Shown here: piece by piece, positions 1 through 64,000 of the stretch
How positions within the stretch are numbered: position 1 is the first letter of the stretch
How the letters are laid out: every line of letters begins with the position of its first letter
DNA from: a virus
Taxonomy: Duplodnaviria; Caudoviricetes
IMG/VR virus record: IMGVR_UViG_3300029288_004596
Coordinates: 128,001 to 192,000 of that record
DNA length: 64,000 nt
Direction: 5' to 3' (one strand)
The notes under the pieces: model-generated
Database searches by the model: none
Told to the model about the DNA's origin: nothing
What the model saw: only the letters and a program-made list of their open reading frames with translations
Made by a program: the position numbers and the translations under genes

Positions 1-95
1 TTACAGGAGAGGCGACGACCCTGCCAGATCAATAACTCATGAGCGTCCTGACTTGCCAGGGGAGCCTCCCACAAGCAGGAGGAGAGGAGGTAGAC

Positions 96-686
96 ATGGA
101 TAAGATATATGAGTTGCTTAGCGATCATGAACATGATTCCCTGAGAAGAAGACTTCTTGGTAAAGGTCATGTTGATAAGGTTTTGCATACTCTTAATGAG
201 AATCTTGATATCCCTATCAATTATGCTGCTAGAGAGGGCTGTATAGATTGCTGCAGTATACTAATGGAGGCAGGATCTACACCAGGGCATGATTTCTATA
301 TAGGTGAGTTAGGGGTGTTCTCCCCGTTGTTTGTGGCTGCTGGCAAGGACCAGTTGGAGTGTATGAAGTGGCTGATAGACAATGGGTTTCCTATGGATCC
401 TATGCCATACCTTGCGGGAGTTACTCTGTTCACCTATACTATCCATAGAAGAGCCAAGTCCACATTTTCTTATCTGCTAGATAAGGTAGACCTTAACTTG
501 GCTGCTCCTAATGGCGCAACTCCAATGGTTGAATCTATTGGCGGGCTCAGTTGGGAGGATGACTCTTTCTTTGCTAAGTCTCTTGTAGAGCATGGAGCTA
601 ACATTGATAACTTGGAGAGTCTTATATCTTTGGCCTCAGGTAAGGGTCATAGGATAGCGTATAATTATCTGTGTAGTCTTAGGTAG
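96..686 (+). CDS. Ankyrin-repeat protein
   Basis: Ankyrin-like units (PINYAAREGCIDCCSILMEAG, SPLFVAAGKDQLECMKWLIDNG, GATPMVESI...LVEHGANID); GGAGG RBS before ATG 96; paralog at 37766. Confidence 0.85.
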   Translation: MDKIYELLSDHEHDSLRRRLLGKGHVDKVLHTLNENLDIPINYAAREGCIDCCSILMEAGSTPGHDFYIGELGVFSPLFVAAGKDQLECMKWLIDNGFPMDPMPYLAGVTLFTYTIHRRAKSTFSYLLDKVDLNLAAPNGATPMVESIGGLSWEDDSFFAKSLVEHGANIDNLESLISLASGKGHRIAYNYLCSLR

Positions 687-719
687 TACATCCTGTACTG
701 AGGAAAAGAGCTAGTTATT

Positions 720-965
720 ATGAGGATAAACTGGGAAAGTGGTCTTGTCTCTATAAGAGTAGGAGGCAAAGACTTTGAGGTTATGCAGCACTGCGGAAAG
801 TATAACGGACACACCTTCTTTGTGATGGAAGTGTCTGGAAAGTTCCATCCAGAGTGGTGCATGCATGGTATGAACTTAGGCAAGCCTGTTGATACCCTTG
901 CTAAGGCGCAACAGGTCTGTGAGAAGTTTATTGTAACACGAAAACTTCATAGGAGTGTGGCATGA
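720..965 (+). CDS. Hypothetical protein
   Basis: ORF with ATGA overlap to next gene. Confidence 0.6.
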   Translation: MRINWESGLVSIRVGGKDFEVMQHCGKYNGHTFFVMEVSGKFHPEWCMHGMNLGKPVDTLAKAQQVCEKFIVTRKLHRSVA

Positions 966-1333
966 AACCAAAAGAGATTGAAGAGATCTTGGATATGGTA
1001 GGCAAGAAGATTGCCACCATTACTACCCCGGCCATGAAGGCCACCTTAGAGGCTATGTTCTATAGCAGCGTGGTCCAGATAGGGGCTGGGATTGTTTTCC
1101 TGGTTCTGACTATCTTTATGATCAGAGCTATTATCAAGTGTAGGTGGCAGGCTGATGCTAACCAGGACAAGTGGACCTACTATACTGTCTGCACTACTAT
1201 CTATGTTTCTATTGGCGGCATATCTTTTATAGGGACCCTTATGTGTTTAGCTGATAGGGCTGCCTGGATAGGGCTGTTCTCTCCATCAGGGAAGTTAGCT
1301 TGGGTTATACTGTCTAAACTAACAGGGCAGTGA
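962..1333 (+). CDS. Hypothetical membrane protein
   Basis: Two hydrophobic segments; GGAG RBS. Confidence 0.65.
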   Translation: MKPKEIEEILDMVGKKIATITTPAMKATLEAMFYSSVVQIGAGIVFLVLTIFMIRAIIKCRWQADANQDKWTYYTVCTTIYVSIGGISFIGTLMCLADRAAWIGLFSPSGKLAWVILSKLTGQ

Positions 1334-1338
1334 TACAT

Positions 1339-1527
1339 CAGGGAGTAGCTCAGTGGTAGAGCGCCTGTTGCAGTTCAGATGGTTAACCCTGACTGCAAGG
1401 ATTGCTATGGGGGAGATTCCACTGAAGGTATAATAGTTGACTGATCATCGCTACTATACTGGTTGGGGTTCCCATAGAGTCTTATGTAACATACAGGAGG
1501 TCCGGGGTTCAAATCCTTGCTCCCTGA
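1339..1527 (+). tRNA. tRNA-like gene with ~120-nt structured insertion in the anticodon loop (isotype undetermined)
   Basis: Acceptor CAGGGAG/CTCCCTG; D arm GCTC-AGTGGTA-GAGC; anticodon stem CCTGT/ACAGG; variable loop AGGTC; T arm CGGGG-TTCAAAT-CCTTG; 1369-1492 occupies the loop; no encoded CCA. Confidence 0.75.
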
Positions 1528-1531
1528 ATAT

Positions 1532-1599
1532 GGAAGACTTAGTTTAATGAGAAAACTATCGACGGGTAATGTGTGGTTTGATTCCCACAGTCTTCCCCA
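1532..1599 (+). tRNA. tRNA-like gene/pseudo-tRNA with truncated anticodon arm
   Basis: GGAAGACT/AGTCTTCC stem followed by CCA; D-like GTTT-AATGAGA-AAAC; T-like TGTGG-TTTGATTC-CCACA; only TATC-GACG-GGTA where the anticodon arm belongs. Confidence 0.6.
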
Positions 1600-1613
1600 C
1601 TATAGGTGATACT

Positions 1614-1868
1614 ATGAAAATTGCTCTTACTATTGTTGTTGCTCTATTAGTACTGACTGTACTAGGAACCATCTTCCTTATCTATTACTCTTCAGATTCA
1701 GGATATATGATAGTTACTAGACACACCCCTAAGGGGGATGTTTCAACCACATACTCTGGTTACGTGGGCTATGATATATCCTGGAAGTATAAGGTGCTGT
1801 CCTTGGACTATGGGAAATATACATACTACTATGAGATAGATAACTGTGATGTTAGGGTGTACAAATGA
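1614..1868 (+). CDS. Hypothetical membrane-anchored protein
   Basis: AGGTG RBS before ATG 1614; N-terminal hydrophobic helix. Confidence 0.65.
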   Translation: MKIALTIVVALLVLTVLGTIFLIYYSSDSGYMIVTRHTPKGDVSTTYSGYVGYDISWKYKVLSLDYGKYTYYYEIDNCDVRVYK

Positions 1869-2386
1869 TGAAACTATTGATATTTGTTCTTATCCTGTTA
1901 ACTTTTTCTCCTTGTTATGCTGGAGTTTTAGAGGAAGCTAATAAGTTAATCTCTGAGAACAAGAGTATTCAGACTGAGATAGATGCTATGAATGAGAGAT
2001 GGTTCTTTGATAACTATGGAGATAATAGAGATGCTGTCATAGAGCTTGTCTGGAGATACAGAGAGAACATGGAACGCTATAATGAGTTGAGAGCTACTAG
2101 GGAAGGTTCTTCCCTGATGCCTATGCCTACTGCTCATCACTGTTTGACTAAAGAATATATCCCTCATACTAGATCTGAGTTGTACGCAAAGAAGATTCAG
2201 GAAGCTAAGGATAAGAAGGAGTCTGCCAAGTCGAAGAAGGAGTTCATCTATGATCTAAAGCTCACTGGTTTGATTACTCTAGGTGTAGTAAGTGCTGTGG
2301 CTTTCTTCTTTTTCATTATAAACTTTGTGACTTGGTACAGAGACAGACCTAAGAAAGATAAACCTAAGGAAGATATAGAATACTAG
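1865..2386 (+). CDS. Hypothetical protein with signal peptide and C-terminal TM
   Basis: MMKLLIFVLILLTFSPCYA leader; TM near C-terminus; tail KPKEDIEY. Confidence 0.65.
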   Translation: MMKLLIFVLILLTFSPCYAGVLEEANKLISENKSIQTEIDAMNERWFFDNYGDNRDAVIELVWRYRENMERYNELRATREGSSLMPMPTAHHCLTKEYIPHTRSELYAKKIQEAKDKKESAKSKKEFIYDLKLTGLITLGVVSAVAFFFFIINFVTWYRDRPKKDKPKEDIEY

Positions 2387-2388
2387 GA

Positions 2389-2931
2389 GTGGATATGGAT
2401 AGAGCAATTATAGTGGATAGTAATAATCAGTGTTCCTACTACTATCCATACGAGGTATCTCTTGAGGATGGGGAACTTGAGGTAGCCATTAAGTTTGCCA
2501 ACGCTATGATCCTACTATATAGAGTAGAGAAAACTGGTAATACATATGTGCTAGAGGGTAGTAAGAGTTCCTATGAGAAGATTGTACAAAACATATCTAA
2601 GGACCCTACCTGTTTTCCAGACAAGTCATATAAGGATGCTAGCTATCCTATCTACTCTATAGTGACTAGGGATGGGAGCGACTTTGTAGAGAAGGTTACT
2701 ATCTCTGTATGCGCTCTGCCTTCCATTAGCACTAGAGTTGTTGATAGGTATAGAATCTTTATAGACCAAGGGGACTATCATATGGGGTGCTGCACTTACC
2801 ATGAGAGTACTAAGATGGGCAGGAAACTAAAGGCTCTCTACGATTCTATGGTAGAGAAGTATTCTATTCAGGATGTAGTAGAAGTAGAAAGGAAGGGATT
2901 AGGAGAAGTTCTCTTTGGTGAGGTGTCATGA
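2389..2931 (+). CDS. Hypothetical protein
   Basis: 180-aa ORF coupled to neighbours. Confidence 0.6.
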   Translation: MDMDRAIIVDSNNQCSYYYPYEVSLEDGELEVAIKFANAMILLYRVEKTGNTYVLEGSKSSYEKIVQNISKDPTCFPDKSYKDASYPIYSIVTRDGSDFVEKVTISVCALPSISTRVVDRYRIFIDQGDYHMGCCTYHESTKMGRKLKALYDSMVEKYSIQDVVEVERKGLGEVLFGEVS

Positions 2932-3347
2932 GTAAGGTTGAGGATGATGCTCTCTTTGCGGAGATAATAAAAACTATGGATGTGAAGAAGGGTGAGTTCT
3001 ATCCTTATTCTACATACTATGGGGAGAACTATATACTGAAGTTTCAGGTGAGTAAGGGCTTAGCTTTAAGGTTGTGCAAAGATAATGGTTCATCTCGTAT
3101 TATGTATACCTATATGTTTGAGGGGTTCTTTACTCATTGGAATAGTACGTGGGAGGTTGTTCCTAGTCCCTTTGTTGACAAGGTTGCAACTATGATGGAT
3201 ACCAAGTTGTTAGAGTATGTGGAAAAGAAGAAAGCTCTGGCTGACTCAGAGAAGAGACTTGCTGAGAAGAAGGCTAAAGAGTTTGTTAGTAGTTTGAGAC
3301 GTGAGAGACCTGCCAAGAAAAGGAAGGTAGAGTCTTTTGACTACTAG
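2928..3347 (+). CDS. Hypothetical protein (likely paralog of 3356..3787)
   Basis: Similar Y..Y.G..Y.L.F.vS architecture and basic coiled tail ending ESFDY. Confidence 0.6.
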   Translation: MSKVEDDALFAEIIKTMDVKKGEFYPYSTYYGENYILKFQVSKGLALRLCKDNGSSRIMYTYMFEGFFTHWNSTWEVVPSPFVDKVATMMDTKLLEYVEKKKALADSEKRLAEKKAKEFVSSLRRERPAKKRKVESFDY

Positions 3348-3355
3348 GTGGAGAC

Positions 3356-3787
3356 ATGAGTGAAGTATATTCTGATACTCTACTGAGAGAGTTGTTCCCT
3401 ACTCTACAAGATAGGAAGTACAGACTTATCATAGAAAATAGGGATTGCTATAAGGGGTATTGGGGAGATAGGGTAAATTACGGACTAAGATTTAGCATAT
3501 CGTGGTTTAAGTGGATAGATGTTATCTATGATGAGGGATGCTCCACTGTTCGTTACAGGTTAGTGTTTCCTTTTAGTTTTATTCCTACTACAGAAGGACT
3601 AGTTCCTGATGAGTTGAAGATTCCCTTTATTGATATGATTGCTGTTGAAGAAAAAAAGTATAAGGAAAGACTAAAGCTTAAGTGTGATGAGAAAGCTAAA
3701 GTGGAAAGACAGAAGGCTAAGATAGATGCACAAAAGGCTATTAAGTGTGCCAAGAAGATATCTAGTAGAGAGCCCTTTGACTATTAG
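3356..3787 (+). CDS. Hypothetical protein
   Basis: GGAG RBS; tail ending EPFDY. Confidence 0.6.
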   Translation: MSEVYSDTLLRELFPTLQDRKYRLIIENRDCYKGYWGDRVNYGLRFSISWFKWIDVIYDEGCSTVRYRLVFPFSFIPTTEGLVPDELKIPFIDMIAVEEKKYKERLKLKCDEKAKVERQKAKIDAQKAIKCAKKISSREPFDY

Positions 3788-3803
3788 GAAAGGAGACCTT
3801 ACA

Positions 3804-4094
3804 ATGGGATTTACTGAATATAACTATGCTCTATATGTAGGGTATGTTTTACTATTAATTTTTATTGGATTAATAACTGCTGCAATAGTAACCAAAGATG
3901 ATTCCCTTGGGGCTTTTAGTACAGGCTGGGTATTTCTACCAGCTGTAGCGTTCTTCTGTCTATACTTTGAGTATGGAGATAGGTCTGTGTTTATGGGTCA
4001 TCTCTCTTTTCTACTTGGGTGTTCTATTACCCTTATTCCTATTATAATAAAAAGAATCTTATGTCGCGCTAAGGTGGTTAACTATGAATACTAG
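3804..4094 (+). CDS. Three-TM membrane protein
   Basis: AGGAG RBS before ATG 3804; three hydrophobic segments; shares SFL.G..I with next ORF. Confidence 0.6.
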   Translation: MGFTEYNYALYVGYVLLLIFIGLITAAIVTKDDSLGAFSTGWVFLPAVAFFCLYFEYGDRSVFMGHLSFLLGCSITLIPIIIKRILCRAKVVNYEY

Positions 4095-4392
4095 TTTTAC
4101 TCCAGAGGATGCAGTTTGGTGCGCACATGCTAGTTATGTCTTTTTCTCCCTTATATTTGTATTTGGTATCCCATTCTTTAAGTCAAAGGGTATATTAGAT
4201 GTGTGTGGACTAGGTATGTGTTCCGCAATAGTCCTTTACTTGGGGATCTCTATTGACTTTATCAGGAATACTAAAGACTGGACTCTACTTAATAATCAGA
4301 TGTCCTTCCTTACTGGGTATCTCATCCCAGTAGTCCTGTTTAACATGTTTAGTAAGATTGTCTCTGAGAGGAGGAGTCGTCGTGAATATTAG
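4084..4392 (+). CDS. Three-TM membrane protein
   Basis: Three hydrophobic segments; likely paralog of 3804..4094. Confidence 0.6.
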   Translation: MNTSFTPEDAVWCAHASYVFFSLIFVFGIPFFKSKGILDVCGLGMCSAIVLYLGISIDFIRNTKDWTLLNNQMSFLTGYLIPVVLFNMFSKIVSERRSRREY

Positions 4393-4492
4393 TTATCTAT
4401 TCTGGGGGTTTGTTGTCAGCTCCACTATATATGTGGTGTCCCTTATCATACCCCACTGCCATAAGAAGAAGAAAGACTCATGGGATTTGTAG
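4382..4492 (+). CDS. Small membrane peptide
   Basis: Hand-translated VNISYLFWGFVVSSTIYVVSLIIPHCHKKKKDSWDL; GGAG upstream; fills the gap. Confidence 0.45.
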   Translation: MNISYLFWGFVVSSTIYVVSLIIPHCHKKKKDSWDL

Positions 4493-4758
4493 AACTAGCA
4501 GAACTGTGGCATAAAGAGACTGCCCTTCATTCTTCTATCTCTATTATATGTGAGCACTGGGCTTATCAAGAGATAATCAAGATGGGTATGCCTGTGGTGC
4601 CTCTTATACTGAAGGATATGGAGACCACCCATGGGCATTGGTTCCATGCTCTTACTAAGATAACAGGGGAGAACCCTATACCAGGAGAACATGCTGGTCA
4701 TGTAAACTCAATGGTAGAGGATTGGCTTGCTCTTGGCAGAGAAAGAGGTTGGATATGA
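4480..4758 (+). CDS. Conserved-looking small helical hypothetical protein
   Basis: W..ET..HSS...AYQEII.MG..VVPLIL...HWF.AL..ITGENP pattern recalled from uncharacterised prokaryotic proteins. Confidence 0.6.
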   Translation: MGFVELAELWHKETALHSSISIICEHWAYQEIIKMGMPVVPLILKDMETTHGHWFHALTKITGENPIPGEHAGHVNSMVEDWLALGRERGWI

Positions 4759-5195
4759 GCACTGGCAGTTCCAATACTAAACCCTTTAAGCTCTTCCAGA
4801 TAAGGTGGGCTGAGAAGTTAGGACTACAGGAAGCCCCTTATCTTATAAGGTGGACTCTTATACTCTTTGGGTATAGCATTAGACTGCACCACTGGATTAA
4901 GAGTGATGACAGAAGGTTCTTTCATGACCATTCCTGTGACCTCATCTCCCTTATAATAAAGGGTAAGTATAAAAATGTTACCCCAGATGGAACCTTTGAA
5001 GCAGTGGCTTGGAAGCCTAGGAAGATGAAGGCTACTGTCCAGCACTACCTGGATATTCCAGTGGAAGGGGCTTGGACTATTATATTTTGTGGTAGACCCT
5101 ACCATAAGTGGGGGTTCTATGTGAGGGGTAAGAGGATTAGACCCTTGGAGTACTTCCATAGATATGGTATTATACAGGATAGGTGGTATCAATGA
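4755..5195 (+). CDS. Cupin-like hypothetical phage protein
   Basis: PYL.RW...IRLHH..SDD.R.FHDH...G.Y...H pattern. Confidence 0.55.
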   Translation: MSTGSSNTKPFKLFQIRWAEKLGLQEAPYLIRWTLILFGYSIRLHHWIKSDDRRFFHDHSCDLISLIIKGKYKNVTPDGTFEAVAWKPRKMKATVQHYLDIPVEGAWTIIFCGRPYHKWGFYVRGKRIRPLEYFHRYGIIQDRWYQ

Positions 5196-5422
5196 TAGGC
5201 ATTGAGTGGGAGAGAGTAGAGGGGGCTTATATAGCCTCTTACCATAGATACTCAGCTAAGATCGTTCTCTGGGATAATACTGCTGGGGTAAACAAGTATA
5301 GGTGTCAGGTTATGACAGATGATAAGGAGATAGACTCCTTTATTAGAGACTCCTTGGAGTCGGCTCAAGGAACCTGCAAGACTTGGATAGTACAGTCTGT
5401 ACTGAGGGATTTGTCATGCTAG
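5192..5422 (+). CDS. Hypothetical protein
   Basis: ATGA-coupled ORF. Confidence 0.5.
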   Translation: MIGIEWERVEGAYIASYHRYSAKIVLWDNTAGVNKYRCQVMTDDKEIDSFIRDSLESAQGTCKTWIVQSVLRDLSC

Positions 5423-5431
5423 GAGATAACT

Positions 5432-5854
5432 ATGAGGAGAGAACTTAGGACTACCAGGCAACTAGAAGAAGAGATGGAAGACATCAGGGATAAGATTATT
5501 GAGAGAAATGAACAGAATGAGGAATTGGTAGAGTCTCTCAGCGAGCGCATTCATCCTCTGGGGTACAATATCAGGGCTCCTTACTTTGACTTTATCAGCA
5601 TATCCCATGGAGTTCATGGGGCGGATGACTTCAAAAGATTTGAGGACCCCAATGAGTTCTTAGATAAAGAGGGCGCGCTAGATAAAGACAAGCTCCTTAA
5701 GACTGTCCTTCCACTTATAAAGGAGGACTGTCTTAAGATTATCAGAGATTCAGAGGACCGAATCAGTAGGGACTCCACTCGTCTTCTGGAAGTGATGCGA
5801 GAGTGCAATGAAGCTGTCGTCAAATGCGATGAGCTTCTAGAAAATATGAGGTAA
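5432..5854 (+). CDS. Hypothetical coiled-coil protein
   Basis: AGGAG RBS; charged helical ends. Confidence 0.6.
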   Translation: MRRELRTTRQLEEEMEDIRDKIIERNEQNEELVESLSERIHPLGYNIRAPYFDFISISHGVHGADDFKRFEDPNEFLDKEGALDKDKLLKTVLPLIKEDCLKIIRDSEDRISRDSTRLLEVMRECNEAVVKCDELLENMR

Positions 5855-5860
5855 GCTAAT

Positions 5861-6424
5861 ATGGAACTTGAACTTTTAGCTCAGGCATCTGAGGATATCA
5901 CTAGAATCATTGAGCCCTTCCTGGATGAGACGATGCACCTGGTGGGAAGGGGATTTACTGTCACCAAGGATTTGAGGAAGCACCTCAATGAACTGGAGAA
6001 AAGGCTTAATGAACTTAACATCAGAGGTCCTAGGGGCCATGTTATTTTCTGGGTGAGACCCATCCAGGATGTCACCGCTGGAGGTTACATAGCTTCCAAT
6101 AACAGGATAACCTTAGACCCTGGGCATCTGTATGCTCAGAGAGCTACTGGTTGCTTCCCCAATACATTCATGATGATAGCCCATGAGTTGACTCATGCTA
6201 TGGATGAGGAGCTGGATGACCCCGCTCCCTTCGCTTACTGGGATAGGGAGGCAGAAGTGCGGGCTTACGCTACGGCGGCAGCCTGTTTAGTCCTCAGGCA
6301 CAACTGGGATTCCACTTACCTGGCTCCCCTTATGAGTGGAAGCATTCCCAAAGAGGTCTTGCCCAGAATGGTAAAGACAGCTTTCAGGATTCTTCCAGAG
6401 GAGTATAGGCATAAAGAGATATGA
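5861..6424 (+). CDS. Putative zincin metallopeptidase
   Basis: AHELTHA (HExxH) with downstream E.RA third-ligand motif. Confidence 0.65.
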   Translation: MELELLAQASEDITRIIEPFLDETMHLVGRGFTVTKDLRKHLNELEKRLNELNIRGPRGHVIFWVRPIQDVTAGGYIASNNRITLDPGHLYAQRATGCFPNTFMMIAHELTHAMDEELDDPAPFAYWDREAEVRAYATAAACLVLRHNWDSTYLAPLMSGSIPKEVLPRMVKTAFRILPEEYRHKEI

Positions 6425-6969
6425 CAAACGCTGAAGCTAGGGATCATATCCAGGGGTTTATAGACTATGAAGGAGTTTCCATACTCTTAGAGGCTGGTGG
6501 ACTCTCTATCAGGTTTCCTAGTAACGTTGAGATACTGGCTGGTCCAGCAGCTCCAGAAGATGATGGGGATACTACTATTCTCAGGTTCCTGCATGATATA
6601 ATTGCGACTATTTCTGAGACTAGCAGATATATTCCACAAGAGGACTTCAGGGTGTTGGTATTCTATCTTAATAAGATAGTCTATAGGGTAGCTAAGCCTA
6701 CCGTAGATTCTATAGTTCTGCCCTGCGCTTTCACTCTGAATCTTGAGGAACCCCTTGGGTCTCTGAATATCCTGTTCAAGGATAACTCTATCAAGATATT
6801 TAATGCTCCTGAATTGGCCAGGATCCTGCTCAGTCCTGGTAGTCTTGGGGAAGTGGTCAGGGAGAAGGTAACTAGCCATATAGAAGAAGGCATCACCTAT
6901 TATCAGAGGACGCTGGATGATCTCTTGGTGGCTAGAGCCCAATTTTTGAGAATTAACCAAGGAGAATAA
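6421..6969 (+). CDS. Hypothetical protein
   Basis: 182-aa coupled ORF. Confidence 0.6.
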   Translation: MTNAEARDHIQGFIDYEGVSILLEAGGLSIRFPSNVEILAGPAAPEDDGDTTILRFLHDIIATISETSRYIPQEDFRVLVFYLNKIVYRVAKPTVDSIVLPCAFTLNLEEPLGSLNILFKDNSIKIFNAPELARILLSPGSLGEVVREKVTSHIEEGITYYQRTLDDLLVARAQFLRINQGE

Positions 6970-6972
6970 GCC

Positions 6973-7485
6973 ATGGATATTGCTAAGAAACTGGCCGAGA
7001 TAGTGGCCCCCTACAACTTTAAGCTTGAACTGAGAACTGAAGGAATCTACTTAGTCTTTCCTGACGAGACTGTCTCTGACAAGCTTAAAGGGTCAGCTAT
7101 AGAAGAAGTGGTTGACGGTGCCCTAGATATTGTTTCTGAATACTATACTAGTAGAATGAAAGGTTCACATAAGATTGTCACGGAAATAGCTCACACTAGA
7201 GACGAACTTATAGGCTGCAGGGCTGGTGATGTATACAGGGAACTCAAAAGCATCATACCAGTAGAGTGTGGCATTATAACCCAAGCCTCTTCAGGCGTCA
7301 TTAAGATATATTGTCATGGAGTCTTTACTGACATTAGCGTTCAGAGATACTACCTCCAGCATGGCAAGGATAGGTATATCTCAGCTATCAAAGAAGATGT
7401 GGCCTTTCTTATAGAAGACGGACTTCGTAAGCATGAGGTGGCGGTTGAGAAATCCAAGGAGGTCTTGGAGTTATTGAGGTCATGA
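6973..7485 (+). CDS. Hypothetical protein
   Basis: 170-aa ORF with GGAG RBS. Confidence 0.6.
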   Translation: MDIAKKLAEIVAPYNFKLELRTEGIYLVFPDETVSDKLKGSAIEEVVDGALDIVSEYYTSRMKGSHKIVTEIAHTRDELIGCRAGDVYRELKSIIPVECGIITQASSGVIKIYCHGVFTDISVQRYYLQHGKDRYISAIKEDVAFLIEDGLRKHEVAVEKSKEVLELLRS

Positions 7486-9567
7486 GGATAGAGGACTCCC
7501 CAGCATATGATCTCTTTGACCATACTATCTTAGTCGCTGTATATGAAGGGGCGGATATTATCTGGGATAATTCTGGGGTGACACTCTTTGAAATCCTTGC
7601 TTACTTCCCAGATAAAGGGTTTAGTTTCAGGTCCTTCGCCTGTCAGTCCTTGGACTCAGTGGAACTTTATGCCAAGATTACAGACCGCATGTCCTTCGTC
7701 CCTACCAAGGATGAGATGTTGTTCCACTTGATATGGTGCCTTGATAGGCCAAGTATAACTATAGTGTCCAACTCCCTTATAAACTGGTGTGCCAGAAGGG
7801 AGGCTATACTTCCTGAGGAGAACTACGAAGAATGAGAGTAGAAGGATCCCCTGTGTACAGATACTTTCCTGAGTTGGCTCTTAAGGTATATAAGGATGTA
7901 GATATCGTTTGGGACGCTTCCACCTTGGGGATCTGGAATGTCCTAGCTTACTTCCCTGATAGGGGCTATGGCTTCAGGTGCAACTCTGTTGACCAGGACG
8001 CCAAGATAAATTTCATAACAGGTTACATGGATTTTATCAGAGACCCTGATGATGTCATTGAGTATATGATGGAGCATGTTTCTGAAGAACACTTCGAGGA
8101 TTTTGAGAAGACCTTTTCACAGTGGCTTGAAAATAAGGCCGTAAGGGATATGTTGGCGGAAGGAGACTACGAGGAATGAATGTAGAGGATTCCATTATAT
8201 ATGAGATTCTCCCCAAGCTTGCCGTTGACGTATACTTGGAAGCTGATATTATTTGGGACATCTCAGATAGGAAAGTCCTGGAAGTCTTCGCTTACTTCCC
8301 CGACAAGGGTTTTGGTTTCCGGTGCTGTCTTATAGGGGACATTATATCTAAGTCTTATGTCACAAATAACATGAAGTTTGTAAAGACCCCCGCTGACGCT
8401 ATTCAGTACATGAGGAGGTCCCTTACTCCTGTGAGTTTTGCCTCCTTCCAGAAGGCCTTCGTCAAATGGATTGACAAAACTAACTATGTCGAGGGCATGA
8501 TAATAGGAGGAGACTGGGAAGAATGAAAATAGAAGACTCTCCAATATATGGACATGCCAGCCATGAGTCCCTGAATAGGGTCTATGGGTCAGCCGATATC
8601 ATATGGGATATCTCCACTAAGGGTTACCTTAAGATCCTGGCTTACTTTCCAGTTAGCCAGCTCTTTGGTTTCAGGTATTGTAAGATAAGCAGCAACCTTA
8701 CCGCATCTTATATCTTGAACTACATGCATTGGGAGAAGACCCCAGACTCCATGGTCAAGTATGTGAGGGGACTGGCATTCCCAGGAGATGTTGCTGGTTT
8801 TATAACCGCCTTTGCCAAGTGGATGGCTGATAATGCCTATGGAGTTGAGGAGAACTGGGAAGAATGAACATCAAAGATTGCGCTATAGCCAAGCTGGGAA
8901 CAGTGGGTTCTACCATAGCAGAGATATATGGCACAGAGAATGTGATCTGGGACTTTTCCCATGTGTCTTATCCTAGCTCTGTAGAGGTTGACATCATGTT
9001 CTTTATGGGTGGGCGTTATGTCCATAAAAGAGTGTGCATAGCCTGTCCAGCCTATGTCATTGATATCCTGGAGGATATGACTCTCCATGATATAGTCCTT
9101 GATAGTAAGGAAGCTTTATTAAAGTATGCTTTTAATCTGGACTCTAGCCTGGGGTTTAAGCATTATACCTCAGTGGTTGAGTCTTTGTGTCTCCAAGGGA
9201 ACTATGAGGAATGAATATTAAAGATTGTCCAGTGTATCAGCGATGGTCCAAGCCCACCTTATCCAAGGTGTATGAGGGCGCTGATATTATATGGGATGGC
9301 TCCAATGAAGAGCTCTTAATACTCTTAGCTTATTTTCCTGATAAGGGCTTTGGTTACAGAGCCTGTTCTTATAGCGTTTTGACTGAGAGATCTCTCCTGA
9401 AGAACATGCAGTATGAGGAGAACATCAACGACATGATTGAATACCTCTCAGAACGAGTTTCTACTGAGGAGATGGATACGCTGTCTGAACGTCTTGCCAT
9501 GTGGCTCATTAAACATAACTACACTATCATAGATGGAAAACTTGAAACTGGAAACTGGGAGGAATAA
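7482..9567 (+). repeat. Tandem paralog array A, block 1 (6 CDS, ~115 aa, ..EE tail)
   Basis: CDS 7482-7835, 7832-8179, 8176-8526, 8523-8867, 8864-9214, 9211-9567; M.IEDSP..Y..ADIIWD.S...AYFPDKG.GFR; all end [ND][YW]EE; internal junctions are ATGA overlaps. Confidence 0.9.
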
Positions 9568-9569
9568 TT

Positions 9570-10568
9570 ATGGAAAGAGTTCTGGCTTCTATTAGGGAAG
9601 TGAGTGACATTGTCCCTATAGAAGGAGCAGATTTTATAGAAGAAGCTATCGTGGGCGGATGGCATGTCATAGTAAAGAAGGGCGAGTTCACCCCTGGGTC
9701 TCAGGGTGTGTTCTTTGAAATAGACAGCGTGTTGGACCCGGAGCTTCCTTGGGTAAAGGAACATGCTTCTTTCATGGAAGCCAGGTCTTGGAGAATTAGG
9801 ACCATGAAGATGAGAGGCGTCCTATCTCAGGGTCTTTTACTTCCTATGGATATACTTCCTGAGGTTCCAGAAAGTACAGACTGTACTGAATTGTTGGGGG
9901 TCAAGAAGTATGAGATTCCTGAGACTGTAGGCGACTTGACCAGCAGATCTGCTGGTCCATTCCCATCTTACATAGTATCTAAGACAGATGAGATAAGAGT
10001 TCAGTCTGTCATGGAAGTCCTAGATGAGCTATGGGGTAAACCTTATTATATCACTGAGAAAGCTGACGGTTCCAGCGCCACTTACCTGATGATAGATGGC
10101 AAGTTCACCGCCTGCTCCAGGAACCTTATGCTTAGAGAAGAGAGCGACTTCTACAGGGTGGGAGTGGAACAGAATATAAAGGGATTTCTGGAAGAGAATC
10201 CCCACCTGGTAGTTCAGGGAGAGTTTATAGGACCAGGAGTGCAGGGTAATAAGTACAAACTTAAGGCCCACAGCCTCAAGGTGTTTAATATCTTTGACAC
10301 TGGTCCAAGGGAGTACCTCCACTACAACTCTATAGTGGACTTCTCCCAGCATTATGGTTTTGATATTGTCAGACTCATGGCTTCAGGAAAATCCTTTGGT
10401 TTTTCTCTGGAAGAACTTTTAGTCATGGCCAAAGGCAAGTACCCTGGCACTAACAATGACATGGAGGGCATAGTGGTCAGGTCCTTGGAGAATATCTATA
10501 GCCCTACCCTTAGGGGTAGGCTTAGCTTTAAGGTCCTTAACAACAATGCCCTGCTTAAGGAGAAGTGA
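9570..10568 (+). CDS. RNA ligase (Rnl2-like, DRB0094-type with N-terminal OB domain)
   Basis: Motif I EKADGSS, CSRN, QGEFIGPGVQGN, EGIVVR, FKVLN; N-terminal I.PIEGAD.IE...R.RT.K.RGVLSQGL. Confidence 0.9.
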   Translation: MERVLASIREVSDIVPIEGADFIEEAIVGGWHVIVKKGEFTPGSQGVFFEIDSVLDPELPWVKEHASFMEARSWRIRTMKMRGVLSQGLLLPMDILPEVPESTDCTELLGVKKYEIPETVGDLTSRSAGPFPSYIVSKTDEIRVQSVMEVLDELWGKPYYITEKADGSSATYLMIDGKFTACSRNLMLREESDFYRVGVEQNIKGFLEENPHLVVQGEFIGPGVQGNKYKLKAHSLKVFNIFDTGPREYLHYNSIVDFSQHYGFDIVRLMASGKSFGFSLEELLVMAKGKYPGTNNDMEGIVVRSLENIYSPTLRGRLSFKVLNNNALLKEK

Positions 10569-10569
10569 G

Positions 10570-10986
10570 ATGATTAACTTGGAATCCTTCACTCTTAGAT
10601 TAAATAAACAGTTTTGTTCTGTGTGTTATGGCAACCTGTGGTCTGCGACCCTTAAGGCGGTAGACAACTCTTGTATAGAGGTCACTCTCAGATCTGAGGG
10701 GAAGACTTTTACCGAGAATGTGGCGCTGAGTTCCTGCCTTAACCCTGAAGATAACTCTGTAGACTTCCCTAAGCTTCTCAGGGAAGTGTTCAAGAGTCTT
10801 TATTTATCCATTGACCTCAGGTTAGGGGAGTTTGTGGAGCTGATATGTTCCACTCCTATAGTTAAGGCTAAGGTTGGGGATGAACCTGACGAGGCGGTTG
10901 TCGCTGTCAAGAATAGGTATGATCTTAAGTGCCTTAGAGAAGGCTTGAAGACTTTGTATGAGGATGTCAAGAAGGAGTATTCATAA
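10570..10986 (+). CDS. Hypothetical protein
   Basis: ORF after ligase; GGAG RBS. Confidence 0.55.
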   Translation: MINLESFTLRLNKQFCSVCYGNLWSATLKAVDNSCIEVTLRSEGKTFTENVALSSCLNPEDNSVDFPKLLREVFKSLYLSIDLRLGEFVELICSTPIVKAKVGDEPDEAVVAVKNRYDLKCLREGLKTLYEDVKKEYS

Positions 10987-11163
10987 TGAGAACTTATTTG
11001 GAAACTGGCAAGAATCATGCTATCCTTGTAGAGTCTGATGCTCCTAAAGAGTCTATGACTAAGGAGAAGATAATAGAGTCCTTGGAAAAAGAGGGGATAG
11101 GTATTGTTGTAGGGTCGGATCCTAAGCAGAATAAGAGGACAGTTGTTAGACCAAGGAGGTAAT

Positions 11164-11703
11164 ATGGAAAGGATTATAGTAAGCAGAAACCCTGAGATTA
11201 TAAAGTTTATTCGTTCTAAGATAGGTTATCAAGTTCCTGTGCTGCCTCTGGCTACCACCAAGGAACTAGAAGGCAAGATAGTCTATGGCAATGTGCCTAT
11301 GCACTTGGCCAAGAAGGCTGCCAAGGTGGTGGTTATAGAGTGCGGCAATGGCAGGATAGTGAGTTCAGACTGGACCTGCGAGGACATGATAGCCGCAGAG
11401 GCTGACTTTAAAGAGTATGTAGTGTGCAACGCTCCTGGGGAGGTGGATGGGTTCATGGATGTGGATGTAGACTGTGACTGTTTTGGGCACAAACTAAGTC
11501 TATCCTATGACAACACCCCTCCTTACCAGACCCTTAGCATCTCTGTTTTTTCCAGAGGATACAGGTGTGGCTTGTCTTTCTGGGAGAAGATAGTTGGCAC
11601 ATGGAGACTGCTTAGAGGAGAGTGGGTCAGGCAGTGGGATGTTGTCCTGTCTGTGGAGGAAATCAAAAGGCTCAAGGAGTACTTTGATTCTATAGAGGCA
11701 TGA
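11164..11703 (+). CDS. Hypothetical protein with Csx16-like N-terminal domain
   Basis: IIVSRN...GKIVYGNVPMHLA...VVVIE...T.EDM resembles the Csx16/VVA1548 pattern; AGGAGG RBS. Confidence 0.45.
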   Translation: MERIIVSRNPEIIKFIRSKIGYQVPVLPLATTKELEGKIVYGNVPMHLAKKAAKVVVIECGNGRIVSSDWTCEDMIAAEADFKEYVVCNAPGEVDGFMDVDVDCDCFGHKLSLSYDNTPPYQTLSISVFSRGYRCGLSFWEKIVGTWRLLRGEWVRQWDVVLSVEEIKRLKEYFDSIEA

Positions 11704-14700
11704 AAATAGAAGAGACTTCTACATTTGCTAGAGGAGACTATAGAGTGAGGGGAGAGTTGATAGATGTGTATGATGACGCAGACATCTTATGCGATGGCGC
11801 CTCCACAGAGGTCGTCACTATTATATCCTATCATCCTAGGGAGAATGTCCTGAGATATGCTGGGGTTATTCTCCCTATAGATCCTATGAGGACGGCTGAA
11901 ACTATAAGGACTTACTGGGACACATACCCGCTGGAATCTTCCGTGGATTTCTCTGTGTCTTCCCACTTCTGTTCCTTTCTGCGAAGGGAAGCTGGCCAAG
12001 TCCTGAAAGATTGGATGATATCTAGGGGATATGTAGAAGAGTCTAGACATTCTTGGATTCTAGGAGACTTTGAGGAATGAAGATAGAAGAGACCCACACA
12101 TATATCAGAGGAGACACCTATGTCAAGGCAGCCCTGGTTGAATTCTACGCTGACGCTGATATTTTATGTGATGGTCCATATTCTGACACTATCACTATTC
12201 TTTCGTACCATTCTCAGGATAATGCCTTGAGGTATGCGGCATTCTTTATCCCTGGCATTACTAGCCGCGTCTCTGAGGCTTTGAAGAGTTATTGTTCAGT
12301 GGTTCCCTTGGAGTTGTCCATGGACTTTAATGATATTCCTCACTTGTGTTCTTTTCTGGCGGGAGCTCCTGGCGAGGTCCTGAAGGAGTGGATGACGGTT
12401 AGAGGATACTCTAAGAAAGAGAATGGATCTTGGGTTCTGGAGGATCTGGAAGAATGAAGATAGAGAACTCTATAACATTTGCTGATGCTCCTGACCCTGT
12501 AAGGGTGGCTCTTTTACAGCTGTATGAGGACGCTGATATTCTATGTGAGACGGTCGCTTCCTGTTGTCTTTATCTTCTCTCTTATCATCCTCAGGAGGAT
12601 GTCTTAAGATTTGTAGCTGTCAAGGTAGAGGGTTATCATCAGCATCAGACTCGCGCTCTTGTCGAGAGATACTGGCATACTTATACTCTGGATCCTGTTA
12701 TGGATTTCACCAAGGCTGTTTATCTGAACTCATTCCTCAGGAATGAGAGACACAGAGGCGTCTTAGGAAACTGGCTGGAATCTAGGGGATACTATTCTTG
12801 CGGGGAACTTGCTTGGTCCCTAGGAGAGATAGAAGAATGAAAATAGAGGACACGAGAACCTTTGCTGAGGCGGAGGAATCCACCAAGGTGTCCCTTTTAG
12901 AAGCGTACTCTGATGCGGATATCCTTTTCGATATTCCTCAACCCTCATCCCTTCTTGTGTTGTCCTATCATCCTCAAGAGAATGTTCTCAGATATACCGG
13001 AATCATTCTTACAGACAAGGCTAAGCGCTGCGTCCATGAGGCTATCAGGGAATACTGGGATACCTTTCCCTTGGATTTCACAGTCGACTTCTCAAGTCCC
13101 CATTGGTTTCTTGCATTCTTGAGAGAGGGAGGAGACGCCCCTTTGAGCTCCTTTATGTTCTCAAAGGGTTATACTCTTCAGACAGGACACATCTGGCAGC
13201 TGGGGGACCTGGAAGAATGAAGATAGAAGATTCTGACGCCTATGCTATGGTGAGGACAGCAGTGCAGACGGCCCTGTCAAGATTGTATGCTGGCGCAGAT
13301 GTCCTTTCTTTCGTGGCGTCTGCCAACTGCGTTTACATTTTATCCTATCATCCCTTAGAGAACGTCTTAAGGAATGTGGCGGTGTGGATTCCCAGCGATT
13401 ATAGGTCTAGTATACATGAGCTTATAGAGACTTTCTGGGATACCTTTTCTCTGGGAGTTACTGTGGATTTCTCTGGAGATCATCGCTTTCATCTTAGCAA
13501 CTCTAGTCAGCTGGTTCTGGATAGTTGGATGATGTCCCGGGGGTATAGCAGGGAAACCAATGATGTTTGGGTGTTAAGGGACTTAGAAGAATGAACATAA
13601 TAAACTGCAATTCTATGTTAACCTCTGTCCCTCTTGTTATTAGAGAGGTCATACACAACATATATTCTGACGCCAGTATCATATGGGATCACTCCTTTGT
13701 GTTAAAGGATTCCTCCGGAACAGATAAGTTTGCTTTGGATATCTTTGCTTATCTACCTGACGGCAGGTTTGTTTACAGATACACTGAGCTGGATCCCACT
13801 ATGTCCAGAGGAGAACTTAGCTATGATATAGTTAACCACTGGACCGCTAGGAAAAACGAAGATGATGCTGTTGGATACGTCAAGGGTCTTGAGCATAATG
13901 GTTGGTTTCCTCAGAAGGTGATGTCCATGGCAGCATGGCTTGAAAATAAACATTTGGAAGGAAATTATGAAGAGTAATATACAGGATTCTCCAATCGCCA
14001 GAATAGGTAGTTATGGACTTTCTATATCTACTATATACAGGGACATGGAAGTAGTGTGGGACTTCTCCAATGAGGAGTATGTAGATCTCATGATCTATGA
14101 TCCCAAGGATAAGGTGTTCAAGTACAGGTGTACTGAGATAGAAGAGGACTGGTCTCCCCATGATATAGAGCAGGACCTCAAGGCTCACAGCGATGTGTTG
14201 ACCTCTATACCAGAGGTAGTCAATTACTGCGGATATCGTAGGGGGCAGGAACATGTTCAGGCCCTAAAGACTTGGTTAAAGGACAATGACTATACCTTTG
14301 ATGGATTGAGATGGAAGAAGAGCTTTGACCCTTCGGAGAACTATGAGGAATGACAAAGGCTGAGTGGGCAGAGTACTATAGCTCAGGCAACCTTGTATAC
14401 CCCGAACTTGTGGAACCGTTGTCTGAGGCTTTGGATGGGTATGACCTGATATATGAGAACTCATGTGTCCAGATGGAGTTTCCTGAGTGGACTAAGATAG
14501 AGGTCCTGGCTTATAACCCAATGCTTTCTAGGTTTATTCTCATATATCAGAGCGCTGGAGTCCAGATGGATATGGAAGATCCCGTAGCTCTAGTAGCTAA
14601 CGCTTCCACTTATTATTTTTCTCTGGAAGAAATCCTATCTGAGACGGACTATGAAGATACCTCTATTGCGGCTCTCCTCTTATGGGTAGGCAAGTCAGAT

Positions 14701-17432
14701 ATCAGATTTCTAGGGGATACCTATATTAAAGGTGGGTATGAAGAATGAAAGTAGAGGAGTCTCTGGTCTCTAAGCTTGGGACTACAGGGAAGAAGGTAGT
14801 CCAATTCTTTAGTGGTTTGGAGGTAGTCTTTGACTACTCAGCTAAAGATGAAGAAGGTGTCATGCTAGACTTTATATTGTACTCTCCTGTGACCAGAAAG
14901 TTTTCCTCCTTCTATGGAATGATAGGACATGATAAAGATGTCATTGTGGCTCTTGAGTATGATACTCAAGTTGTAGATGGACATAGACTGGCTGCCTGGT
15001 CCAGGGGCATGTCTCCCAGATATATTGACTCTGTAGATTCCTGGTTCCAGGCTAATGGTTACTCCATGGATGGAACAGAACTTCCTCTAGAGGGGGATTA
15101 TGAAGAGTGAACATAGAAGATTCTGTAGTTTCTACTCTTGGGGACATGGGGAGACAGGTAGCCGAGTACTATAGAGGTTCAACTGTAGTCTTTGACTTTT
15201 CACACTCAACTAATGATGGCATACTGGTAGATCTTATAGTGTGCTATCCTAACCCCAAAAGGTTTTGTTCCTGCTATACCAACTTGGATGCTGACAGGGA
15301 TGTAGCTGAAGAACTTGAGGAGGAGAACCTATCTATACAGGATACTGAGGAGTTAGCCGCTTATGGGGCTGGCATGTCTTTCAGTTATTCAAAGGCTGTG
15401 ACTTCTTGGTTGACTAGCCATGGTTACTATAGAGATGGAACTGAAGTAGCGCTGGAAGGGAACTACGAAGAATGAAAGTTGAAGAAGGTCCTGTGGCTGA
15501 ACTGGGTAGACTGGGAATAGCCATGGAACAGATGTATAAGGGCTTTGACGCTGTGTGGGACTTCTCCCGCGTTAAGGATGGGAGTTATCTCCTGGATATT
15601 CTTATTTATGATCATCTGCTGGACAATTTTATGTATAGGTTTGTGTTCCTGGATCCCTTCCGTTCTATTCAGTCTTATAAAGACATCTTTCAGACTTACA
15701 AGGATACACTTGATAGCCCCGAGGAACTTATAAAATACATCCGCCACTTTTCCGACTATGTAACTGAGGGTCCCAAGTATGAAGCCAAGCTAAAGGAGTG
15801 GTTCAAAGGCAGAGGGCTTCTCTATGATGGGGATAGTGTGGTTCCTCTCCTTGACCCCAAAGATAACTATGAGGAATGACTATGGAAATACATGACTCTC
15901 CCGCAGGCAAGTTTACTGGCAGGTTAGGTAGACATATAGTAGACCTCTATGATGGTCAGGATGTAGTCTGGGATTTCTCTTATGATGACGGCAAAGATAT
16001 AACTGAACTGGACTTTGTAGTATACTGTTCCTATACGGATGTATTCACCCATGTGTATTCCACCTTTGACTGGGACACTCATGATATTGAGGAAGAGCTT
16101 AGGGAAGTTCAGCATACTGTGGCAGGAGTCCATGAGTTTGTGGATGAGATTACTGAGTATACACTTAATTATGTGTTCTCCCAGGATCATCTGAATGCCC
16201 TCTATGATTGGCTATCTAACCATGGATATATGCTAGTAAACAGCAAGTGGGTTAAACCTTTAGAGGGAGACTATGAAGAATGAATATTAAAGATAGCCCT
16301 ATAGCTAAGTTGGGTACTACTGGAGCTAATGTAGCTAATTATTATAAGGACATGGATGTGGTGTGGGACTTCTCCAGGGAAACAGATGCTGGAAATGTCG
16401 CTATTGATCTTATGGTGAATAACCCTGTCACTGGAGTTTCCCTGTTCAGACGCAACACTCTTAGCAAAGACCTTTCCTACAATAGGCTAGTTAGCAATTT
16501 ACAGGTTTATAGTTCTGTGCTGAAGACTATAGGAGATCTCCAAGTTTATGTTAGCACAATGGATCAGGTATATAAGAATGCTTTTAGGGACTGGATGGTT
16601 GCGTCTGGTCATGTGCATACAAAGAATGGGTGGGTAAAACTCTTGCAGGGGAACTACGAAGAGTGAATATTAAAGACTGTCCTATAGCGACGCTAGGGAG
16701 CTTTGGTAGGAACGTAGCTAAGTGCTATGAGAATATGAATGTAGTCTGGGACAACTCCAATCTTGAGCTTAGCGGGCAAGTGCTCCTTGACCTCATGGTC
16801 TTTGATCCTGACACAGGGCGTTTCTTACATAGGCTTAATACTTTTGATTATAATCTTCCTTACAAGGAAGTGGCTTATACCCTCAGGACCTATAGTTCTG
16901 TCATGAAGGACCTAGAGGATCTCCTTCGCTATGTTGATCTCAGGAGTTCAGCAGACAAGAAGAATGTCAAGGGATGGCTTACTGCCAATGGTTATGTGTA
17001 CACTGGTAAGGAATGGATTAAGTGCTTGCAAGGAGACTATGAGGAATGAACATAAAAGATAGTCCTATAGCTAAGCTGGGTATCTTTGGAAGCAATGTGG
17101 CCTTCATATATAAGGACATGGATGTAGTCTGGGATTTCTCGGAAAAGTATGATAATAACAATGTAACCCTTGACCTTATGGTTTGTACTCCTCACACTGG
17201 AACCTTTGTTCATAGACGCAGCACTTTTAGAATAAACCTTCCTTATGAGGCGGTGGCTCATGATCTTCAAGTGAATAGTTCTGTGAAAGATAGCGTAGAC
17301 GAACTCCTGTCTTATGCTGACAGAATTGACTCTGTGCACATGAATGTTGTTAAGAACTGGCTGCTCGTGTCTGGTTACATGCAAACTAAAGAAGGATGGG
17401 TTAGACTCCTAGATGGAAATTATGAAGAATGA
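11700..17432 (+). repeat. Tandem paralog array A, block 2 (15 CDS, ~120-135 aa, ..EE tail)
   Basis: CDS 11700-12080, 12077-12457, 12454-12840, 12837-13220, 13217-13594, 13591-13977, 13967-14353, 14350-14748, 14745-15110, 15107-15475, 15472-15879, 15876-16283, 16280-16666, 16663-17049, 17046-17432; shared M.I[EK][DE]..Y..AD[IV]/VVWDFS...Y.P...W...GY; all end hydrophobic-EE. Confidence 0.9.
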
Positions 17433-17614
17433 ACATAAAATTAACTGATAAACAATCTGAACTGCTATTGTCCCTGGTCTATAACTCTTATAAGTTTACC
17501 AAGGACCCCGACTGCGCCAGGTCTCTGGAGACTCTGTATGATTCCCTTAAGGATCAGGTGAGCCCTGAAGGGTCTTCTTGTCTGGGGATGCTAAGACATC
17601 TGTTTGAGGTGTAG
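17429..17614 (+). CDS. Hypothetical protein
   Basis: 61-aa coupled ORF. Confidence 0.5.
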   Translation: MNIKLTDKQSELLLSLVYNSYKFTKDPDCARSLETLYDSLKDQVSPEGSSCLGMLRHLFEV

Positions 17615-17616
17615 AC

Positions 17617-17802
17617 ATGGACTATTGTGTATGGGAACAGTTCTCTGAACCAGTCACTAATGAGGGACATATAGGATATGCTCCCTCCTGTATGGCTCCA
17701 GTGATGGTGCTGCCAGAGGAGGATATAGCTGAGATATGCCCCCACTGTGATAAGCAGATACTCAGGAGGAAACATGTGCCTGACCATAGAGAACGCTCCT
17801 GA
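17617..17802 (+). CDS. Small Cys-rich (Zn-ribbon-like) protein
   Basis: C.W...PSC...CPHC; GAGGTG RBS. Confidence 0.5.
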   Translation: MDYCVWEQFSEPVTNEGHIGYAPSCMAPVMVLPEEDIAEICPHCDKQILRRKHVPDHRERS

Positions 17803-18838
17803 CTATGTCATGGAGCAAGTCCAGGATATCTTTAAGGACTGTGAGATAATAGTCAACAAGTCGCATGTCTGCGGTCTGACTATTGTGGTAAATATTCTAG
17901 GTTTTGAGGCTCCTAGCACCTTTAAGTTGCTATACCATTGCTTTTCTGAGCCGCAGACCCTTTATAAATGCCTGAGAGTTTATAGTTCCACTATAGAACT
18001 TGTCGACGCTGTCTTTGATTTCCAGGGGAATGATGAACTTGAAGGTTTTGTCAAGTGGCTAGCTACTAGGGGTGATTATGAGAGTTGAAGAGTCTAAGTG
18101 TTATAGTTTGTTTTCTAAGGAAGCCCAGAAGGCTTTATCCTCTAAGTATGCTGGGGCTGACATTATTTTGGATCTATCTATGGAATGCTCTTCCAGGGAA
18201 CGAAAACTTACTACGTTCTCCTATCACCCACAAAACGATATGGTAAGATTTGTTGGGGTCTATCTGTACTATAATGCAAGTCCAGAGCATGTGGAGAGCA
18301 CCATAGACCAATATGGGAAATCATTTAGGTTAGGATTGAATCCTTGTCTAAGGGATATAATGCACCACCCTTTTATTTGTGAGGAGCCAGTACAGACTGT
18401 ACTGGATTCCTGGATGATGTCCAAAGGATACCTTCCTACAGGATATTTTGAGTGGGTCCTGTCTGAAGACTTAGAGGAGTAGCCATGAGTCTTAAAAGTT
18501 GTCCTGAGCTATACAATCAGATCTACCCCCTCATTGGCTACGAAGTCATATGGGATGACAGCTGTGGCAGCGACAGAAAACTCTTTACCGATATGTTGAT
18601 GTATAATATTGTGACTCGCAAGTTTGTTCACTGTGATAAGAGTTTTCATCAGCCCACTCCTGAGGTTTTTAGAGCTGAGTTCTTCTTCCACTTGAAGGTT
18701 TATGATTTCCCGGAAGAAGTCTTGTATTTCCTGGGACCCACGCACACTAAAGTCCTTAAATCTTGGCTTGTATCCAATGGCTGGAAGAAGAGAAGGTGGG
18801 GCAAGTGGCGTCCCCCAAAGATAAGTTATGAGGAGTAA
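17774..18838 (+). repeat. Tandem paralog array A, block 3 (3 CDS)
   Basis: CDS 17774-18088 (ends GDYES), 18078-18482 (SYHPQND, ends EDLEE), 18485-18838 (VIWDDS, ends SYEE). Confidence 0.8.
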
Positions 18839-18841
18839 CTC

Positions 18842-19075
18842 ATGGGAATGTTTGATACTGTAGTGTTTGAGTGCCCCAGCTGTGGGTACAGGATAGAAGA
18901 ACAGTCTAAGGCTGGGGACTGCATGCTTGAAGTATACAGGCCAGACTCCGTGCCTATGGATGTGGCTGCCAGCATGTTTGGGGAGACCCTGAGATGTGAT
19001 AAGTGCCATAAGACTTTTATGGTAGTCCCAACTCATAAGTTCTGGTGCTCTGTGGGGCTAATTCCCAAGGATTAG
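18842..19075 (+). CDS. Zn-ribbon protein
   Basis: MGMFD.V..ECPSCG...QSK.GDC...CDKC. Confidence 0.65.
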   Translation: MGMFDTVVFECPSCGYRIEEQSKAGDCMLEVYRPDSVPMDVAASMFGETLRCDKCHKTFMVVPTHKFWCSVGLIPKD

Positions 19076-19084
19076 GGTTGTTTA

Positions 19085-19093
19085 TGTTATAAT
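19085..19093 (+). promoter_or_regulatory. Extended -10 promoter element (TGnTATAAT)
   Basis: TGTTATAAT in the intergenic gap upstream of 19109. Confidence 0.55.
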
Positions 19094-19108
19094 TGTACTG
19101 GGGGATAT

Positions 19109-19654
19109 ATGAGTCTGATACCAATAGTTTTCCTGCCTTTGATGTTGACGTCTATAACCTACTTGGTTATTTACCTCACAGATAGGGATATGTTTACGCT
19201 TCACATCAGGGCTAACCTTTCTTTAGCTCTTTGCATATCTTTGGGAATGGTTGCTATCTACACTCTTTATGATGTGACTAAGACTCCAGACTCTGAACCT
19301 ACAGTCAAGGTTATTCATGGTAAGAAGATTTATATGTGTCTGGACACTGTTCAGGATGGCAGGAGACTTATCCTTTATGGAGTGAAGGGTAAGGATATAG
19401 AGATAGACTTGTCTAAGGGGTATGCTCTGATAGAATATATCCCTGAGAAGAGTCCTGATAGTTCTACTGTGTTTTCCAGGTTCAATAAGAGAAGGGGATA
19501 TGTGGTCTTGTTGCCCTGTTCCATCCTAGTCTCTATTTTCCCGATAGCTATCGCTATAAATGAACACAGGGTAGATCGGCATCATAGGATGAGGGAGAAA
19601 CTCAGAGAGTTCCCTGAGTTATACATGTATCCTAAAGGAGACTATGAGAAATGA
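19109..19654 (+). CDS. Membrane protein
   Basis: Three hydrophobic segments; tail GDYEK. Confidence 0.6.
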   Translation: MSLIPIVFLPLMLTSITYLVIYLTDRDMFTLHIRANLSLALCISLGMVAIYTLYDVTKTPDSEPTVKVIHGKKIYMCLDTVQDGRRLILYGVKGKDIEIDLSKGYALIEYIPEKSPDSSTVFSRFNKRRGYVVLLPCSILVSIFPIAIAINEHRVDRHHRMREKLREFPELYMYPKGDYEK

Positions 19655-20012
19655 GGAGATGGCATTGACAAAAGTAGATTCTATCAGAATCTTCGTAGAG
19701 TTGCTAGCCTCTATGGCTGGCTCTGAGTATCAGTCCCGCAAGTTTGACTGGGACTTTAATATGGCTGAGGAGACCTATCATACTGAGTCCGTGAATATCC
19801 AGGTAGATAGTAATATCAGACTCTTTATGTGCAAGACTACACCTTCTCCAGTAAAAGGACAGGAGTATATCTATGGCTTCAGGATACTGAAGTGGCCCTC
19901 CTTCCTTAGCTGGAGATTCTATGATACTGGCTTTGTGCCTTTACCTATGCCTATGTTTGAACTGGCTGATCAAGTCTGGAGTATGGCCTGTGGAAAAGAT
20001 ATCAGCGTTTAG
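19644..20012 (+). CDS. Hypothetical protein
   Basis: Coupled ORF. Confidence 0.55.
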   Translation: MRNEEMALTKVDSIRIFVELLASMAGSEYQSRKFDWDFNMAEETYHTESVNIQVDSNIRLFMCKTTPSPVKGQEYIYGFRILKWPSFLSWRFYDTGFVPLPMPMFELADQVWSMACGKDISV

Positions 20013-20406
20013 TTTCGCTAACCTAATAGATAAATATGGACATGCTGAGGTTACAGTGGACCCAGCTTATGCTAGTACAGCCTGTACTACTCCCATAGAG
20101 AATCCAAACCTGGGGTTGTGCAGGGTAGACTATTCATCCTTTGGTCCAGTGGGCAGAGTGGCGGTTATATTTACTCTGGATCTTTATCCTGTGAATCATG
20201 ATATAGACTATGATTTTAGGCTTGCTACAGACCAGGAGCAGATCTTTGGAGTAGACAGGAAAGCTGCTGAGATATATGTCTTGGATACCGAGGAGAATAT
20301 CCTTATAACTCTTAGGCTTTGCAGGTTGTCAAAGGCTAGACTCAGATTCCCTATGTTCGGGGTCATAGATGAGGACTACGCTTCTCTAGGGGCGACTAAC
20401 CAGTGA
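19921..20406 (+). CDS. Hypothetical protein (true start probably near 19990)
   Basis: ORF track; N-terminal part overlaps previous gene. Confidence 0.5.
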   Translation: MILALCLYLCLCLNWLIKSGVWPVEKISAFSFANLIDKYGHAEVTVDPAYASTACTTPIENPNLGLCRVDYSSFGPVGRVAVIFTLDLYPVNHDIDYDFRLATDQEQIFGVDRKAAEIYVLDTEENILITLRLCRLSKARLRFPMFGVIDEDYASLGATNQ

Positions 20407-20630
20407 AAGTGTACCTGTTAGTTTCAGAGGATGACTATAACACAGAGTACAGAGTATTCTTGGACCCTAAGAAGGCTAGGGAAATCTTTATTAGTAAGGT
20501 GGAAGAGATGGGCTTTACCACTGAGATTACTAGTGAAGAGTCTGGAGAACTGTATTTTGATTGTGAGTGGGGACACTATAGTCTCACTCCTGTAACCGTA
20601 GAAGATATTGATGAGGACCTAGAGTCTTGA
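20403..20630 (+). CDS. Small acidic phage protein
   Basis: MKVYLLV..D.....VF....KA pattern; tail EDLES. Confidence 0.6.
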   Translation: MKVYLLVSEDDYNTEYRVFLDPKKAREIFISKVEEMGFTTEITSEESGELYFDCEWGHYSLTPVTVEDIDEDLES

Positions 20631-20711
20631 AGATATGCAAGGACTGCAAAGGAAGACCGTATGGAATAGGAAACCCTTACTGGTGCAAGGGGTGCCAGAG
20701 GAAGGATACTA

Positions 20712-21212
20712 ATGGAAAAGATGTTGAAGTACATGATAGTGATACTCGTCATAATGATAATACTGGCAGGGATAGCGGACAAACTTACAAGCATGTCTGA
20801 CAAGTTCTCCTATATCCTCACTGTTAACGACTCCTTAATTAAGTTTGAAAAAGACGAGTGCGGTTATGTCATCTGGGTGAATGGGGAGAAGTTTGTAAAC
20901 CCCAAAGAATCTAAGGACTTGAAGGTCAAAGATGTTATAGTGACTCTTCTTCCTAATAGCATTCTGGAAGTGACTTATGAGAAGCGCTTTATAGATATCA
21001 TGCCGCTCCAGAAGGGCGAGAAGAAATTTAAGACTAACAGGATGTTAGGGGATATTCCTTACAGGACTACGGAGTTTGAGTTTGATGAGCCTACCAGAGA
21101 CTATTTATTCTACTCTTCCAACTTCTGCGTCTGGGCTACAGTTCCAGTTAAGGAAGTGGAGATGCCAGAGGTTTTCAGGGAAGCTCTTCTAACATTTGAG
21201 GAAAGGTCATGA
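20712..21212 (+). CDS. Membrane-anchored hypothetical protein
   Basis: N-terminal hydrophobic helix. Confidence 0.55.
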   Translation: MEKMLKYMIVILVIMIILAGIADKLTSMSDKFSYILTVNDSLIKFEKDECGYVIWVNGEKFVNPKESKDLKVKDVIVTLLPNSILEVTYEKRFIDIMPLQKGEKKFKTNRMLGDIPYRTTEFEFDEPTRDYLFYSSNFCVWATVPVKEVEMPEVFREALLTFEERS

Positions 21213-21694
21213 CAGCGGAACAAGCTTTGTCGAAGTTTGAGGGCGTGGTTGTAAAGCTGCTGCGCCATTATGGAGTTCCTAGTTCCAACTGGGAAGACTG
21301 CATGCAGGAAGGCAGGCTTGGGATACTGAGAGGGTTGAATTCCTATAATCCTGACAGTGGAGCTAGCCTGTTTACATGGGTATATACCCATGTCAGAGGA
21401 GCCGTGAGGGACTACAGGAAGTCCTGTTCTTACAGTCTTCAGCCCCGCAATCCAAGTTATTCTCTAGGCTGTTATGGAACTGTGGGGGCTGCTGTGAAAG
21501 ATGATTATCATCTGGAGGAACAGGCTGTCCTTGAGAAACTGAGTTCCTGTAGGGATGGTTTGAGAAAGCAGTTCATAGTGAACAAACTCTTAGAGGGTTA
21601 TAACCATAAGGAGATAGCCGAGCTTCTCCATGTGGGACAGTCCAGGATGTCTCAGTTAATCTTCGACATCAGAAAGGATATATCTTGCTTATAA
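21209..21694 (+). CDS. RNA polymerase sigma-70 family factor (short, ECF-like)
   Basis: Region 2 EDCMQEGRLGILRGLNSYNPDSGASLFTWV; region 4 HTH GYNHKEIAELLHVGQSRMSQ. Confidence 0.85.
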   Translation: MTAEQALSKFEGVVVKLLRHYGVPSSNWEDCMQEGRLGILRGLNSYNPDSGASLFTWVYTHVRGAVRDYRKSCSYSLQPRNPSYSLGCYGTVGAAVKDDYHLEEQAVLEKLSSCRDGLRKQFIVNKLLEGYNHKEIAELLHVGQSRMSQLIFDIRKDISCL

Positions 21695-22893
21695 GAATAC
21701 TTATTCTTCTGCTCTGCGCTTCCTCCTGTTGCGCTCTAACTCTTCCCGGAGACTACGACTATTCCTTTGGAGAATGGAATCCTGTTATAGAACAATCCAA
21801 ACCTGGGGGCATATTTGTCACTGCCAGGTTTGACGATTTCGATTCTCCGTATCAGGGCTTTAACTTTTCTGTGCTTAAGGACAGCGGGAGGGTCTATCCC
21901 CTGTTGCCTCTGAACAAGTGGGGAATCAATCCCCTAGTTGGTTACAGTTCAGTGTACTATCCTAAAGGTTTTAGCCGTGGAACGGCTTATATGCCAGGTT
22001 ATCCAGCCTATAGTCCTTTATGTTCCCACAGGGTGGAACTTCATGCTCAGATGAGAGCGGAGTCTTCCTTTGGGAACTGGCTATTGCAGACTGACAAGAG
22101 ATGGTCAGCTGAAACCTATGGGAGGTATTCGGACCATACCATAGGCCAGCTGGGATGTTATCTCATGTGTTGTGTTATGCAGATCTCAGCTAATAGCGGG
22201 ATGTCTGTGGATCCTATAGACTTGAATAACTATTTAAAGGAACAGAAGGATGGCTATATGGGCAAAGGTGGTCTGCTGGTGAACCTGCAGGCTGTTGCTC
22301 GTTACGCCACTGAGGAACTTAACTATCCTATGAGGGCATGCACTAGCATGTCTATCAATGAAGCTTTGACTAGAGGGCTTACTGTCCATGCCAAGTGCAA
22401 GGATAGAGGACACTTTGTCTATCCCTATGCCAAGAGATGGAATGGAACTTCCATGGACTACCTTATCTTTGATCCTATGGGAAGAGGACATGTGTCTTCC
22501 ATCCCGGCATATGGGGGTCTTATAGAAGGGGGAGCTAGAGTTCTTATTCCAGTGAGGGAAACCAATCCTGTGGCTGTGCGTCCATCCTTTGCTGATGTGG
22601 GGAATTCCTGTTCTATCGCTGGGTACATGGATGATGGGATGATGTCCTTTGAGTTGTGCAAGAGTCCCACTGAGAGGTACTTCTCTCATATAGAGACTCT
22701 GGAAAACTATTCTGAAAGAATCATAGAAGCTCAGAGCATGGCCCCTGGACTATATAATCTAATAACTTATGGGGCGCCTAATAGAAACTACACTATTATC
22801 CTTTACACTTATGGTTATATAGAGGATGTTATTGTAGTTTCTGGGAATACCTCAGAGTTTGGGGCGGACTGTAAGTTAGTACAGGTGTACTAG
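21685..22893 (+). CDS. Secreted protein with C39-like cysteine peptidase domain
   Basis: Signal peptide; Q.D.RW...TIGQLGCYLMC...GHFV...IFDP (Cys/His/Asp order). Confidence 0.7.
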   Translation: MLIRILILLLCASSCCALTLPGDYDYSFGEWNPVIEQSKPGGIFVTARFDDFDSPYQGFNFSVLKDSGRVYPLLPLNKWGINPLVGYSSVYYPKGFSRGTAYMPGYPAYSPLCSHRVELHAQMRAESSFGNWLLQTDKRWSAETYGRYSDHTIGQLGCYLMCCVMQISANSGMSVDPIDLNNYLKEQKDGYMGKGGLLVNLQAVARYATEELNYPMRACTSMSINEALTRGLTVHAKCKDRGHFVYPYAKRWNGTSMDYLIFDPMGRGHVSSIPAYGGLIEGGARVLIPVRETNPVAVRPSFADVGNSCSIAGYMDDGMMSFELCKSPTERYFSHIETLENYSERIIEAQSMAPGLYNLITYGAPNRNYTIILYTYGYIEDVIVVSGNTSEFGADCKLVQVY

Positions 22894-23544
22894 ATGGATA
22901 ATCATTTTTACCATGGAGATTGTCTCCAACTTCTAGACAAGGTTCCTGACAGGTCTGTGGATCTTATACTGGCTGACCTCCCTTATGGGTGTTTCAAGTC
23001 CTGCAGGAGAGATGTCAGGATTCCTCTGGAGAAACTCTGGCCTATATACCAGAGAGTAATTAAATTTGATGGCGTTATAGCCCTCACCGCTAATGATGAA
23101 CTAATGGCTGATCTTATCTGCATAGGCAGGTCTGCTTTTAAGAGGGCTATTCCTATAATTAAAGATAGACCCACTACTCAGTTTAACAGGGAGAAAAGAG
23201 AACTAGCTATGCATGAGTATCTCCTTCTCTTTTATACACCTCCAGTCACCTTTAATCCTCAGCCTTCCAAGTTTGGGGACTATCATCCGGATTATCTGGA
23301 GGTTGTAGTTGACTGCAGTTCCAAGAGGATGAAGTTCTCCAAGCCTCCTGAGGTTTTCGAGTACGCTATCAAGACCTATTCCAATGAAGGGGATCTTGTG
23401 CTGGATAATACTGCTGGTTCCGGAGCCTCTTTGGGAGTGGCCAGCAAACTGGGGAGAAAGTTTATAGGCATGGAGCTGGACGACACTACTTATTACCTGG
23501 CGTGTTCCAAGCTGCTATGCGAGGGGGTAAAGTTTAGTGATTAG
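22894..23544 (+). CDS. DNA methyltransferase (N4/N6, beta class)
   Basis: GDCL...SVDLILADLPYG; KP...IKTYSNEGDLVLDNTAGSG...GRKFIGMELD. Confidence 0.88.
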   Translation: MDNHFYHGDCLQLLDKVPDRSVDLILADLPYGCFKSCRRDVRIPLEKLWPIYQRVIKFDGVIALTANDELMADLICIGRSAFKRAIPIIKDRPTTQFNREKRELAMHEYLLLFYTPPVTFNPQPSKFGDYHPDYLEVVVDCSSKRMKFSKPPEVFEYAIKTYSNEGDLVLDNTAGSGASLGVASKLGRKFIGMELDDTTYYLACSKLLCEGVKFSD

Positions 23545-23731
23545 TCAGAATGTTTTGCTTGGGATTATAATCATAACTATAGTTATGTCTATGGTTATTC
23601 AGGAACTTAGAGGATACCCAAGGGTTTATCTGAACAAGACCTTCTTTAATGTGGTATCTATCCTTATAGTGATTACTTATATAATCATAGTTGTTCTCTC
23701 ATCTATAGTGGTTATGCGACTGATGTCATGA
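23537..23731 (+). CDS. Small two-TM protein
   Basis: Two hydrophobic segments. Confidence 0.5.
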   Translation: MISQNVLLGIIIITIVMSMVIQELRGYPRVYLNKTFFNVVSILIVITYIIIVVLSSIVVMRLMS

Positions 23732-23853
23732 GGGACAAGGAGAGCAGAAGGATTATATTTGAACTCTATAAGAGGAAGACTCTTATCTACCCTGTGAAGG
23801 GAAGAGGTTCCAAGTATAAGAGGAGACCTAAGCATGTCAAGAGAGACCATTAG
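23728..23853 (+). CDS. Small basic protein, ArfA-like
   Basis: Hand-translated MRDKESRRIIFELYKRKTLIYPVKGRGSKYKRRPKHVKRDH; ATGA overlap; resembles ArfA KGKGSY.R..KH. Confidence 0.5.
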   Translation: MRDKESRRIIFELYKRKTLIYPVKGRGSKYKRRPKHVKRDH

Positions 23854-23871
23854 CGCAAGGAGAACCTGACA

Positions 23872-24813
23872 ATGGATTCCTGCGCAATAAGAGAGCATAT
23901 CGCTAGCAGGAAACATCCTGTAGAAGATAGGTACTCTATTCTATTTACAGTTCATCACCTCTATGGATTCTGGATTTCAGAAGCCAGGAGCGTCGCAGAG
24001 ATATTTATGGAAGGTTCTAATAGGGATGGTGGCACTCATTCGAGATGTGAGTATGGATAGTCTAAGTGAAGAGGTCATGATGATGGATCCTTGTCTTATA
24101 AGAGAGCACCTCATTAAAGGAAGGTTCTTCAGGGAAACCTGGTACTCTATTATGTTTTCAGTTCATGACCTTTATGGCGTCTGGCACACATATGCCAGGA
24201 GTATAATGGAATTCACTGAATATGCCCCTTCCAAGAGAAGCGCCTTCTCAAGGTGCGCATATGGATAGAACTGAACTTGTGGAACTGCTTCAGATTGATT
24301 CCCTTAGATTTACTATTGATAGTCTTGGTTTGTTTGCCCACTACTCTTTAGTGGTTGGCAAGTGGGTCTTTTATTCCCTCTACATAGAGGGGCCCTACAA
24401 GCCTAATCTTCCTAAGAAAGGGAGCGTTGAGGAGTTGATAAGAATAGTAACTATGATAGCCAGGGACTCTGAGAGTAGTTCTATTAGAAGGTGCTACTAT
24501 GGATAAGCCAGCACTAGTGGAGGAGTTTGTTATCAGAGGCAGTAGATCAACCTGCGATTACTCCAGGACTTTCTCTTTCTGGCTGAGCCTGATATCTATC
24601 TATGTGAAGGTGGAGGTCATCAGCCATATGACTAGTTCATCCAGGGATCATGCGTCTCATTTGGAAGTGTATGTAGATCACAGTTTAGATCTAAGTTCCC
24701 ATGTGGGAAAGAGGAAACTAATATCTCCTAAGTCCACTATTCCTCAGATAGTAGACGCTATACTTTTAGGAGTGAATACTGGAGACTCTAGAGTGAGGTG
24801 CAGACGTGGTTGA
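23872..24813 (+). repeat. RxxxG mini-protein array B, block 1 (4 CDS)
   Basis: CDS 23872-24060, 24053-24268, 24261-24506, 24499-24813; end RCEYG, RCAYG, RCYYG, RCRRG; ATGGATA[AG] overlaps. Confidence 0.85.
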
Positions 24814-24937
24814 CCGCCTTGCTCTCTTTGTGTTATTATATTGTAGGTGCATAAGATGAACTTCTTTCCTATATTAGCATGTGTCCTTGTGGGCATGTCC
24901 ATTATTATGATCCTTGTATACTTCTTAAGTAGGCGCC

Positions 24938-25345
24938 ATGAAAACTTTGCTCGTTATTCTTTTAATGTTGAGTGTCATCCCAGCATATGGGTATGTCATA
25001 GAATTCAAGGTGGAGACCGAGTGCTATAACAATTCTATCCCTATCAGTTCTTTTAGCATGTTCTTATACACCCTGCCTTATGGAGTAGATATCTCCGACA
25101 ACACAGGACTGACGCATGGGAGAATTGATGTTTTATCCATGGACTTGTTATGGAACTCAGTTCTCAGGCTTGATGTTAGCTACAGGGAGGTCATCACTAA
25201 GAACATTGTAATCAATGTCAGAGGAGAATTGAATGAAGAAAACATTGCTAGTCCTGGCGCTGTTGCTGGTCCCTATGATCTGTTCAGCGCAAGTTACAGC
25301 CACATGGGAGAGGGCGGGGTGGACCTTAAAGGCGTCCTACCTTAA
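24938..25345 (+). CDS. Secreted hypothetical protein
   Basis: MKTLLVILLMLSVIPAYG signal peptide. Confidence 0.55.
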   Translation: MKTLLVILLMLSVIPAYGYVIEFKVETECYNNSIPISSFSMFLYTLPYGVDISDNTGLTHGRIDVLSMDLLWNSVLRLDVSYREVITKNIVINVRGELNEENIASPGAVAGPYDLFSASYSHMGEGGVDLKGVLP

Positions 25346-25733
25346 TCCCAATCCTGTAGCTGGAAGTTCTATCAGCATTCCATTGGCTGAGACCTATGAG
25401 ATAGATGGGGTTCCAGCCACTACGGCTCCCATAGATATAAACGCTTCTCTCACAGTGGGCTCTTCCACTATTAATAAGCGTTGGTCCACTAAAGGAGCTT
25501 TGACATCTGTGCTTACCTTGGAGGCTCCAGTCACTAACTCAAGTGGAGAAGTTAAACTTTTAACTGATGGAACTCTGAGCGTAAAAGTTATAGCCCCCAA
25601 TGATGGAGTTATACATTCAGTGACATTTAGACTTGTGTATAAAAGTCCATTCATGGCGGCCTGGATGAATCTTATAGTTCAGGCTTATCCCCAGGAAGCG
25701 GCTTTGACCGTGCAGTCCTTGTTCAGTGGATAG
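25233..25733 (+). CDS. Secreted beta-rich hypothetical protein
   Basis: MKKTLLVLALLLVPMICSA signal peptide; GAGGAG RBS; ends in Gly with GTGGATAG overlap into array B. Confidence 0.65.
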   Translation: MKKTLLVLALLLVPMICSAQVTATWERAGWTLKASYLNPNPVAGSSISIPLAETYEIDGVPATTAPIDINASLTVGSSTINKRWSTKGALTSVLTLEAPVTNSSGEVKLLTDGTLSVKVIAPNDGVIHSVTFRLVYKSPFMAAWMNLIVQAYPQEAALTVQSLFSG

Positions 25734-28700
25734 AGCTTGTGTGCTAGAGAATGTAAAGTATGAGCCCCTAGATCCTAGGGGTTTTTCTTATTGTATAGGG
25801 GGCGAGTATCATGTTTTCTTTATAATAGATGGTGGCATTAGCGTCCCAAAGATTGTAAGGGCTGTGGAGAAGCATTTGTCATCTCCTATTATGAGGTGCA
25901 GGTTTGGCTAAGTACTACGTTTCTGCCACGGACAAGTGTGAACGCACGGAGTCTATTATTTGCTATTCCTTCAGGATGGGGATGACTCCCAGCTCCACAG
26001 CCAGTTTCCTAGCTTATGTTTACTCCTTACCTGAGCTTGTCCTCAAGGAAACTGAGGTAAGGTGTCTTCATGGGTAGCGACATCTGCAGACTTGTGGAGT
26101 GCTTCATAGACCTCTTCGGGTACAAGGAATACTCTACTCTCTATTGGGTATATTCTTTCCTTGAAAGAAGGGAGTACCTCACAGATAAGTACAAGGTGAA
26201 GTATGGGTAACAGTGATATCTGTGCGCTTATAGAGTTCTATATATATTGCCTTGAGAAAACAGATAGTGACCTCTTCAGGTGGCTATCCCTCTACCTTGA
26301 CAGCACAGAAGATACCACAGAGTTCTACAGGTTGGACTATGGATAAAGAGTCTCTCGCTCCTAGGGATAGTTGCGACATTATAGAGAACTGTATAGACCG
26401 AGTCTGGAGCTGGGATGTAGATGAGAAAACCGTTGCTGGATGGATCAAAGTTCTGGAGGTCACCAGGGACCTCGGGTATATGCCGGATGACCTAAGGGTG
26501 GAACATGGGTAAGGATATTTGCGAGGTAATAGAATTTTCTATCCGTGACTCCAAGAAGAGCGTTCTCTCCTGGGTATGGTATTACTTAGAAGCCTATCTC
26601 CCTTTCATCACAGACATGTGGAGGTGCAAGCGTGGGTGACGATATCTGCTTTCTGATAGAAGCTTCTATTTATAATTCCCAGAAGAATATTCTTTCTCTG
26701 GTGTGGTATTACCTGGAGGTTATTACCCCTTCCACTTCAGATATGTACAGGTGCAAACGTGGATAATGATATACCAGAACTAGTAGAGTATTATATATGC
26801 ACACTCTCTAAGTATGACCTCATGGAACCTTGTCTAGTATGGCTCCAGGACTACATGGAGGATGCAGATAACAGGATGGATAAGCTCAGGGCAGACTATG
26901 GATAATGATATCTGCGAGTTGGTGGAATACTATATCTGCACATCCTCCAAAGGAACTCCCACTCTTTACTGGGTGAAAGTCTATTTGGAAGAGACTATCC
27001 CTCTTATCTCAGATAGGAGACGGGCTACTTGTGGATAATGACATTTGTGAATTAACAGAGTACTATATAGACTACTGGGTTGAAGGGGAGCTCTTTTCTC
27101 CTCCGGATGTTTCCCGCTGGATCCTGGAGTACCTGGAAGACATGAGAAACTTTGATGATCTCAACAGAGCAGAAGATGGGTAATGACATATGCGAGCTAG
27201 TGGAATACTTTATCTACAACTGGCCATTCAGTGAGCGCATTCTTCCTTGGGTGCAGTATTACTTGGAAGAAAAAGCGCCTTTAGCGTCAGATAAGTATAG
27301 GGTGGAACGTGGATAATGACATATGTGAGTTGGTAGAATGCTATGTTTTCAACTTCTTTGAGGAGTTTCCTTTCATTAGACCATCTGTGCTCTGCTGGGT
27401 AATAAGATACTTAGAGGATCTAGAAAACTTTGATGACGTTGGCAGGGTAAACTATGGATAGAGACATATGTGAATTAATAGAATACTATATAACTGAGAT
27501 CCATTTCCCTAAGCGCACTTACATCACCCTTAGCTGGGCTCATGATATGCTGGAGGACGCCAGCTGCTTGATGGTCAGCAACTACCCTCCATATAGAGTA
27601 GACTATGGATAGAGACATATGTGAAATGGTAGAGCATTTTCTAATTTATGTTCATCCTCATAAGTTCCTTTATGCCTCTAGACACTACCACATGTGTCTC
27701 TTATGGGTATCTGATGCTCTGGGTGTTGTGGAGGACTTCTCAGAAAAGGGCTATCTTTTGTATAGGAACATGTATGGATAAGTGTTTTCTCCTAGATGGG
27801 CTAGCTGCAGACCTGTGTCGAACTATGTACATGGATGACCAGCTGAGGTGGGTAACCTCCTACTTCTGGTTCTACTTTGACATGATTCTAGTTGATGATA
27901 ACGGCGCTAAGTTTACTGTCTATACTCCTGGTTATAAGCATCTTAAAACCCTGCACTTCAAGGAGTCTGGTTTGTCCCTTGATCAGTTGATGGTGCTGGC
28001 AGTAGAATACTTTGAGGCTACCAAGAACAGGTGCAGGTATGGATAGCGATGTCTGTGACCTTGTCGAGTGCTATATATGTGATCGTCTCTATGGATTTGG
28101 AGCTGAGAAACGAGGAGTTCTCGTCTGGCTCCTTTGGTTCCTAGAGGACTTAGATAACTTTGATGATTATTGTAGGGTGCGCAGTGGATAGATGTTCTCT
28201 TCTGGATGAGTTGGACTTAGTATTGTCCCGCCCCTCCCTTAGGTCGAATCCTTTAGGGTGGTTAAATAGCTATATCAGGTTTCGTTTCTATATAACTTTA
28301 GTCCACGGCGATAAAGGAGTTGTGGTTGTGCCTTTAGATAGCATTGTTTACTCTGATGTCCTGGGCTTCAAGGAGGTTGGGTTGACTCTAGATGAAGTGG
28401 TGGGGTTAGTCTTGGATTATTTTCATGTATCCTCGGAGAATAGGTGCATGTATGGATAAGTGCGACCTCGTAGAGACTGTGCTAGTTAGGTGTCTGGACG
28501 TTCCTTGGCGTGTTGTAAGCCCTATAAACTACTGGCACTCTTATCTTAGGATTGATGTGAACCTCGAGAACCTGACTATGAAGCTTAACTATTTCCCAAA
28601 GTATTCAGGTGAGCTCTCTTTCCATGAGTCTACCTCTGTGTTCAATATATTCTATGGAAGGTTTGTATTTGGGCTTGACGCATACAGGTGCGATAATGGA

Positions 28701-31091
28701 TAAGTGTGATGTCATAGAGTGGACCTTGGCTAGATCCTTAGGATTACGCTGGGAGTCTGCGGAATCAATGGACTACTGGTATCGTTACATTAAGATGAAG
28801 GCTTTTGTCCCTTCCAAGACTATGCTCTTTAACTATAGAGGAACCCACTCGGAAACCTTCTCTTTCTATGAGTCTTCAGTATCCTTTAATAACTCCTTCC
28901 TAAAGTTTATAGGAAGATTCAAAGACTATAGGTGTAGGAATGGATAAATGTGTTTACTTAGAAGAAGTGCATAAAGGCCTTGGTCTGGGCAATGCGGCTA
29001 GAGCTGTGGGAGTGGTGATCACTGTGGGAGATGACTATGGCATGATAGCTAATGATCGTCCACTTCCTAGAACATTTAAGAGTCTCTGGCCCACTGATGA
29101 AGTGTGTCTGGATGTGTTTGGTCTGCTGGAACAGCAACCAGAGCACCCAGCAAAGTACAGGGTGTACTTTGGGTGACAACGGAGATATCTGCTCTCTCAT
29201 AGAATATTATATAGCCACCTATTTGTCTGGGGTGTTTAGAGAACATGCTTCCATCCCATATGTAAGCGTATGGGTTGGTGATTACGCTAAGGAATTAGAT
29301 AATTCTAAGTTGAGGTGTGTCTTTGGGTAGCGATATACCAGCATGGATAGAGTGGTATATAACCACCAGTTCTAACTTTCCTGCCAATGTTCTCCACTGG
29401 TATCTGGATCACTTCCTGAACACAGACTTAGGTCCATATACTAGGAATCAAATAGGATAAGCTATGAACTGTGATATCTGCAGGTCAATAGAATCTTGTA
29501 TACTTTATAAATCAAAAGGTCTAAGTATATCTATGTCTACTCTCTGGTATACTCGTAGGTATGTTGACACCTACCCAGAAAACTTGGATAACTCCAGGTT
29601 GAGGTGCTACCTTGGGTAGTGACTTATCAGAACTCATAGAGTGGTTCAACTCTTCCAGTTACTTTTATCCTAAGAGAGATCACTTCCATAACTACTTAGC
29701 CTATTTCATGGCTACTGAACTAGCTAGCGAGGCGAGGTGTGTATCGGGGTGACTTATGGACTATGATATCTGCGAGATAATAGAGTTCTATGTGGAGTGC
29801 TATAGGCAGCATACCTATGGGCCTAGGACTCTTCTACAGGATGTGCGTTGCCGCATTAGCGACTATCCTGATGAACTGAATATGCCAATGTTAAGGACTA
29901 TGTATGGGTAATGATATATCTGAGTGCATAGAGTGGAGTCTGAGTCTGTTCTGTCCCTGCTCTAGAGAAGGTCTCCTAGTTCATCTAGGGTATCTTTTCC
30001 ATACAGAGCTAAGTGACTTCACAAGGTGTATAATGGGATAATGTATGATATAGCTATCTGGATAGAATACTTTCATAACTATGGTTTCCCTGAGGATATG
30101 TTTCATAAGCTTATCCCAGATGGATGGAGTTTCTTCGACTCCTATTGTAGGTGTGTGGCAGGATGAAGTATGATCTTTGTGTGATACTAGAGTACTCTAA
30201 TACATTCAGGTTCTCCGTCCAGGGACTCTCTTATGCTCTCCATGTGTTGGAGGATGAACTCCACTACAGTCCTGTCTATAGGTGTTATCAGGGGTGACTA
30301 TGGATAGACCAGCTATATATGAACAGTGGATAGAGCATGAGGATAATGGTTACTTAATACTTTCTAGTAGGGTTTATCTTCCTTGGGAGGGAGTTCCTAG
30401 GTTGATGACTGACCGTATTATTTTCCCATCTCTTAGAACTCCACCTGGAAGAAGAGAACTTGCTAATAAGATACTAGAGACTCTGGATGGAAATCAGGAA
30501 CTGAGGGTGCACTACGGATGAAATGGGATGTCTGTGTCATGGTGGAATTCTGTATGGATCATGTGATATTTCCTAGAACTGGCCACTATGTCCTTTGTGT
30601 TTTGGAGGATGAGTATCATTATAATCCTATGTACAGGTGCTACTGGGGGTAATCATGGACATCTGTTGGTTAATAGAGTACTATATATACTATGTGGTTA
30701 GAGCTAATAATTCTCGGTGTCTTAAGTCTATCTTGAGAACCCTGGAGGAGGAAGAGTACTGGTCAGATGATCAGGCTAGGGTCAGTCGTGGATAACTATG
30801 GACATATGTGAACTGATAAATACATACATCACTATCATATCCGACTCTAAGCACGCCCTCTGTTTGAACTTTGTCCTTAGAAACCTAGAGGATGAGAGTT
30901 ACTACTATGAGGATGTGAGGTGTGAGTGGGGGTAGGCTATGGGACTGGATTTGTGTGTGGCAATAGAGTTCCTGGCTAGTCACTCCAGCTATGTTGACCC
31001 TGAGAGATCTTATTCAGAGTATGTGTTCAGTTTTATTGATCCCCGGGTCAGACAGTTTAATAATTCTAGCATGAGGAACGTGAATGGCTAA
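25726..31091 (+). repeat. RxxxG mini-protein array B, block 2a (33 CDS)
   Basis: Hand-checked CDS: 25726-25911, 25904-26077, 26070-26210, 26203-26346, 26339-26512, 26505-26639, 26632-26766, 26759-26905, 26898-27038, 27031-27183, 27176-27316, 27309-27461, 27454-27612, 27605-27781, 27774-28046, 28039-28191, 28184-28459, 28452-28703, 28696-28947, 28940-29176, 29169-29330, 29323-29460, 29464-29619, 29612-29752, 29756-29911, 29904-30041, 30041-30166, 30163-30297, 30300-30521, 30518-30652, 30655-30795, 30798-30935, 30939-31091; N-term DICE.[IV]E or DKC..hE, C-term [RK]xxxG. Confidence 0.88.
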
Positions 31092-34000
31092 TGAAGACAT
31101 CTGCGAGATAGTGGAGTACTACCTTGACAGTGCTTTTGATATTGATCCATGTGATATAATGTCATGGATAAAGAGTCTTCTAGAAGCTGAATGGACCGAG
31201 AAATCCCCCATATACATAGGGGACAATGTGTGGTCTACTGTGTTGGATGAGTACAGGAATAGAGAAGGATGAACTTAGATGTCTGTGGGTATATAGAATC
31301 CCTTATAATAATGTCTAATGCTCTTTGGCTACTTTTTCCTATGGACCCTGAGAACATGCTTACCAGATATGATAGTCCAAAGTACAGGTGTAACAACGGA
31401 TGAACCTTGATATTTGCAGACATGTAGAGAGTTATATAAGACTCTGGCCTCACATAGGACTCGATGTCCCTTTTAGGTTAGGTCATATCCTTAGATGTTT
31501 AGCTAGCCCAGGGTACAGGTGCAGGCACGGATGAACGTAGATGTTTGTTATTATATAGAGACTAGTATATCCATGTTGCACTGGCACCATATCAGGTCCT
31601 TGGCCTTCCCTCACGGATTCCAAATATCTGCTGAGAGGATGAATGATAGTAGGTTCAGGTGTGAGAATGGGTAATGATATCTGTGAAATCGTAGAGCACT
31701 TCATCTGGCTCAGGTACAGGAATGGTCCAGAGACATACCGAGCTCCGTTCCTTGTAGCTGTGTCCATAGTCTTAGGGACAGAACATCATCTTGTGGAGGA
31801 TTATGCGTTAAGAAACTTTAGGGGTTAAGATGTTGCTGGATATCTGTAGGATTAGGGAGAGACATATAATCCAGGTCTCTAGATTTAAGTTCACTTGTTC
31901 AGTTAAATTCATTCTTTGGACTAACTCTGGTAGGTTTCATAACTCTAACTTCAGGGTTTGGAATGGATAGACTATGGATATATGCAAACTTATAGAGAGT
32001 TATATAACAGCATGCAAATACGATCCTTTCAATCTTGTGCCCGTCCTTCACTGGGTGAGGAATGTCTTGTCTTCTCCCTCTGAGTGCCCAGAATATATAT
32101 GTCATAGGTGTAAGAATGGATAAACCAACTATATATGAAGAGTGGATAGTAAGCGGCATCTCATGCCTTCAGCTTTCTGAGGAAGTGCATCTGCCTTTGA
32201 ATGGAATTCCTATCCTTCCTAACATCATAGTGACCTTTCCCATAGTCCCTATTGTCCATAGTAGGAAGAAGTACGCTGAGAATGTCCTTCGGACTCTTGA
32301 TTCCTGTCAGAACCTAAGGGTGTATTATGGGTAGCAGGTGCATATGCTCTCTAGTAGAGAGCCTTATCAACGATAGGACTATATATGGTCTCTGGTTAGG
32401 AGCCCTCCTTGAGTGGGCTCTGATAATACTGGAGACTGAGAATCGCCTGGATGATCTCCGAAGGTGCTGCTGTGGATAACTCGGACATCTGCGAACTGAC
32501 AGAGTATATGATAGGACAGTGGATTGTGTATGGACTAGACCCTCCCTTTCCTCAGCCTACATTCTATGGATATCTTCTTGAGATACTGGAGGATGACTTC
32601 TTTGTAGAGGATGAAGTCAGGTGTAAACTTGGATAATGACATCTGTGAGATAATAGAGTACTCTATAGCTGATTGTGAGGTCCGAGACTATATGGAAGGA
32701 GAGTTCATGGATGAAGTCAAGGAGACCATGGAATCTAACTTTCCTTATGAGGACAGGTACAGGTGCTTCCATGGGTAACAATGATATCTGTGAGCTTATC
32801 GAGTATTCTATCTGGGATTACTTTGACTATGTCACTTTACATGAAGGGTTCTTAAAGGATGTGTTAGAGTGGCTAGAGGATACCACCTCTGATGGACACT
32901 GGTATAGGTGCGTAGATGGATAGCTTGGACGTGTGCAATATTATTGAGGAGACTCTCCAGGCTTGGATTATATATGGCGGTTTGAGAAACTATACATTCC
33001 TAGCTGAGGTTCAAGATCTCTTGGAGTGGGAGCTACTTTATGAAGATGTCAGCAGGTGCCGCTATGGATAACCTCAGCACATTCGATATCCCAGTGATGG
33101 TAGAGTCCTACATAGATAAGATTAGGGAGAACATAGAGTATAACCTTCTTTCCATGGTTCTAGTGGACATGGATTGCAGAGGACTGTACTTCTTTCTCAA
33201 TGCGTACAGGGTGTACTATGGATAACGTATATCAGATGTCAATGTCCAGGGTTGTTGAGTATAATATACAGGCTGAATATAATATTTCTTCTCGCCCCTT
33301 TGGATTTCGTTTCCTGAGGGTAGTTACTTGGTATCTTTATAATAGACCATCTGGAGGAGACCTCAGTAATCCAGAGTTCAGAGTATGGTACGGGTAACCT
33401 ATGTTATATGCTATAGCTAGGGATCTCTGTCACCTTATAGAGCTTTCCATTAGGGTAACTTATTCCACTGGCATTGATCTTAAAACTTCATCGAAAATTG
33501 CTTACTTCCTTGACTGTTACTATGACTATTATAATGACTCTGCCAGGAGGTGCTCTCATGGGTAGCGATCTTTGCGCTGGGGTAGAAACTTGTATAGGAA
33601 ACTATTATAGCGCTATATCTGATGTCATCTATAATTATGGGTCTACTCTCAGGTGGCTGTGCGTATACACTGACAAGGTGATGTGGACCTACTTGGAAGA
33701 CAGGAGGTGCAGGCATGGGTAGTGATCTATGCGCTGGGATAGAGCGTTGCATAGGGAACTATTATGGCATTGTATCTAATGTCATTTTCTATTATGGGTC
33801 TACTCTCCGATGGGTGGGACCACATATTAATAAGATTACATGGATCTACAATGAGAGTATGTGGGATGATTCTTCAAGTCGTTTGAACTGGTACAGGTGC
33901 GTAGATGGATAAGTGTGCGTTCTTTGATGGCGTAGCTTATGCTCCTCTAGGAGGAGAACTCATCAAGTTTACCATGGCTATAAAGGGAGTCTTCCCATCC

Positions 34001-37000
34001 ATGAATATGATAGTTTCCAGCCACCCTTGGTATGGAAGAGAAATCTATCTGGAGACATCACGCTGTCCATTCATAAGGGTTCCTGTTCCTGGAGTCCCTC
34101 CTTCCATAGAATCTTTATCAGAACTATATGGGAACCTCATATCTGTATGTGTCCCGGAAGCTAGGTGTATCAATGGATAAACCCATAGACAAATGCAACT
34201 GGGTGGAGAAGTATATTACCTTGGCATGTGATGGGTTTCTACGTTTTGCCTATGTGAAATGGGCTGTGAGGGATCTTGATAATGTGGAACATGATGTCTC
34301 GGATCTCTTGAGGTGCCTCTATGGATGAAATATTGACCCCTGTAGATAAGTGCTCTTGGGTAGAGATGTATATCAAAGCTTGTGTAGTACACTTTATTAC
34401 TCTCCCCGCCACTAAGGAGGGTATAGGAGGTATTCCTAAAAGAGACTACACCTATTGCTCAGAGTATACTAGGTGCTGTGGTGGATAAGGTGGCTCTCTT
34501 GGAAGGACTTGTAAGTTGTTACTGGTATAACTCTAATGACCCTGACCCTTCCTGGGTGCTCAAAGAGTTGGAGGATCTCTCTGAGGAAGTAGTTCCCTTG
34601 AGTCAGTGGGATGAGGACATAACGAGGTGTGAGTTTGGATAAGCCTGTGTGGATAGAGCTTTGGCTTACTGGGCTGTTTCCTTGGCAGGTAGATAGCATG
34701 AAGCTTTTTATAGAGTTGAGGGTATGGGACGACTCCTATAGGAAACATACTAGGAAGGACAGGGACCAAGAGAGATGTAAGAATGGATAAATGCGTTTGG
34801 CTGGAAGGATGGCTTATATCCTTATATCCTAAGACAGAGGATGAATACAGGACGCTGGCTAACTGGATAGCTAAGGAGTTCTCAAAACCTCATAGGTCTG
34901 CTAATCCTACAGTAAGGTGTCAATTCGGGTAATGAAATACTATAGAGCTTCAACTTACCCAAGAGATTTGCCAGCTATTCTAGAAGAGATAATAACTGAT
35001 GGCATAGACTGCTATTCTTTTAATGACTTGTTCTCTTGTGAACCCCATCTCTATTGGGCGTATAGGGTTCTTTGTTGCCGTATAGAACTAGATAGTAGTG
35101 CGAGGGTTAGTGATGGCTGACAGGAGGTTTCTTGGATAGATGCGCTTTCTTTGAAGGAGTATGTTCCTCCAAGTTTAAGGACAGATTCTATGCTGGGACT
35201 ATAGCTTTGGTAGGCGGATTATCAGTAAGAGTTTGGCTCTCCAACACTTTCCGTCTCCCCTTTGGGGTTTACAACATACACCTAGAGTCTCACTGCGACT
35301 ACTTCCATATAGTCATACAGGAAACCGCTAATCCCAGGATTGACCTTAATGAACTATTGTATGAGTTGTTCCTGGTAAATGCAGGAGACACTGTGAGGCT
35401 CTTTAATGGATAAGTGCGTGGCTATTGAGAAGAATATTAACCATTACCTGGATGACTATCTTCGGGTCCACTACTTTGACCTAATCGGTCAGTATGCAAA
35501 CTATTTAAAAAGGCTGGGTTCTCAAACTTGGATAGAACCCTCACAATCAGGTTCTGTAAGGGTGTATGATGGATAAGTGTGAGGCTATTGAGTTTAACAT
35601 CCTTGAATATATAGAGGTATACTATAGGTATGATTACTCCACCCTCTTCGAGGTTATAAAGGAAGTCATAGAAGATGTGCTTAGGATTGACTGGGAAAAT
35701 CAGGAGATCCTCGATACAGTGAGAGTGTATGATGGATAGATGTGAGACTATTGAGACATCTATTGGTTACTATGTAAAGGACTATTTTGGAAATAGAGAC
35801 TCTGAGTTTACCAAATTTTACGTGTGGTGTATTGAGAAAGCAGCCTCTCCTGATTGGATTGAGTCTCGCCACTTACTCCTAGATTCTGTAAGGGTGCACG
35901 ATGGATAGGTGTGATATTATTGAGGACAACATCTCTTACTATGTGAACACCTACTATGTTTACGGATACAGTATGGAAATGGTTAAGGGAATTCTTGATG
36001 AGGTCCTAGCACCTAGCTGGGTTACTCCTGATATGCCTGACTCAGTAAGGATAGATGATGGATAAGTGTGTGGCAATAGAGAGTAACATTCAGGAGTACT
36101 TATATTATACCTCAGGAAAAGAGATTGATGTTTATGGTTTAGCTGGGATTGCTCTGTCTCTCATCAAGGAGGTTCAGTCCCCTGACTGGAAAGCTCTTGA
36201 TCAGCCCAATTATATGAGGGTGCGCAATGGATAAGTGTGTTATAGTAGAAGACGCTCTCTTCTATGATGACTGTTATGATGAGGTTCCAGACTTCTATGG
36301 GGACTTCCTAGAAGGTCTTATTGAGTATGGCATTCGTATTCAGACTAACCTCTGGACTCATAAGAGCAGGTTCACATACTATAATGGGAAGCCTGGTCCT
36401 TGGTTTGCCACCAAAGGTCTGGATATCTGGGGTCTAAGGGACAAGGTCATGGGGTACCTTGTTGGGGTAGCTTATCTGGATCCAAATTTCAGGTGTGAGA
36501 ATGGATAAGTGCGCTGTCACTGAAAGATATATTATTCACTGCATGTTTCTATATCAGGATGATTGGGACTCTGCGAGTACTGTGGTCATCCTTATTAAAG
36601 AGGTACACTCCCCAGACTGGGTGGAACCCGAGTTCCCAGACGCGTCGAGGAACTACAATGGATAGATGCACTTTCTTGGAGACAACCCTTATCTACTATG
36701 ATGGGCCTTTCAGACAATACCTTCTGAGTCGTTGGAAGATGTATAGGGAAGAGGATATGATTTATGTTCCCCCTATACCTGATGTTGTCTTTGTTCCCAA
36801 TAGACTTAGCTTAGATGATGAACTCAGGTGCGTGTATGGATAAGTGTCTTATTATAGAAAGTGTTATCTTTCAATCTCTGCGTCAGGTCCGAGATCTTGC
36901 CAATGTTGGAAAAGAGGCTAACCTCTCTTTTGCTGTGTCTTATATTAATAACCATGGGGGCTGGCTTAAGCCCAGGGAAAGAAGGACAAGCGAGTATAGG

Positions 37001-37761
37001 TGTAGAAGTGGATAAATGTTCTATTCTAGAAGATGTCTTGTATACTGGTCATATCAATGACTGTCATACTCTGTTCCAGATAAGGAAGATTCTTCCCAGA
37101 GTGCTTAGCGAATACCTTGCTACTCTGCACTTTAATGCTATGACTAGGAAGGTGTACTATACAATAAACTATCCTGGAATGCTTTATCACTCTGTTGAGT
37201 TCGTTCCTGAACTCTCTCTTATTGAGGAACTAGAAAAGCTCTGTCTCCTCTATAAGGACTGGCTTGTATACAGTCCAGTTTGGAAGTGCGAGTTTGGGTA
37301 GACAACTAGTACAGCCTGTACTGCCCTGGGGATTGCTATGTTCTTAAGTTTCTGTTCAATAATAGAAGACTACATAAGCAGCGGTTTTTATATCCGAAAG
37401 GAACACAACCCTATGGCCAGGCTCCGCAAGGGACTAGAGATAGAAGCTAGGTTTCTGTTCCTGGAGGAGGGTTGTGATGCCGACGTGAGGGTAGAGTATG
37501 GATAGGTGCGCAGTCTACGAGTACATCTCAGCCTATGGACGGCGTGAGGTTCGTTATGGTATAATACAGTTTGCTCTGCATAACTTTGGTCCTGTATACT
37601 GGGACAACTACTATATTGGAGAGCTTCATACTATTGAACTGAAGAAGGATCCTCGCTCTGTTATTGCGATTGAAATTCACTGTGGGGAGGGTGTTGAGGA
37701 AGCTGTCAACTCTCTTCTATCGAATACATTACCGCCCAATGTAAGGGCGCACTCAGGATGA
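31084..37761 (+). repeat. RxxxG mini-protein array B, block 2b (38 CDS)
   Basis: Hand-checked CDS: 31084-31272, 31269-31403, 31400-31534, 31531-31674, 31667-31828, 31830-31970, 31974-32123, 32116-32334, 32327-32479, 32472-32636, 32629-32778, 32771-32923, 32916-33071, 33064-33225, 33218-33397, 33401-33565, 33558-33722, 33715-33912, 33905-34180, 34173-34328, 34321-34488, 34481-34642, 34635-34790, 34783-34932, 34932-35120, 35132-35413, 35406-35576, 35569-35739, 35732-35908, 35901-36065, 36058-36234, 36227-36508, 36501-36665, 36658-36843, 36836-37015, 37008-37301, 37338-37505, 37498-37761. Confidence 0.88.
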
Positions 37762-37765
37762 TGCA

Positions 37766-38497
37766 ATGGAAAAAATCTACGAAGTTATTAAAGCTCATGA
37801 TCACATGGAGTTGGCTTCTATAGCTAATACTGAAAGGGATACCCTTTCCAGGTACTCTGAGATCATGGATCGCCCACTGAATATGGCAGCCAGAGAAGGC
37901 TGTATAGACTGTTGCGCTACCCTTGTGGCAGCGGGAGCTCCTGTAGGTCATGGTTCTATAGATGACATAGGAGTTTTCTCAGCTCTCTTTGTAGCGGCTG
38001 GAGCCGATAAGTTAGAGTGCTTCAAGTGGCTGGCAGAGCATGGATTTCCTATGGATCCTACTCCCTGCTCCTGCGAGTTCACTCCTTTCACTTACGCTAT
38101 CTACAAGTCTTCAAGGAGCGTCTTTGATTATCTTATAGACAGGGTGGATGTAAACTTCTCCGCTCCAAGAGGATATCCTCCTCTCACAGTGGCTCTTCTG
38201 CATGCCTCTGACGCTATCTACTATGCCAACAGGCTCCTGGAAAAGGGAGCTGATGTTCATGGCAAGGACCAGAATGGGAATATCCTTTTCAAGAACTCCA
38301 ACGGAGAAATTAACTCCATAAGATGGCATGTTCCATTTACTGCGGCTGCGGCCAAAGGACATGTGGAGATAATGAAGGCTCTTGTGGAGAAGGGCGTGGA
38401 CGTGCATGTCAAAGGATTTGACAGGGATGCTATGGCTTGCGCCAAGATGACTCAGGCTCAGGCGGCTATCAACTGTCTCAAAGAATTAGGTTACTAA
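37766..38497 (+). CDS. Ankyrin-repeat protein
   Basis: PLNMAAREGCIDCCATLVAAGA, GYPPLTVA...LLEKGADVH, AAAKGHVEIMKALVEKGVDV; paralog of 96..686. Confidence 0.9.
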   Translation: MEKIYEVIKAHDHMELASIANTERDTLSRYSEIMDRPLNMAAREGCIDCCATLVAAGAPVGHGSIDDIGVFSALFVAAGADKLECFKWLAEHGFPMDPTPCSCEFTPFTYAIYKSSRSVFDYLIDRVDVNFSAPRGYPPLTVALLHASDAIYYANRLLEKGADVHGKDQNGNILFKNSNGEINSIRWHVPFTAAAAKGHVEIMKALVEKGVDVHVKGFDRDAMACAKMTQAQAAINCLKELGY

Positions 38498-38507
38498 GGA
38501 GGATACA

Positions 38508-39605
38508 TTGGGAGTTACTGTTAAAGAATGTGCCGGCATCCTAGGCAAGATGATGGATGCGGCTATAGAATCTGGGGACCCAAAGATGTTCCCAACTACT
38601 ATGCTCTGGGGACCTCCAGGCATAGGCAAGTCCAGCATTATAAGGCAGGTGGCTGAGGAAAGGAACATAGGTTTCAGAGATGTCAGGTTGTCCCTGGTTA
38701 ATCCTGTGGACCTGAGAGGTTTGCCCATTCCTAACAAGGAGCACACCACAGCCAACTGGATTCCTCCAGTGTTTCTTCCTAATGAGGATGATAACCCTGT
38801 GGGAATACTGTTCCTGGATGAATATAATGCGGCTAGGGAGTTTGTGCAGGTAGCCGCTCTCCAGTTAATCCTGGATAAGGCTATTGGAGAATATGTCATG
38901 CCTCCCATGTGGTTTATAGTGGCCGCTGGAAATAGGGTCACTGACCATGTCTATGTCCAGAAGATGAGTAGCGCTCATGGAAATAGAATGGTGCACCTGG
39001 ACATAGAAGCGGATCTTCCAACCTGGAGGAACTGGGCCTATGAACATGACGTGCATCCTTTAGTCATGGGTTTTGTTCAGCTGTTCCCCCATTTCTTTAT
39101 GCAGGAACCCGGCAACGCTACTGGCGGAACCGCTATAACTGCTGACTATAAGGGATTCTGCACTCCCAGGTCCTGGGCTGTGGCTTCTAGAATGTACTCT
39201 GTATTCAGAGGAGCTGAGGACAGGATTCTTTATGAGATACTGGGTGGAACTGTGGGACCAGAAGCTGCTGGTCAGTTTGTGGCTTTCTCTAAGATAGAAG
39301 AAGCCCTTCCTGACTTTGGACAGATACTGGATGGAACTGCCCGTGGAGAGATTGCTAAGGATGACCCAGCTATATCCTGGAGTTGCATCTCTGGTATGGT
39401 GGGAACATTGCTTAGAAGGAATCCTTTGGACGCTAGATCCATGTCAAACTTTATGGGTTGGCTGACTACGTGGCTGGCCAGCGAGTTTCAGACCAGTGCT
39501 ATGGTTGAGCTGGTGCACTCAGGAAGATGGAATGAACTTGTAATGTTCGCTCCTGTCTCTGAGTGGTACGAAGAGAACGGGAAATATTTAAAGGCTAACA
39601 TATGA
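38508..39605 (+). CDS. MoxR-like AAA+ ATPase
   Basis: Walker A GPPGIGKS, DLRGLP, Walker B ILFLDE, VAAGNR, TPRSW. Confidence 0.9.
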   Translation: MGVTVKECAGILGKMMDAAIESGDPKMFPTTMLWGPPGIGKSSIIRQVAEERNIGFRDVRLSLVNPVDLRGLPIPNKEHTTANWIPPVFLPNEDDNPVGILFLDEYNAAREFVQVAALQLILDKAIGEYVMPPMWFIVAAGNRVTDHVYVQKMSSAHGNRMVHLDIEADLPTWRNWAYEHDVHPLVMGFVQLFPHFFMQEPGNATGGTAITADYKGFCTPRSWAVASRMYSVFRGAEDRILYEILGGTVGPEAAGQFVAFSKIEEALPDFGQILDGTARGEIAKDDPAISWSCISGMVGTLLRRNPLDARSMSNFMGWLTTWLASEFQTSAMVELVHSGRWNELVMFAPVSEWYEENGKYLKANI

Positions 39606-40717
39606 ACGCTGCCGAGTATGTAAAGTGGGCTATTAACCAGATGATTCAGAGGCATCCATGGTTTGGGGTTATAGCTATGTATATTCCTGTAAAGGAAGAC
39701 CCCAAGATAGAGACTGCCGCTACTGATGGAAGGATTCTTATGTACTGCCCAGAGTTTATTGAGAAGGTGGCTACAGAGTATTCTCCTCAGCATGTGGTTT
39801 CCCTCATGATGCATGAGATACTCCATATCGCCTTAAAGCATCCTTCCAGAAAGATGGGAAGGATTCATGATCTCTGGAATATAGCCTGCGATATAGCTGT
39901 AGACTACATAATAAAGTCTTCAGGAATGCCCACTATGGAGATACTGGATCCTGAGACTGGGGAGCCCGCTTATGCTGAGTTTGACAATCTCTCAGCCGAA
40001 GTTATATACGCTAAGCTTCTAAGGCACGCTAAGATAGTATTGGTGGGGGGACCTGGCAACCATGATGAGTGGGGAACCTGCGAGTTTGATGTGGGAACGC
40101 TGGACCAGGTTATAAGGACAGCCAATGCTGTAGCTAGAAGAGCTGGGAAGATGCCCGGGTCTCTGGAATCTATGGTGGATAAAGCTCTGGCTCCCAAAGT
40201 CAACTGGAGGGAAGTGCTCCATAGATTCGTGGAGCCCAAGGCCGCTGACTATGACCTTATACCTCCAGACAGGAGATACCTGAATGAGATATATGATTAC
40301 GTGTATCTCCCTGATCTCAAGGAGTATGAGGAGATAACCAATATTATAATAGCGGTGGACACCTCAGGTTCCATAACTGATGATTTGCTTTCCCAGTTTC
40401 TGGGAGAGATCTTCTCTATAAAGGCTATGAGTCCCACTATCGCTATGAAGATAATAACATGTGACTGCGAGGTTCATGATGTCTTTGACGTGGATGGAGA
40501 AATGCCTAAGATAACCTTCAAGGGTAGGGGAGGAACCTCCTTTGTCCCTGTCTTTAAGGATATAGAGACTAAGAAGAGAGACCCCAAAGCCTTGATATAT
40601 TTAACTGACGCCTATGGGAACTTTCCTGTCAAGGCTCCGGAATATCCAGTGCTGTGGGTCATCTCTAATGAAGACGAACACGTTATTCCTTTTGGAGAAG
40701 TTGTGAGGCTGGTATGA
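39602..40717 (+). CDS. DUF2201-type metallopeptidase-VWA protein
   Basis: TAATDG, HEILH, WNIACD, MIDAS VDTSGS, GRGGT, YLTDAYG; adjacent to MoxR AAA+. Confidence 0.88.
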   Translation: MNAAEYVKWAINQMIQRHPWFGVIAMYIPVKEDPKIETAATDGRILMYCPEFIEKVATEYSPQHVVSLMMHEILHIALKHPSRKMGRIHDLWNIACDIAVDYIIKSSGMPTMEILDPETGEPAYAEFDNLSAEVIYAKLLRHAKIVLVGGPGNHDEWGTCEFDVGTLDQVIRTANAVARRAGKMPGSLESMVDKALAPKVNWREVLHRFVEPKAADYDLIPPDRRYLNEIYDYVYLPDLKEYEEITNIIIAVDTSGSITDDLLSQFLGEIFSIKAMSPTIAMKIITCDCEVHDVFDVDGEMPKITFKGRGGTSFVPVFKDIETKKRDPKALIYLTDAYGNFPVKAPEYPVLWVISNEDEHVIPFGEVVRLV

Positions 40718-40941
40718 GAATAGAAGACGCCCTTGATGAGTTAGAAGGGATGCTTCTAATAGATGGTCCTCAAGGCGTCAGCAAATACCTTGAAGGCCTC
40801 ATAGAAATTCATCCCGATCCTTTTCGCCTTGTGTCCAACAGGCTGGATAGGTTAGTCCCGGGCTGGAAGAATGACAAGACTGCCATATCTACAGCCACTA
40901 TAGCCGCCAGCGTCATGTTCATGGTGATGAGCGATGGATAA
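40714..40941 (+). CDS. Hypothetical protein
   Basis: Coupled ORF ending in Gly with ATGGATAA overlap. Confidence 0.55.
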   Translation: MRIEDALDELEGMLLIDGPQGVSKYLEGLIEIHPDPFRLVSNRLDRLVPGWKNDKTAISTATIAASVMFMVMSDG

Positions 40942-41239
40942 GTGCGCTCTTGTAGAGGAAACCCTTAGGGTTATAGATAAGTGGCCAGGGTTCTCTTGGA
41001 GTCTTGTCAAGAGATCCACTGTGGAGAAGAATAGTTTTTACTTTCTAGTCTCCCAGCTATGGTATCTGTATCCCTCTTCTCTTGGATGTTATTCCACTGG
41101 GGACTTAGGCTACTCTATGACTCTGCACATAACATACAACAATCATGTGGTTGGAGGATTAGTGATAGCCCCAACCTTCAAGGAGTTTATAGAGTCCATG
41201 CTTGTGTCTATAAACTATTTTACTAGGAGATATGTATAG
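40934..41239 (+). CDS. Orphan array-B-like protein lacking terminal Gly
   Basis: Starts MDKCALVEE, ends TRRYV. Confidence 0.65.
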   Translation: MDKCALVEETLRVIDKWPGFSWSLVKRSTVEKNSFYFLVSQLWYLYPSSLGCYSTGDLGYSMTLHITYNNHVVGGLVIAPTFKEFIESMLVSINYFTRRYV

Positions 41240-44200
41240 ATGGAATATCCTTTCAAGCTTGGAGACAAGATAATAGTTAATCCTCAGGCCCTGTTGGCTC
41301 CTGAGGAACTAGGTTCCCTGCATGCCATAGTCACTGGAGTACAGCTGTACTTGAGTTCTTATAGCTATGATGTGGAACTCCAAGATAACCCTTCTCAGTT
41401 TCTGCCCAACGCCACTATTCCCATGGCCAATGTGGAGTATCTGTCCATGGAAGCGAGTTCAGGCAAGGAGTTTAGGCACCTGCCATTTCCTGGGGACTCG
41501 GTTATGGTAGGGTCTCAGGTCCTTTCAGCTGTCTCAGCTCACTACTTCCTGGATGGACAAGGAGAGATAGCTGGCTCTGTGAGGTGCAATAAAGATGGGG
41601 TTTACTCCAAGCATCAGGTCAAGAATGTTACTGTAATCTCCAGTCTGGAGGAATAATGGCCAGTAAACCAAAAGTGTGTCCTTTTAGAGTAGGAGAGATA
41701 GTGGAATATGCCGGGGGTTTGTGGCATATCGCTTCTATGAAGACTTTTAAGACTACCTATTCTATGTATCTAAGAGAGATGAATGAAAACCTAGGAGACA
41801 TAGCGGCTATCAAGTCAGGTCTGTATGGACGTCTGCGGGAGGTTAAGGATACTGATGAGAAACTTATAATAAGAGCAACCCTCTTTGGACAGAGTTCTAT
41901 AAAGGACTTCTTCTCTGATCATAAGGATGACCATGCTGTGGCTGGGAGCGTTGTGCTTTACAACAATAAGATCCTGACAGTAAATAGAACTAAGGCTCAG
42001 GTCAGATACTCCATAGCGAATGATAAGTTCTTCTTTGATGGCGTAGCCACTCTCAGTGATGGAACCAGATGTTATCTCCATAATCTGTGTGTAATAGGAG
42101 AGGACTTGGAGGAGTAATGCCAAGACCTATCAAGTATCCTCTTCCATGGAAGCCTGGAGATGTATTCTACAAGGATGATCAGCTGGGATATATCTATAAG
42201 ATGGAACTCTATAAGACTGTGGCTTACGCCTGGGGGAAAACTCTATTGTCCACTAACTCTGCGGAGCAGCTTTTTTCCTGGCTCAAGAACGAAAGGGGCG
42301 GAGCCCAGGTCTTCCTCGACTATGTTAAGGATCTTAAGATAAGACCAGCCCGAGTCTGCAACTGCTCCAATCTCCTGGATGTACATCCTATAGATCCTGA
42401 TCACCTAAGGGACTTGGTTCCAGAGTCTTTAATAATACATAATGGTTCTATAGAGGTGGTTAAGCATATTGTTCATCTAATTTATATTAAGAATCCTTTT
42501 GGAGTCCTTGACCTCAAGACTTCCGCACACCTTATAGGTAAGGGAGATTGTTCTATAGAGGGTTGTATTCCATGCTCAGGAGAAGGACAATGGCTGGAGG
42601 AATAGAATATCAGATAGGAGACTTGATTAAGACTCCTGAAACTGTAGGGTACATCAGCAGAACTAAACGCTCTAGAGACGAGTACACTGTGCATATCAGG
42701 AACATGACAAACTTCTCTCCAGACAGGCTTCCCAAAGAAGAGGACTTCCAGGACCTGAGAGTCTTCAGAGCTCTTGCCTACGACTCGACAGCCTTTTATG
42801 TTCCAGAAGCGTTAGAGCATCTTAACATAAAAGGAAGGACCTCTATCATGGATCTAGTTCCTAGAAAAGGAGAGGATAATCTTTTCGTATACCCTGGCAG
42901 TCTAGTGTTGTCCGAGGGCAGAATTTGTGTGGTTACTTCAGTAAGCCATATAATATACAGGAATGATATCGGTCCTGATTCATTGTGCACTTATATAAGA
43001 TGTGAACTTGGGGAGGTCAAAGCCAACAACTTTGTTTTGTTGGAGGACTTGGAGGAATAATGGCTTCTAAGAGAGTGTCCTGTCCTTTCAGGGTAGGAGA
43101 CGTGATAAAATATGAAGGAAGTCCCGCGCATGTAGTTGGAGTAGAGACTTGGAAGACTACCTATTCTATAAGCTACAGGAGATTTACCGCTGCCATAGAG
43201 GACGAACAGACTCTCAGGAGATGCCTCTTTGGTCTGCACTATTGTATAAGGAACGCTGAGAAGGTTAAGATAGAAAAAAGCGATATCCTAGGGCACACTT
43301 CCATAACCAGTCTCTTTGAAGGGGTCAGGCAGCATCCTGTCACAGGAAGCCTTGTGGTGTATGGAGACAAGATGTATTCAGTTTCCCATGTCAGTGTCTA
43401 CGCCCGCATTTACGCAGACGCTTATTATGTGGAAGGCACAGCTAGAATAGATGGAGGTTACAACCATTTTATCAGCAACCTCACTCTTGTGGGAGATGAT
43501 CTAGAGGAATGAAGAATTACAAGTGTCCTTTCAGAGTAGGGGATATAGTAGTCTGCGATGGAATACATGGGATCATCCATTACATGGAGCAGTATAAGAC
43601 TGTGGCTTATTTATGGATCTGGTATGGAGATCATGATAACCTCAAAGATATTTACTGGAATGGCAACTCTTATAAGGTTAGAGTTGACAACCAGCGAACT
43701 ATAGAGAAGAAACCCATGTTTAGCCATAGTTCTTTTTCTGAACTCTATATGGATGCAGAGGACTATCACCCTATGGTTGGGGATCTGGTAATCTCTTCCT
43801 CTGGAATCCATAAGGTCGTCCATACTGACTTGGGAGTCAACATAGTGGATGACACTTTCTATATCAGAGGACATGTTAAGTTAGATAATGGGGATATGGT
43901 AAGGCTTTTTGATGTCTCTTACCTTGCGGGAGGAGACTTGGAAGAATGAGCAAGAAGAGAGTGGTCTGTCCCTTTAGAGTGGGAGATATAGTAGAGTATA
44001 ACAATCGCAAGTATTGTATCACATTCCTGGAGACTTGGAAAACCACCTACTCTATGAGTCTTTTAAAGCTCAACTCGGAGGCCAGGGATGTGGAGGAACT
44101 TAAGAACTTCCTTGGTGGAAGAGCTATTAATCACAGGAATGCTGAAGGATTCCCTATGAAGAAGAGTTCTATACTGGGATACTCCTCTATGCTTGGACTC

Positions 44201-44413
44201 TTCCAGAGCAAGAACTGGGATCGTGAACAGCCAGTGACTGGGGACCTTGTCCTTTTCATGGATAAACTCTTTACAGTGACGTCTACTTATCTGTATGCCG
44301 TCACTTATTCAGGAGCCTTTGATATAGATGGAACTGTGAGAGTTGATGATGAGTATAATTCCAGGCGCTATTTGGAATCTGTTCGGGTGATGGGAGATGA
44401 CTTAGAAGAATGA
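41240..44413 (+). repeat. Tandem paralog array C (7 CDS, duplicated SH3/KOW-like beta domain, ..LEE tail)
   Basis: CDS 41240-41656, 41656-42117, 42117-42605, 42590-43060, 43060-43512, 43509-43949, 43946-44413; (C)PF[RK]VGD.V.Y...E.[WYF]KT.Y...P..G[SD]LV; all end LEE. Confidence 0.85.
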
Positions 44414-44862
44414 CAGATGAATGTTTGATAATGTTGGACTCCATGTTCGCCAAGGTTGAGATTCTCTCTTCTAGCGGAGACTACCTGAGAGCCTCCTCTA
44501 TGTGTGACTCTATAAAGAGACACATAAAGACTCTTCAGAACAGGGTCTCTTCAGTAGCTGGAGGAGCTGGAGCTATCATGGGCGGAGTGGCTGGAATAGC
44601 GGCTCCTGGCATAGGCAATGTGACTGGAGCTATTATAGGAGCTTCCCTCTTCCATTGGTTCTTTAAGTTTATCGTAGGAAGAGGATTGTATTATCCTAAC
44701 ACTATAGAGGAAGTGATAGATCTGGCTTCCTCTCTTCGACTGGAATGCGTGGCTCTCAGGGTAGAGAGCGAACACATGGCAAATGGGGATATTCCAACGA
44801 GAGCTCTTCCCAAGGTGGAAGCTCTAAAGAAATGGGATGCCCTGAAGAAAAAGCTTTTTTAG
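44410..44862 (+). CDS. Glycine-zipper membrane-associated protein
   Basis: GGAGAIMGGVAGIAAPGIGNVTGAIIGA. Confidence 0.55.
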   Translation: MTDECLIMLDSMFAKVEILSSSGDYLRASSMCDSIKRHIKTLQNRVSSVAGGAGAIMGGVAGIAAPGIGNVTGAIIGASLFHWFFKFIVGRGLYYPNTIEEVIDLASSLRLECVALRVESEHMANGDIPTRALPKVEALKKWDALKKKLF

Positions 44863-44870
44863 GAGACGAC

Positions 44871-45224
44871 ATGGAAATCACAGTAATGGGGTCTTTTAAC
44901 TCCCAGACAATCCCTGACACAAAAGACCCAGTAGTCCTCAGGGCTACCAATGAGGGAGTGCAAGTGATAGATACGGCTATATCTTCCAGGCTGGCCAGGA
45001 TAATTATTAAGTGGCTGGACGAGAAGAGAGAAGCTGGATCAACTGACTTATCAGAAGTTGACTCCTGTCCTGTCGGGGACTCTCTGGTCTTCAGGTTTAG
45101 GAGGGTGGCTGGTTATGTCTCTGGGTGGCTGGAGTCCCAGGATGGGGGCAATCCCAAGAGAGCCAAGTTTGATATACTGGCTATGCCTGTAGCAGGCATA
45201 CCGGAACTGCTGAAGCATATATGA
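44871..45224 (+). CDS. Hypothetical protein
   Basis: AGGAG RBS before ATG 44871. Confidence 0.55.
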   Translation: MEITVMGSFNSQTIPDTKDPVVLRATNEGVQVIDTAISSRLARIIIKWLDEKREAGSTDLSEVDSCPVGDSLVFRFRRVAGYVSGWLESQDGGNPKRAKFDILAMPVAGIPELLKHI

Positions 45225-45231
45225 TTGGAGG

Positions 45232-45261
45232 TTGCAAGTAACCTTATAGTAATGCTATAAT
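45232..45261 (+). promoter_or_regulatory. Sigma70-type promoter
   Basis: TTGCAA-18 nt-TATAAT with TGn extension, intergenic, upstream of ssb. Confidence 0.65.
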
Positions 45262-45275
45262 GGGCTTGTGAGAAT

Positions 45276-45674
45276 ATGAATAGCATAGTAGTGATAGGCA
45301 GGGTTACCAAAGAACCCGAATATAAAGCCACTGACAGGAGCGCCTTCTCCTCGTTTACAGTGGCTTCTCACAGAAGAGCTGGCGGAGAGGATGTCACAGA
45401 CTTCTTTGACGTCACCGCATTTGGAAAGAGCGGAGAGTTCGTCTCCAACTATGTGTCCAAGGGAGACCTTGTGTACGTGCAGGGAGAGATGAGACAAAGG
45501 ACTTACACCAATGCGGCTGGAGTTAAAGTCTACTCATGGGGCATAGGCACCAATGTGGTAGAGAAGCTCTCCTCCACCAGGAAACCAGATGAAGACGCTG
45601 AGACCCCAGATGAGGACTTGGCTGAAAGGATGAGCAACTTACTAGGTGACTCGGGAGCAGAGACTAGCCGTTGA
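45276..45674 (+). CDS. ssb: Single-stranded DNA-binding protein
   Basis: MN.IVVIGRVTKEPE...FTVA...TDFFDVTAFGK..E....Y..KGDLVYVQGEM. Confidence 0.92.
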   Translation: MNSIVVIGRVTKEPEYKATDRSAFSSFTVASHRRAGGEDVTDFFDVTAFGKSGEFVSNYVSKGDLVYVQGEMRQRTYTNAAGVKVYSWGIGTNVVEKLSSTRKPDEDAETPDEDLAERMSNLLGDSGAETSR

Positions 45675-46368
45675 ACGAGTTGCGACGGCCCGAGATGACA
45701 AGGAGAAACAAGAAGCTATTGAGAAAGCCGTCAAGGTGTTTGAGCCGCTCATATATCTTACCATAGAGAAGAAAGGCTCTTCCCTGCATGGAGATGACAT
45801 GGCTGATCTTGTGCAGAATGCCAGGATAGTCATATATGATGCGTTAACTAAGTTTGACCAGTCTAAGGGAGTGGAGTTTACCACCTACCTTATCAAATCC
45901 TTGAGGTCTTCCATATCCAGATCGGAGAAGAAGGCCTCTAAGAATCCCTCTGGTCAGGGGAAGAAGTGGGACATAGAAAATGCCACAGACAAATTCATAT
46001 CGGAGAAAGGGAGGTCCCCTGACAGGGCTGAACTCGCAGAGTTTATGGGTTTGTCTCAGGAGCAGTATGACTATGCTGAAGCTATGTCTAAGACTGTGTC
46101 CCATGCTGAGTTCTGCGAGGAGACATTCGCTTCTGATAGCGAAGATATTCTCTTTGAGTCAGACTTTATGGAAGTGTATTCTTCTCTTCCAGAGAAAGTC
46201 CAGACCATAATATCCATGCGAGCTCAGCAATATACATTCTCAGAGATAGGAGAGGCGATGGGACTTTCGGATTCCCAGGTGAGGAATCTGCTGGTCCGAT
46301 ATAGAGACGAGATCTCTAGACTCATGGTGGATAAAGGTTATGAAAAATGGGATTACGATAGTAAATGA
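45646..46368 (+). CDS. RNA polymerase sigma-70 family factor (SigF/FliA-like, regions 2-3-4)
   Basis: DLVQNA...KFDQSKGVEFTTY; GRSP.RAELAEFMG; TFSEIGEAMGLSDSQVR. Confidence 0.85.
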   Translation: MTREQRLAVERVATARDDKEKQEAIEKAVKVFEPLIYLTIEKKGSSLHGDDMADLVQNARIVIYDALTKFDQSKGVEFTTYLIKSLRSSISRSEKKASKNPSGQGKKWDIENATDKFISEKGRSPDRAELAEFMGLSQEQYDYAEAMSKTVSHAEFCEETFASDSEDILFESDFMEVYSSLPEKVQTIISMRAQQYTFSEIGEAMGLSDSQVRNLLVRYRDEISRLMVDKGYEKWDYDSK

Positions 46369-46840
46369 TGGGGTGGATGTCCAGGTTCCCAATGGGGGAA
46401 TTATCTACCTAGATAGCGGTGTTATGGTTATATATCACACAGGAGTGCCTGTAAGTGGCATCTCCGATGGGTGGTCAGGCGCTTGGATTACAACCAGAGA
46501 TTCTCTGCTAGATGTTCTCTCTGATACAGATTATGTTATTAATAAGACTTTCTGTGACATAGACTCGACAACCAGCTATCAGAATATAGTATCTCTTTTT
46601 GGGACATCCCTAAAACCAGGGGATGGCGAGAAGACTCTGGATATCCTGGTGGATTCGGCTCTGGTTCCTCCTGAAGATGTGGCGCAAGAGATTGCCACTC
46701 TCCTTGGGGTCTCTCCAGATGAAGTCTTTGAAGCTATAAAGTTTACTGAGTTTCCTGAGAGAGATGATATCTTGCATGACATCTTGGAACCAGTTATAGA
46801 GCTTTTGTCAAAGGGGGACGATGGCGATGAGGTGCTATAA
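46340..46840 (+). CDS. Acidic hypothetical protein
   Basis: Coupled ORF upstream of JAB gene. Confidence 0.55.
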   Translation: MKNGITIVNDGVDVQVPNGGIIYLDSGVMVIYHTGVPVSGISDGWSGAWITTRDSLLDVLSDTDYVINKTFCDIDSTTSYQNIVSLFGTSLKPGDGEKTLDILVDSALVPPEDVAQEIATLLGVSPDEVFEAIKFTEFPERDDILHDILEPVIELLSKGDDGDEVL

Positions 46841-47579
46841 TAACAAGACTCATAGATATGAGACTATAGACGATCTGACTGGGGCTGTGATTGATACAAA
46901 CCCTATTCCAGTTTCTAAGAAGGATAACAGGACTCCTATTGAGCTTACCTCCATGGACGCCAGACAACTGGTGCCCCATTCAGCTACGCCCAAGTATGAG
47001 TTCTCTCTAGATCCAGGCATTATAGTTTCCAGAGAAGTTTTGCAGAGACTGAGATTTTATATAGGTCTCACAGACACTGAAGTAGGCTGGTATGGACTGG
47101 TCAAGAGGAGAGGGTGGCACTTCTATCTTTATGATGTTTTCCTGCCAGAGCAGGATGTGCACTCCACAACCACTGAACTAACCACTCAGGGTCAGGCTCA
47201 GACTATGAATGACATCATAGCCAAGTATGGGCCTGATGGACCCAATGATCTAAAGTTGTGGGGTCATTCCCATGTCAAGATGGGCACCTCTCCTTCCGGC
47301 CAAGACCAGGATCAGATGGATCAGTTTGAGAAGAATGGAGCTCCCTGGTTTATAAGGCTCATAGCCAATAAGATGGGGAGAATGGAGTTCACTATCTTTG
47401 ACTACAAGCAGCACATAGTGATTTCCGACTGCCCATGGGTGATAGAGGAAACTAAGGACACTGAGTTTGAGAAGGCCATAGCTGAAGAGATGTCCGCTAA
47501 GGTGTTCTCCAAGTCCTATCAGACTTATAACTCTCAGGGTCAGGATTGGTATAAGGGTTATAAAAACTATGGACTTTAA
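46821..47579 (+). CDS. JAB/MPN+ (JAMM) metalloisopeptidase
   Basis: TEVGWYG catalytic Glu and exact HxH-x7-S-x2-D motif HSHVKMGTSPSGQD. Confidence 0.85.
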   Translation: MAMRCYNNKTHRYETIDDLTGAVIDTNPIPVSKKDNRTPIELTSMDARQLVPHSATPKYEFSLDPGIIVSREVLQRLRFYIGLTDTEVGWYGLVKRRGWHFYLYDVFLPEQDVHSTTTELTTQGQAQTMNDIIAKYGPDGPNDLKLWGHSHVKMGTSPSGQDQDQMDQFEKNGAPWFIRLIANKMGRMEFTIFDYKQHIVISDCPWVIEETKDTEFEKAIAEEMSAKVFSKSYQTYNSQGQDWYKGYKNYGL

Positions 47580-48240
47580 CAGGCAACTCTCAGTCCTTGA
47601 TCCGGGGAAAATATATTCTAAGAGAATCGACCTCATAGGAGTTGGGGCTACTGGTTCCTACATAGCCTGGCTCCTGTCTAAGATAGGAGCTGGGTGTCTC
47701 CACCTATGGGATGGGGATGAGGTCTCTGATGTGAATATCTGCAATCAGATGTTCAGGGAAGACCAGGTGGGAAGACCTAAGGTCCTGGCTGTGAGTGAGA
47801 TGATAAAGGCTGGCTCCGGCATCAAGGCCAATATGCACATGCAGATGATTGAAGGCAAGGAAGAGCTGGGGGAGATAGTGTTTCTCCTCACAGACTCCAT
47901 GTCTTCCAGACAGGCAATATGGGACTCTTGCATTAAAGGGTCTTGCTCCCTTATGATAGAGACAAGGATGGGAGCTGATGAGGGACGGGTCTATGCTGTA
48001 GATCCTAAAGACGAGAAACAGTGCGCATGGTGGGAAGCCACCCTGTGCAAGGACGAGGAGGCCCAGGTATCCGCCTGCGGAACTTCTATGTCCATAGCTC
48101 CCACTGCCGCCTTGGTAGCTTCTGTGGCAGTATGGCAGCTAATAAAGTATCTGAATGAAGACTACATAGAACATGGTCTGGTATTCACCACCAAAAATTT
48201 CAATATTTTCGAGCAGAAAGTAGGAGGACGACATGGTTAG
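47569..48240 (+). CDS. ThiF/E1-like adenylating enzyme
   Basis: RQ, IGVGATGS, DGDEV...N..NQ, G.PKV, TDS..SR, ETRMG, candidate catalytic Cys in SACG. Confidence 0.9.
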   Translation: MDFNRQLSVLDPGKIYSKRIDLIGVGATGSYIAWLLSKIGAGCLHLWDGDEVSDVNICNQMFREDQVGRPKVLAVSEMIKAGSGIKANMHMQMIEGKEELGEIVFLLTDSMSSRQAIWDSCIKGSCSLMIETRMGADEGRVYAVDPKDEKQCAWWEATLCKDEEAQVSACGTSMSIAPTAALVASVAVWQLIKYLNEDYIEHGLVFTTKNFNIFEQKVGGRHG

Positions 48241-48436
48241 AATTTATGTTCCTGGAGCGCCAGTGAGAGAGGTTGCTTGGCAGCCTGGCATGACAGTGGC
48301 GGAGGCTTGCTCCGCAGCTGGAATAGTCCCAACAAACTATGATGTGCAGTTGGCTGGTTTCCCAGCTCAGCTGGAAGACACCATAGAGACAGAGGACGAC
48401 GCTATCACCCTGGCCACCAGAATCAAAGGAAACTAG
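48233..48436 (+). CDS. Ubiquitin-like (beta-grasp) protein
   Basis: 67 aa, GMTVAEA...AGI...L.G.PA.LED.I...D.ITL, ends RIKGN; directly after E1. Confidence 0.8.
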   Translation: MVRIYVPGAPVREVAWQPGMTVAEACSAAGIVPTNYDVQLAGFPAQLEDTIETEDDAITLATRIKGN

Positions 48437-48466
48437 CAGTTAACAACTGCTACGCTAGGAGAATCT

Positions 48467-48769
48467 ATGGCTTATAGAATTAGACCTCTGGGGAATTATG
48501 TGGTTATCAAACTACATGAGGAAGCGGAGAAAACTACCGCGGGAGGGATAGTCCTTCCCGCGTCTACTATGCAGAGACCCTCTCTCGCTGAGGTTATGGA
48601 AGTGGGACCGGGTCTCGTGAACATCAATGGCAAGACAATCCCTGTCTGTGTAAGCCCTGGAGACAGCGTGCTCATAAACAGACACGCCCCTGTTGAATGG
48701 GAGCTTCCAGATGGAAGCAAGATTCACATAATACCAGAGGGAGACATAATTGCCATTATCTCAGAGTAG
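48467..48769 (+). CDS. groES: Co-chaperonin GroES
   Basis: IRPLGNYVVI...TAGGIVLP...AEV.EVGPG...V.PGD.V...DIIAII. Confidence 0.92.
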   Translation: MAYRIRPLGNYVVIKLHEEAEKTTAGGIVLPASTMQRPSLAEVMEVGPGLVNINGKTIPVCVSPGDSVLINRHAPVEWELPDGSKIHIIPEGDIIAIISE

Positions 48770-48777
48770 GAGATACT

Positions 48778-50199
48778 ATGGATTATTGTTTTGTGCATGA
48801 GCCTGATGAAGCTAGGCTCAAGGAACTTATGAGATTGTATGATGGCGCTCCCTACTCCCTCTCTGATGGACGGAGGGGGGCGCTCATACCTTGGGATAAG
48901 CTGGACACTTTGTTCCAGAGATTCCTGAATGTGAACTATGACAGTATAACTGAGTCCGGACACAATGGGATAGGTATGCTGGATACTCAGTTGAACTGGG
49001 GAGACAGAGACCCTGCGGCTGTGGCTAGAGTAGTTCAGAGCGAAGAGAAGTTCAGAGCCAAGTGGGGTTTTAGTCTTTCGGAGTGCCAGTCCCAAGCTTC
49101 TTCAGATTATATCAATAAGAAGATGGCCTCCAATCCTGTTATGCAGACTACCTCTAAGGTCGTATCCTGCAACGCTCCTTATGTAGCTTCCGACATGGCT
49201 TATCTTTCTGATGTCATTCAGGCTAAGGTCAACCTGCCAGTGTCAGTGTACTTTGGGAGTTCGCCTCAGAACTTCAGCGGGCTATCTGTCTACTGGAGTC
49301 CCTGCGAGCCTTTGGCTGGGAAGTTTGTGGCTGATGAGATACCAGCTCCTAACGCCAAGTATATATCAGGCACTAAGCCTATAAACGACGCGTCCGGGAA
49401 TCTGATAGCCTGCACCAACTCTTCCCTTATAAGGCTGTTCTTAGTGGCCAACAAGGGGATAGCATATAACCCTTCCATATATGACTACATAGCTGAGAAG
49501 TTTGCGGATATAGTCAAGGAAGAGTGTGGGTCTCTGGATTTGACCACCATCAAGGTTAGGGAACTGGCCAATAGAAGAGCTAAAGCCAGGCTTTCGTCTA
49601 TAGCCTCTGAACTGAAGTCTGAGAGATCCAGGATGGATACTCTTCAGAAAGACTTCATTGAGTCCTGCTCCAAGTACAATGAGAAGCTGGGAATTTACAC
49701 AGACCTCAACTCAGGCAGCACAGAGTATATAGACAACATAGTCAGGAAGGTGTCTTCCATAGCGGCTATTCCAGAAGTCGCTTCCTGGAGATTGGAAGGG
49801 GATAAGCTGGAGTTTTCCACCAAGATGCTTTACGCCTTTGACCCAAGGACTGCTCAGGTCAGGAAGATTGGGGAGATGTTTGTCTCTGTAAACACCTCTG
49901 ATGGTTTCATCAAGGTGACCAATATGTCTTGGACAGTCAGGGGATGCGAGAGCGGAATGCAGGCTCCTCATGTGTTCCCAGATGGAAGACCATGTCTTGG
50001 TCAGCTGGGAACTACCACAGGACCTATGATTGCGGCCATGGACTATGGTCCGTTGGTGTCTTCTATAATAACATATCTTCAGAGTGCCAATGTAGAGGAC
50101 TCGGCTGGCAAGTATGTCCATCGGTGGCCGCTGGCTAATGAGAAAGAAACTGAGGCTTTCAAGGAGAAGTATGCTCATCTATGCTCAATGAAGCCTTAA
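48778..50199 (+). CDS. Coiled-coil protein with C-terminal E2 (ubiquitin-conjugating)-like domain
   Basis: APHVFPDGRPCLG (HPN-like triad then Cys) followed by two helices; AGGAG RBS before ATG 48778; operon context. Confidence 0.7.
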   Translation: MDYCFVHEPDEARLKELMRLYDGAPYSLSDGRRGALIPWDKLDTLFQRFLNVNYDSITESGHNGIGMLDTQLNWGDRDPAAVARVVQSEEKFRAKWGFSLSECQSQASSDYINKKMASNPVMQTTSKVVSCNAPYVASDMAYLSDVIQAKVNLPVSVYFGSSPQNFSGLSVYWSPCEPLAGKFVADEIPAPNAKYISGTKPINDASGNLIACTNSSLIRLFLVANKGIAYNPSIYDYIAEKFADIVKEECGSLDLTTIKVRELANRRAKARLSSIASELKSERSRMDTLQKDFIESCSKYNEKLGIYTDLNSGSTEYIDNIVRKVSSIAAIPEVASWRLEGDKLEFSTKMLYAFDPRTAQVRKIGEMFVSVNTSDGFIKVTNMSWTVRGCESGMQAPHVFPDGRPCLGQLGTTTGPMIAAMDYGPLVSSIITYLQSANVEDSAGKYVHRWPLANEKETEAFKEKYAHLCSMKP

Positions 50200-50507
50200 A
50201 GTATGTGCCTTATGAGGAGGCCCTGGAATTCTCTGAGTCCTTGGGAGCTAGAGAACAGTTCGTGGACATGATGAAGTGTCTGGGGTCCCTCATAAGGGAT
50301 AAAGTCTTGGAGAGCGTTTATTTTTACCCGGCTAAAGGGTACCTGCTTGTTGATATATTCATGGATGACTTTACCCTGCGCCCCATACAGAGCTTCAGCA
50401 GGATGAGCACAGCTGTGCTGGATTACATACTCGCTCAGGGACGCCCAGACAACTTGAAGATATGCATGAGATTTATAAGTAATGGAAGGTTTTATGACTC
50501 GAGATGA
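50181..50507 (+). CDS. Hypothetical protein
   Basis: Coupled ORF. Confidence 0.5.
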   Translation: MLNEALKYVPYEEALEFSESLGAREQFVDMMKCLGSLIRDKVLESVYFYPAKGYLLVDIFMDDFTLRPIQSFSRMSTAVLDYILAQGRPDNLKICMRFISNGRFYDSR

Positions 50508-52917
50508 AGTGCTAGAACAAGCGATTGAGTATTTTAATGGGGATGAACTGGCTGCCCAGGTCTTCCTCAAGTATGCCCTGCAGGATTCGGAGACCTATTA
50601 TGAAGGGTCCCCAAGCGAAGCTCTGGATAGATATGCCAGAGAGATACACAGAATAGAATCCAGGTATCCCAATCCGTTATCCTATGACAGGATAAGACAT
50701 ATGCTGGACAGGTATGAGAGATACATACTTGGAGGTTCCCCCATGGCTGGGGTAGGGAACAACTATCTTGGGATGTCCTTATCCAACTGTGTAGTCAGCC
50801 CGTCTCCTAAGGATTCCATATCGGGGATCTTTGATGTAGGCAAGAAGCTAGCTATCTGGTTCTCCAGAAGGTGCGGGGTAGGGAGTAATATCTCCACACT
50901 GAGACCTGATGGATTCCCAGTCTCCAATGCGGCCAAGACCTCTACTGGGGCTTGGTCCTTTGTGGAACTGCTATCTAATATCTGCGGGAAGATAGGTCAG
51001 AACAATAGAAGAGGAGCCCTTTTAGTGGGCATGGAAGATTGGCATCCAGATATCCTAAAGTTTATAACCTGCAAGATAGATGTCACTAAGATAACCAATG
51101 CCAATATATCAGTCATGTTGTCTGACGCTTTCATGAAAGCTGTGGAGATGGACGGAACATGGGATCTTGTATGGGATGGGAAAGTGGTAGAGACTATTAA
51201 GGCCAGAGACATGTGGAACCTTATAGTGACCACAGCCACCAAGACTGCTGAGCCAGGTATACTTTTCTGGGACACTTATAAGAGGAGGAATCCTCTTAAT
51301 GAATATCCTGGATTTGAAATGATATGTACAAATCCTTGTTCCGAACTTGGATTGGGAAGTGGTGGAGCTTGCATGCTATCGTCTCTGAACCTTAAGGGCT
51401 TTGTCAGAGACCCTTATACTGAAGGCGCCACTTTTAACTATTCCATGTATGAGTCCTATGTCATGGACGCTGTGAGAATCATGGATGACCTTATAGATTT
51501 GGAACTAGAAGCTCTAGATAGGATTATAAAGTCTACCTCGGAAGACTCCAGAGATATCTTTGAGCTTATGGCTGATGTATTCAGGAAAGGCAGAAGAATA
51601 GGTCTTGGGATCACTGGTTTGGCTGATGCCTTGGTTGGGATTGGAGTCAAGTATGGTTCTGTAGAGTCTCTTGATGTGGTAGAGAATATAATAAGAACTC
51701 ATAGGGATGCGGCCTATAGGTCCAGCATTCAACTAGGTAGAGAAAGAGGAGTGTTCCCAGCGTTTGACTGGGATATAGAGAAGGATAATGAGTTCCTGAA
51801 ATCTCTCTCTCCGGACTTATATAATGACATCTCTTCCTGTGGAAGAAGACATGGAGCTTTGCTCACTATTCCTCCTGTAGGTTCAGGTTCTCAGTTAGGC
51901 AGGTGCTCTACTGGAATAGAACCTATATACAGAAGGTCTTATATAAGAAGGAAGAAGTCTACTCCTGGAGAAAGAATAGATAGCGTAGATTCTCAAGGGA
52001 TCAAGTGGACTAACTACATGGTCATTCACCCCTCCCTCCTTGAGTGCGCTTTAAAACATGGATACTCCAGAGAAGATGTGGAAGTTTATCTCTCTGGCAA
52101 GGGGAGTAACCCTGAACTAGAAAAACTGTTGAGCGCGTTTGTTTCCTCAGATGAGATAGACTGGATGGACAGAGTAAAAGTACAGTCTGTACTAACTCAG
52201 TATTTAGACCATGGTTGTTCCTCCACAATAAATCTTCCAGCTGGAACTTCTTCTGAAGTAGTAGGCAACATATACATGGAGTCCTACAAACAAGGACTTA
52301 AGGGAGTGACAGTGTATGTGGATGGATCCAGAGATGGGGTCCTGCTGAGCAAGGAGCCAGACAAGGATTGGTTCCACAGACCTAAGGAACTTTTCTGTGA
52401 TATTCACTGCGTGGAAGCTGTGGTGGATAAGGTAAAGAAAAGATTCGTGGTTATAGTAAGCTTCAAGTCAGGAATTCCCTTTGAGGTATTTGGAGGCGCT
52501 TATGATGACTCAGAAATCTCTGAGGAGTTTCCTCCATTTGTCAAAGGAAAGATTATCCCAGGAAAAGTAGTCAAGCATAAAAGAGAGTCTGGGAGCAGAT
52601 ATGAACTGCAGATAGAAGGGGATGGAGTAGTCCACTCATTAGGCAAAGAGTTCCATAGAGGAACCACCGCTGGGTGGAACAAACTTATCTCTCTTTCCCT
52701 GAGATCTCAGCCAGATAACTTGCCTCATGTGGTAGACCAGTTATCCTCAGACTCTGATGTGGCTGGCTATTCAAAGGCAGTTTCTAGAGTTCTTAAGAAG
52801 TATGTGGAGGATGGAGCTATCTCTGGAGGAAGATGCGAGAACTGTGGGCAGAAGACTTTAGTGTACGAAGCCGGGTGTTGCATCTGCACCTCCTGTTCTT
52901 ATAGCGGTTGCAGTTGA
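50482..52917 (+). CDS. nrdJ: Class II (adenosylcobalamin-dependent) ribonucleotide reductase
   Basis: LSNC, QNNRRGA, HPDI..FI, NANISV, AEPGILF, TNPCSE, RRIGLG, S.GIEP, SSTINLP, KGVTVY.DGSR; C-terminal Zn ribbon; no adjacent NrdB. Confidence 0.88.
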   Translation: MEGFMTRDEVLEQAIEYFNGDELAAQVFLKYALQDSETYYEGSPSEALDRYAREIHRIESRYPNPLSYDRIRHMLDRYERYILGGSPMAGVGNNYLGMSLSNCVVSPSPKDSISGIFDVGKKLAIWFSRRCGVGSNISTLRPDGFPVSNAAKTSTGAWSFVELLSNICGKIGQNNRRGALLVGMEDWHPDILKFITCKIDVTKITNANISVMLSDAFMKAVEMDGTWDLVWDGKVVETIKARDMWNLIVTTATKTAEPGILFWDTYKRRNPLNEYPGFEMICTNPCSELGLGSGGACMLSSLNLKGFVRDPYTEGATFNYSMYESYVMDAVRIMDDLIDLELEALDRIIKSTSEDSRDIFELMADVFRKGRRIGLGITGLADALVGIGVKYGSVESLDVVENIIRTHRDAAYRSSIQLGRERGVFPAFDWDIEKDNEFLKSLSPDLYNDISSCGRRHGALLTIPPVGSGSQLGRCSTGIEPIYRRSYIRRKKSTPGERIDSVDSQGIKWTNYMVIHPSLLECALKHGYSREDVEVYLSGKGSNPELEKLLSAFVSSDEIDWMDRVKVQSVLTQYLDHGCSSTINLPAGTSSEVVGNIYMESYKQGLKGVTVYVDGSRDGVLLSKEPDKDWFHRPKELFCDIHCVEAVVDKVKKRFVVIVSFKSGIPFEVFGGAYDDSEISEEFPPFVKGKIIPGKVVKHKRESGSRYELQIEGDGVVHSLGKEFHRGTTAGWNKLISLSLRSQPDNLPHVVDQLSSDSDVAGYSKAVSRVLKKYVEDGAISGGRCENCGQKTLVYEAGCCICTSCSYSGCS

Positions 52918-52926
52918 ACCCACCAC

Positions 52927-52960
52927 AGGGGAGTCCCTTTATGGGGCTCCTCTTTTTTTT
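52927..52960 (+). terminator. Rho-independent terminator
   Basis: GGGGAGTCCC-TTTAT-GGGGCTCCTC hairpin followed by T8. Confidence 0.85.
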
Positions 52961-52970
52961 GGAGTAGATC

Positions 52971-53285
52971 ATGGTCAATATGGTAGTTGTCTATGGGGTC
53001 ATAGGCGAGGAACCCACGGAAGTAATCAGCAGAAACAATGTGAGGATAGTGTCCTCCAAGCTGAGCATAGAAACCAAGGGGAAATTTCATTCCCTGGAGA
53101 TAAAGTGCTTTGGGGATACGGCCTCTTCTTTAGCTTGTCTTGTGGTAGGGACTCCTGTTATAATACAAGGGAGACTTGATGTTTCCGAGTGGGAGTACAT
53201 GGGCAAGCAGTACTCCAAGATAGCCCTTGTGACCACCGATATAACAGTGGTTGGAAGGGCCGCTGAAGATCCATGGGAGGTCTAG
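52971..53285 (+). CDS. Second, short SSB-like OB-fold protein
   Basis: N.VVVYG.IGEEP...IKCFG..A...G..VIIQGRL...W. Confidence 0.75.
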   Translation: MVNMVVVYGVIGEEPTEVISRNNVRIVSSKLSIETKGKFHSLEIKCFGDTASSLACLVVGTPVIIQGRLDVSEWEYMGKQYSKIALVTTDITVVGRAAEDPWEV

Positions 53286-54728
53286 ATGGATTCTCCATAC
53301 AGGTTTGAGACGTGCCCTTATTGCTGGGGACGCGGCAAGATTATTGGTTCCACTACTTCAGCCACATACAGTATTCACCCCAGCCTATATATTCAGTGTG
53401 GTCATTGCCAAGGCTCGGGACAAGTTTTAGTCAGAAGTTCTGAGGATGACTATGAGGAATGAAGGTTTTCTTTACAGGTTTAATGAGAACTCTGTGAAGT
53501 GCTCTTACTGTGGAGGGGAAGGTTATCTTAACCCAGCATATAAAGCTGTCATTGGGAATATGAAACCTGTGGATATTCCATGCCCAATGTGCTGTGGCAG
53601 CGGGTGGATTAACTTGGAGGAGGAGACGCTCCATGGCAATTATGAAGAGTAAGGTTTGTCCTAGATGCTATGGCACAGGATCTGGCTATACAAGCGTTTC
53701 TACCACTATCTCTACTACCGCTGGCACAACATGCACCTTTGGACCAACGATCTGTCCTCTATGCGAAGGGGATGGAGTTATATATGTTAAGGACGCTAAG
53801 CTAGGTAATGTAGTTACTGTAGTTGAAGAAGAGAACTATGAGGAGTGAGCCTGTCAAGTGCCCCAACTGTCATGGGATGGGAGTAAAGATAGTGAACTTC
53901 AAGGTTCTTAAAGACTTATTAGAAGGAAAAATAAAACCTCCTCCAGGATCTGAGTTATTTAAGAAGTGTGAAGAGTGTGACGGTTCTGGGATCATGAATA
54001 TAAACCATAGCTGGGAGGAGTAGCCATGAAGGCCAAGAAATGTCCTATCTGCCAAGGGACCAAGGTAATCTTTGGCTACGTGGCCACAAGCATTTACTCT
54101 GTGGATTTTACCGTCTCCCCTGTATCTATTGGAACTGCTTCCATTCAACGCCCTTGCTCCTTCTGCGAGGGGATTGGAGAGGTGTATGTCCTGTCTAAGG
54201 ACGAGAGCTATGAAGAGTAGGTGTCCAGCCTGCGATGGAACTGGCATATCTGTGGTTAATGAAGACGCCTTGGAGAATTTGTTCACTGGCAAACCTGTGT
54301 CTAGGGATGTCACTATATTTGAGAAGTGTCCGGTCTGCAATGGCTCTGGGGATGCCGAGGAATACAACTGGGAGGAATAGTCCTATGAGGAGTGAAAAGT
54401 GCCCCAGATGTGGAGGCAGAGGAATAATCCTAGAAAAAGGTTATGTTAACGATTATATTATCTACTCCACCACTGTATCTTATACCTCCTGGACCTGCAT
54501 GGAGTGCAAGGGAACTGGACATATTCAGGTGGAGGAAGAGGATTGGGAGGAGTAGTTTTCAGAGCATGCCCAGCCTGCGGAGGTTCTGGAATAGCTTGCC
54601 AGTATGACTCAGATAAGCGCTTCACTAATATTATACAGTGTCCATACTGTAGTGGTTTCGGCAATATTATAATAGAAGGCATCAAGGATATGGTTGAGAT
54701 TTCTAAGGAGGAGAACTGGGAGGAATAA
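53286..54728 (+). repeat. Tandem array D (8 CDS, DnaJ-type CxxCxGxG zinc-finger mini-proteins, ..EE tail)
   Basis: CDS 53286-53462, 53452-53652, 53642-53848, 53838-54023, 54026-54220, 54210-54380, 54385-54555, ~54543-54728; two CxxCxGx[GK] motifs each; all end [YW]EE. Confidence 0.88.
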
Positions 54729-55099
54729 TGTTTCTAGTGATGGCGTACAGGTGGGGGATTATTAATGAACACCATTATATAGTAGGCCTCTTCTCCAACA
54801 AGGAGATAGCCATGGATCAAGCCAAGGATCATGTAGGCTACAGAGGAGGGAAGTACTCTTGTGTAGTTTATGATATAATCCCTGATATAGATTTATCCCA
54901 GGCGGACAGGGTATATGAGCAGATTGGCTACTTTGGAATCTATAAGGAAGACACTAAACTGGACTACAGCGAGGTGGACTTGCAGGCTACAGGCATAGGG
55001 TATGAGATCCTGCGTAGCGAAGAGGATAAACCTTTGTGGTTGATTAGTATTATACAGAAGGTGAAAGAGCGTGTCAGTCTCAGACTTAGAGGTCTATGA
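54728..55099 (+). CDS. Hypothetical phage protein
   Basis: AYRWG...H.Y.VG.FS...A...RGGKY pattern. Confidence 0.6.
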   Translation: MFLVMAYRWGIINEHHYIVGLFSNKEIAMDQAKDHVGYRGGKYSCVVYDIIPDIDLSQADRVYEQIGYFGIYKEDTKLDYSEVDLQATGIGYEILRSEEDKPLWLISIIQKVKERVSLRLRGL

Positions 55100-55391
55100 T
55101 TTTCTCTCCAGGGATTCTTATTGTTGTATTCCTAATGGATGGAGAGAACTGGTAGGAGAGATGTACAGGAGACTCCTGCAGCTGGACCCGGATGTCAATA
55201 TGCTGGAGGTCAAGGAGAAGTTTGGGATACTCAGGATTGTAGTCACAGGTTCTGAAGTAAACACTGATTATATAACAGATATGTATGAGAATATATCCAG
55301 GAGGACCTGCTCTGTCTGCGGTAAACCAGGGAAACTTACCAGTAGATCAGGCTGGTATATAACTATTTGTGAGGAGTGTGAAAGACCATGA
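55071..55391 (+). CDS. Conserved phage protein with C-terminal Zn ribbon
   Basis: GW..LV...VKEKFG.LR...S..TCSVCGKPG...GW..T.C..C. Confidence 0.7.
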   Translation: MSVSDLEVYDFLSRDSYCCIPNGWRELVGEMYRRLLQLDPDVNMLEVKEKFGILRIVVTGSEVNTDYITDMYENISRRTCSVCGKPGKLTSRSGWYITICEECERP

Positions 55392-55987
55392 GTCATGCCA
55401 CGTGCCTTGTCATTGTGCCGGAGGATACTGAGGATGTCCAGCTTGCGGCGGAAGAGTTAATGGAGTCTTACTGGGAGGAGCTGGAAGTGGAGTCTCACCT
55501 AGATGAGTGCTGGTGTCTTGGTTCCCTGGCTAGGGATAGGATGTACAAGGAAGCTGAAGCTCTCCCCTTTAACGATAATGCCACTAAGTGGGATTGGGTG
55601 CAGGAACATCTGGCTGAAGCCGTGGATAAGGACTGGCCTGATCCAGAGTGTGACAACTGCCATGGGGTGGGACGTTACATGTCCACTAGCAACCCCGATG
55701 GGAAGTGGGACTGGTTCACCATAGGAGGCAGATGGGCTGGAGCGCTTTATGACAAAGAGGGCGAACAGTTTGATGAAAACCTAGGGGCAAATTCCAGGAA
55801 GGTCTCTGAGATAACCACTAGGATATTTCATTCAGTGATCACCCCTGATGGAGAGTGGCACGAGAGCGCTACTCTTGGATGGTTTGGCATAACCAGGAAT
55901 GAGAATACTTCCTGGGATGAAGAACTTGAGAGTATACTAAAAGAGTACAAGGATTGCATAGGAGTCCTAGTGGACTTCCACTGCTGA
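55388..55987 (+). CDS. Conserved phage protein
   Basis: MSH...LV...NPDGKWDW..IGGRW.G...VITPDGEWHE...GWFG...VDFH. Confidence 0.7.
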   Translation: MSHATCLVIVPEDTEDVQLAAEELMESYWEELEVESHLDECWCLGSLARDRMYKEAEALPFNDNATKWDWVQEHLAEAVDKDWPDPECDNCHGVGRYMSTSNPDGKWDWFTIGGRWAGALYDKEGEQFDENLGANSRKVSEITTRIFHSVITPDGEWHESATLGWFGITRNENTSWDEELESILKEYKDCIGVLVDFHC

Positions 55988-55996
55988 GGAGGATAT

Positions 55997-56431
55997 ATGA
56001 ATATAGCTAAGGCCATGAAGGTCAAGAATAGAAACGTAGCCAGAATCAAGAAGATCCTAGGGGATGTCCAGAAGTGGAACTCCGTGAGAGTTGGAGAAGA
56101 CGTCCCTGTGGATGTGACTAGTCTCTGGAAAGATCTTAAGATAGAGATAGACAACCTCATAGAGATTAAGACCAAGATAGCCAAGGCCACTGATCCTATA
56201 AGGGATAAGCTTATAAGGCTTGCCGAACTAAAGTCTTTCATCAGTCTCATCTCTTACCTGGATACTACTTCAGGCAAGATCTATAAGAGGAAGTCCTCTA
56301 CAGATGAGGTCCCTGAGTATGCGGCTGCTATTTCAGCCACAGAACTCAATGGGACTATAGAGGCTCTTCAGAAAGGCATTGATAGTCTTCAGGATGACAT
56401 AGATGAATTCAATGCTAAGACCAGTCTTTAA
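55997..56431 (+). CDS. Helical/coiled-coil protein (DIP1984-like pattern)
   Basis: MNIAKA.K.KNR...L..IKT.I..A...LAELK...ID.LQD.ID.FNA.T. Confidence 0.55.
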   Translation: MNIAKAMKVKNRNVARIKKILGDVQKWNSVRVGEDVPVDVTSLWKDLKIEIDNLIEIKTKIAKATDPIRDKLIRLAELKSFISLISYLDTTSGKIYKRKSSTDEVPEYAAAISATELNGTIEALQKGIDSLQDDIDEFNAKTSL

Positions 56432-56670
56432 GCAGAACTAAAAACTCTGCCTGAGCAGGGGTCAAGTTTTTCTTGACTCCTGGGGTGTGCGGTTGGGTCA
56501 TTAGGTGTTGAAACCACCTTGGATCGTCGGTTACTTTATAGTGGCTGATGCTTATCAGGATGCTTCAGGATTCCGATCCTTTAAAGTTCAAAGCTTATAT
56601 AATGGAGCTCCTATTAAAAGGCATAGGCTGATTCCTTAAACCTTGGCTGACTCAACCCACCCCAAACTTC
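56432..56670 (+). ncRNA. Candidate structured ncRNA
   Basis: Non-coding gap with hairpin CAGGGGGTCAAG/CTTGACTCCTG and long-range stem GGGGTG..GGTTGGGTCA (56482-56500) / TGACTCAACCCACCCC (56648-56663) enclosing further hairpins. Confidence 0.55.
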
Positions 56671-56680
56671 GGGAGATAAT

Positions 56681-57888
56681 ATGGATCCTGGAACTGTTGT
56701 GAATACTATAGATAAGATGCTAGAAGGCACTGGATTCATAGCCAGAATAGCTATGAACGATTTCAAGAATGTCAATATCAGGTACATGTTTGGGGAGGAA
56801 GTTGATAGACCCTTGGTTGGAACCATAGATACGCGGAACGTTGAGTATAGAAGCATGGATAATATTATAGCAACTGTCAAGGAGATGACCTCCTCTTACT
56901 TGTGGAAAGAAATGAAGAAACTCTTGGATAGGCAGTCTGTTATAGACTCTAAGTTTTCTGGCGAAGATTATGAGGAATAGCCATGGACTATAGTTTTGTG
57001 ACCACAGTCCTGAATGTCGGGATGGAAGACTCCGGCTTCTACACCAGGATATTAAAAGACCACCCAGAGATTATAACTATCAGGCATAGGTTTGGACTTC
57101 CTAATGAAACCTGTCATGTAGGGTCTCTTAATGTACTGCACTTTGTGACTGGAATAGATGATATAAATATTACTGACATGGCGAACCAAGTTAAGTTGCT
57201 CATAGATAACTACCTGTCCTCTAAGATATTGGATCTCCAGCTTACCAGGGCTGGGTTTGACTATGCGCTTACTGAGGGGACTGAAAACTACGAGGAGTAG
57301 TCATGGCTTACACTATGGAGCTGGAAGAACATGCGGCTATGGCTTACAAAGTAAGCTGCAGTCTCCATGATGAGGGGTATCCTTTTTCAGTTTACTGGAT
57401 TGATAGCAAGGAGAGTTTCTGTGTGGAGGGTATCCCTATCTTCGAGACTACTAGAATATCCTTGGGAAGTGATATTCCTAACTATGATCTCATTAAGTCC
57501 ATGGCTATAACTTCTGTGGAGAGATACCTTGAATCTAAGAAAGACGATATCATCAGACTCCTGTATCTCTATGGAGGGTACACTCTTGAAGAATGACCCT
57601 AGAGAAGTGGCTAGGCTCTGCACCTACAGTATAGCCCGGCACCATAAGCATAAGCTTTATGTGCAGTGGGATATAAGCAGACAGCAGTACTTCGTGGATC
57701 ACCTCCCTATATTTAGCAATGTAAATTTGTACATAACCACTCTAGACAGCCCAGATGTGTCTGTGGCTACTCTCACAGGAGAAGTTATGGAAGCGGTCTC
57801 TCGTTTCCTGTATAACCAGTCCAAGAAGCTCGCAGAAGTTCTCCTGGACTATCCCCATGAGGATTGGGTATCCTATTGGGAAAAGTAG
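56681..57888 (+). repeat. Group E (4 small CDS with EE-type tail)
   Basis: CDS 56681-56980 (DYEE), 56983-57300 (NYEE), 57303-57596 (TLEE), 57586-57888 (YWEK); pairwise similarity (IR..FG...VG; PIF). Confidence 0.7.
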
Positions 57889-57899
57889 AAGGGAAATCA

Positions 57900-58274
57900 A
57901 TGGAAAAATTTAAGAGTGAACGTCGCGCTGGCGTTCCAAGAAAGGTATATCCAGTGCAGCTGATAAAGAGCAGAGTCCTCTATATGAAGGGGGATGTTCT
58001 GGAAAAGGTTGGACTGCATAAGTCCAATATGGTAGATTTGTACTATGATTCTGAGAAGTCGGAGATAGGGTTGAAGTCAATCCCAGAGTCTCAGGCTTCT
58101 AAGGGATCCAGGAAACTGGCTCTCTCAGGCAGAAGTAAACAACTGAGTCTTGGTGGGGTGCTTAAGTGCGCTAATCTCAATCCTCCTCCTGGGGAGTACG
58201 GCATGTACTACAGGAAAGGAAAGGCTATAGTTGACTTCGGAAACTATCTGGAGACGGAAGATGACAAGAACTGA
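57900..58274 (+). CDS. Hypothetical basic protein
   Basis: ORF with V.L.YD....IGL pattern. Confidence 0.55.
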   Translation: MEKFKSERRAGVPRKVYPVQLIKSRVLYMKGDVLEKVGLHKSNMVDLYYDSEKSEIGLKSIPESQASKGSRKLALSGRSKQLSLGGVLKCANLNPPPGEYGMYYRKGKAIVDFGNYLETEDDKN

Positions 58275-58773
58275 AGTGGGAGCCCTGCTGAGTCCAGCAG
58301 TAGACTCCCTGAAGAAGGCGAGCGATTCTATTAAGTTGCATGTGGTATCCTCTTTCCCTGAAGTCAAGGAATATGAGAGGCTCAGAGAAGCTATGGGTTG
58401 CCTTTCAGCTATGGAAGACAGCCTGAAGACTGTGTTCACTATCCTCTCTGACGAAGAGGGTCAGGTGGAGGATCCCCTGCACTACAAGAACCTGGAGACT
58501 GTAATACTTAAGGTCTTAGAAAGTTCCGGGGGAACCATGGCTAGACCGAAGGTTCATGAGGCCATCTGGAGCAAATATAGCGACTATATTACTCCAGAGC
58601 ACCATGCTCTTTTCAAGGATAGAAAGACTAAGCGCTTGGATTCCCTTATAGACTTTGCCAGGAACTCCTTGAAAGACAAAGGATTAATAGAAACTGTAAG
58701 CAACTCAGCTATTGGAGTGTGGAAGATCTCCAGCGCTGGCAGAAGGTGGTTGAGAGAAAATGAAGGTAACTGA
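58261..58773 (+). CDS. Winged-helix protein (Mrr N-terminal-like)
   Basis: ILKVL...GG...IDFARNSLKDKGLIE...GVWKIS.AG. Confidence 0.65.
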   Translation: MTRTEVGALLSPAVDSLKKASDSIKLHVVSSFPEVKEYERLREAMGCLSAMEDSLKTVFTILSDEEGQVEDPLHYKNLETVILKVLESSGGTMARPKVHEAIWSKYSDYITPEHHALFKDRKTKRLDSLIDFARNSLKDKGLIETVSNSAIGVWKISSAGRRWLRENEGN

Positions 58774-59020
58774 AGATCTGGTTAATAAGTTTGGCCTGCC
58801 GCAAGCGGCTTGCGGGGGCTACTTCAGACTCCACTATGAGAGAGTCGAAGGGACCAATCTCCTGACTGGAAACGCCAAGGCGGAGCTCAAACTCCCCGAT
58901 GGCAGGGTATACCAGGCGGAGAGCAAACTGAACCCCAAGGATAAGAATAGGTTCTCTAAGGAGATAGCTAGGCATATCCTTGTGGGCAGACTCAATAAAC
59001 AGGTTGAGTCTATAATATAG
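58760..59020 (+). CDS. Hypothetical phage protein
   Basis: S..NPKD.N.F.K.I.R.I..GR pattern. Confidence 0.55.
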   Translation: MKVTEDLVNKFGLPQAACGGYFRLHYERVEGTNLLTGNAKAELKLPDGRVYQAESKLNPKDKNRFSKEIARHILVGRLNKQVESII

Positions 59021-59067
59021 TAGGGGCTATTAAACCCCCAGTATAACAGGGAAAGGAATAGAGACTA

Positions 59068-59547
59068 ATGCTAAAGGCATCAACCCTAGTACAGTCTGTA
59101 CTTTTGGCAGTAGCGCTTTTTGCTATGGCTAAAGACTGTGACAGGAGTAGGCCCCAACCAAGGTCAGTAAAGCCTGCTGTAGTTAGGAGCACAACCCCCA
59201 AGAAGGTTGCTCCTAAGAAACTAGTAGCTAAAAGTGGGTGGCGCCAAGGGGTTGTGACCACTTATCACGACAAGTTCAATGGCAGGCATGCTTCTGATGG
59301 CTCTGTATTCTTACAGAGTAAAAGAACTGTAGCCTGTTGGAGTGGTAAGCTAGGATCTAAGATAGAGATAGTCTACAATGGTAGACATAGATCCGTGGTT
59401 AAACTCACTGATAGGGGAGGAAATCTCCATAGACAAGATAGATGGCACTTTGATGTCTCAAGAAGAGTGGCTCTCGACCTTGGCTTATACAAAGTAGATA
59501 AGTATGGTCACACTGTTAGAACTGTGAGATGGAGGTTCATTAAGTAG
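59068..59547 (+). CDS. RlpA-like double-psi beta-barrel (lytic transglycosylase-like) protein
   Basis: Signal peptide; G..T.Y...F.GR.ASDG..F...TVA...V.LTDRG...FDVS...A..LG. Confidence 0.78.
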   Translation: MLKASTLVQSVLLAVALFAMAKDCDRSRPQPRSVKPAVVRSTTPKKVAPKKLVAKSGWRQGVVTTYHDKFNGRHASDGSVFLQSKRTVACWSGKLGSKIEIVYNGRHRSVVKLTDRGGNLHRQDRWHFDVSRRVALDLGLYKVDKYGHTVRTVRWRFIK

Positions 59548-59565
59548 CCAAACCTTAAGTATCCA

Positions 59566-59574
59566 TGCTATAAT
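59566..59574 (+). promoter_or_regulatory. Extended -10 promoter element
   Basis: TGCTATAAT, intergenic; upstream AACCTTA shared with the 45240 promoter. Confidence 0.55.
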
Positions 59575-59624
59575 ATAAGTAGAGCTAGTAAGTTCTACTG
59601 TGTTGTGGCAGTATACTAAACAAG

Positions 59625-59670
59625 AGTGCCCTGGTTCTAGGTTCCCACAACAGCCTAGTTCTGGGGCACT
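59625..59670 (+). promoter_or_regulatory. Leader hairpin upstream of endonuclease gene
   Basis: AGTGCCCTGG..CTAGGTT / AGCCTAG..CTGGGGCACT inverted repeat. Confidence 0.55.
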
Positions 59671-59689
59671 AATAGTTTGTAGGTAAGGT

Positions 59690-60508
59690 TTGGAGACTAA
59701 TAAAGAAGTATATCCAGTATCGCCGGAAGGATATAAGAGATGTAGTAAGTGTAAGGAGATAAAGTTATTAACAGAGTTTTATAAAGACTCTCATAAGAAG
59801 AGTGGATATGACAGTCAATGTAAGTATTGTGATTCAATATCCCATGGTTACACTCCAAAAGTGTATAGAGATGATATACCTAGTGGATATAAATTATGTT
59901 CTAGTTGTAGCACTATTAAACCTGTAACGGATTTTTATAAATGCGCCAAAGAAAAGGATGGACTTAATTATACATGTAAGGCTTGTTCATCTGAGTGGAG
60001 GAAAAAGTACTATGCTGAGAACATAGAAAAAGAAAGAGAGAGGAGCAGGGTTGGCGGTAAGAGATTAAGAGCTAAGTATAGCGCTATTCAGTTTGAGTTT
60101 GGGGACACTAAAGTGTGTACAAGATGTGGAGAGGAAAAGCCGTACTTAGAATTCAATAAGAACTCCGGGAATAAGTCTGGGCTGTCTAGTTATTGTAAGG
60201 AATGTATTAGTAAACACAATAAAAAGGCTTGGAAGTCTGGGATTATTAGTAGAGATACTAGATGGAGAAGAGCAGGTATTAATATGACAGAGGAGTTATA
60301 TGATGCTATATTAACTCAGCAGGAGGGAGTATGTGCCATTTGTGGGGCTGTTCCAAATGGTATTGCCCTGAGCGTAGACCATGACCATGAGACTGGTAAA
60401 GTTAGAGGACTTCTTTGCCATCAGTGTAATCTTATGTTGGGCAATGCCAAGGATGATATGGAGACACTCCAGAAGGGAATTGAGTACTTGGAAAGGTGGA
60501 AAGGGTGA
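59690..60508 (+). CDS. Endonuclease VII-family His-Me nuclease with three N-terminal Zn-binding repeats
   Basis: Q.G.CAIC...L.VDHDHETGKVRGLLC..CN..LG; three K.C..C...K....F.K.....G....CK.C repeats. Confidence 0.88.
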   Translation: METNKEVYPVSPEGYKRCSKCKEIKLLTEFYKDSHKKSGYDSQCKYCDSISHGYTPKVYRDDIPSGYKLCSSCSTIKPVTDFYKCAKEKDGLNYTCKACSSEWRKKYYAENIEKERERSRVGGKRLRAKYSAIQFEFGDTKVCTRCGEEKPYLEFNKNSGNKSGLSSYCKECISKHNKKAWKSGIISRDTRWRRAGINMTEELYDAILTQQEGVCAICGAVPNGIALSVDHDHETGKVRGLLCHQCNLMLGNAKDDMETLQKGIEYLERWKG

Positions 60509-60640
60509 AGAAGAAACTGTTAGTTCTTTTGGACAGGATATACTATGGGTATATTGAGGATGCCATACCAAACACAATAGCCATTATTGTTGGTGGTATA
60601 ATACTACTTTTCATCACCAGATACTTATGACAGGTGTATT

Positions 60641-60859
60641 ATGTTCTATAAGATAATCGCTTTTGGAATAACTCTAGCTATTATGTCTAGAGCAATGAGG
60701 GACAATATGTTACGTGATAGAAGAAATGACAGGGATCTCACCTTAGAGGAAAGACTAGAGAGACTAGAAAGAGAAAATAAAGAACTAAGGGATGAGATTA
60801 GAAGAGTAGACAGGAGTATACCTAGCGAGCACCCAGAGTCTTATGGTCCTTGGGAATAG
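60641..60859 (+). CDS. Small membrane-anchored coiled-coil protein
   Basis: N-terminal hydrophobic helix then LEERLERLERENKEL. Confidence 0.55.
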   Translation: MFYKIIAFGITLAIMSRAMRDNMLRDRRNDRDLTLEERLERLERENKELRDEIRRVDRSIPSEHPESYGPWE

Positions 60860-60944
60860 ATGTATACAGATAAACAATTTTATAAGGACATAAAGAAACA
60901 CAGAAAGAAACTCAACAAGATGATTAGGAAGGCTGTGAAAGACC

Positions 60945-61157
60945 ATGAAGCTGGGAAAACTCGGAGGTTTCCTAAACCCTAAGGTCGTGGAGTTTGTCAA
61001 GGTCCCTGGGTTCTGCAAGGACTGCGACTGCAGGATAGTGAGATATGAGAGCGGCTCAGGGTATTGCGTAGTGACCCATAGGTATGTGGCCCCAGATAAT
61101 TTCTGCGACTCCTTTAAAGAGGTCCTCCCGCCCTGCGCATTTGACGAGGATTTATGA
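60945..61157 (+). CDS. Small Cys-rich protein
   Basis: CKDC...GYC...FC.SF. Confidence 0.5.
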   Translation: MKLGKLGGFLNPKVVEFVKVPGFCKDCDCRIVRYESGSGYCVVTHRYVAPDNFCDSFKEVLPPCAFDEDL

Positions 61158-61163
61158 TATAAT
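61155..61163 (+). promoter_or_regulatory. Extended -10 promoter element upstream of recA
   Basis: TGATATAAT. Confidence 0.5.
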
Positions 61164-61238
61164 AGTAATGGGATTTGTGTTTCATTCTTCCGATATTGCC
61201 AGGTCAAACCTGGCTCTTTTTTTCCCAAGGAGGGTCTA

Positions 61239-62369
61239 ATGACCAAGTTAGAAGAAGCCCAGAAAGTGATGGATAAGCTTAACAGAAAAAGAAAAGCCGC
61301 TTATCCCAATGACCCTAGGCCGGCTGTATTTATAGCTGGGCAAAGAAGAGACCTGCTGGATAAGATGATCATCCCATCTAATAACGAGACTATTAATAGA
61401 CTGCTCCATGGAGGATTCAAGAAGGGTTTGTTGCATCTCTTTTATGGGAATCCAAACTGTGGCAAATCCTCCGCCGCTTATGAACTCATAGCTTCGGCTC
61501 AGCAGAGGGGACTTCAATGTCTCCTTATACATACGGAGTCTGTCTTCCCAGCGGCTCAGGCTGAAGAGCTGGGAGTGAACATGGATGAACTTATCCTTGT
61601 GCAAGGGCTAACCTCAGGTGAGGAGTGCATGAATATAGTCTTTGATCTTTTGTATGACAAGGAGAAGGGATGCCCCAGGGACGCTGTGGACCTAGTGGTG
61701 ATAGATTCAGTAGCTGCTCTGGTTCCAGAGTACAGCGCCAAGAAGCAGGATAAGGATGGTTTTGAAGCTGAAGAGATGGGAACTCACGCCAAGATGGTCA
61801 CCAGGATAGTCAATAGACTGTTTGGCACAGGAGCTTCCACTAACGCTGCGGTGGTGGCTATAAATCAGGTGAGGGATAATGTAAGCTCCTATGGGGGTGG
61901 AACCACTCAGGGTGGCGGACATGCTCTTAAGCACATGGCCAAGGTCATCATGAAGTTTACCGCTCCAGCCGCTGGAAAAATCTTGGATGGCAAGAAAAGA
62001 ATAGGGCATATGGTCCATGTGCTGGTGGAGAAAAACTCGGCTGGTCTAGGAGGACATCCTGGAGAAGAGGCTGAGTATGCTGTCATCTACCATGAGGGTT
62101 CAGATAATCTGCAGCCTATGATAGACGCGGCTCTCAACGATGAGCTGATAGTGGAAACCTCTTCCTCCAGATATGTGATACTGCCTACCCACCCTGAGCT
62201 CATGCAGTCTTTCAACGTGTGGGGGGATGACTCCCCTCTCAAGATTCATGGGATGGCCAACTTAAAGACTATAGTGAAAGAAAGTGAAATCATAAAGATA
62301 TTGTATGAGGTTTACCATGAGGGTAAGCCTTTAGAGGAGGTCCTAGCGGCCTATGAGTCTGAAATCTAG
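61239..62369 (+). CDS. recA: RecA/UvsX-family recombinase
   Basis: Walker A GNPNCGKS, VVIDSVAALVP, INQVR, GGHALKH, VEKN. Confidence 0.88.
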   Translation: MTKLEEAQKVMDKLNRKRKAAYPNDPRPAVFIAGQRRDLLDKMIIPSNNETINRLLHGGFKKGLLHLFYGNPNCGKSSAAYELIASAQQRGLQCLLIHTESVFPAAQAEELGVNMDELILVQGLTSGEECMNIVFDLLYDKEKGCPRDAVDLVVIDSVAALVPEYSAKKQDKDGFEAEEMGTHAKMVTRIVNRLFGTGASTNAAVVAINQVRDNVSSYGGGTTQGGGHALKHMAKVIMKFTAPAAGKILDGKKRIGHMVHVLVEKNSAGLGGHPGEEAEYAVIYHEGSDNLQPMIDAALNDELIVETSSSRYVILPTHPELMQSFNVWGDDSPLKIHGMANLKTIVKESEIIKILYEVYHEGKPLEEVLAAYESEI

Positions 62370-63156
62370 ATGCGATTCTTGCACTCAGTGCAACTACTGG
62401 GTGAATATGTATGGGGGAGCAGTGTTTGCGGATGGGTCCGAGGATGCCTCTGTCCTGGTGGTGGGAGAAGCCCCAGGACAGTATGAGCAAAGGACCCTGC
62501 TCCCATTTACTCACTTCCTTGAATGGAAAGCTTCAAGGTGCGTATCCTGCGTGAGGTATGAGAAGTGCTATCCTCCCAGCGTTATAAGGCAGAGAGCTTA
62601 TTTACCTGAACTGGTCTGTTCCTACGAACCAGTTTCTGACTCGAAAGTCATGGAGGACAGGGTAGCTGACAAGTCTGTGGTCCCCTACACTGTTAGCTCC
62701 CTCCTCAATGACGCCGTAGTCAAAGCTGGGTTGTCCAGGGACTGTTGGAATAACATAAGGAGGCTTTATGGGAAGGACCCTGTAAAGTCTCCTTTCTACA
62801 TCACCAACATTGTGAAGTGCAGGCCTGTAAGGGGAGGAGAAAACAAAGCTCCTTCAGTCTCTTGCTCCGACTCCTGTATAAGATGGCTCTCTGGTCAGAT
62901 AGAGCTTATAAAACCTAAGGCTCTTCTTATACTAGGGGCTGTAGCTGGGAAGGCCTTGCTGGGCAAGTCTTTTTCTATAACCCAGAGTTCAGGGACTATA
63001 GTTCCAGCTTCCGACTATGACCTGCCGGACTGTGTGGAAGAGGTGGGATTCTCTTTCCACCCGTCCGCTATAGAAAGAAGCCCATCTGAGAAACCCAAGA
63101 TGGTGGAGCAACTCAACTTTGTGGTTAAGGAACTGGGAAATAGGTACAAGGGATGA
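62353..63156 (+). CDS. Uracil-DNA glycosylase family 4-like
   Basis: C..C N-terminus, VGEAPG.E, YITNIVKCRP..N..P, QIELIKPK.LL.LGAVA, FHPSA. Confidence 0.85.
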   Translation: MSLKSRCDSCTQCNYWVNMYGGAVFADGSEDASVLVVGEAPGQYEQRTLLPFTHFLEWKASRCVSCVRYEKCYPPSVIRQRAYLPELVCSYEPVSDSKVMEDRVADKSVVPYTVSSLLNDAVVKAGLSRDCWNNIRRLYGKDPVKSPFYITNIVKCRPVRGGENKAPSVSCSDSCIRWLSGQIELIKPKALLILGAVAGKALLGKSFSITQSSGTIVPASDYDLPDCVEEVGFSFHPSAIERSPSEKPKMVEQLNFVVKELGNRYKG

Positions 63157-63338
63157 AGTGTCACGTCTGCGGAAATACTGAAGTTGTGGGCATAGAGTAT
63201 ATGGGAGTCTATGATGGAGTCTCAGAATGGCAGTGTCCTGGCTGCGGAACTAGATGGGGAAGGTGGAGCGGGAGAATTTTGTTAGGAGATGACTATGAGG
63301 ACCCGAAAGAAAGGTTCAGGACCGACAAGGACGATTAG
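63153..63338 (+). CDS. Zn-ribbon protein
   Basis: CHVCG...YDGVSEWQCPGCG.RWGRWSG. Confidence 0.65.
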   Translation: MKCHVCGNTEVVGIEYMGVYDGVSEWQCPGCGTRWGRWSGRILLGDDYEDPKERFRTDKDD

Positions 63339-63855
63339 AACCTCGGTGACTGGAGTCACCATGGGCAACAGGCAGGAGATTATAGCCCTGCTTGGAGAGA
63401 AAGACATCAGGAGACTTTATCTTATAAGAGAACCTGATAATAAGTTTGACGAGTTTGCCATTAAAGTCTGCGCCCGCATCCCCATGGAGGGCAATATTTA
63501 TTCCTGCCCAGGGTGCGGAGCCACCTATGAAACTGATGTGGACAAGTGTTCCATCTGTGGAACAGAAGTCTTTAAAGGCAAACTGGCTCAGATAGGCTAT
63601 ATAAAGAATAGGGGGATAGGATGCCATGTTTGTGGATACGTGGCTACAGTAGGACCAGGGATGAGGATTCCCCAGGATTGCCCATTCTGCAATGAGCCTA
63701 TCAACAGAGAAGGGTTAGCCACCAGGCTGGCCAAGAAAATGGATGAAGGAACCGAGTATATGTGCGAGGTCCTGGAATACACTGGAGGAGGTCTGGACGA
63801 GAACGAAATCCCTCTTTCTCATGGGGTTAATATACTGATACAGGAGAAAGCATAG
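63289..63855 (+). CDS. HIRAN-domain protein with inserted Zn ribbons
   Basis: VTGVT..NRQ.II..L...L.REPDN.FD.FAIKV...IGYI; two CxxC..CxxC inserts. Confidence 0.78.
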   Translation: MTMRTRKKGSGPTRTIRTSVTGVTMGNRQEIIALLGEKDIRRLYLIREPDNKFDEFAIKVCARIPMEGNIYSCPGCGATYETDVDKCSICGTEVFKGKLAQIGYIKNRGIGCHVCGYVATVGPGMRIPQDCPFCNEPINREGLATRLAKKMDEGTEYMCEVLEYTGGGLDENEIPLSHGVNILIQEKA

Positions 63856-64000
63856 GGAATATGATTGAGTTGTTCAAGGCCATACTCTCTTCTCAGGTAG
63901 TCAAGAGAGTGCTCTTGTCTACTACCTGCGCTTTGTTCTCTGAGATAGCCAGGATTTCCGGCAGGGAATATATGGAACTCAGGAAGATAAAGAAGTCCTG

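Follow-up and report, generated by a model that had tools for sequence, protein, structure and literature searches.

A proline-type tRNA body with a two-hairpin module in place of the anticodon loop in a phage genome

Phage genomes encode many tRNA-shaped RNAs that do not decode, and we know of no role assigned to them since the species 1 and species 2 RNAs of phage T4 were described. The genes of these two RNAs, which are not known to have a function, are rnaC and rnaD. Both are 120-140 nt long and are annotated within the T4 tRNA cluster (GenBank X03016). Species 1 ends in an acceptor-like stem and a canonical T arm, and its middle is not tRNA-like. The element described here lies at positions 1339-1527 (+) of the window, the whole 64-kb stretch of DNA that was analyzed. 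Like the T4 RNAs, which are found directly beside tRNA genes, it is phage-encoded. We found no sequence similarity between the two. The T4 RNAs lack a full cloverleaf (E 0.79 to the tRNA-Sec model), whereas the element is a full-scoring tRNA in which the loop alone is replaced.

The engineered tRNA scaffold shares the layout of the element: a structured RNA, which may include three-way junctions, takes the place of the anticodon loop and is connected to the anticodon stem by a helix (PMC13755472). Inserts of up to about 300 nt are stable in E. coli (Ponchon and Dardel 2007, reviewed in PMC13755472), and the tRNA body provides processing and nuclease protection (PMC13755472). The scaffold is a laboratory design; the element, known here from sequence alone, would be a natural case.

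The tRNAs of Lak megaphages carry introns that have been called "enigmatic" (Devoto et al. 2019, PMC6784885). Like the insert in our element, these lie in the anticodon region, have an unexplained splicing mechanism and are not classified by Rfam (PMC6784885). In the Lak and huge-phage cases the flanks give the anticodon of a normal tRNA and intron-less alleles exist, and one Lak intron is tRNA-shaped. In contrast, our element has an insert without tRNA shape, a body that does not agree with the "anticodon", and no known intron-less allele. Bacterial group I tRNA introns (RF00028; Williams 2020, doi 10.1101/2020.01.27.920355) resemble the element in their anticodon-loop site, the U before the junction and the terminal G, but the element has no match to the intron core, no junction U-G pair in the predicted fold, and an insert of only 117 nt by this reading.

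Plant mitochondrial t-elements are non-decoding tRNA-like structures that serve as RNase P/Z signals and define mRNA ends (Forner et al. 2007, PMC1920247). These tRNA-like structures lie within polycistronic transcripts and, like the element by our prediction, are unable to decode. The t-elements belong to a different biological system; their cloverleaves are degenerate and hold no large insert, and cleavage of the element is only predicted. In the YrlA-type Y RNAs, the stem that binds Ro60 is made from the two ends of the RNA and a loop closes the acceptor-like end, a topology opposite to that of the element. The tRNA-like domain of these RNAs is recognized by tRNA enzymes, and some are phage-encoded (Chen et al. 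2014, PMC4201824). We rejected identity with YrlA or another Y RNA; the genome contains no Ro60/TROVE gene (PF05731) and there is no Rfam Y RNA match.

When a 501-nt region was compared with all Rfam families (cmscan), 1339-1527 (+) aligned end to end with the tRNA family RF00005 at 46 bits (E 1e-8), above the gathering threshold of 29 bits. The alignment spans the full model (1-71), flags no non-canonical pairs and skips 123 nt within the anticodon loop. This is the sole RF00005 match in the virus record, which has a length of 216,899 bp and an estimated completeness of 93% (CheckV). With default settings ARAGORN predicts no tRNA in the window or the genome, and a scan of the window against Rfam at gathering threshold matched no family. 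The gene has the cloverleaf and the above-threshold score of the tRNA class (RF00005); the 7-nt anticodon loop of that class is absent from the gene and appears only after a hypothetical excision for which no mechanism is recognized.

All arms of the tRNA body are on the plus strand and were delimited from the RF00005 alignment and the ARAGORN drawing. The 5′ strand of the acceptor stem, CAGGGAG (1339-1345), has pair probabilities of 0.99-1.0, and its C1 (1339) pairs with G1526. The D arm, GCUC-AGUGGUA-GAGC (1348-1362, pair probability about 0.85), keeps A14, G18, G19 and A21. The anticodon stem is formed by CCUGU (1364-1368) and by ACAGG, which is followed by a 5-nt variable loop, AGGUC (1493-1502 together). 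The T arm, CGGGG-UUCAAAU-CCUUG (1503-1519), includes two G-U pairs, and the 3′ strand of the acceptor stem, CUCCCUG, ends with the discriminator A73 (1520-1527, from the sequence and the RF00005 alignment). No CCA is encoded at the 3′ end, where a 4-nt trailer, AUAU, comes next. All 21 helix pairs of the body are standard and the tertiary-contact bases are intact. The original prediction, made by reading the sequence, described textbook acceptor, D, anticodon-stem and T arms, and all four are indeed intact in the 46-bit RF00005 alignment.

A C1-G72 pair together with A73 is a signature of bacterial tRNA-Pro, and the body of the element contains both. A blastn search with the 3′ half against 50,697 phage records returned almost exclusively annotated tRNA-Pro genes, from T4-like phages, the Serratia/Erwinia CHI14 group, Arthrobacter phage Racecar and Vibrio phage 172P1. 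We also compared the element with the unselected tRNA sets of two phages. The best match among the 22 tRNAs of Racecar is Pro(UGG), with a score of 44 (next 27), and the best among the 8 tRNAs of T4 is again Pro(UGG), with a score of 34 (next 19). The T arm (1503-1519) is near-identical to that of T4 tRNA-Pro. The anticodon stem, variable loop and T loop are common to the element and IMG/VR phage tRNA-Pro genes, and among IMG/VR loci the element best matches Pro(CGG/UGG). By these sequence comparisons, the exons are a tRNA-Pro body, nearest to the tRNA-Pro of T4 and Racecar.

The anticodon does not agree with this body. The insert is flanked by U/GCAG... and ...GUAACAU, and no choice of junctions gives an NGG anticodon (G35, G36); in a junction-pair scan, every obtainable 7-nt loop with U33 reads AAC. 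The Pro anticodon loops in the IMG/VR tRNA-Pro genes are UUUGGGA or CUCGGAU, and at least 5 of the 7 loop bases differ from the Pro loops. Because the flanks hold no NGG triplet in the loop register, the ancestral Pro loop was replaced, not simply split. Had an intron simply inserted, the old loop bases would flank it on both sides, and in the element those bases are gone. The 21 of 21 helix pairs that are standard despite the rebuilt loop argue for selection on tRNA shape. The pattern is a better fit to remodelling under selection for tRNA shape than to a split decoding tRNA or to neutral decay. The combination of a body that is of tRNA-Pro type, as judged from its closest matches, with an obtainable anticodon that is not Pro is a new finding of this analysis.

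The two strands of the anticodon stem, CCUGU (1364-1368) and ACAGG (1493-1497), are separated by 124 nt. Minimum-free-energy folds place two hairpins here on the plus strand. Hairpin 1 (1369-1397, pair probabilities 0.86-0.99) has 6+3+2 pairs, follows the anticodon stem with zero unpaired bases, and has a loop that includes GGUUAACC. Hairpin 2 (1398-1483, pair probabilities mostly >0.9) forms a rod of 86 nt that is interrupted by internal loops, includes several G-U pairs and is capped by a CUGA loop. A 9-nt linker, AUGUAACAU (1484-1492), leads back into the anticodon stem; it is single-stranded in the minimum-free-energy and centroid folds and contains the AAC triplet that ARAGORN reads as an anticodon. 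Against mononucleotide shuffles the z-scores of the hairpins are -3.5 (hairpin 1) and -3.0 (hairpin 2), which we grade as moderate, and the whole insert has a z-score of -2.7 against dinucleotide shuffles. A structured insert of about 120 nt in place of the anticodon loop had been proposed, with two hairpins spelled out; the insert is real, both hairpins are well supported, and all of the proposed helices are present in the minimum-free-energy fold.

The insert occurs once in the genome, and searched alone against Rfam it matches no family at E up to 10. We tried and rejected several identities for it. A tRNA-shaped insert of the Lak type finds no support: the tRNA model, run on the isolated insert, gives no match at E up to 10, and the fold consists of two plain hairpins. 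Small self-cleaving ribozymes (hammerhead, twister, pistol, hatchet, and HDV-like) have no covariance-model match at E up to 10; the motifs CUGAAGG and CUGAUCA are each one base off the hammerhead CUGANGA box. A mobile repeat or MITE is not indicated, as the insert is unique in the genome, no inverted repeat is seen by eye at its ends, and the direct repeat is just 3 nt. There is a 21-codon ATG frame at 1380-1445 (+) (MVNPDCKDC...) that has no ribosome-binding site and is probably coincidental. An internal UUGGGGU (1463-1469) resembles the anticodon loop of a tRNA-Pro, but it lies inside a helix and no stem flanks it. A tmRNA was also rejected; ARAGORN finds none, and the third acceptor pair is G-C instead of G3-U70.

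The element starts 5 nt past the stop codon of a gene for a 123-amino acid membrane protein. A second, mini tRNA-like element (1532-1599, +) begins 4 nt downstream of the first; it was recognized from the sequence, its fold and a weak match to the tRNA-Sec model (E 8.8), and is called by no tRNA finder. It has an 8-bp acceptor stem with a G-1:C73 pair in the style of tRNA-His, a CCA encoded directly after it, a D arm, and a T-like arm whose loop is 8 nt long. The anticodon arm is reduced to a short stem and tetraloop, UAUC-GACG-GGUA, and the helices are mismatch-free. Because this arm has shrunk to a tetraloop stem, the phage carries at least one other non-decoding tRNA shape. The likely start of the next ORF is the ATG at 1614, preceded by AGGTGA and 14 nt after the element pair. 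The two elements are tightly packed between ORFs, and no sigma-70-type promoter or intrinsic terminator brackets them. The neighboring genes are ORFans, and no defence or counter-defence gene was identified adjoining the element.

We consider the best reading of the element, which we hold tentatively and with a little less than even confidence, to be a non-decoding, tRNA-scaffolded RNA derived from tRNA-Pro that also provides an RNase P processing site. The argument is built on a complete tRNA body (46 bits, all arms, tertiary-contact bases), on flanks that lack NGG in the loop register, and on an insert with no Rfam match, no RF00028, no bulge-helix-bulge (BHB) and no tRNA shape. It also draws on the adjoining mini element, which is likewise non-decoding, on a position 5 nt past a stop codon with the next start 14 nt after the pair and no promoter or terminator signal, and on the precedents of the tRNA scaffold, the T4 species 1/2 RNAs and the t-elements. 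The element has the traits of non-decoding tRNA-like RNAs: the elbow and acceptor are kept, the decoding loop is absent, and it lies inside a transcription unit. A tRNA-mimic non-coding RNA was one of two possibilities originally suggested, and with its full tRNA body and no intron hallmark the element fits it better than the other, an intron. We therefore regard a tRNA look-alike that does not decode as a likelier identity of the element than a tRNA that is spliced.

Because it has no promoter or terminator of its own, we infer that the element would be transcribed as part of the rightward operon. With its elbow of acceptor, T and D arms intact, it would recruit RNase P for a cut just before C1339, which lies 5 nt past the stop codon of the upstream gene; a second RNase P cut would be made before G1532 of the mini tRNA-like element. 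Host enzymes would then trim the 3′ end and add CCA, and no CCA-adding enzyme was detected in the phage record. The predicted product is a stable, unspliced RNA of about 190 nt with an L-shaped body. A Y-shaped module of two hairpins would replace the anticodon loop, so codons could not be read. Two roles are likely: the RNA may punctuate and stabilize the flanking mRNAs, and it may offer the hairpin module, shielded by the tRNA body, to a protein or RNA partner.

Some features count against the scaffold reading. Excision of 1370-1486 leaves a formally perfect 7-nt loop with U33 and A37, and there is a U before the junction and an intron-terminal G, a pattern shared with group I introns. The searches returned no homologue, and conservation and covariation therefore lend no support; the hairpin z-scores are moderate. 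Also, a mere processing signal would need no 124-nt insert.

Accumulation of the unspliced RNA would make it the natural equivalent of the engineered tRNA scaffold and give a handle on the partner of the hairpin module; splicing would make the insert a tRNA intron carrying none of the known splicing signals. It is an unusually clean case, in which a full-scoring tRNA-Pro body has had its loop alone swapped for a 124-nt structured module. A second anticodon-less tRNA shape adjoins it, in a phage without any decoding tRNA. The weight of the case is limited by the element being a single sequence.

Alternatively, the element may be a decaying remnant of a former phage tRNA-Pro, functionless since its loop was destroyed by insertion or replacement, with the mini element as a relic of a lost tRNA cluster. 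There is no working tRNA anywhere in the phage, and both tRNA-like elements are damaged exactly at the decoding site. The insert has no homologue or recognizable motif, and conservation was seen in no relative, which is also as expected for a remnant. Neutral decay, however, should strike the stems as well, and the helices of both elements are mismatch-free and the tertiary-contact bases are kept, although at least 5 of the 7 loop bases differ from Pro. The strong pairing of the insert, the way in which hairpin 1 abuts the anticodon stem with no gap, and the tight packing of the region between ORFs also speak against decay, and we consider a remnant unlikely.

We consider it similarly unlikely that the insert is an intron of a new or unrecognized kind, in which 117 nt (1370-1486) are removed by a ribozyme or by a nuclease and ligase (the phage Rnl or host RtcB). 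With introns allowed, ARAGORN predicts a tRNA-Val(AAC) with a 117-nt intron at 1370-1486 (+), which is preceded by a U and ends in G. Its removal would yield a tRNA able to decode, in which a body derived from tRNA-Pro carries the anticodon AAC and which ValRS would probably charge. The main identity elements of E. coli ValRS are A35, C36 and A73, and all three would be present. The loop, UUAACAU, is formally canonical (U33, A37; Val AAC), so the original prediction's statement that no clear anticodon emerges does not hold when ARAGORN is run with introns. We roughly estimate that random flanks would give some usable 7-nt loop about 1 in 3 times, and this reduces the weight of the canonical loop. 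A34 is rare in bacteria outside tRNA-Arg, and the intron reading would need it; the Pro-type body also disagrees with a Val anticodon. A Cys(GCA) reading was rejected, as it would place a G at position 33.

The signals of known splicing systems are missing from the element. Whether the 501-nt region, the isolated insert or the complete genome was searched, the group I intron model (RF00028) gave no match, even to its core, at E up to 10. At 117 nt, the insert is roughly half as long as the shortest group I introns of tRNA genes, which measure about 200 nt. A U before the 5′ junction and a terminal intron G are present, as exon and intron ends in a group I intron would be, yet in the predicted P1-like hairpin the U pairs with A and not with G. 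An exhaustive scan of junction pairs found no bulge-helix-bulge or relaxed HBh′ motif, with no pair that leaves a 7-nt loop exceeding 2 of 4 central pairs; an exact bulge-helix-bulge could not be fitted in the original reading either.

The phage does encode an RNA ligase (9570-10568, +), which has an N-terminal OB fold (Pfam PF21189, 1.2e-24) and an RNA_ligase domain (PF09414, 2.1e-21), and the nearest phage homologues of which are 33-39% identical. This is one nick-sealing-type enzyme and is genomic context of the element only. In the 93%-complete phage record we detected neither a splicing endonuclease (PF01974) nor RtcB, and also no AAA_33 or PNK3P kinase/phosphatase and no 2H phosphoesterase. 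None of our tests supports the proposal that the phage RNA ligase rejoins an intron here, with no group I match, no BHB, no healing enzymes detected and a Pro anticodon that is not restored. Unexplained anticodon-loop inserts in the tRNAs of Lak megaphages (PMC6784885), the 735-kb phage LR756501 and one IMG/VR contig do lend an intron some plausibility. The more specific proposal, a new class of small tRNA introns in a bacterial virus that has no group I core or BHB and gives a Pro-type body the unusual decoding anticodon AAC, is in our view quite unlikely; removal may use a ribozyme fold built from the two hairpins or a nuclease-plus-ligase route.

A decoy or sponge for a host factor (for instance a defence toxin that targets tRNAs) that binds the tRNA body or its 3′ end and not the anticodon is very improbable: the elbow and acceptor end are intact, a second, CCA-ending tRNA shape adjoins the element and phage-host conflict over tRNAs is well documented (PMC7824862), but no sequence pointer leads to any particular toxin, a single copy would have little effect as a sponge, we identified no defence or counter-defence gene beside it, and the classical anticodon nucleases, for which a decoy had been suggested, require an anticodon loop that this RNA does not display for cutting.

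We searched several collections for relatives. In INPHARED, megablast of 6 kb and blastn of 1300-1620 returned generic tRNA-exon matches only. IMG/VR was scanned with exact patterns for the exons with gaps of 5-35, 36-66, 67-97, and 98-128 nt, for the exact junctions, and for hairpin 1; these scans found only unrelated tRNAs, false positives and other anticodon-loop inserts, and no copy of the insert. Two exact patterns run on JGI/ENA metagenome contigs found no insert copy or insert-bearing relative. One exact-pattern scan of GTDB genomes gave intron-bearing matches only to DPANN archaeal tRNA-Thr with ordinary introns. The flanking proteins (123 and 173 amino acids) have no relative among 5.8 billion proteins except in the same phage. 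A contig of the source assembly that carries a flanking protein (one of three carriers was compared) is identical over 3.5 kb. In IMG/VR, the upstream 123-amino acid protein has no relative and the UvsX-like protein no close one. A similar element is absent from the whole records of the distant phages Moorella MTATph1, Mic1, LR756501, and S-CREM1. From these searches, the phage appears isolated in sequence space.

Moorella phage MTATph1 (OR602862.1) is the best UvsX match in the phage collection. The only tRNA-model match in its record, at 95128-95182 (L058 229-283, minus strand), is 55 nt long, scores 29.1 bits and is without a T arm. The codon usage of our phage is unusual at 44.8% G+C; ATA makes up 63% of Ile codons and AGA+AGG 93% of Arg codons, and NCG codons are rare, a CpG depletion. 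The phage encodes no tRNA-Ile or tRNA-Arg despite the dominance of ATA and AGA+AGG. This pattern may aid in placing the host.

The pattern scans and tRNA-model searches also brought up other genes with altered anticodon arms. As by-catch we found DPANN tRNA-Thr(UGU) genes in a Micrarchaeia MAG and metagenome contigs (L033/L043, L035) that have the same anticodon stem as the element and in which an insert of roughly 50 to 120 nt immediately follows the anticodon loop. The 735-kb uncultured phage LR756501.1 has tRNA-model matches of 88-118 nt, among them 207096-207213, 363384-363482 and 204246-204333 (L059-L061), and the inserts that ARAGORN predicts in these matches, 16-45 nt long, lie within the anticodon loop or next to it. 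A tRNA-like gene in IMGVR_UViG_3300035138_000052 (L026 776-841, minus strand) has 45 nt between the same anticodon-stem strands, flanked by AAT direct repeats. Seven IMG/VR viral contigs (L006, L007, L008, L011, L012, L018, and L019; e.g., L006 5547-5591) encode a CCA-ending tRNA body with the same anticodon stem, in which the loop is replaced by a 23-nt, GNRA-capped helix extension, GCAACGUCC-GCAA-GGGCUACGCC. The variants among these contigs include a G-C to U-G change in the stem, and the set looks like another family of anticodon-less phage tRNA look-alikes.

Follow-up and report, generated by a model that had tools for sequence, protein, structure and literature searches.

In the window, which is the whole 64,000-nucleotide stretch of DNA from an uncultured phage that was analysed, chained plus-strand genes belonging to four protein families share a C-terminal tail with the consensus [G/E]-[D/N]-hydrophobic-Glu-Glu-COOH. 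The genes that carry the tail or a near-variant of it, together with one intervening small ORF, are:

7482..9567, +, family A, sub-array 1: six genes, 114-118 aa
7482-7835, +, sub-array 1, end NYEE
7832-8179, +, sub-array 1, end DYEE
8176-8526, +, sub-array 1, end DWEE
8523-8867, +, sub-array 1, end NWEE
8864-9214, +, sub-array 1, end NYEE
9211-9567, +, sub-array 1, end NWEE
11700..13594, +, family A, sub-array 2: five genes
11700-12080, +, sub-array 2, end DFEE
12077-12457, +, sub-array 2, end DLEE
12454-12840, +, sub-array 2, end EIEE
12837-13220, +, sub-array 2, end DLEE
13220-13594, +, sub-array 2, end DLEE
13591..17432, +, family A, sub-array 3: ten genes, each with a [NDG]YEE end
13591-13977, 13967-14353, 14350-14748, 14745-15110, 15107-15475, +, sub-array 3, genes 1-5
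15472-15879, 15876-16283, 16280-16666, 16663-17049, 17046-17432, +, sub-array 3, genes 6-10
17429-17614, +, near-variant inside array A, 61 aa, end LFEV
17617-17802, +, small ORF between near-variants, without the tail
17747-18088, +, family A member, near-variant, end GDYES
18072-18482, +, family A, end DLEE
18485-18838, +, family A, end SYEE
19109-19654, +, remote family A-like member, hydrophobic extension at the N-terminus, near-variant, end GDYEK
20403-20630, +, acidic protein, 75 aa, near-variant, end EDLES
41240..44413, +, family C: seven genes, 138-162 aa, all with an LEE end
41240-41656, 41656-42117, 42117-42605, 42602-43060, +, family C, genes 1-4
43060-43512, 43509-43949, 43946-44413, +, family C, genes 5-7
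52971-53285, +, SSB-family OB-fold protein, 104 aa (Pfam SSB, E = 1.2e-5), end AAEDPWEV
53286..54728, +, family D: eight zinc-finger genes, 56-74 aa, 2 x CxxCxGxG, all with a [YW]EE end
53286-53462, 53446-53652, 53642-53848, 53838-54023, +, family D, genes 1-4
54026-54220, 54210-54380, 54385-54555, 54504-54728, +, family D, genes 5-8
56681-56980, +, family E, end DYEE
56983-57300, +, family E, end NYEE
57303-57596, +, family E, end TLEE
57529-57888, +, family E near-variant, end YWEK

A mechanical scan of all plus-strand stop-to-stop frames of at least 30 codons for the pattern [YWFLIMV]-E-E-stop returned exactly 41 frames (23 in family A, seven in C, eight in D and three in E), which is the number that the initial annotation had reported for the same four groups, and the residues actually found at the hydrophobic place were Y, W, L, F and I only. 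The same scan found one frame with such an end on the minus strand, while a greedy gene call of the 216.9-kb genome found none outside the window. The tail is far above chance, as the internal frequency of the tripeptide (0.0027) predicts 0.48 tails among 179 genes. It is also terminal: in the greedy gene set, the five-residue motif occurs 30 times at the chain end and four times internally. D or N occupies position -4 in 33 of the 41 tails. The earlier tally for array A, 23 of 24, was correct for the tailed members, but its denominator becomes 25 if the YES and YEK members are both counted. The near-variants YES, YEK, LES, WEK and PWEV were present as described, and FEV (17429-17614) was added to them. 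As had been claimed, the tail is absent from the recognisable enzymes (RNA ligase, MoxR ATPase, vWA-metallopeptidase, sigma factor, E1, RNR, EndoVII and UvsX).

Members of one family are no more than 15-39% identical, and the tail provides some of the very few columns that stay invariant. In family A, identity to the first member was 15-36%, and no columns other than the two Glu and one Trp were invariant or nearly so; in families C, D and E, the tail was again among the few columns that do not vary. Between families, hhalign aligned either five to six tail columns only or nothing, and at the level of sequence the four have no detectable relationship beyond the tail. The folds that carry it are unrelated. 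Family A is predicted to have an unclassified alpha/beta fold (the AlphaFold2 model of 7482-7835 has a pLDDT of 91.9), family C to have two small beta-barrels, and the zinc finger of family D, which has four Cys per protein and tails that include EDWEE, ENWEE and DDYEE, is of the DnaJ zinc-finger/anti-TRAP type. The tail is predicted to be flexible and exposed at the chain end, since the last ~8 residues of the family A model are coil with a pLDDT of ~56 and the family C tail is also modelled as coil. No relatives of families A, C and D were found outside this contig; because the four families are confined to it, they effectively represent four independent observations.

The codons indicate on what level the tail is selected. 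Glu occupies 82 of the 82 tail positions, although its codons vary synonymously (GAG 22 and GAA 19 at Glu-2, GAA 29 and GAG 12 at Glu-1), and the third-base heterozygosity at Glu-2 (0.50) is like that of Glu codons in the interior of these genes (0.49). The hydrophobic position uses ten codons (TAT, TAC, TGG, TTT, CTG, CTA, CTT, TTA, TTG and ATA for Y, W, F, L and I) and all three kinds of stop codon follow, so that the variability that the initial annotation had noted was borne out by the counts. Information content is restricted to the five tail codons and the stop, with 1.8-1.9 bits at codon positions 1-2 and 0.8-1.0 bit at position 3, and no conservation was seen up- or downstream of the tail in families C, D and E. 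Together with the flexible end in the AlphaFold2 models, the synonymous variation of Glu and the codon periodicity within a five-codon limit show that selection acts on the protein; conservation was not at the nucleotide level only. At the two Glu codons alone, selection for GAR-GAR as purine-rich RNA is indistinguishable from selection for Glu-Glu, which counts against a docking tag.

The most likely explanation, with a probability of about 0.6, is that the tail is a shared docking tag, or common recognition handle, selected at the protein level on four unrelated families. Four paralog families that are phage-specific and unrelated to one another (A with its unclassified alpha/beta fold, C with its double beta-barrel, D with its DnaJ-type zinc finger, and E) would have acquired or kept it, and one reader may hold the free acidic end, with its two Glu side chains and terminal carboxylate, in a basic pocket while a hydrophobic sub-site takes the residue at -3. 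Many different, mostly acidic 'cargo' domains would thereby be brought to the same partner. The earlier proposal of a portable tag on diversified cargo is upheld as regards protein-level selection, four unrelated folds and a terminal, exposed position, though not as regards a single receptor or the suggested roles in capsid loading or with a chaperone, a protease or a scaffold. We infer a single common reader for all of the tails, for which the following candidates lie in the window:

38508-39605, +, MoxR-type AAA+ ATPase
39602-40717, +, metallopeptidase-vWA protein with a HEILH motif and an intact MIDAS (DTSGS...T...D)
46821..50199, +, ubiquitin-like conjugation operon
47569-48240, +, ThiF-type E1 of that operon, confirmed

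The MoxR/metallopeptidase-vWA pair is widespread in phages without the tail. No phage-encoded reader was identified, and the genome lacks TPR, PDZ, PafA and RimK-type ATP-grasp genes. Since no plausible phage reader was found or was common to other tail-bearing phages, a host protein is a likelier reader than one of the phage. The bacterial SSB tip (DDDIPF), which docks one protein onto many partners, and the EEVD tails of Hsp70/Hsp90, which dock onto TPR readers, are also short C-terminal peptides of acidic and hydrophobic residues, but in the phage the order is reversed, with the hydrophobic residue first, then two Glu, and Glu last. In the phage itself, the SSB-family protein has the end EDPWEV, whereas the tail proper is found on 41 non-SSB proteins; this look-alike (52971-53285) could be the model that the tail imitates.

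The best placed of the alternatives, although in itself unlikely, is a covalent handle, in which the terminal Glu would be the ligation site for a host RimK/LysX-type ATP-grasp ligase, as in the poly-Glu addition to ribosomal protein bS6 or in the LysW/ArgW carrier proteins, or the tails would be decoys that titrate the enzyme. In its favour, E. coli bS6 ends in GDSEE, which is near the GD[YW]EE consensus. RimK, LysX/ArgX and tubulin-tyrosine ligase use a conserved Arg at the last residue to grip acidic C-terminal tails, and in bS6, which has a free C-terminal Glu-Glu like the phage tail, the terminal alpha-carboxylate is activated (PMC10375531); bS6 is, however, a single host substrate and not a library. 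LysW/ArgW are small acidic zinc-binding proteins with 3-4 Cys, an acidic-aromatic tail and a free terminal Glu that bears the substrate, and are thus similar in build to family D; LysX/ArgX recognise their C-terminal EDWGE through a GSWGR motif, and several enzymes read one and the same tail (PMC10433800). Yet there is no sequence homology, family D being of the DnaJ/anti-TRAP type with no match to LysW, and the LysW/ArgW tail has G where the phage tail has E. Moreover, the phage tail is also present on three non-zinc-finger folds, and neither a LysX-type ligase nor a RimK-family or ATP-grasp_4 gene was found in the phage.

Also improbable, and next in rank, is a C-terminal degron or timer that would make early proteins short-lived via host Clp, Lon or FtsH or via the phage ubiquitin-like system. 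E-E ends are not known to be read by any bacterial protease or adaptor, which speaks against it. The tail is terminal and flexible as a degron would be, the E1-containing operon sits amid the arrays, and the window contains another array whose R-x-x-x-G ends resemble Gly-end degrons and the ubiquitin tail. A flexible, exposed di-Glu at -1/-2 is what the basic pocket of DCAF12 reads, and this one reader serves dozens of unrelated eukaryotic proteins (PMC9929631). CRL4-DCAF12 is, however, a eukaryotic E3 whose WD40 reader is not known in bacteria or in this phage, and DCAF12 has little preference at -3, where the phage tail is strictly hydrophobic. Neither co-occurrence nor an experimental result ties the ubiquitin-like operon to the tail.

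The junctions bear on a third alternative, according to which the tail is a by-product of translational coupling: GAR-GAR, the upstream GGNGAY and TATG would be kept as the ribosome-binding site and start of the next gene and the amino acids would be incidental. All 41 tail genes directly precede another gene, so a role in coupling is not separable by position. The offsets of the next start are as varied as had been claimed, with 25 ATGA/GTGA overlaps of 4 nt, four TAATG overlaps of 1 nt, six gaps of 2-3 nt, three junctions classed as 11-nt overlaps and three others. In the 11-nt overlaps, the next start is the ATG inside TAT-GAR, and this occurs at four junctions, the fourth (53642-53848 to 53838) being tallied under ATGA/GTGA. 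Glu-2 is GAG in 10 of the 10 junctions whose spacing places GAGGA at Shine-Dalgarno distance, the Gly-Asp codons provide a GGAG at -14 of ATGA junctions, and the look-alike ends FEV and WEV supply GAGGTN, a good Shine-Dalgarno sequence, as in 17429-17614, where GAGGTG serves the next gene. Nevertheless, the 25 ATGA/GTGA junctions place the Glu codons at -5 to -1, with GAA (16) more frequent than GAG (nine), whereas the usual phage Shine-Dalgarno sequence, GGAG, begins between -11 and -9; the Glu codons are therefore not a Shine-Dalgarno site there, and downstream ribosome binding does not fully explain the tail, as the initial annotation had argued. The reading frame of GAR-GAR is identical in 41 of 41 cases, position -3 changes codon and amino acid, yet only within Y, W, F, L and I, and conservation stops at five codons. 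The 76 other genes with an ATGA overlap have 12 different end residues and never E-E, and Shine-Dalgarno sequences occur genome-wide, yet no other gene ends in hydrophobic-E-E. We consider it quite improbable that coupling alone produced the tail, which does serve as a Shine-Dalgarno site, but only in a secondary role. Under the docking-tag explanation, tail codons in genes with overlapping or abutting starts would double for initiation of the next gene, with GAG-GAR as a Shine-Dalgarno site when ~4-6 nt upstream of the start, the ATG inside TAT-GAR as a start and GAA-TGA supplying ATGA overlaps, an overlay on the tail and probably not its cause.

It is very improbable that the tail is an address for capsid loading or ejection that docks cargo on a component of the head core. 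Phage T4 internal proteins are loaded via a short targeting peptide, giant phages package paralog families, and hydrophobic-x-E-COOH corresponds to the P3-P1 product of (L/I)-x-E cleavage by a T4-type prohead protease, all of which would fit. The arrays, however, sit among genes for replication and nucleotide metabolism, with the structural module on the other strand, the tail is genetically encoded and not a cleavage product, and a gp21-type protease was not detected in a search that had no positive control. Least probable of all is a nascent peptide acting in cis in the exit tunnel only, whose last residues tune termination and re-initiation, since, although the last two residues affect termination efficiency and this would account for amino-acid conservation limited to chained genes, all three stops and five junction geometries are in use, the 76 other coupled genes lack the tail, and the hydrophobic -3 and the D/N at -4 are left unexplained.

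A comparable motif, DPYGEExW[DE], for which no literature match was found, is present in six AT-rich huge-phage contigs and in the 735-kb record LR756501.1; the greedy gene set of this phage contains no DPYGEE-type motif. Its core, DPYGEExW, differs from the tail, further residues often follow it, the final residues vary (WD, WEN, WDD, WEDNV) and about half of the inspected copies are internal or N-terminal, so the two may be unrelated. Many copies nevertheless end in EENWEE-COOH, identical to the ends of 8523-8867 and 54504-54728. By analogy, the motif may support the docking-tag explanation, with a putative common reader: it is the sole similarity among many otherwise unrelated small proteins of one huge phage, its carriers lie on both strands, and one carrier is followed by a 29-nt A-rich gap without a Shine-Dalgarno sequence.

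The hydrophobic-Glu-Glu tail is real and far beyond chance. A mechanical scan of frames of at least 30 codons returned exactly 41 plus-strand frames that end in [YWFLIMV]-E-E-stop and one on the minus strand, while the number expected by chance among 179 genes, as calculated from the internal frequency of the same tripeptide, was 0.48. In a greedy gene call, no hydrophobic-E-E end was found in the rest of the genome outside the window. The tail is carried by four arrays of paralogs, and a similar end occurs once in an SSB-family protein:

7482-18838, + strand: family A, tail on 23 of 25 members
41240-44413, + strand: family C, tail on 7 of 7 members
53286-54728, + strand: family D, tail on 8 of 8 members
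56681-57888, + strand: family E, tail on 3 of 4 members
52971-53285, + strand: SSB-family protein with the end EDPWEV, tail-like in this one case only

Near-variant ends were YES, YEK, LES, WEK, PWEV and FEV. Rescanning reproduced the counts, codon lists and junction types of the initial annotation apart from the size of family A, which has 25 members and not 24.

The source of the sequence is a metagenome assembly (ENA ERZ27247363, k141_3129331), in which the virus is represented by a single contig of 216,899 bp that is 93% complete; the window covers bases 128001-192000 of this contig. The structural module, with the sheath, an HK97-like major head protein, the portal and the large terminase, lies on the minus strand in the first ~105 kb. 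The plus strand of the window encodes an RNA ligase, a MoxR ATPase, a metallopeptidase-vWA protein, a sigma factor, a ThiF-type E1, ankyrin proteins, RNR, the SSB-family protein, EndoVII and a UvsX/RecA recombinase, and Pol A, a clamp loader, a beta-clamp and UvrD are found downstream. Neither DNA nor tblastn searches, run with members of families A and C and with an enzyme region of 4 kb, gave a close match among the GenBank phages, and in IMG/VR, the major head protein has its closest relative at 31% identity. Other features of the window are:

21685-22893: 402-aa ORF between arrays A and B
23500-37761: array B, ~75-90 chained mini-ORFs of about 41-130 aa
38508-39605, + strand: MoxR-type AAA+ ATPase
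39602-40717, + strand: metallopeptidase-vWA protein, between arrays B and C
52927-52953: intrinsic-terminator-like hairpin (11 pairs, T8)

The 402-aa ORF had no Pfam match, and its protein-language-model look-alikes were all C39-type peptidases at a noise-level score of 0.78. The hairpin, which is placed directly 3' of the RNR gene and 5' of the SSB-family gene, is the sole strong one of the tail regions.

In a within-window BLAST, families A and C formed separate clusters, and profile-profile comparisons of A with C, D and E and of C with E aligned either the last five to six columns alone, i.e., the tail, or nothing (probabilities of 0.2-7%). The AF2 model of family A is a confident alpha/beta fold (pLDDT 91.9) for which no match above noise was obtained in Foldseek PDB, VIA-align wide or the ESM atlas, the best scores being a Z of 4.8 and a TM-score of 0.53 to an uncharacterised cluster. 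Family C was modelled as two small beta-barrels with weak matches to tandem Tudor/Agenet/KOW-like folds, family D, with two CxxCxGxG motifs, belongs to the zinc fingers of the DnaJ/anti-TRAP type, and family E had no match. Most of the members of the tail families are acidic with a pI of 4-5. Word-indexed homology searches with families A, C and D returned the phage's own proteins apart from two marginal DnaJ-type matches of family D (E = 6.6e-4 and 4.1e-3), and the HMM of family A retrieved 22 own proteins and one marginal foreign match from 1.84 billion representatives. Together, these searches show families A, C and D to be confined to the phage contig. The sole foreign match of family A, P0023 (E = 1.2e-5), is a 615-aa repeat protein with no Pfam family, in which four repeated stretches align to the C-terminal half of the profile.

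We put the probability that selection acts on the tail at the protein level at about 0.85. Among the members of family A, which are 15-36% identical to the first one, the two terminal Glu and one Trp are the only invariant or near-invariant columns, and families C, D and E likewise have few invariant columns, with the tail among them. Glutamate is present at all 82 of the tail positions concerned. The penultimate one (Glu-2) is encoded by GAG in 22 genes and by GAA in 19, which gives a heterozygosity of 0.50 compared with 0.49 for the internal Glu codons of the same genes, and the hydrophobic residue before it (-3) is Y, W, F, L or I, written with ten codons without ever leaving this class. 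The comparison of synonymous and non-synonymous changes that had been proposed earlier therefore points to the protein, as the Glu codons vary like the background and the residues are fixed. The information content around the stop is limited to five codons and amounts to 1.8-1.9 bits for the first two codon positions and 0.8-1.0 bit for the third; outside the interval from -15 to the stop, families C, D and E have no conservation. The conservation of a Shine-Dalgarno (SD) element would be independent of frame and amino acid, whereas the tail keeps a constant reading frame across the members and has codon periodicity and free synonymous sites.

The alternative according to which the tail is the ribosome-binding site of the next gene, accounts for a part of the junctions. 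The SD of this phage is canonical, with GGAG starting at -11 to -9. At the ten junctions where the Glu codons are suitably spaced for an SD (gaps of 2-3 nt, TAATG), Glu-2 is GAG in 10/10, which has a P of about 0.004 against the background of 58% GAG, and the suggestion that GGAG/GAGG double as a Shine-Dalgarno thus holds where the spacing fits. At the 25 ATGA/GTGA overlaps, on the other hand, the Glu codons occupy -5 to -1, a spacing too short for an SD, and Glu-2 is GAA in 16 and GAG in nine; properly spaced complementarity to the anti-SD was found at the ten junctions only (GAG-GAR). Moreover, 76 other genes with the ATGA signature, which served as a control, have twelve different terminal residues and in no case an E-E end. 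The mis-spaced Glu codons and these coupled genes without E-E agree with the earlier statement that a downstream ribosome-binding site cannot fully explain the tail. At three junctions classed as 11-nt overlaps, the next gene starts at an ATG inside TAT-GAR, and the same start was found at a fourth junction, 53642-53848 to 53838. A terminator scan found none after any tail gene, nor was there a long gap. The same bases thus do double duty; the second use tracks the junction geometry, whereas the amino acids are constant, and the evidence favours tail codons that moonlight in translational coupling. The tail is a good illustration of dual coding, as the bases that encode a protein motif also provide ribosome-binding signals. 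The N-terminus of family A, M-[NKR]-[IV]-[EK]-[DE], is conserved too, so that the junction ...GAA TGA ANA TAG AAG A... holds a conserved end together with a conserved start.

With protein-level selection as the preferred reading, the data favour a strictly C-terminal recognition tag that is common to four unrelated cargo families. In the AF2 model of family A, the last ~8 residues are a coil (pLDDT ~56) after a long helix, and the C-terminal end of the family C model is also a coil. The five-residue motif was terminal 30 times and internal four times in the greedy gene set, so that the position at a free end seems to be part of the signal. The initial annotation had proposed a portable tag that docks its carriers onto one receptor; the terminal, protein-level tag on unrelated families was supported, but no receptor was found. 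That one common reader, i.e., a partner protein that docks the tail, serves all of the carriers appears somewhat more probable than the opposite. If it exists, it would be a hub for about a tenth of the phage genes and hence an entry to dozens of 'dark matter' proteins, and as the tail has only five residues, a synthetic peptide could be used to pull the reader out directly. Eukaryotic protein turnover, chaperone networks and bacterial replication all depend centrally on short C-terminal tags that gather many proteins on one reader. In the searches that were made, we found no description of a virus with one tag on 41 proteins of four unrelated folds, and literature searches on acidic tails in jumbo phages and on C-terminal bias from coupling returned nothing specific.

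By analogy, the closest functional counterparts would be systems in which one reader grips a free acidic C-terminus ending in Glu. In LysW/ArgW, a small zinc protein carries an EDWGE tail, which is read by LysX/ArgX and whose terminal Glu is the attachment site (PMC10433800). The phage tails E[DN][WY]EE resemble EDWGE in part, as they have a terminal Glu and a D/N-aromatic pair but Glu in place of Gly, and family D alone has a zinc site (four invariant Cys in 56-74 aa), unlike A, C and E. Homology to LysW is absent: the family D profile matches the DnaJ zinc finger and anti-TRAP, and it had no LysW match in PDB sequences (E up to 10) or NCBIfam (E up to 1). A further difference is that no RimK-family ligase (LysX/ArgX) is encoded in the 217-kb phage genome, in which neither RimK (PF08443) nor ATP-grasp_4 (PF13535) was matched, although the positive controls were. 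In the bS6-RimK and alpha-tubulin-TTL systems, the ATP-grasp enzymes have a common Arg, which grips the terminal residue (PMC10375531). In the eukaryotic di-Glu C-degron, a basic pocket of DCAF12 reads more than 40 unrelated proteins (PMC9929631). The phage tails resemble it in the Glu at both -1 and -2 and, as predicted by AF2 (~56 pLDDT in family A), in a flexible exposed end. The C-terminal tip of SSB differs, since none of the 41 tail proteins is an SSB and their last residue is Glu rather than a hydrophobic one (P-F); the only SSB-like protein, at 52971-53285, has the end WEV. The EEVD-TPR system differs in its reader, as TPR_8 (PF13181) had no match in the phage genome and its positive control did.

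A related motif was found in huge AT-rich phages. A homology-free DNA pattern of two [DN]-x-E-E(GAA)-TGA ends at paralog spacing gave one real case (L017) among 26 viral-contig matches, and both of the metagenome matches were due to chance. The real case is a 92-kb fragment with 30% GC (G001), the proteins of which end in ...DP[YF]GEE[NS]WE[EQ]. A query with the last 30 residues added five more AT-rich contigs and the 735-kb GenBank record LR756501.1, where matches on both strands number about 60 at E <= 1e-3 and 107 at E up to 10. The full motif is [KR]x[IV][FY]S[DE][ILVA]-D-P-[YF]-G-E-E-x-W-[DE] with the conserved core DPYGEExW[DE]; it occurs on many unrelated proteins, is the sole similarity between its carriers, and the four contigs that have it contain 3-6 carriers each. 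Its loci are:

G001 (the 92-kb fragment): L040-L044
G005 (huge-phage contig): L064
G006 (huge-phage contig): L051-L058
G002 (complete huge-phage genome): L065-L071
LR756501.1: L072-L102

The motif lies 0-3 residues from the C-terminus in 14 of the 27 frames with a visible stop and is internal or near the N-terminus in the rest; downstream of one carrier gene is an A-rich gap of 29 nt that contains no SD. The conserved core and the mixed position indicate a portable acidic-aromatic motif that is similar to the tail of our phage. EENWEE ends are identical in the two, the phage genome has no DPYGEE-type motif, and the huge-phage motif is not demonstrably the same tag. DPYGEE had no occurrence in the searchable literature. 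With such a comparable motif on at least 60 proteins in the largest phage genomes known, a tag-and-reader logic may be a general principle of organisation in large phages. One carrier, L064:6413-6829 (+), is a free-standing 138-aa tail-sheath C-terminal domain (Pfam E = 3.6e-10) with the end DPYGEENWEE, and the adjoining 132-aa gene has a weak match to a fragment of the gp23 major capsid protein. A small HAD/PNKP-type phosphatase is 42-52% identical between our phage (L002:11988-12377, -), L064:3298-3651 (+) and L065:433-783 (-), and in G005, it is directly upstream of the tail-gene array.

A whole-proteome blastp against the huge-phage contigs found only HAD phosphatase, MoxR, RNR, EndoVII and glycosyltransferases in common, and no SSB was found in the huge-phage contigs with the motif. 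The phage and the huge-phage group share no obvious reader gene. The phage genome also had no match to the Pup ligase PafA or to PDZ_2, for which the positive controls matched, or to Peptidase_S77 (gp21-type protease) and TTL, for which the positive controls were silent as well, so that these last two negatives carry no information. As no phage candidate stands out, a reader encoded by the host is somewhat more likely than one encoded by the phage.

A more elaborate possibility takes array B into account. Nearly all of its ORFs end in R-[CVNA]-x-x-G-stop, many of them with 8-nt overlaps, and the operon of the ThiF-type E1 is located 9 kb downstream. In ubiquitin, R72...G76 has the same spacing as the Arg at -5 and the terminal Gly of array B. 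The E1 resembles ThiF and, more weakly, PaaA and MccB, and the putative E2 of 500 aa had no informative match. It is quite improbable that the 41 E-E proteins and the 75-90 RxxxG mini-proteins carry two orthogonal C-terminal codes read by the phage's own ubiquitin-like E1/E2/JAB operon or by a C-terminal-Glu ligase, and we give equally little credence to one library being conjugated to, or destroyed with, the other library or host targets. This reading likens the E-E and RxxxG ends to the di-Glu and Arg/Gly ends of eukaryotes; if true, a virus would have its own equivalent of the logic behind C-end degrons and the ubiquitin tail in eukaryotes, and this might be a single example of an acidic-aromatic tagging system (DPYGEExW[DE]) that is general in large phages.

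The metallopeptidase-vWA protein has HExxH and an intact MIDAS (DTSGS...T...D), which the tail would need as a vWA-MIDAS ligand (MoxR/vWA chaperone substrate), and it forms with MoxR a pair that was described in jumbo phages (PMC7824862). The pair was rejected as tail-specific because it is widespread (the vWA-metallopeptidase gene is in 562 GenBank phage records) and because its closest carrier, Thermus phage phiFa, lacks the tail (hydrophobic-E-E ends in 0 of the 47 CDSs checked); G002 has the related motif without the vWA-metallopeptidase gene, so that in neither of these genomes do tail or motif and gene occur together. A complex prediction of the protein with Mg, Zn and a family A member scored 0.00 and carries no weight either way.

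Four genes in window 1865-4392, two of which are paralogs, end in an acidic residue and Tyr, all with TAG stops, and may represent a third C-terminal class:

1865-2386: ...DIEY end, TAG stop
2928-3347: ...SFDY end, TAG stop
3356-3787: ...PFDY end, TAG stop
4084-4392: ...RREY end, TAG stop

What the first reader, a model, noticed from the sequence alone, without database searches (positions are those of the whole stretch)
23872..37761. Array B: 75 tandem mini-proteins with fixed ends (D-x-C-x-x-h-E ... R-x-x-x-G-COOH) and hypervariable cores
Seen: 14 kb that looks nearly empty in the ORF track is tiled by 75 ORFs of 41-104 aa, for example MGNDICELVEYFIYNWPFSERILPWVQYYLEEKAPLASDKYRVERG. All 75 end in Gly, with Arg four residues earlier in 73 (Lys in 2), usually followed by Cys or Val. 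Most begin with D[IKRLV][CP]xx[IVL]E, and cores vary greatly in length and sequence. The terminal Gly is kept, using all four codons, in about 17 members where no overlapping NTG forces it (e.g. RCVSG, RCYWG, RNFRG, RCQFG, RNQIG). Arg uses AGG, AGA and CGG. This indicates protein-level selection. I know of no described family like it. Inference: an antibody-like library with constant termini that dock to, or are ligated by, a common partner and display a variable insert (anti-defence binders, immunity proteins or modified-peptide precursors).
Basis: partly seen in the sequence, partly recalled or inferred. Interest (0 to 1): 0.95.

Follow-up and report, generated by a model that had tools for sequence, protein, structure and literature searches.

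The report
Seventy-five chained mini-protein genes in phage
A 217-kb uncultured phage spends 14 kb on 75 back-to-back genes for tiny proteins of one family found nowhere else. They share a fixed head and a fixed tail, the tail also carries the ribosome-binding site and start of the next gene, and their function is unknown.

Summary
From 23872 to 37761, 75 + strand ORFs of 41-104 aa tile 99.5% of the DNA, apart from one 912-bp insert. All 75 end in Gly. Arg (73) or Lys (2) lies four residues earlier.

They form one old paralogous family: median identity is 22% and the closest pair shares 59%. Profile, DNA-pattern and fold searches found no relative outside this phage. Earlier scan notes on this array all come from this same genome, none from other DNA.

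The N-terminal helix D-x-C-x-h-h-E-x-x-I is conserved at protein level, because its synonymous sites vary freely.

The C-terminal R-[C/V]-x-x-G does two jobs.
- **Translation signal.** The Arg codon is AGG in 65 of 73 cases (46% genome-wide) and sits at -10, where this genome's Shine-Dalgarno sites peak. The next NTG start overlaps the Gly codon in 55 junctions.
- **Protein constraint.** All ten non-AGG codons still encode Arg or Lys. Gly is also kept where neither the start nor the next protein requires it.

The most likely reading is a translationally chained, diversified set of small acidic binder proteins with a common handle. The target is unknown.

The parts
23872..24813 (+). Array members 1-4 (62, 71, 81 and 104 aa), chained by 8-nt overlaps
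24806..24859 (+). Relic 17-codon ORF. It starts at the usual overlapping GTG inside member 4 and still contains an R-C pair. Its AGGTG lies 6 nt before the ATG at 24856, the start of a small hydrophobic ORF that ends at 25029.
24814..25725 (+). 912-bp interruption holding non-family ORFs. Two of them (24938-25345 and 25233-25733) begin with signal-peptide-like sequences.
25726..37761 (+). Array members 5-75. The 41 short 'D-I-C' members lie mainly at 26070-33912. The 'M-D-K/R-C' members lie mainly at 27774-29176 and 33905-37761.
28442..28462 (+). Typical junction. AGG-TGY (Arg-Cys, the Shine-Dalgarno site at -10), four bases, then ATGGATAA. That octamer carries the start of the next gene, the Gly codon and the stop of the previous one.
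29460..31974 (+). Cluster of junctions with other geometries (gaps of +1 to +3, overlaps of 4 nt and 1 nt). These still keep R-x-x-x-G-stop.
35113..35139 (+). Collapsed 8-codon relic unit (M-A-D-R-R-F-L-G-stop) lying between two standard junctions.
37294..37347 (+). Relic 17-codon ORF in the only long gap of the array (36 nt). It contains one copy of the dispersed palindrome at 37308-37322.
40714..40941 (+). Unrelated 75-aa gene that ends in Gly only because the outlying member starts inside it with ATGGATAAGTGC. It has no Arg at -5.
40934..41239 (+). Outlying family member (101 aa) with the N-terminal motif. It is followed by a non-member and lacks the terminal Gly (it ends R-R-Y-V).
37766..40717 (+). 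Context: an ankyrin-repeat protein, a MoxR-like AAA ATPase and a DUF2201 (VWA plus putative metallopeptidase) protein, lying between the array and the outlying member.
21209..21694 (+). Context: a phage sigma factor (regions 2 and 4) about 2 kb upstream of the array.
47569..48240 (+). Context for the bold reading only: a ThiF/E1-type adenylyltransferase about 10 kb downstream.

Best explanation
Array B is a real, old, tandemly amplified family of 75 small, mostly acidic, soluble proteins. There is also one outlying copy and three decayed relics. The family belongs to a novel 217-kb tailed phage.

The genes are most likely read from one long polycistronic mRNA, with translation passed from gene to gene through a stereotyped junction:
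- The Arg codon AGG, usually followed by TG or GT, lies five codons before the stop. It is the Shine-Dalgarno core of the next gene, at -10.
- The next NTG start overlaps the last two codons.
- The stop lies inside codons 2-3 of the next gene.

On top of this nucleotide-level constraint, both ends are conserved as protein:
- an N-terminal helix D-x-C-x-h-h-E-x-x-I;
- a C-terminal tail [D/P]-x-[Y/V/L]-R-[C/V]-x-x-G.

Between the two ends, 25-85 residues have diverged to about 22% identity. The short members fold as a two-helix hairpin. The long members are helix, four strands, helix, but that model is of low confidence.

Inference, not shown: the phage makes them as a diversified panel of small binders or inhibitors aimed at varied host or competitor targets. 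The conserved ends would serve as a common scaffold or handle.
For: Real coding family:
- 4,382 codons with no stop, and 73 of 75 cores code best in the annotated frame.
- The motifs are restricted to the array.
- Subfamily alignments share helices.
- The AF2 model of the short members has helices at 5-15 and 22-33 with pLDDT 74.

Old array:
- The closest pair is 59% identical and the median is 22%.
- There are no long DNA repeats and no reverse transcriptase.

Translational coupling:
- The junction logo shows AGG at -10 to -8 in 54, 54 and 50 of 55 junctions, followed by NTG-G-R-T-A-R.
- AGG upstream of 155 other genes of this genome peaks at the same -10 position.
- AGG is used in 65 of 73 Arg codons against 46% in the genome, p=2e-14.
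- Position -2 is limited to x-A/T/G-T codons only in overlap junctions.
- An 8-codon relic still reads R-x-x-x-G.
- A non-member ends in Gly where a member starts inside it, and a member followed by a non-member lacks Gly.
- Terminator-like sites are no more frequent than chance.
- Intragenic SD sites at overlapping gene pairs are an established coupling mechanism (PMC6728339).

Protein-level N-terminus: the synonymous sites are free. Asp is GAT 57 / GAC 14, Cys is TGT 31 / TGC 26, Glu is GAG 44 / GAA 24, and Ile is ATA 24 / ATT 9 / ATC 9.

Protein-level C-terminus:
- All 10 non-AGG codons at -5 are AGA, AAG or CGG, so they still encode a basic residue. Nine of them break the GG core.
- In 32 overlap junctions the next gene's codon 2 is not the motif Asp, yet it begins with G in 32 of 32. 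In other geometries only 2 of 13 such codons begin with G. So the G is kept for the upstream Gly.
- Gly is kept in 7 of 7 junctions with 4-nt or 1-nt overlaps.
- Asp at -8 uses both codons.

Acidic and soluble: 59 of 75 members have a net negative charge, and only 2 have a transmembrane-like segment.
Against: - There is no expression data.
- There are no relatives, so per-site dN/dS across species cannot be computed. Purifying selection is inferred only from paralogues.
- The junctions with other geometries are clustered and may derive from few events, so they are not fully independent.
- AGG remains over-used even where it is too far upstream to serve the next start (12 of 14, p=0.003-0.04). 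Neither level of constraint fully explains this.
- The C-terminal tail is modelled with low confidence (pLDDT 52-61).
- The binder-panel function is an analogy and was not tested.
Confidence: 0.6

Rival explanations
1. The C-terminal R-x-x-x-G is purely a by-product of the embedded ribosome-binding site and overlapping start. Only the N-terminal helix would be a protein feature, and the tail would have no function in the protein.
For: - AGG codon bias and its exact -10 position.
- The relic 8-codon unit still reads R-x-x-x-G.
- A non-member ends in Gly at a family-type junction, and the outlying member lacks Gly.
- In junctions with +1 to +3 gaps, the Gly codon GG sits at SD distance from the next start.
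- The tail is poorly ordered in the model.
Against: - All 10 departures from AGG keep a basic residue, and 9 of them destroy the GG core.
- The base after the start is G in 32 of 32 junctions where the next protein does not need it, against 2 of 13 in other geometries.
- Gly is kept in 7 of 7 junctions where it is neither start-forced nor at SD distance.
- The fixed spacing Arg-3 residues-Gly-stop is kept in every geometry.
Confidence: 0.22
2. The mini-proteins are substrates of the phage's own ubiquitin-like conjugation enzymes. The exposed R-x-x-x-G-COOH tail would be adenylated by the ThiF/E1 enzyme at 47569-48240. Each member would then be ligated to targets, or would serve as an adaptor for that system.
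For: - A ThiF-family E1 is encoded about 10 kb downstream (E=2.6e-21), with a 67-aa protein next to it that ends R-I-K-G-N.
- The terminal Gly and the basic residue at -5 look protein-selected.
- The tail is probably flexible.
- From general knowledge: E1 enzymes act on C-terminal Gly, ubiquitin has Arg72 at -5 from Gly76, and the CBASS enzyme Cap2 activates the C-terminal tail of a protein that is not ubiquitin-like.
Against: - There is no beta-grasp fold. The models show a helical hairpin or a helix-strands-helix fold.
- There is no Gly-Gly, and the penultimate residue is free.
- The E1 already has its own candidate Ubl.
- A related contig keeps the E1-Ubl module, but no array was seen in the roughly 40 kb of it that I examined.
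Confidence: 0.07
3. The conserved N-terminal segment is a capsid-targeting propeptide like that of the T4 internal proteins. Members would be packed into the prohead, trimmed after the invariant Glu, and injected with the DNA as a panel of counter-defence proteins.
For: [quoted passage not shown]
- T4 capsid targeting sequences are 10-20 residue N-terminal propeptides, and T4 and giant-phage prohead proteases cut after Glu (PMC5694885).
- Here, h-h-E ends the most conserved N-terminal stretch at residues 7-13 in 68 of 71 members.
- The phage has a portal and an HK97-type capsid protein.
Against: - Conservation continues past the Glu (x-x-I).
- No larger protein in the genome carries the motif.
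- No T4-type protease was detected, although that search had a silent control.
- The array lies in the non-structural + strand arm.
- The residue after the Glu is often aromatic.
Confidence: 0.06
4. The ORFs are precursors of ribosomally made, post-translationally modified peptides, with a short conserved leader and diverse cores, as in the prochlorosin libraries.
For: There are many short paralogous ORFs with a constant N-terminus, a variable remainder and frequent Cys.
Against: - No modifying enzyme or export/cleavage gene was recognised among the flanking genes I scanned.
- The 'leader' is only about 10 residues.
- Members are predicted to fold.
- The C-terminus is also fixed.
- Lengths reach 104 aa.
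Confidence: 0.03
5. The region is not translated. On this reading it is a diverged DNA or RNA repeat whose open frames are incidental.
For: No expression data could be obtained.
Against: - Zero stops in 4,382 codons, where about 269 are expected.
- Codon usage is correct in frame.
- A start codon and an SD site are present at every junction.
- Synonymous variation occurs under constant amino acids.
- No Rfam family matches and there is no junction structure signal.
Confidence: 0.02

Closest known systems
Translationally coupled overlapping gene pairs with an intragenic Shine-Dalgarno site (termination-reinitiation; Huber et al. 2019, PMC6728339)
   Same: The SD site is inside the upstream gene, the stop and start overlap, and the genes are co-directional and closely packed.
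   Different: Here an 8-nt overlap, rather than the common 4 nt or 1 nt, is repeated 55 times within one paralogous family. The SD codon and the overlap codon are also conserved as amino acids.
T-even phage internal proteins (IPI, IPII, IPIII and their variable loci) with the capsid targeting sequence
   Same: They are phage-encoded, small and very diverse proteins that share only a short conserved N-terminal segment ending at a Glu. They have a known role as injected inhibitors of host defence (PMC3012670, PMC5694885).
   Different: There is no sequence similarity. Here there are 75 copies in one array, a fixed C-terminus as well, and conservation beyond the Glu. Packaging and cleavage have not been shown.
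Large tandem multigene families of big DNA viruses and of phage accessory regions (constant docking motif plus variable part, such as the F-box or ankyrin families of poxviruses and giant viruses)
   Same: Tandem paralogue expansion in an accessory arm of the genome, with a constant short motif and a divergent remainder. An ankyrin gene lies next to the array.
   Different: No member matches F-box or any Pfam or PHROG family. The members are only 41-104 aa. I know of no phage family with this copy number; that statement rests on my own knowledge.
Ubiquitin-like modifiers and other E1 substrates with a C-terminal Gly
   Same: A free C-terminal Gly with a basic residue a few positions upstream, and an E1 (ThiF) gene in the same genome.
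   Different: There is no beta-grasp fold and no Gly-Gly, and the tail doubles as a ribosome-binding site.
RiPP precursor libraries (for example prochlorosins)
   Same: Dozens of short paralogous ORFs with a constant leader and a variable core.
   Different: The leader is very short, the C-terminus is fixed, a folded hairpin is predicted, and no tailoring enzyme was found nearby.

Membership tests
Translationally coupled (termination-reinitiation) operon | Co-directional genes with a stop/start overlap or a gap of only a few nucleotides | tested here: met
   71 of 74 junctions lie between -8 and +3 nt. 55 of them are the 8-nt overlap.
Translationally coupled (termination-reinitiation) operon | SD-like motif inside the upstream gene at functional distance from the downstream start | tested here: met
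   AGG lies at -10 to -8 in 54, 54 and 50 of 55 junctions. This is the same position as the genome-wide AGG peak.
Translationally coupled (termination-reinitiation) operon | Downstream translation depends on upstream translation | not testable with these tools
   This needs reporter or ribosome-profiling experiments.
T4-type internal proteins with a capsid targeting sequence | Short conserved N-terminal propeptide ending at a protease site after Glu | tested here: inconclusive
   h-h-E lies at residues 7-13 in 68 of 71 members, but conservation continues after the Glu.
T4-type internal proteins with a capsid targeting sequence | Glu-specific prohead protease of the T4 gp21 type in the genome | tested here: inconclusive
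   PF03420 was not found, but the control genomes gave no signal either. The proteins between the portal and the capsid gene match no protease family.
T4-type internal proteins with a capsid targeting sequence | Presence in virions and N-terminal trimming | not testable with these tools
   This needs virion mass spectrometry.
Ubiquitin-like modifiers | Beta-grasp fold | tested here: not met
   The AF2 models show a two-helix hairpin and a helix-four strands-helix fold (low confidence).
Ubiquitin-like modifiers | Exposed C-terminal Gly (usually Gly-Gly) | tested here: inconclusive
   The terminal Gly is invariant, but the penultimate residue is free. The tail pLDDT is 52-61.
Ubiquitin-like modifiers | Activation by a cognate E1 | not testable with these tools
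   This needs a biochemical adenylation or thioester assay with the ThiF protein at 47569-48240.
RiPP precursor peptides | Neighbouring tailoring enzyme and leader-recognition or cleavage machinery | tested here: not met
   The flanking genes scanned are a methylase, ankyrin, AAA and DUF2201 proteins and sigma factors. None is a known RiPP enzyme.
Any described protein family (Pfam, PHROGs, PDB sequences) | Significant profile match | tested here: not met
   Searches gave no shared family. Foldseek gave no hit at E<=0.001.

The most novel reading that the evidence does not exclude
The two fixed ends are handles for phage machinery. The free R-x-x-x-G-COOH tail would be activated by the phage's own E1/E2 ubiquitin-like system, or the constant N-helix would dock to it. 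Either way, the 75 variable bodies would act as a genetically encoded panel of targeting modules or modifiers that the phage attaches to, or uses to mark, diverse host proteins. This would be a viral counterpart of F-box-type adaptor families, found in a bacteriophage.
Probability: 0.08. Interest if true: 0.95.

Novelty: new variant of a known kind. Interest (0 to 1): 0.68.

Why it matters
If these proteins are made, this is the largest tandem family of mini-proteins I know of in a phage. It takes up 6.4% of the genome, and standard gene callers largely miss it: only about a third of the members appear among the called genes of the source assembly.

It is also an unusually clean natural case of dual coding. 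Five codons serve at once as a protein tail, a ribosome-binding site, a start and a stop, and 75 diverged replicates allow the two levels of selection to be separated.

A family kept intact at this copy number and this divergence suggests many distinct targets. That makes it a candidate source of new small inhibitors of bacterial functions or defence systems.

Tried and rejected
- **Relatives elsewhere: none found.**
  - Profile of the 41 short members against 5.8 billion proteins and against 1.84 billion representatives: only the phage's own ORFs.
  - Profile of the long members: only the phage's own ORFs.
  - Back-translated motif scans of IMG/VR and JGI metagenomes: nothing.
  - Single-junction DNA pattern in IMG/VR: 30 lone chance hits.
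  - Triple-junction pattern: none in IMG/VR. It gave 99 hits in metagenomes. The loci I read were satellite-type tandem repeats, and no hit carries the N-terminal motif.
  - tblastn of two long members against phage genomes: nothing.
  - The neighbouring AAA protein found no related locus in IMG/VR.
- **Related phage contig.** It was found through the E1 protein (54% identity). It shares the order E1, Ubl-sized gene, anaerobic ribonucleotide reductase (NrdD), RecA, and it has a 150-aa paralogue family. It has no such array in the roughly 40 kb I saw.
- **Other searches.**
  - ESM Atlas look-alikes: none usable.
  - Fold searches: nothing significant.
  - Rfam: none.
  - Reverse transcriptase or diversity-generating retroelement: none.
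  - Conserved RNA hairpin hiding the SD site: none. Unpaired probability is 0.36 at the SD site against a mean of 0.40.
- **Genome-wide rule of G-rich gene ends:** not seen in 323 other gene tails.
- **Complex prediction.** E1 plus ATP plus a short member returned 'no answer', which is neither support nor evidence against.
- **Runs and variation.** The second assembly record is identical over the 20 kb I compared, so it gives no population variation.
- **Programmed frameshifting into one polyprotein:** rejected, because every junction has an NTG start and the junctions lack slippery sites.

Full report
**Setting**

The window is bases 128001-192000 of a single 216,899-bp virus record that CheckV rates 93% complete. 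It encodes the following:
- an HK97-type major capsid protein and a portal on the - strand arm;
- on the + strand arm covered by the window: ribonucleotide reductase, RecA/UvsX, RNA ligase, an N6/N4 DNA methylase, two sigma factors, an ankyrin protein, a MoxR-like AAA ATPase with a DUF2201 partner, GroES and a ThiF/E1 enzyme.

The best phage match to its RecA is only 31% identical, so this is a deep new lineage. All convincing genes in the window are on the + strand, and GC skew is positive throughout.

Yes. I rebuilt the chain from stop-to-stop frames.
- There are 75 ORFs of 41-104 aa, at 23872-24813 and 25726-37761. Starts are ATG 59, GTG 9 and TTG 7.
- They cover 99.5% of the DNA outside one 912-bp insert. 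They contain 4,382 codons with no stop, where about 269 stop triplets would be expected from local composition.
- All 75 end in Gly. Position -5 is Arg in 73 and Lys in 2. Position -4 is Cys in 42 and Val in 19.
- Outside the array, only 9 of about 1,370 + strand ORFs of the genome end in [RK]-x-x-x-G.
- A codon model trained on the phage's large genes picks the annotated frame for 73 of 75 cores. The margin is like that of control genes.
- The N-terminal motif occurs only once elsewhere in the genome, in an outlying member at 40934-41239.

**One family, old and orphan**

- The 41 short members align over two helices. The first is D-x-C-x-h-h-E-x-x-I and the second is L-x-x-V-x-x-x-L-[E/D].
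- The other members share the N-terminal helix in the form M-D-K/R-C.
- The closest pair is 59% identical and the median is 22%. There are no recent duplicates, and synonymous sites are saturated.
- DNA repeats are confined to 20-77 nt around the junctions, at 60-85% identity.
- AF2 gives the short members a two-helix hairpin (pLDDT 74) with a poorly defined tail (pLDDT 52-61).
- A long member is modelled as helix, four strands, helix, at low confidence (pLDDT 59).
- The proteins are mostly acidic (59 of 75 net negative), and only 2 have a membrane-type segment.
- Nothing outside this phage matched in Pfam, PHROGs, PDB sequences, two very large protein collections, IMG/VR, JGI metagenomes, phage genomes, the ESM Atlas or the fold libraries.
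- Earlier notes of this scan on the array all concern this same genome.

**The N-terminus is a protein feature**

Across 71 anchored members the amino acids are fixed while the synonymous positions vary. Asp is GAT 57 / GAC 14, Cys is TGT 31 / TGC 26, Glu is GAG 44 / GAA 24, and Ile is ATA 24 / ATT 9 / ATC 9.

**The C-terminus is a translation signal**

- In the 55 junctions with the 8-nt overlap, the logo reads AGG at -10 to -8 (54, 54 and 50 of 55). Then comes a T/G-rich pair, five free bases, NTG, G, R, T, A, R.
- AGG upstream of 155 other large ORFs of this genome peaks at exactly -10.
- The genome uses AGG and AGA about equally (46% and 45%), and the array cores use AGG for 43% of Arg codons. 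At position -5, AGG is used in 65 of 73 cases (p=2e-14).
- Position -2 is restricted to codons ending in AT, TT or GT only where the next start overlaps it.
- Two natural experiments agree.
  - The unrelated gene 40714-40941 ends in Gly because the outlying member starts inside it. It has no Arg at -5.
  - That member is followed by a non-member, and it ends R-R-Y-V without Gly.
- A collapsed 8-codon relic at 35113-35139 still reads R-x-x-x-G.
- Terminator-like sites are no more frequent than chance, and I found no junction hairpin.
- This fits established termination-reinitiation coupling through intragenic SD sites (PMC6728339).

**But the C-terminus is also a protein feature**

Three results cannot be explained by the signals alone.
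1. All ten departures from AGG are AGA (7), AAG (2) or CGG (1). These are the only three of the nine single-base neighbours of AGG that keep a basic residue. Nine of the ten destroy the GG core that an SD site would need. GGG and TGG, which keep GG, never occur ((3/9)^10 = 2e-5, or 0.02 if only transitions are allowed).
2. The overlapping start fixes only the first base of the last codon, so Gly, Ala, Val, Asp or Glu would all be possible.
   - In 32 overlap junctions the next gene's second codon is not the motif Asp, yet it begins with G in 32 of 32.
   - In other geometries, comparable second codons begin with G in only 2 of 13 (AAC, AAG, AAA, TAT, TTG and others).
   - The next protein therefore does not need that G. 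The upstream Gly does.
3. The block Arg-three residues-Gly-stop keeps its spacing in all 20 non-standard junctions. These include seven (4-nt and 1-nt overlaps) where Gly is neither start-forced nor at SD distance.

Weaker preferences at -8 (Asp, both codons) and at -6 (Tyr/Val/Leu) lie outside the SD site.

There are caveats. The odd junctions cluster at 29.4-32.0 kb and may stem from few events. AGG also remains over-used where it is too far from the next start (12 of 14).

I conclude that the tail is dual-coded.

**What it is not**

- The N-terminal and C-terminal Cys do not co-occur more than chance (32/25/10/8). An obligate disulfide or metal clasp between them is therefore unlikely.
- There is no reverse transcriptase and no Rfam match.
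- A single frameshifted polyprotein is ruled out, because every junction has a start codon.

**Function**

Nothing here measures function.

The anatomy is a constant short N-helix, a constant tail and very diverse bodies. The proteins are small and acidic. All 75 copies are kept intact, and the array sits in an accessory arm next to other paralogue families. This is most like a diversified panel of small binders or inhibitors.

The closest documented parallel is the T-even internal proteins. They are diverse defence inhibitors that share only a short capsid targeting sequence, which is cut after Glu (PMC3012670, PMC5694885). The defining features of that class could not be tested here.

The boldest reading not excluded links the free Gly tail to the phage's ThiF/E1 enzyme. 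I give it about 8%.

**Verdict**

This is a new protein family in a known kind of arrangement, at an extreme scale. It is also an instructive case of dual coding at the junctions.

Noticed in passing
window 7482-9567, 11700-18838, 41240-44413, 53446-54728, 56681-57596: Several other tandem paralogue families in the same arm all end in [G/N/D]-[Y/W/L]-E-E-stop. The Glu-Glu codons spell GAGGA, an SD-like string. It is kept even where the next ATG overlaps the stop (ATGA) and the string abuts the start. This is the same dual-coding question as in Array B.
   Followed up: partly
window 24814-25725: The array is interrupted by non-family ORFs. One is a small hydrophobic ORF (ATG at 24856, ending 25029). 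Two are overlapping ORFs with signal-peptide-like N-termini (24938-25345 and 25233-25733). None has a Pfam or PHROG match.
   Followed up: partly
window 37308-37322, also 5389, 9873, 18389, 20074, 41338, 52179, 59088: The dispersed palindrome AGTACAG-(0-1)-CTGTACT has eight copies in the window. One sits in the only long gap of the array (36 nt), inside a relic ORF.
   Followed up: partly
window 32898-32922 and 33887-33911: Two otherwise dissimilar members share a 25-nt stretch at their C-terminal junction with 24 of 25 bases identical. This may be a trace of recombination or conversion between junctions. By my rough estimate it is of borderline significance, about 0.08 across all pairs.
   Followed up: partly
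window 37766-40717: An ankyrin-repeat protein, a MoxR-like AAA ATPase and a DUF2201 (VWA plus putative metallopeptidase) protein are wedged between the array and its outlying member. They could be partners of the family, but this was not tested.
   Followed up: no
window 46821-50199: A ThiF/E1 gene is confirmed by Pfam. The JAB assignment of the upstream gene is only a weak hit (E=0.098). A 67-aa ORF ending R-I-K-G-N, and GroES, follow the E1.
   Followed up: partly
L034/L134/L135 (Logan SRR15035648_11736, 58.6 kb): A distantly related phage contig has an E1 at 54% identity. It shares the order E1, Ubl-sized gene, anaerobic ribonucleotide reductase (NrdD), RecA. It also has SSB, a sigma factor, a run of roughly 150-aa paralogues and a homologue of window ORF 4722-5195. 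It has no Array B and no E-E-type gene ends in the roughly 40 kb seen.
   Followed up: partly
window 21209-21694 and 45646-46368: There are two phage sigma factors, one about 2 kb upstream of the array. Other readers report a two-barrel RNA polymerase just before the window. The array may be transcribed by phage-directed machinery.
   Followed up: no
L031 (ENA ERZ27247363, contig k141_3129331): The gene caller used for the public assembly called only about a third of the array members. It also placed some calls on the wrong strand or at the wrong start. This is why the family is nearly invisible in protein databases.
   Followed up: partly

Follow-up and report, generated by a model that had tools for sequence, protein, structure and literature searches.

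The window (the whole 64,000-nt stretch of DNA analysed here) derives from an uncultured 217-kb phage, whose genome of 216,899 bp is 93% complete. Between positions 46821 and 50199, on the + strand, lie tightly coupled ORFs for a JAB peptidase, an E1-like enzyme, a ubiquitin-like protein (Ubl), a GroES co-chaperonin and an E2-like protein, all five confirmed where a reading made from the letters alone (henceforth the sequence-only reading) had called them. Together, four of these linked genes resemble a full set of components for tagging proteins in the manner of ubiquitin. The features of the region are as follows, numbered by position in the window.

45232..45261, + strand: the region's best match to a sigma-70-like promoter (to consensus only), upstream of the SSB gene
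46340..46840, + strand: 166-aa ORF, sharing 20 nt with the start of the JAB gene
46821..47579, + strand: JAB/JAMM metallopeptidase, 252 aa, with an intact E...HSHx7SxxD motif
47079-47081, + strand: JAB catalytic Glu87 of the JAMM motif
47265-47306, + strand: JAB HSH...SxxD of the JAMM motif
47569..48240, + strand: minimal single-domain ThiF-type E1 adenylyltransferase, 223 aa (Pfam ThiF)
47638-47655, + strand: E1 GxGxxG
48076-48078, + strand: E1 invariant Cys170, aligned with ThiF Cys184
48233..48436, + strand: pro-Ubl, 67 aa, SAMP2/ThiS-like beta-grasp (profile and AF2 model)
48428-48430, + strand: Gly66, predicted end of the mature Ubl
48431-48433, + strand: Asn67, the Ubl cap
48467..48769, + strand: GroES co-chaperonin, 100 aa (Cpn10, E 3e-20), between the Ubl and E2-like genes
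48778..50199, + strand: E2-like protein, 473 aa, with a variable N-terminal region, a long helix (residues 258-312) and a C-terminal UBC-fold domain
49720..50142, + strand: UBC (E2)-fold domain, residues ~315-455 (predicted fold and profile)
49963-50001, + strand: E2-like motif APHVFPDGRPCLG
49993-49995, + strand: invariant Cys406 at the E2 catalytic position, after the P397-H398 motif
50181..50507, + strand: 108-aa ORF, sharing 19 nt with the stop end of the E2-like gene
52927..52953, + strand: strongest hairpin resembling an intrinsic terminator (11-bp stem and T run), immediately downstream of the class II RNR gene

The JAMM motif of the peptidase reads GHSHVKMGTSPSGQD, and its Glu87, His149, His151, Ser159 and Asp162 are invariant across seven homologues. 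Pfam alone gives a weak match (Prok-JAB, E 0.098). A profile of the homologues matches Rpn11 (E 0.004) and Pyrococcus JAMM1, the SAMP2 protease (5ld9_A, E 0.006), with the motif aligned in both cases, so the call of a JAB with an intact JAMM motif is borne out. The E1 consists of one ThiF domain spanning residues 14–214 (Pfam ThiF, E 2.6e-21), and its profile aligns over the full length of E. coli ThiF (E 6.7e-12), placing Cys170 on Cys184; these two results uphold its assignment as ThiF/E1. GxGxxG, Asp48, Lys71 and Asp109 are invariant among the homologues aligned. Two of its features count against a role in conjugation: all seven homologues have Asn in place of the Arg in the ATP-binding motif NxxRQ, and the protein lacks a Cys domain, a UFD, the Zn site and any CxxC pair.

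The Ubl ends R-I-K-G-N-stop. The sequence-only reading had noted this ending, and the identity of the protein is confirmed by a profile match to SAMP2 (5lda_B, E 2.7e-7; also to MoaD, TtuB and ThiS) and by an AF2 model (pLDDT 89) with a beta-grasp fold, at TM 0.6–0.75 to TtuB, SAMP1, SUMO and ubiquitin. Database sources label some of the homologues ‘sulfur carrier protein ThiS’. None of the 31 Ubl sequences examined terminates in Gly: each has 1–17 residues past it (including forms with GG and a cap) or a second Ubl copy head-to-tail. Most homologues end in Asn, while many others end in GA, GGR, GGKK or GGNA or carry 12–17 residues after GN; in locus L008, Ala takes the place of Gly before the extra residues. 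The consistent lack of a terminal Gly argues for trimming by the JAB. In a characterised counterpart, BilC cuts BilA at Gly97|Ala98, and BilA that retains Ala98 yields no conjugates (PMC10557695). The earlier proposal that the JAB removes the final Asn thus gains comparative support, from the capped relatives and from this precedent; we predict that the JAB trims the pro-Ubl after Gly66, and it probably also takes the Ubl off its targets.

The E2-like gene starts at ATG 48778, with AGGAG 7 nt upstream, directly after the GroES stop; the mechanical maximum for this frame is a 500-aa ORF from 48697. The predicted model is mostly above pLDDT 90 over residues 270–465 (block means 86–98), and the secondary-structure order of the domain fits UBC (helix, antiparallel sheet, active-site loop, C-terminal helices). 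Nearly all of the top ~30 PDB matches found by Foldseek are E2s, the best being UbcH7 (6cp2_B, E 9e-3, probability 0.98). VIA gave Z 7.0 against Ubc13 (114 residues, rmsd 3.5) and, in a search not leaning on Foldseek, Z 6.9 against UBE2S, its alignments to E2s spanning 114–120 residues; a Z of ~7 falls short of the 8 that the tool itself treats as comfortable. ESM Atlas structure rows for the protein include Prok-E2_D and UQ_con. When a profile of eight C-terminal domains was compared with PDB sequences, the top six matches were E2s (E-values 0.05–0.7; UBE2A, E 0.046), and in the UBE2A alignment, which covered the whole E2 core, Cys406 coincided with the catalytic Cys of Rad6/UBE2A. Across 150 family members Cys406 never varies and His398, eight residues before it, is near-invariant; no conserved His follows Cys406 among these 150. 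The position of the HPN triad reads A-P-H, and N438 and D441 sit within a PNxxD-like segment.

Eukaryotic E2s (Ubc13, UBE2S, UBE2A/Rad6) are the best structural matches and, by sequence profile, the only matches in the PDB, with a structural Z of ~7 over ~115 of 150 residues and with the catalytic Cys, G-x-x-C-L and the PNxxD-like segment aligned, whereas identity is 10–18%, Pfam UQ_con does not match, HPN reads x-P-H, and there are extra sheet strands and ~310 extra N-terminal residues. The family comprises at least 571 cluster representatives (E<=1e-30) and has no entry in Pfam, PHROGs, NCBIfam or PADLOC; the Pfam E2 families (UQ_con, Prok-E2_A to E) did not match any of 62 members even at E<=5, nor did UQ_con match anywhere in the phage genome. 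The carrier enzyme thus belongs to an uncatalogued family. The fold matches, the UBE2A alignment and the fact that E1, JAB and Ubl genes strictly accompany the family, moderate as each is, together support assigning the C-terminal ~140 residues to the E2 (UBC) fold, as the sequence-only reading had suspected in what was the riskiest of its component calls; the Foldseek comparison proposed with that reading recovered this fold on the predicted model, and the model of the Ubl is a beta-grasp. In loci L006 and L009 there are also Cys-less E2-like paralogues, seen only beside a Cys-bearing copy in the manner of UEV/E2 pairs, and these tandem copies recall the UEV/Mms2 partners of Ubc13.

Homologues of each of the four genes are mutually adjacent in 10 of 10 loci (nine phage-like and one cellular), with gene order shuffled, an association beyond chance. 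In the first seven loci they were the only genes common to all and came in five different orders; three further, more distant loci hold all four as well, and there is no fifth gene common to the ten. The cassette recurs in large phage contigs (179–207 kb) from different samples. It is not exclusively viral, since at least one locus (L010) presents the same four-gene module in the context of a cellular chromosome. Among the phages examined, replication/recombination gene blocks, and not accessory islands, surround the module: exactly between Mre11-like and Rad50-like genes in L005 and L011, beside helicase and DNA polymerase genes in L004 and, in the window, between SSB/sigma factor and RNR genes in one tightly coupled gene string. 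In L006 the module has an Apyc1-like anti-defence gene ~3 kb upstream, so conflict genes are present in that neighbourhood. Locus comparison places GroES and both flanking ORFs outside the conserved module; the 166-aa and 108-aa ORFs have no family match and are not conserved beside it at other loci. The GroES gene (Cpn10) is indeed present between the Ubl and E2-like genes, as first described, but as a mere neighbour. A candidate transcription unit, SSB-sigma-JAB-E1-Ubl-GroES-E2-RNR, may run from the promoter match at 45232..45261 to the hairpin at 52927..52953.

Taken with the folds and families of the four proteins, their catalytic motifs and the Ubl cap, this strict linkage upholds the description of a complete JAB-E1-Ubl-E2 operon, each component call being backed by profile or fold searches and by co-occurrence. 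We consider it likely that these genes form a self-contained, phage-carried cascade for conjugating the Ubl to proteins; all of its reactions, the direction in which the Ubl is passed on and its targets are what we infer. The Ubl would be made as a precursor ending Gly66-Asn67, from which the JAB/JAMM peptidase would take the cap, exposing Gly66. The minimal E1, probably a MoeB/ThiF-type homodimer, would adenylate Gly66 with ATP and may then form a thioester on the invariant Cys170, before the Ubl is handed to Cys406 of the E2-like protein. The latter would transfer it, with no separate E3, to lysines of target proteins, its long helix and lineage-variable N-terminal region probably serving in dimerisation and target choice, and the JAB could also reverse the mark. 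Counting against conjugation, no E3 or target for such a cascade could be identified. Since SSB, sigma factor and ribonucleotide reductase genes share its gene string, co-expression of the cassette with the replication genes is most likely, as is action inside infected cells, where host or phage non-structural proteins would be tagged, in preference to a part in virion assembly.

To our knowledge, ubiquitin-style tagging machines of this kind have so far been studied in bacteria only as anti-phage defence. Among them the Bil systems (BilABCD, types I and II) are bacterial ISG15-like anti-phage operons (PMC10557695). Like them, the cassette combines Ubl, E2, JAB and E1 in one operon with no E3, its Ubl bears a short cap past the reactive Gly (removed by the JAB in Bil and predicted to be so here), and a thioester relay from E1 to E2 is expected in both. 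BilD, however, is an E1 of several domains, comprising inactive as well as active adenylation domains along with a mobile Cys domain and a Zn site (PMC10557695), unlike the single 223-aa ThiF domain found here. In BilB a conserved His follows the Cys (C138...H151), whereas here P-H precedes the Cys by eight residues, the order of the classical HPN. The 473-aa E2 with its long helix and variable N-terminal region also sets the cassette apart, as does a SAMP2/ThiS-like Ubl carried by phages in replication gene blocks. With its single-domain E1 and different E2 motif, the cassette would work in a Bil-like manner yet is no member of Bil. Type II CBASS Cap2/Cap3, a system of prokaryotic conflict, shares the E1, E2 and JAB chemistry, but Cap2 is an E2-E1 fusion acting on the CD-NTase of its own operon, whereas here E1 and E2 are separate genes, SMODS/CD-NTase has no match in the phage genome, and the substrate is a dedicated beta-grasp Ubl and not the C-terminus of an enzyme. 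Matches of the PADLOC Cap2 models are confined to the Rossmann segment of the E1 (residues 15–109, E 3.6e-13), and no PADLOC or NCBIfam defence-system model reaches threshold on the cassette. The PRTRC cassette (TIGR03734-03742), in which a PRTRC-type ThiF accompanies ParB and PRTRC A-E partners, was rejected: TIGR03736 scored 26.8 bits against a cut-off of 144.75 and the other six proteins had no PRTRC match.

The same chemistry could serve a defensive purpose, as a Bil-like weapon of the phage or the cell that tags the virion proteins of competing phages (superinfection exclusion), in place of host takeover or self-regulation. The anti-phage role of Bil and Cap2/Cap3 (PMC10557695), the cellular context of L010 and the Apyc1-like gene of L006 would all suit such a role; its recurrence in 179–207 kb phage contigs from different samples and its position in replication/recombination blocks (SSB/sigma-RNR here; L004, L005, L011), away from accessory islands, make this unlikely.

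We regard as more improbable still an E2-independent system like SAMP or TtuB, in which the E1 alone would activate the Ubl, conjugation or transfer would need no thioester on the 473-aa protein, and that protein would be a non-catalytic adaptor or scaffold of UBC/RWD fold. By sequence, archaeal SAMP2/UbaA/JAMM1 and Thermus TtuB/TtuC hold the closest relatives of the Ubl, JAMM1 is one of the two best JAB matches, and the E1 is similarly small and single-domain; the SAMP2 and TtuB systems work without an E2, RWD-fold proteins (Knl1, Spc24/25, RWDD3) appear in the fold lists at Z 5–6.5, and there are the Cys-less paralogues of L006 and L009. Here, however, an E2-fold partner is always linked and the Ubl is always capped, in place of the free Gly-Gly end of SAMP/TtuB. 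Cys406, invariant on the E2 catalytic position, has E2-like flanks (G-x-x-C-L, and N438/D441 in the PNxxD-like segment), and the Cys-less copies occur only beside a Cys-bearing one.

SAMP/TtuB Ubls double as sulfur carriers. The Ubl here might instead be adenylated by the E1 and become a thiocarboxylate that donates sulfur for thiolation of tRNA, nucleotides or cofactors, with the Cys of the 473-aa protein in a persulfide relay. The Ubl profile matches to MoaD, TtuB and ThiS, the ‘ThiS’ labels and the best NCBIfam E1 matches (ThiF and MoeB) point that way, although all NCBIfam scores are far under their cut-offs (ThiF 61.8 vs 275; SAMPActivE1UbaA 21.7 vs 450). Searches of the whole genome, with positive controls, gave no match to ThiG, MoaE, PP-loop ATP_bind_3 (TtuA/NcsA type) or rhodanese, which extends to all 216,899 bp the lack of ThiG and MoaE first noted near the cassette. 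With no fifth gene common to the ten loci, and a constant partner of UBC fold, which we do not know from sulfur relays, this reading is highly improbable. Microcin C is matured by MccB through a succinimide, the peptide, whose terminal Asn is obligatory, being bound by an N-terminal clamp on MccB. Conversion of the Ubl's terminal Asn into a protein-AMP phosphoramidate by this route is scarcely credible: most homologues do end in Asn and MccB is among the better PDB matches of the E1 profile (E 2.4e-11), but that match is limited to the Rossmann segment (residues 10–97), the 223-aa bare ThiF domain has no room for the clamp, the variety of Ubl endings means that Asn is neither terminal nor conserved, Gly being conserved instead, and the JAB and E2-like partners are left unexplained.

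Under the conjugation reading, the phage would tag host or viral proteins, reversing the usual direction of such systems, as the sequence-only reading had proposed. More tentatively, large phages may routinely carry their own Ubl conjugation machine, with the E2 selecting substrates through its fast-evolving N-terminal region, and tagging during the replication phase directed at factors of the host for defence, proteolysis or DNA-end processing, or at the phage's own replication/recombination proteins. If true, a virus would here be turning ubiquitin-type signalling to its own use within bacterial cells, as a mirror image of defence by Bil and CBASS. Just one phage combination of a Ubl and a JAB peptidase has long been described, namely lambda/T1 TAPI (Ubl) and TAPK (JAB+NlpC), for which cleavage is predicted after the C-terminal Gly of the Ubl (PMC1779556); that pair lies in the tail gene cluster with no E1 or E2, whereas here the full activation and transfer set stands among replication genes.

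The window comes from a viral contig of 216,899 bp (completeness estimate 93%), and the genes around the cassette all lie on the plus strand, with neighbours overlapping or nearly abutting.

Genes in and around the cassette
45276-45674, +, SSB, directly 5' of the cassette region
45646-46368, +, sigma-70-family protein, after SSB and directly 5' of the cassette region
46340-46840, +, 166-aa ORF, no match in Pfam, PHROGs, PADLOC or NCBIfam
46821-47579, +, JAB peptidase
47569-48240, +, ThiF-type E1
48233-48436, +, ubiquitin-like protein (Ubl)
48467-48769, +, GroES
48778-50199, +, E2-like protein, 473 aa
50181-50507, +, 108-aa ORF, no match in the same four databases
50482-52917, +, class II ribonucleotide reductase (RNR)

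Each cassette gene is present in a single copy in this genome. The start codon of the 473-aa protein at 48778 has AGGAG 7 nt 5' of it, and the database gene call agrees. The best promoter-like match lies ahead of the whole gene string, at 45232-45261, and the strongest hairpin of terminator type lies after it, at 52927-52953; the number of such consensus matches is not above chance. A perfect palindrome with an 8-bp stem (48434-48452) runs from the Ubl stop codon into the 30-nt gap before GroES; it is unlike a terminator in having no T run, and may serve RNA processing or stability.

The sequence-only reading had seen in this string an apparently complete, virus-encoded ubiquitin-like conjugation operon. 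The observation is confirmed, and its interpretation is supported as far as computation can show. The JAB alone gives a weak Pfam match (E 0.098); the JAMM motif, described as intact, is however invariant across seven homologues (E87...H149-S-H151-x7-S159-x-x-D162), and in the matches of the homologue profile to Rpn11 (E 0.004) and to Pyrococcus JAMM1 (E 0.006) it is in register. The E1, likewise correctly recognized, matches Pfam ThiF (E 2.6e-21), and the profile built from seven homologues matches E. coli ThiF over the full length (E 6.7e-12), placing an invariant Cys170 on ThiF Cys184; GxGxxG, Asp48, Lys71 and Asp109 are also invariant. One departure is the Arg of the NxxRQ motif, replaced by Asn in 7/7 homologues (residues 56-60 read N-x-x-N-Q in the family and N-x-x-R-Q in ThiF, MoeB and Uba1), and a family-specific invariant Arg133 (in E-T-R-M-G) might substitute for this lost ATP-binding residue. 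A second departure is that a Zn-binding CxxC pair, a Cys domain and a UFD are all missing. The protein is the smallest possible E1. At one locus (L004:3165-3834) a frameshift, which is genuine or stems from the assembly, divides the E1 into overlapping ORFs of 153 and 83 aa; jointly these cover the family. The profile of the Ubl (nine sequences) matches Pyrococcus SAMP2 (E 2.7e-7), PF1061, Haloferax SAMP2, RnfH, MoaD and TtuB, and its AF2 model (pLDDT 89) shows TM values of 0.6-0.75 to TtuB, SAMP1, SUMO2 and ubiquitin.

Tracing homologues of the 473-aa protein to other contigs provided further loci. An all-versus-all comparison of seven neighbourhoods (the window, two contigs obtained by identity look-up and four IMG/VR contigs of 28-207 kb) found exactly four gene families common to them and no others, namely E1, JAB, Ubl and the E2-like protein, in changing order.

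Order of the cassette genes
Window: JAB-E1-Ubl-(GroES)-E2
L001: E2-Ubl-JAB-E1
L004: Ubl-E2-JAB-E1
L005: E2-JAB-E1-Ubl
L006: as L005, with two tandem E2-like genes
L008: Ubl-E1-E2-JAB

Three more distant family members that were looked up showed E2-JAB-E1-Ubl in each case, bringing the four-gene linkage to 10/10 loci. GroES and the coupled 166-aa and 108-aa ORFs, missing from the other nine loci, were ruled out as members of the module. Large uncultured phages carry the full enzyme set as a stable and widespread trait. The description of the set as virus-encoded holds for the viral contig, which carries all four genes, and does not hold as an exclusive property, since the same module occurs on the cellular contig L010. 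It occupies L010:1982-7040, between recR/ybaB on one side and a block of ribosomal protein genes, secY and adk on the other, and its E2-like protein has 1072 aa. Comparison of the region with 50,697 GenBank phage records by blastn gave no match; in tblastn, neither the E2-like protein of the window nor P0007, the best member of its family, gave one.

The composition of the module bears on a possible sulfur-carrier role, in which the E1 and Ubl would serve sulfur transfer. Beyond the ThiS/MoaD ancestry of the Ubl this role finds no support: the noted lack of ThiG, MoaE and other sulfur-transfer genes nearby extends to the whole genome, from which ThiG, MoaE, PP-loop (ATP_bind_3) and rhodanese proteins are all absent (controls were positive), and no fifth gene travels with the cassette.

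In the preferred reading, conjugation, the 473-aa protein would act as an E2. It has no match in Pfam, PHROGs, PADLOC or NCBIfam, and when 62 members of its family were scanned at thresholds of E<=0.001 and E<=5, no E2 family and nothing significant emerged, the weak scattered matches resembling coiled-coil noise. At E<=1e-3 an exhaustive profile search recovered 3211 cluster representatives, a number that falls to 571 at E<=1e-30; as the protein contains a long helix, the latter is the safe figure and is taken here as the minimum family size. Most Atlas clusters of the family are viral. Gly365, Cys406 and Pro451 are invariant in 150 members, and Pro397, His398, Gly403, Gly408, Asn438, Asp441, Gly444 and Trp450 nearly so. 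The AF2 model built on this 150-member alignment is mostly above pLDDT 90 over residues 270-465 (block means 86-98) and presents a helix, a six-stranded meander, a loop with P-H...C and four helices, in this order.

Structure comparisons of this model agree with the E2-like domain that had been proposed. The first 30 rows of Foldseek against the PDB are almost only E2 enzymes (best UbcH7, E 9e-3, prob 0.98), and VIA-align superimposes model residues 317-452 on residues 4-142 of Ubc13 (Z 7.0, 114 residues, rmsd 3.5). A VIA search of 48,161 representative chains, made without reliance on Foldseek, again places an E2 on top (UBE2S, Z 6.9), similar Z values being reached otherwise only by RWD-fold kinetochore domains and where a single helix pairs with the 257-314 helix. 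Prok-E2_D and UQ_con clusters are among the results of an ESM Atlas structure search. Against PDB sequences, the full-length family profile gave coiled-coil noise only, and the isolated C-terminal domain profile (eight loci) was the only one to retrieve E2s, which are its best six matches (UBE2A, E 0.046). The UBE2A alignment covers E2 residues 11-131 and sets a-P-H-v-f-x-x-G-x-a-C-l-G on F-H-P-N-V-Y-A-D-G-S-I-C-L-D, so that Cys406 falls on the catalytic Cys; Asn438 and Asp441 are within the segment matching the PNxxD(P) stretch of E2s and presumably correspond to UbcH5 Asn114 and Asp117. Each line of evidence for an E2 is moderate by itself; together with the gene context they are mutually consistent.

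An invariant Cys at the catalytic position is not readily explained if the protein is a non-catalytic scaffold of UBC or RWD fold. Cys-less copies do occur, as tandem second genes (L006:6583-7944 and L009:1-300) that keep the P-H motif and have Val or Ile at the catalytic site; both directly adjoin a Cys-bearing copy, recalling the UEV/Mms2 partners of Ubc13. In its N-terminal half the putative E2 varies between lineages, and this part is therefore the obvious candidate for selecting targets.

The end of the Ubl suggests how the tag would be prepared. As had been read, the window's protein terminates in R-I-K-G-N, and homologues end in KGN, VGN, QGN, RGN, EGN, KAN, KGA, SGA, AGAC, GGR, GGA, GGKK, GGNA or GGNK, some with 12-17 extra residues after KGN (basic tails of 17 and 12 residues in L005:8430-8690 and L011:10771-11013). 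One gene (L007:1026-1451) encodes a head-to-tail di-Ubl with both units ending in KGA, resembling a polyubiquitin precursor, and one sequence (P0161), possibly truncated, ends short of the terminal motif. In 0/31 Ubl sequences examined was Gly terminal. A conserved Gly or Gly-Gly always followed by other residues is, as a sequence pattern, the signature of a precursor needing trimming. There is experimental precedent in the bacterial Bil operon, where BilC cuts BilA at the Gly97-Ala98 bond and BilA that retains Ala98 yields no conjugates (PMC10557695). The same pattern, Gly conserved and the residues after it variable, argues against MccB-type chemistry with the terminal Asn as the active residue.

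Among described systems, the cassette works like Bil but fails two of its defining features. Both combine Ubl, E2, JAB and E1, lack an E3 and have a capped Ubl; however, the cassette's E1 is a bare ThiF domain whereas BilD is multidomain, and its conserved His precedes the Cys, like the classical HPN, whereas that of BilB follows it. It is not Cap2/Cap3 of type II CBASS, because there is neither a fusion nor a CD-NTase, nor PRTRC, whose ThiF model it matches at a score of only 26.8 (cut-off 144.75). The constant presence of an E2 rules out SAMP-type sampylation as well. New relative to known prokaryotic E1-E2-JAB-Ubl operons are the uncatalogued E2 family, the minimal E1 and carriage by viruses. 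To our knowledge, ubiquitin-type conjugation in prokaryotes has been demonstrated so far only as host-encoded anti-phage defence (Cap2/Cap3, Bil) or archaeal sampylation. In the literature searched, whose coverage is incomplete so that one may exist, no description of such a cassette in a phage came up; a 2006 survey of prokaryotic ubiquitin-like systems described, for phages, no Ubl-JAB pairs other than those of lambda/T1 tail assembly, which have neither E1 nor E2 (PMC1779556).

The neighbourhoods point to action in the replication phase. In two unrelated contigs (L005:4337-11054 and L011:6875-11942) the cassette sits exactly between the genes of an Mre11-like Metallophos phosphoesterase and a Rad50/SbcC-like AAA_23/SMC_N ATPase, i.e. 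the position of T4 gp47/gp46; in L004 it adjoins helicase and DNA polymerase A genes, in the window it lies between SSB/sigma and RNR, and in none of the loci is it among structural genes. If active, it would give phages a private tag for post-translational rewiring of the infected cell or of their own replication machinery. It would also offer a minimal E1-E2 pair (223 aa plus a domain of about 140 aa) in which to study E2 recruitment that involves neither a UFD nor a Cys domain, and one more point of evidence on the age of the classical E2 active site.

Some other features of the carriers deserve mention. On the 207-kb phage contig L006, a gene for an Apyc1-like anti-Pycsar metallo-beta-lactamase (1927-2769; Pfam, E 3.8e-24) lies about 2.2 kb 5' of the cassette. 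In the window, KOW-like and Zn-finger mini-proteins on either side of the cassette (41240-57888) have [L/Y/W]EE C-termini, an ending absent from every cassette protein. An array of 75 mini-protein genes occupies 23872-37761, and its inspected members end in Gly (...RC.YG, ...YG, ...HG); as the genome encodes an E1, one idea is that they are candidate substrates for adenylation by it. No comparable array adjoins the cassette in L001, the one carrier whose small flanking ORFs were read.

A JAB-E1 pair only distantly related to the cassette occurs in the cultured Bacteroides phage crAss001 (MH675552.1, 81394-83792), about 4 kb from a B12-dependent RNR. Here gp77 (Prok-JAB, E 5e-4) adjoins gp76, a ThiF protein with a 160-residue N-terminal extension; the two are annotated as metalloprotease and thiamine biosynthesis protein, and the cassette's Ubl and E2 profiles have no match at this locus. 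Xanthomonas and Erwinia jumbo phages (e.g. Xanthomonas phage PhiXhv-12) carry a related E1 labelled thiamine biosynthesis. In practical terms, "thiamine biosynthesis protein" is a wrong label for the E1 genes of such cassettes in deposited phage genomes.
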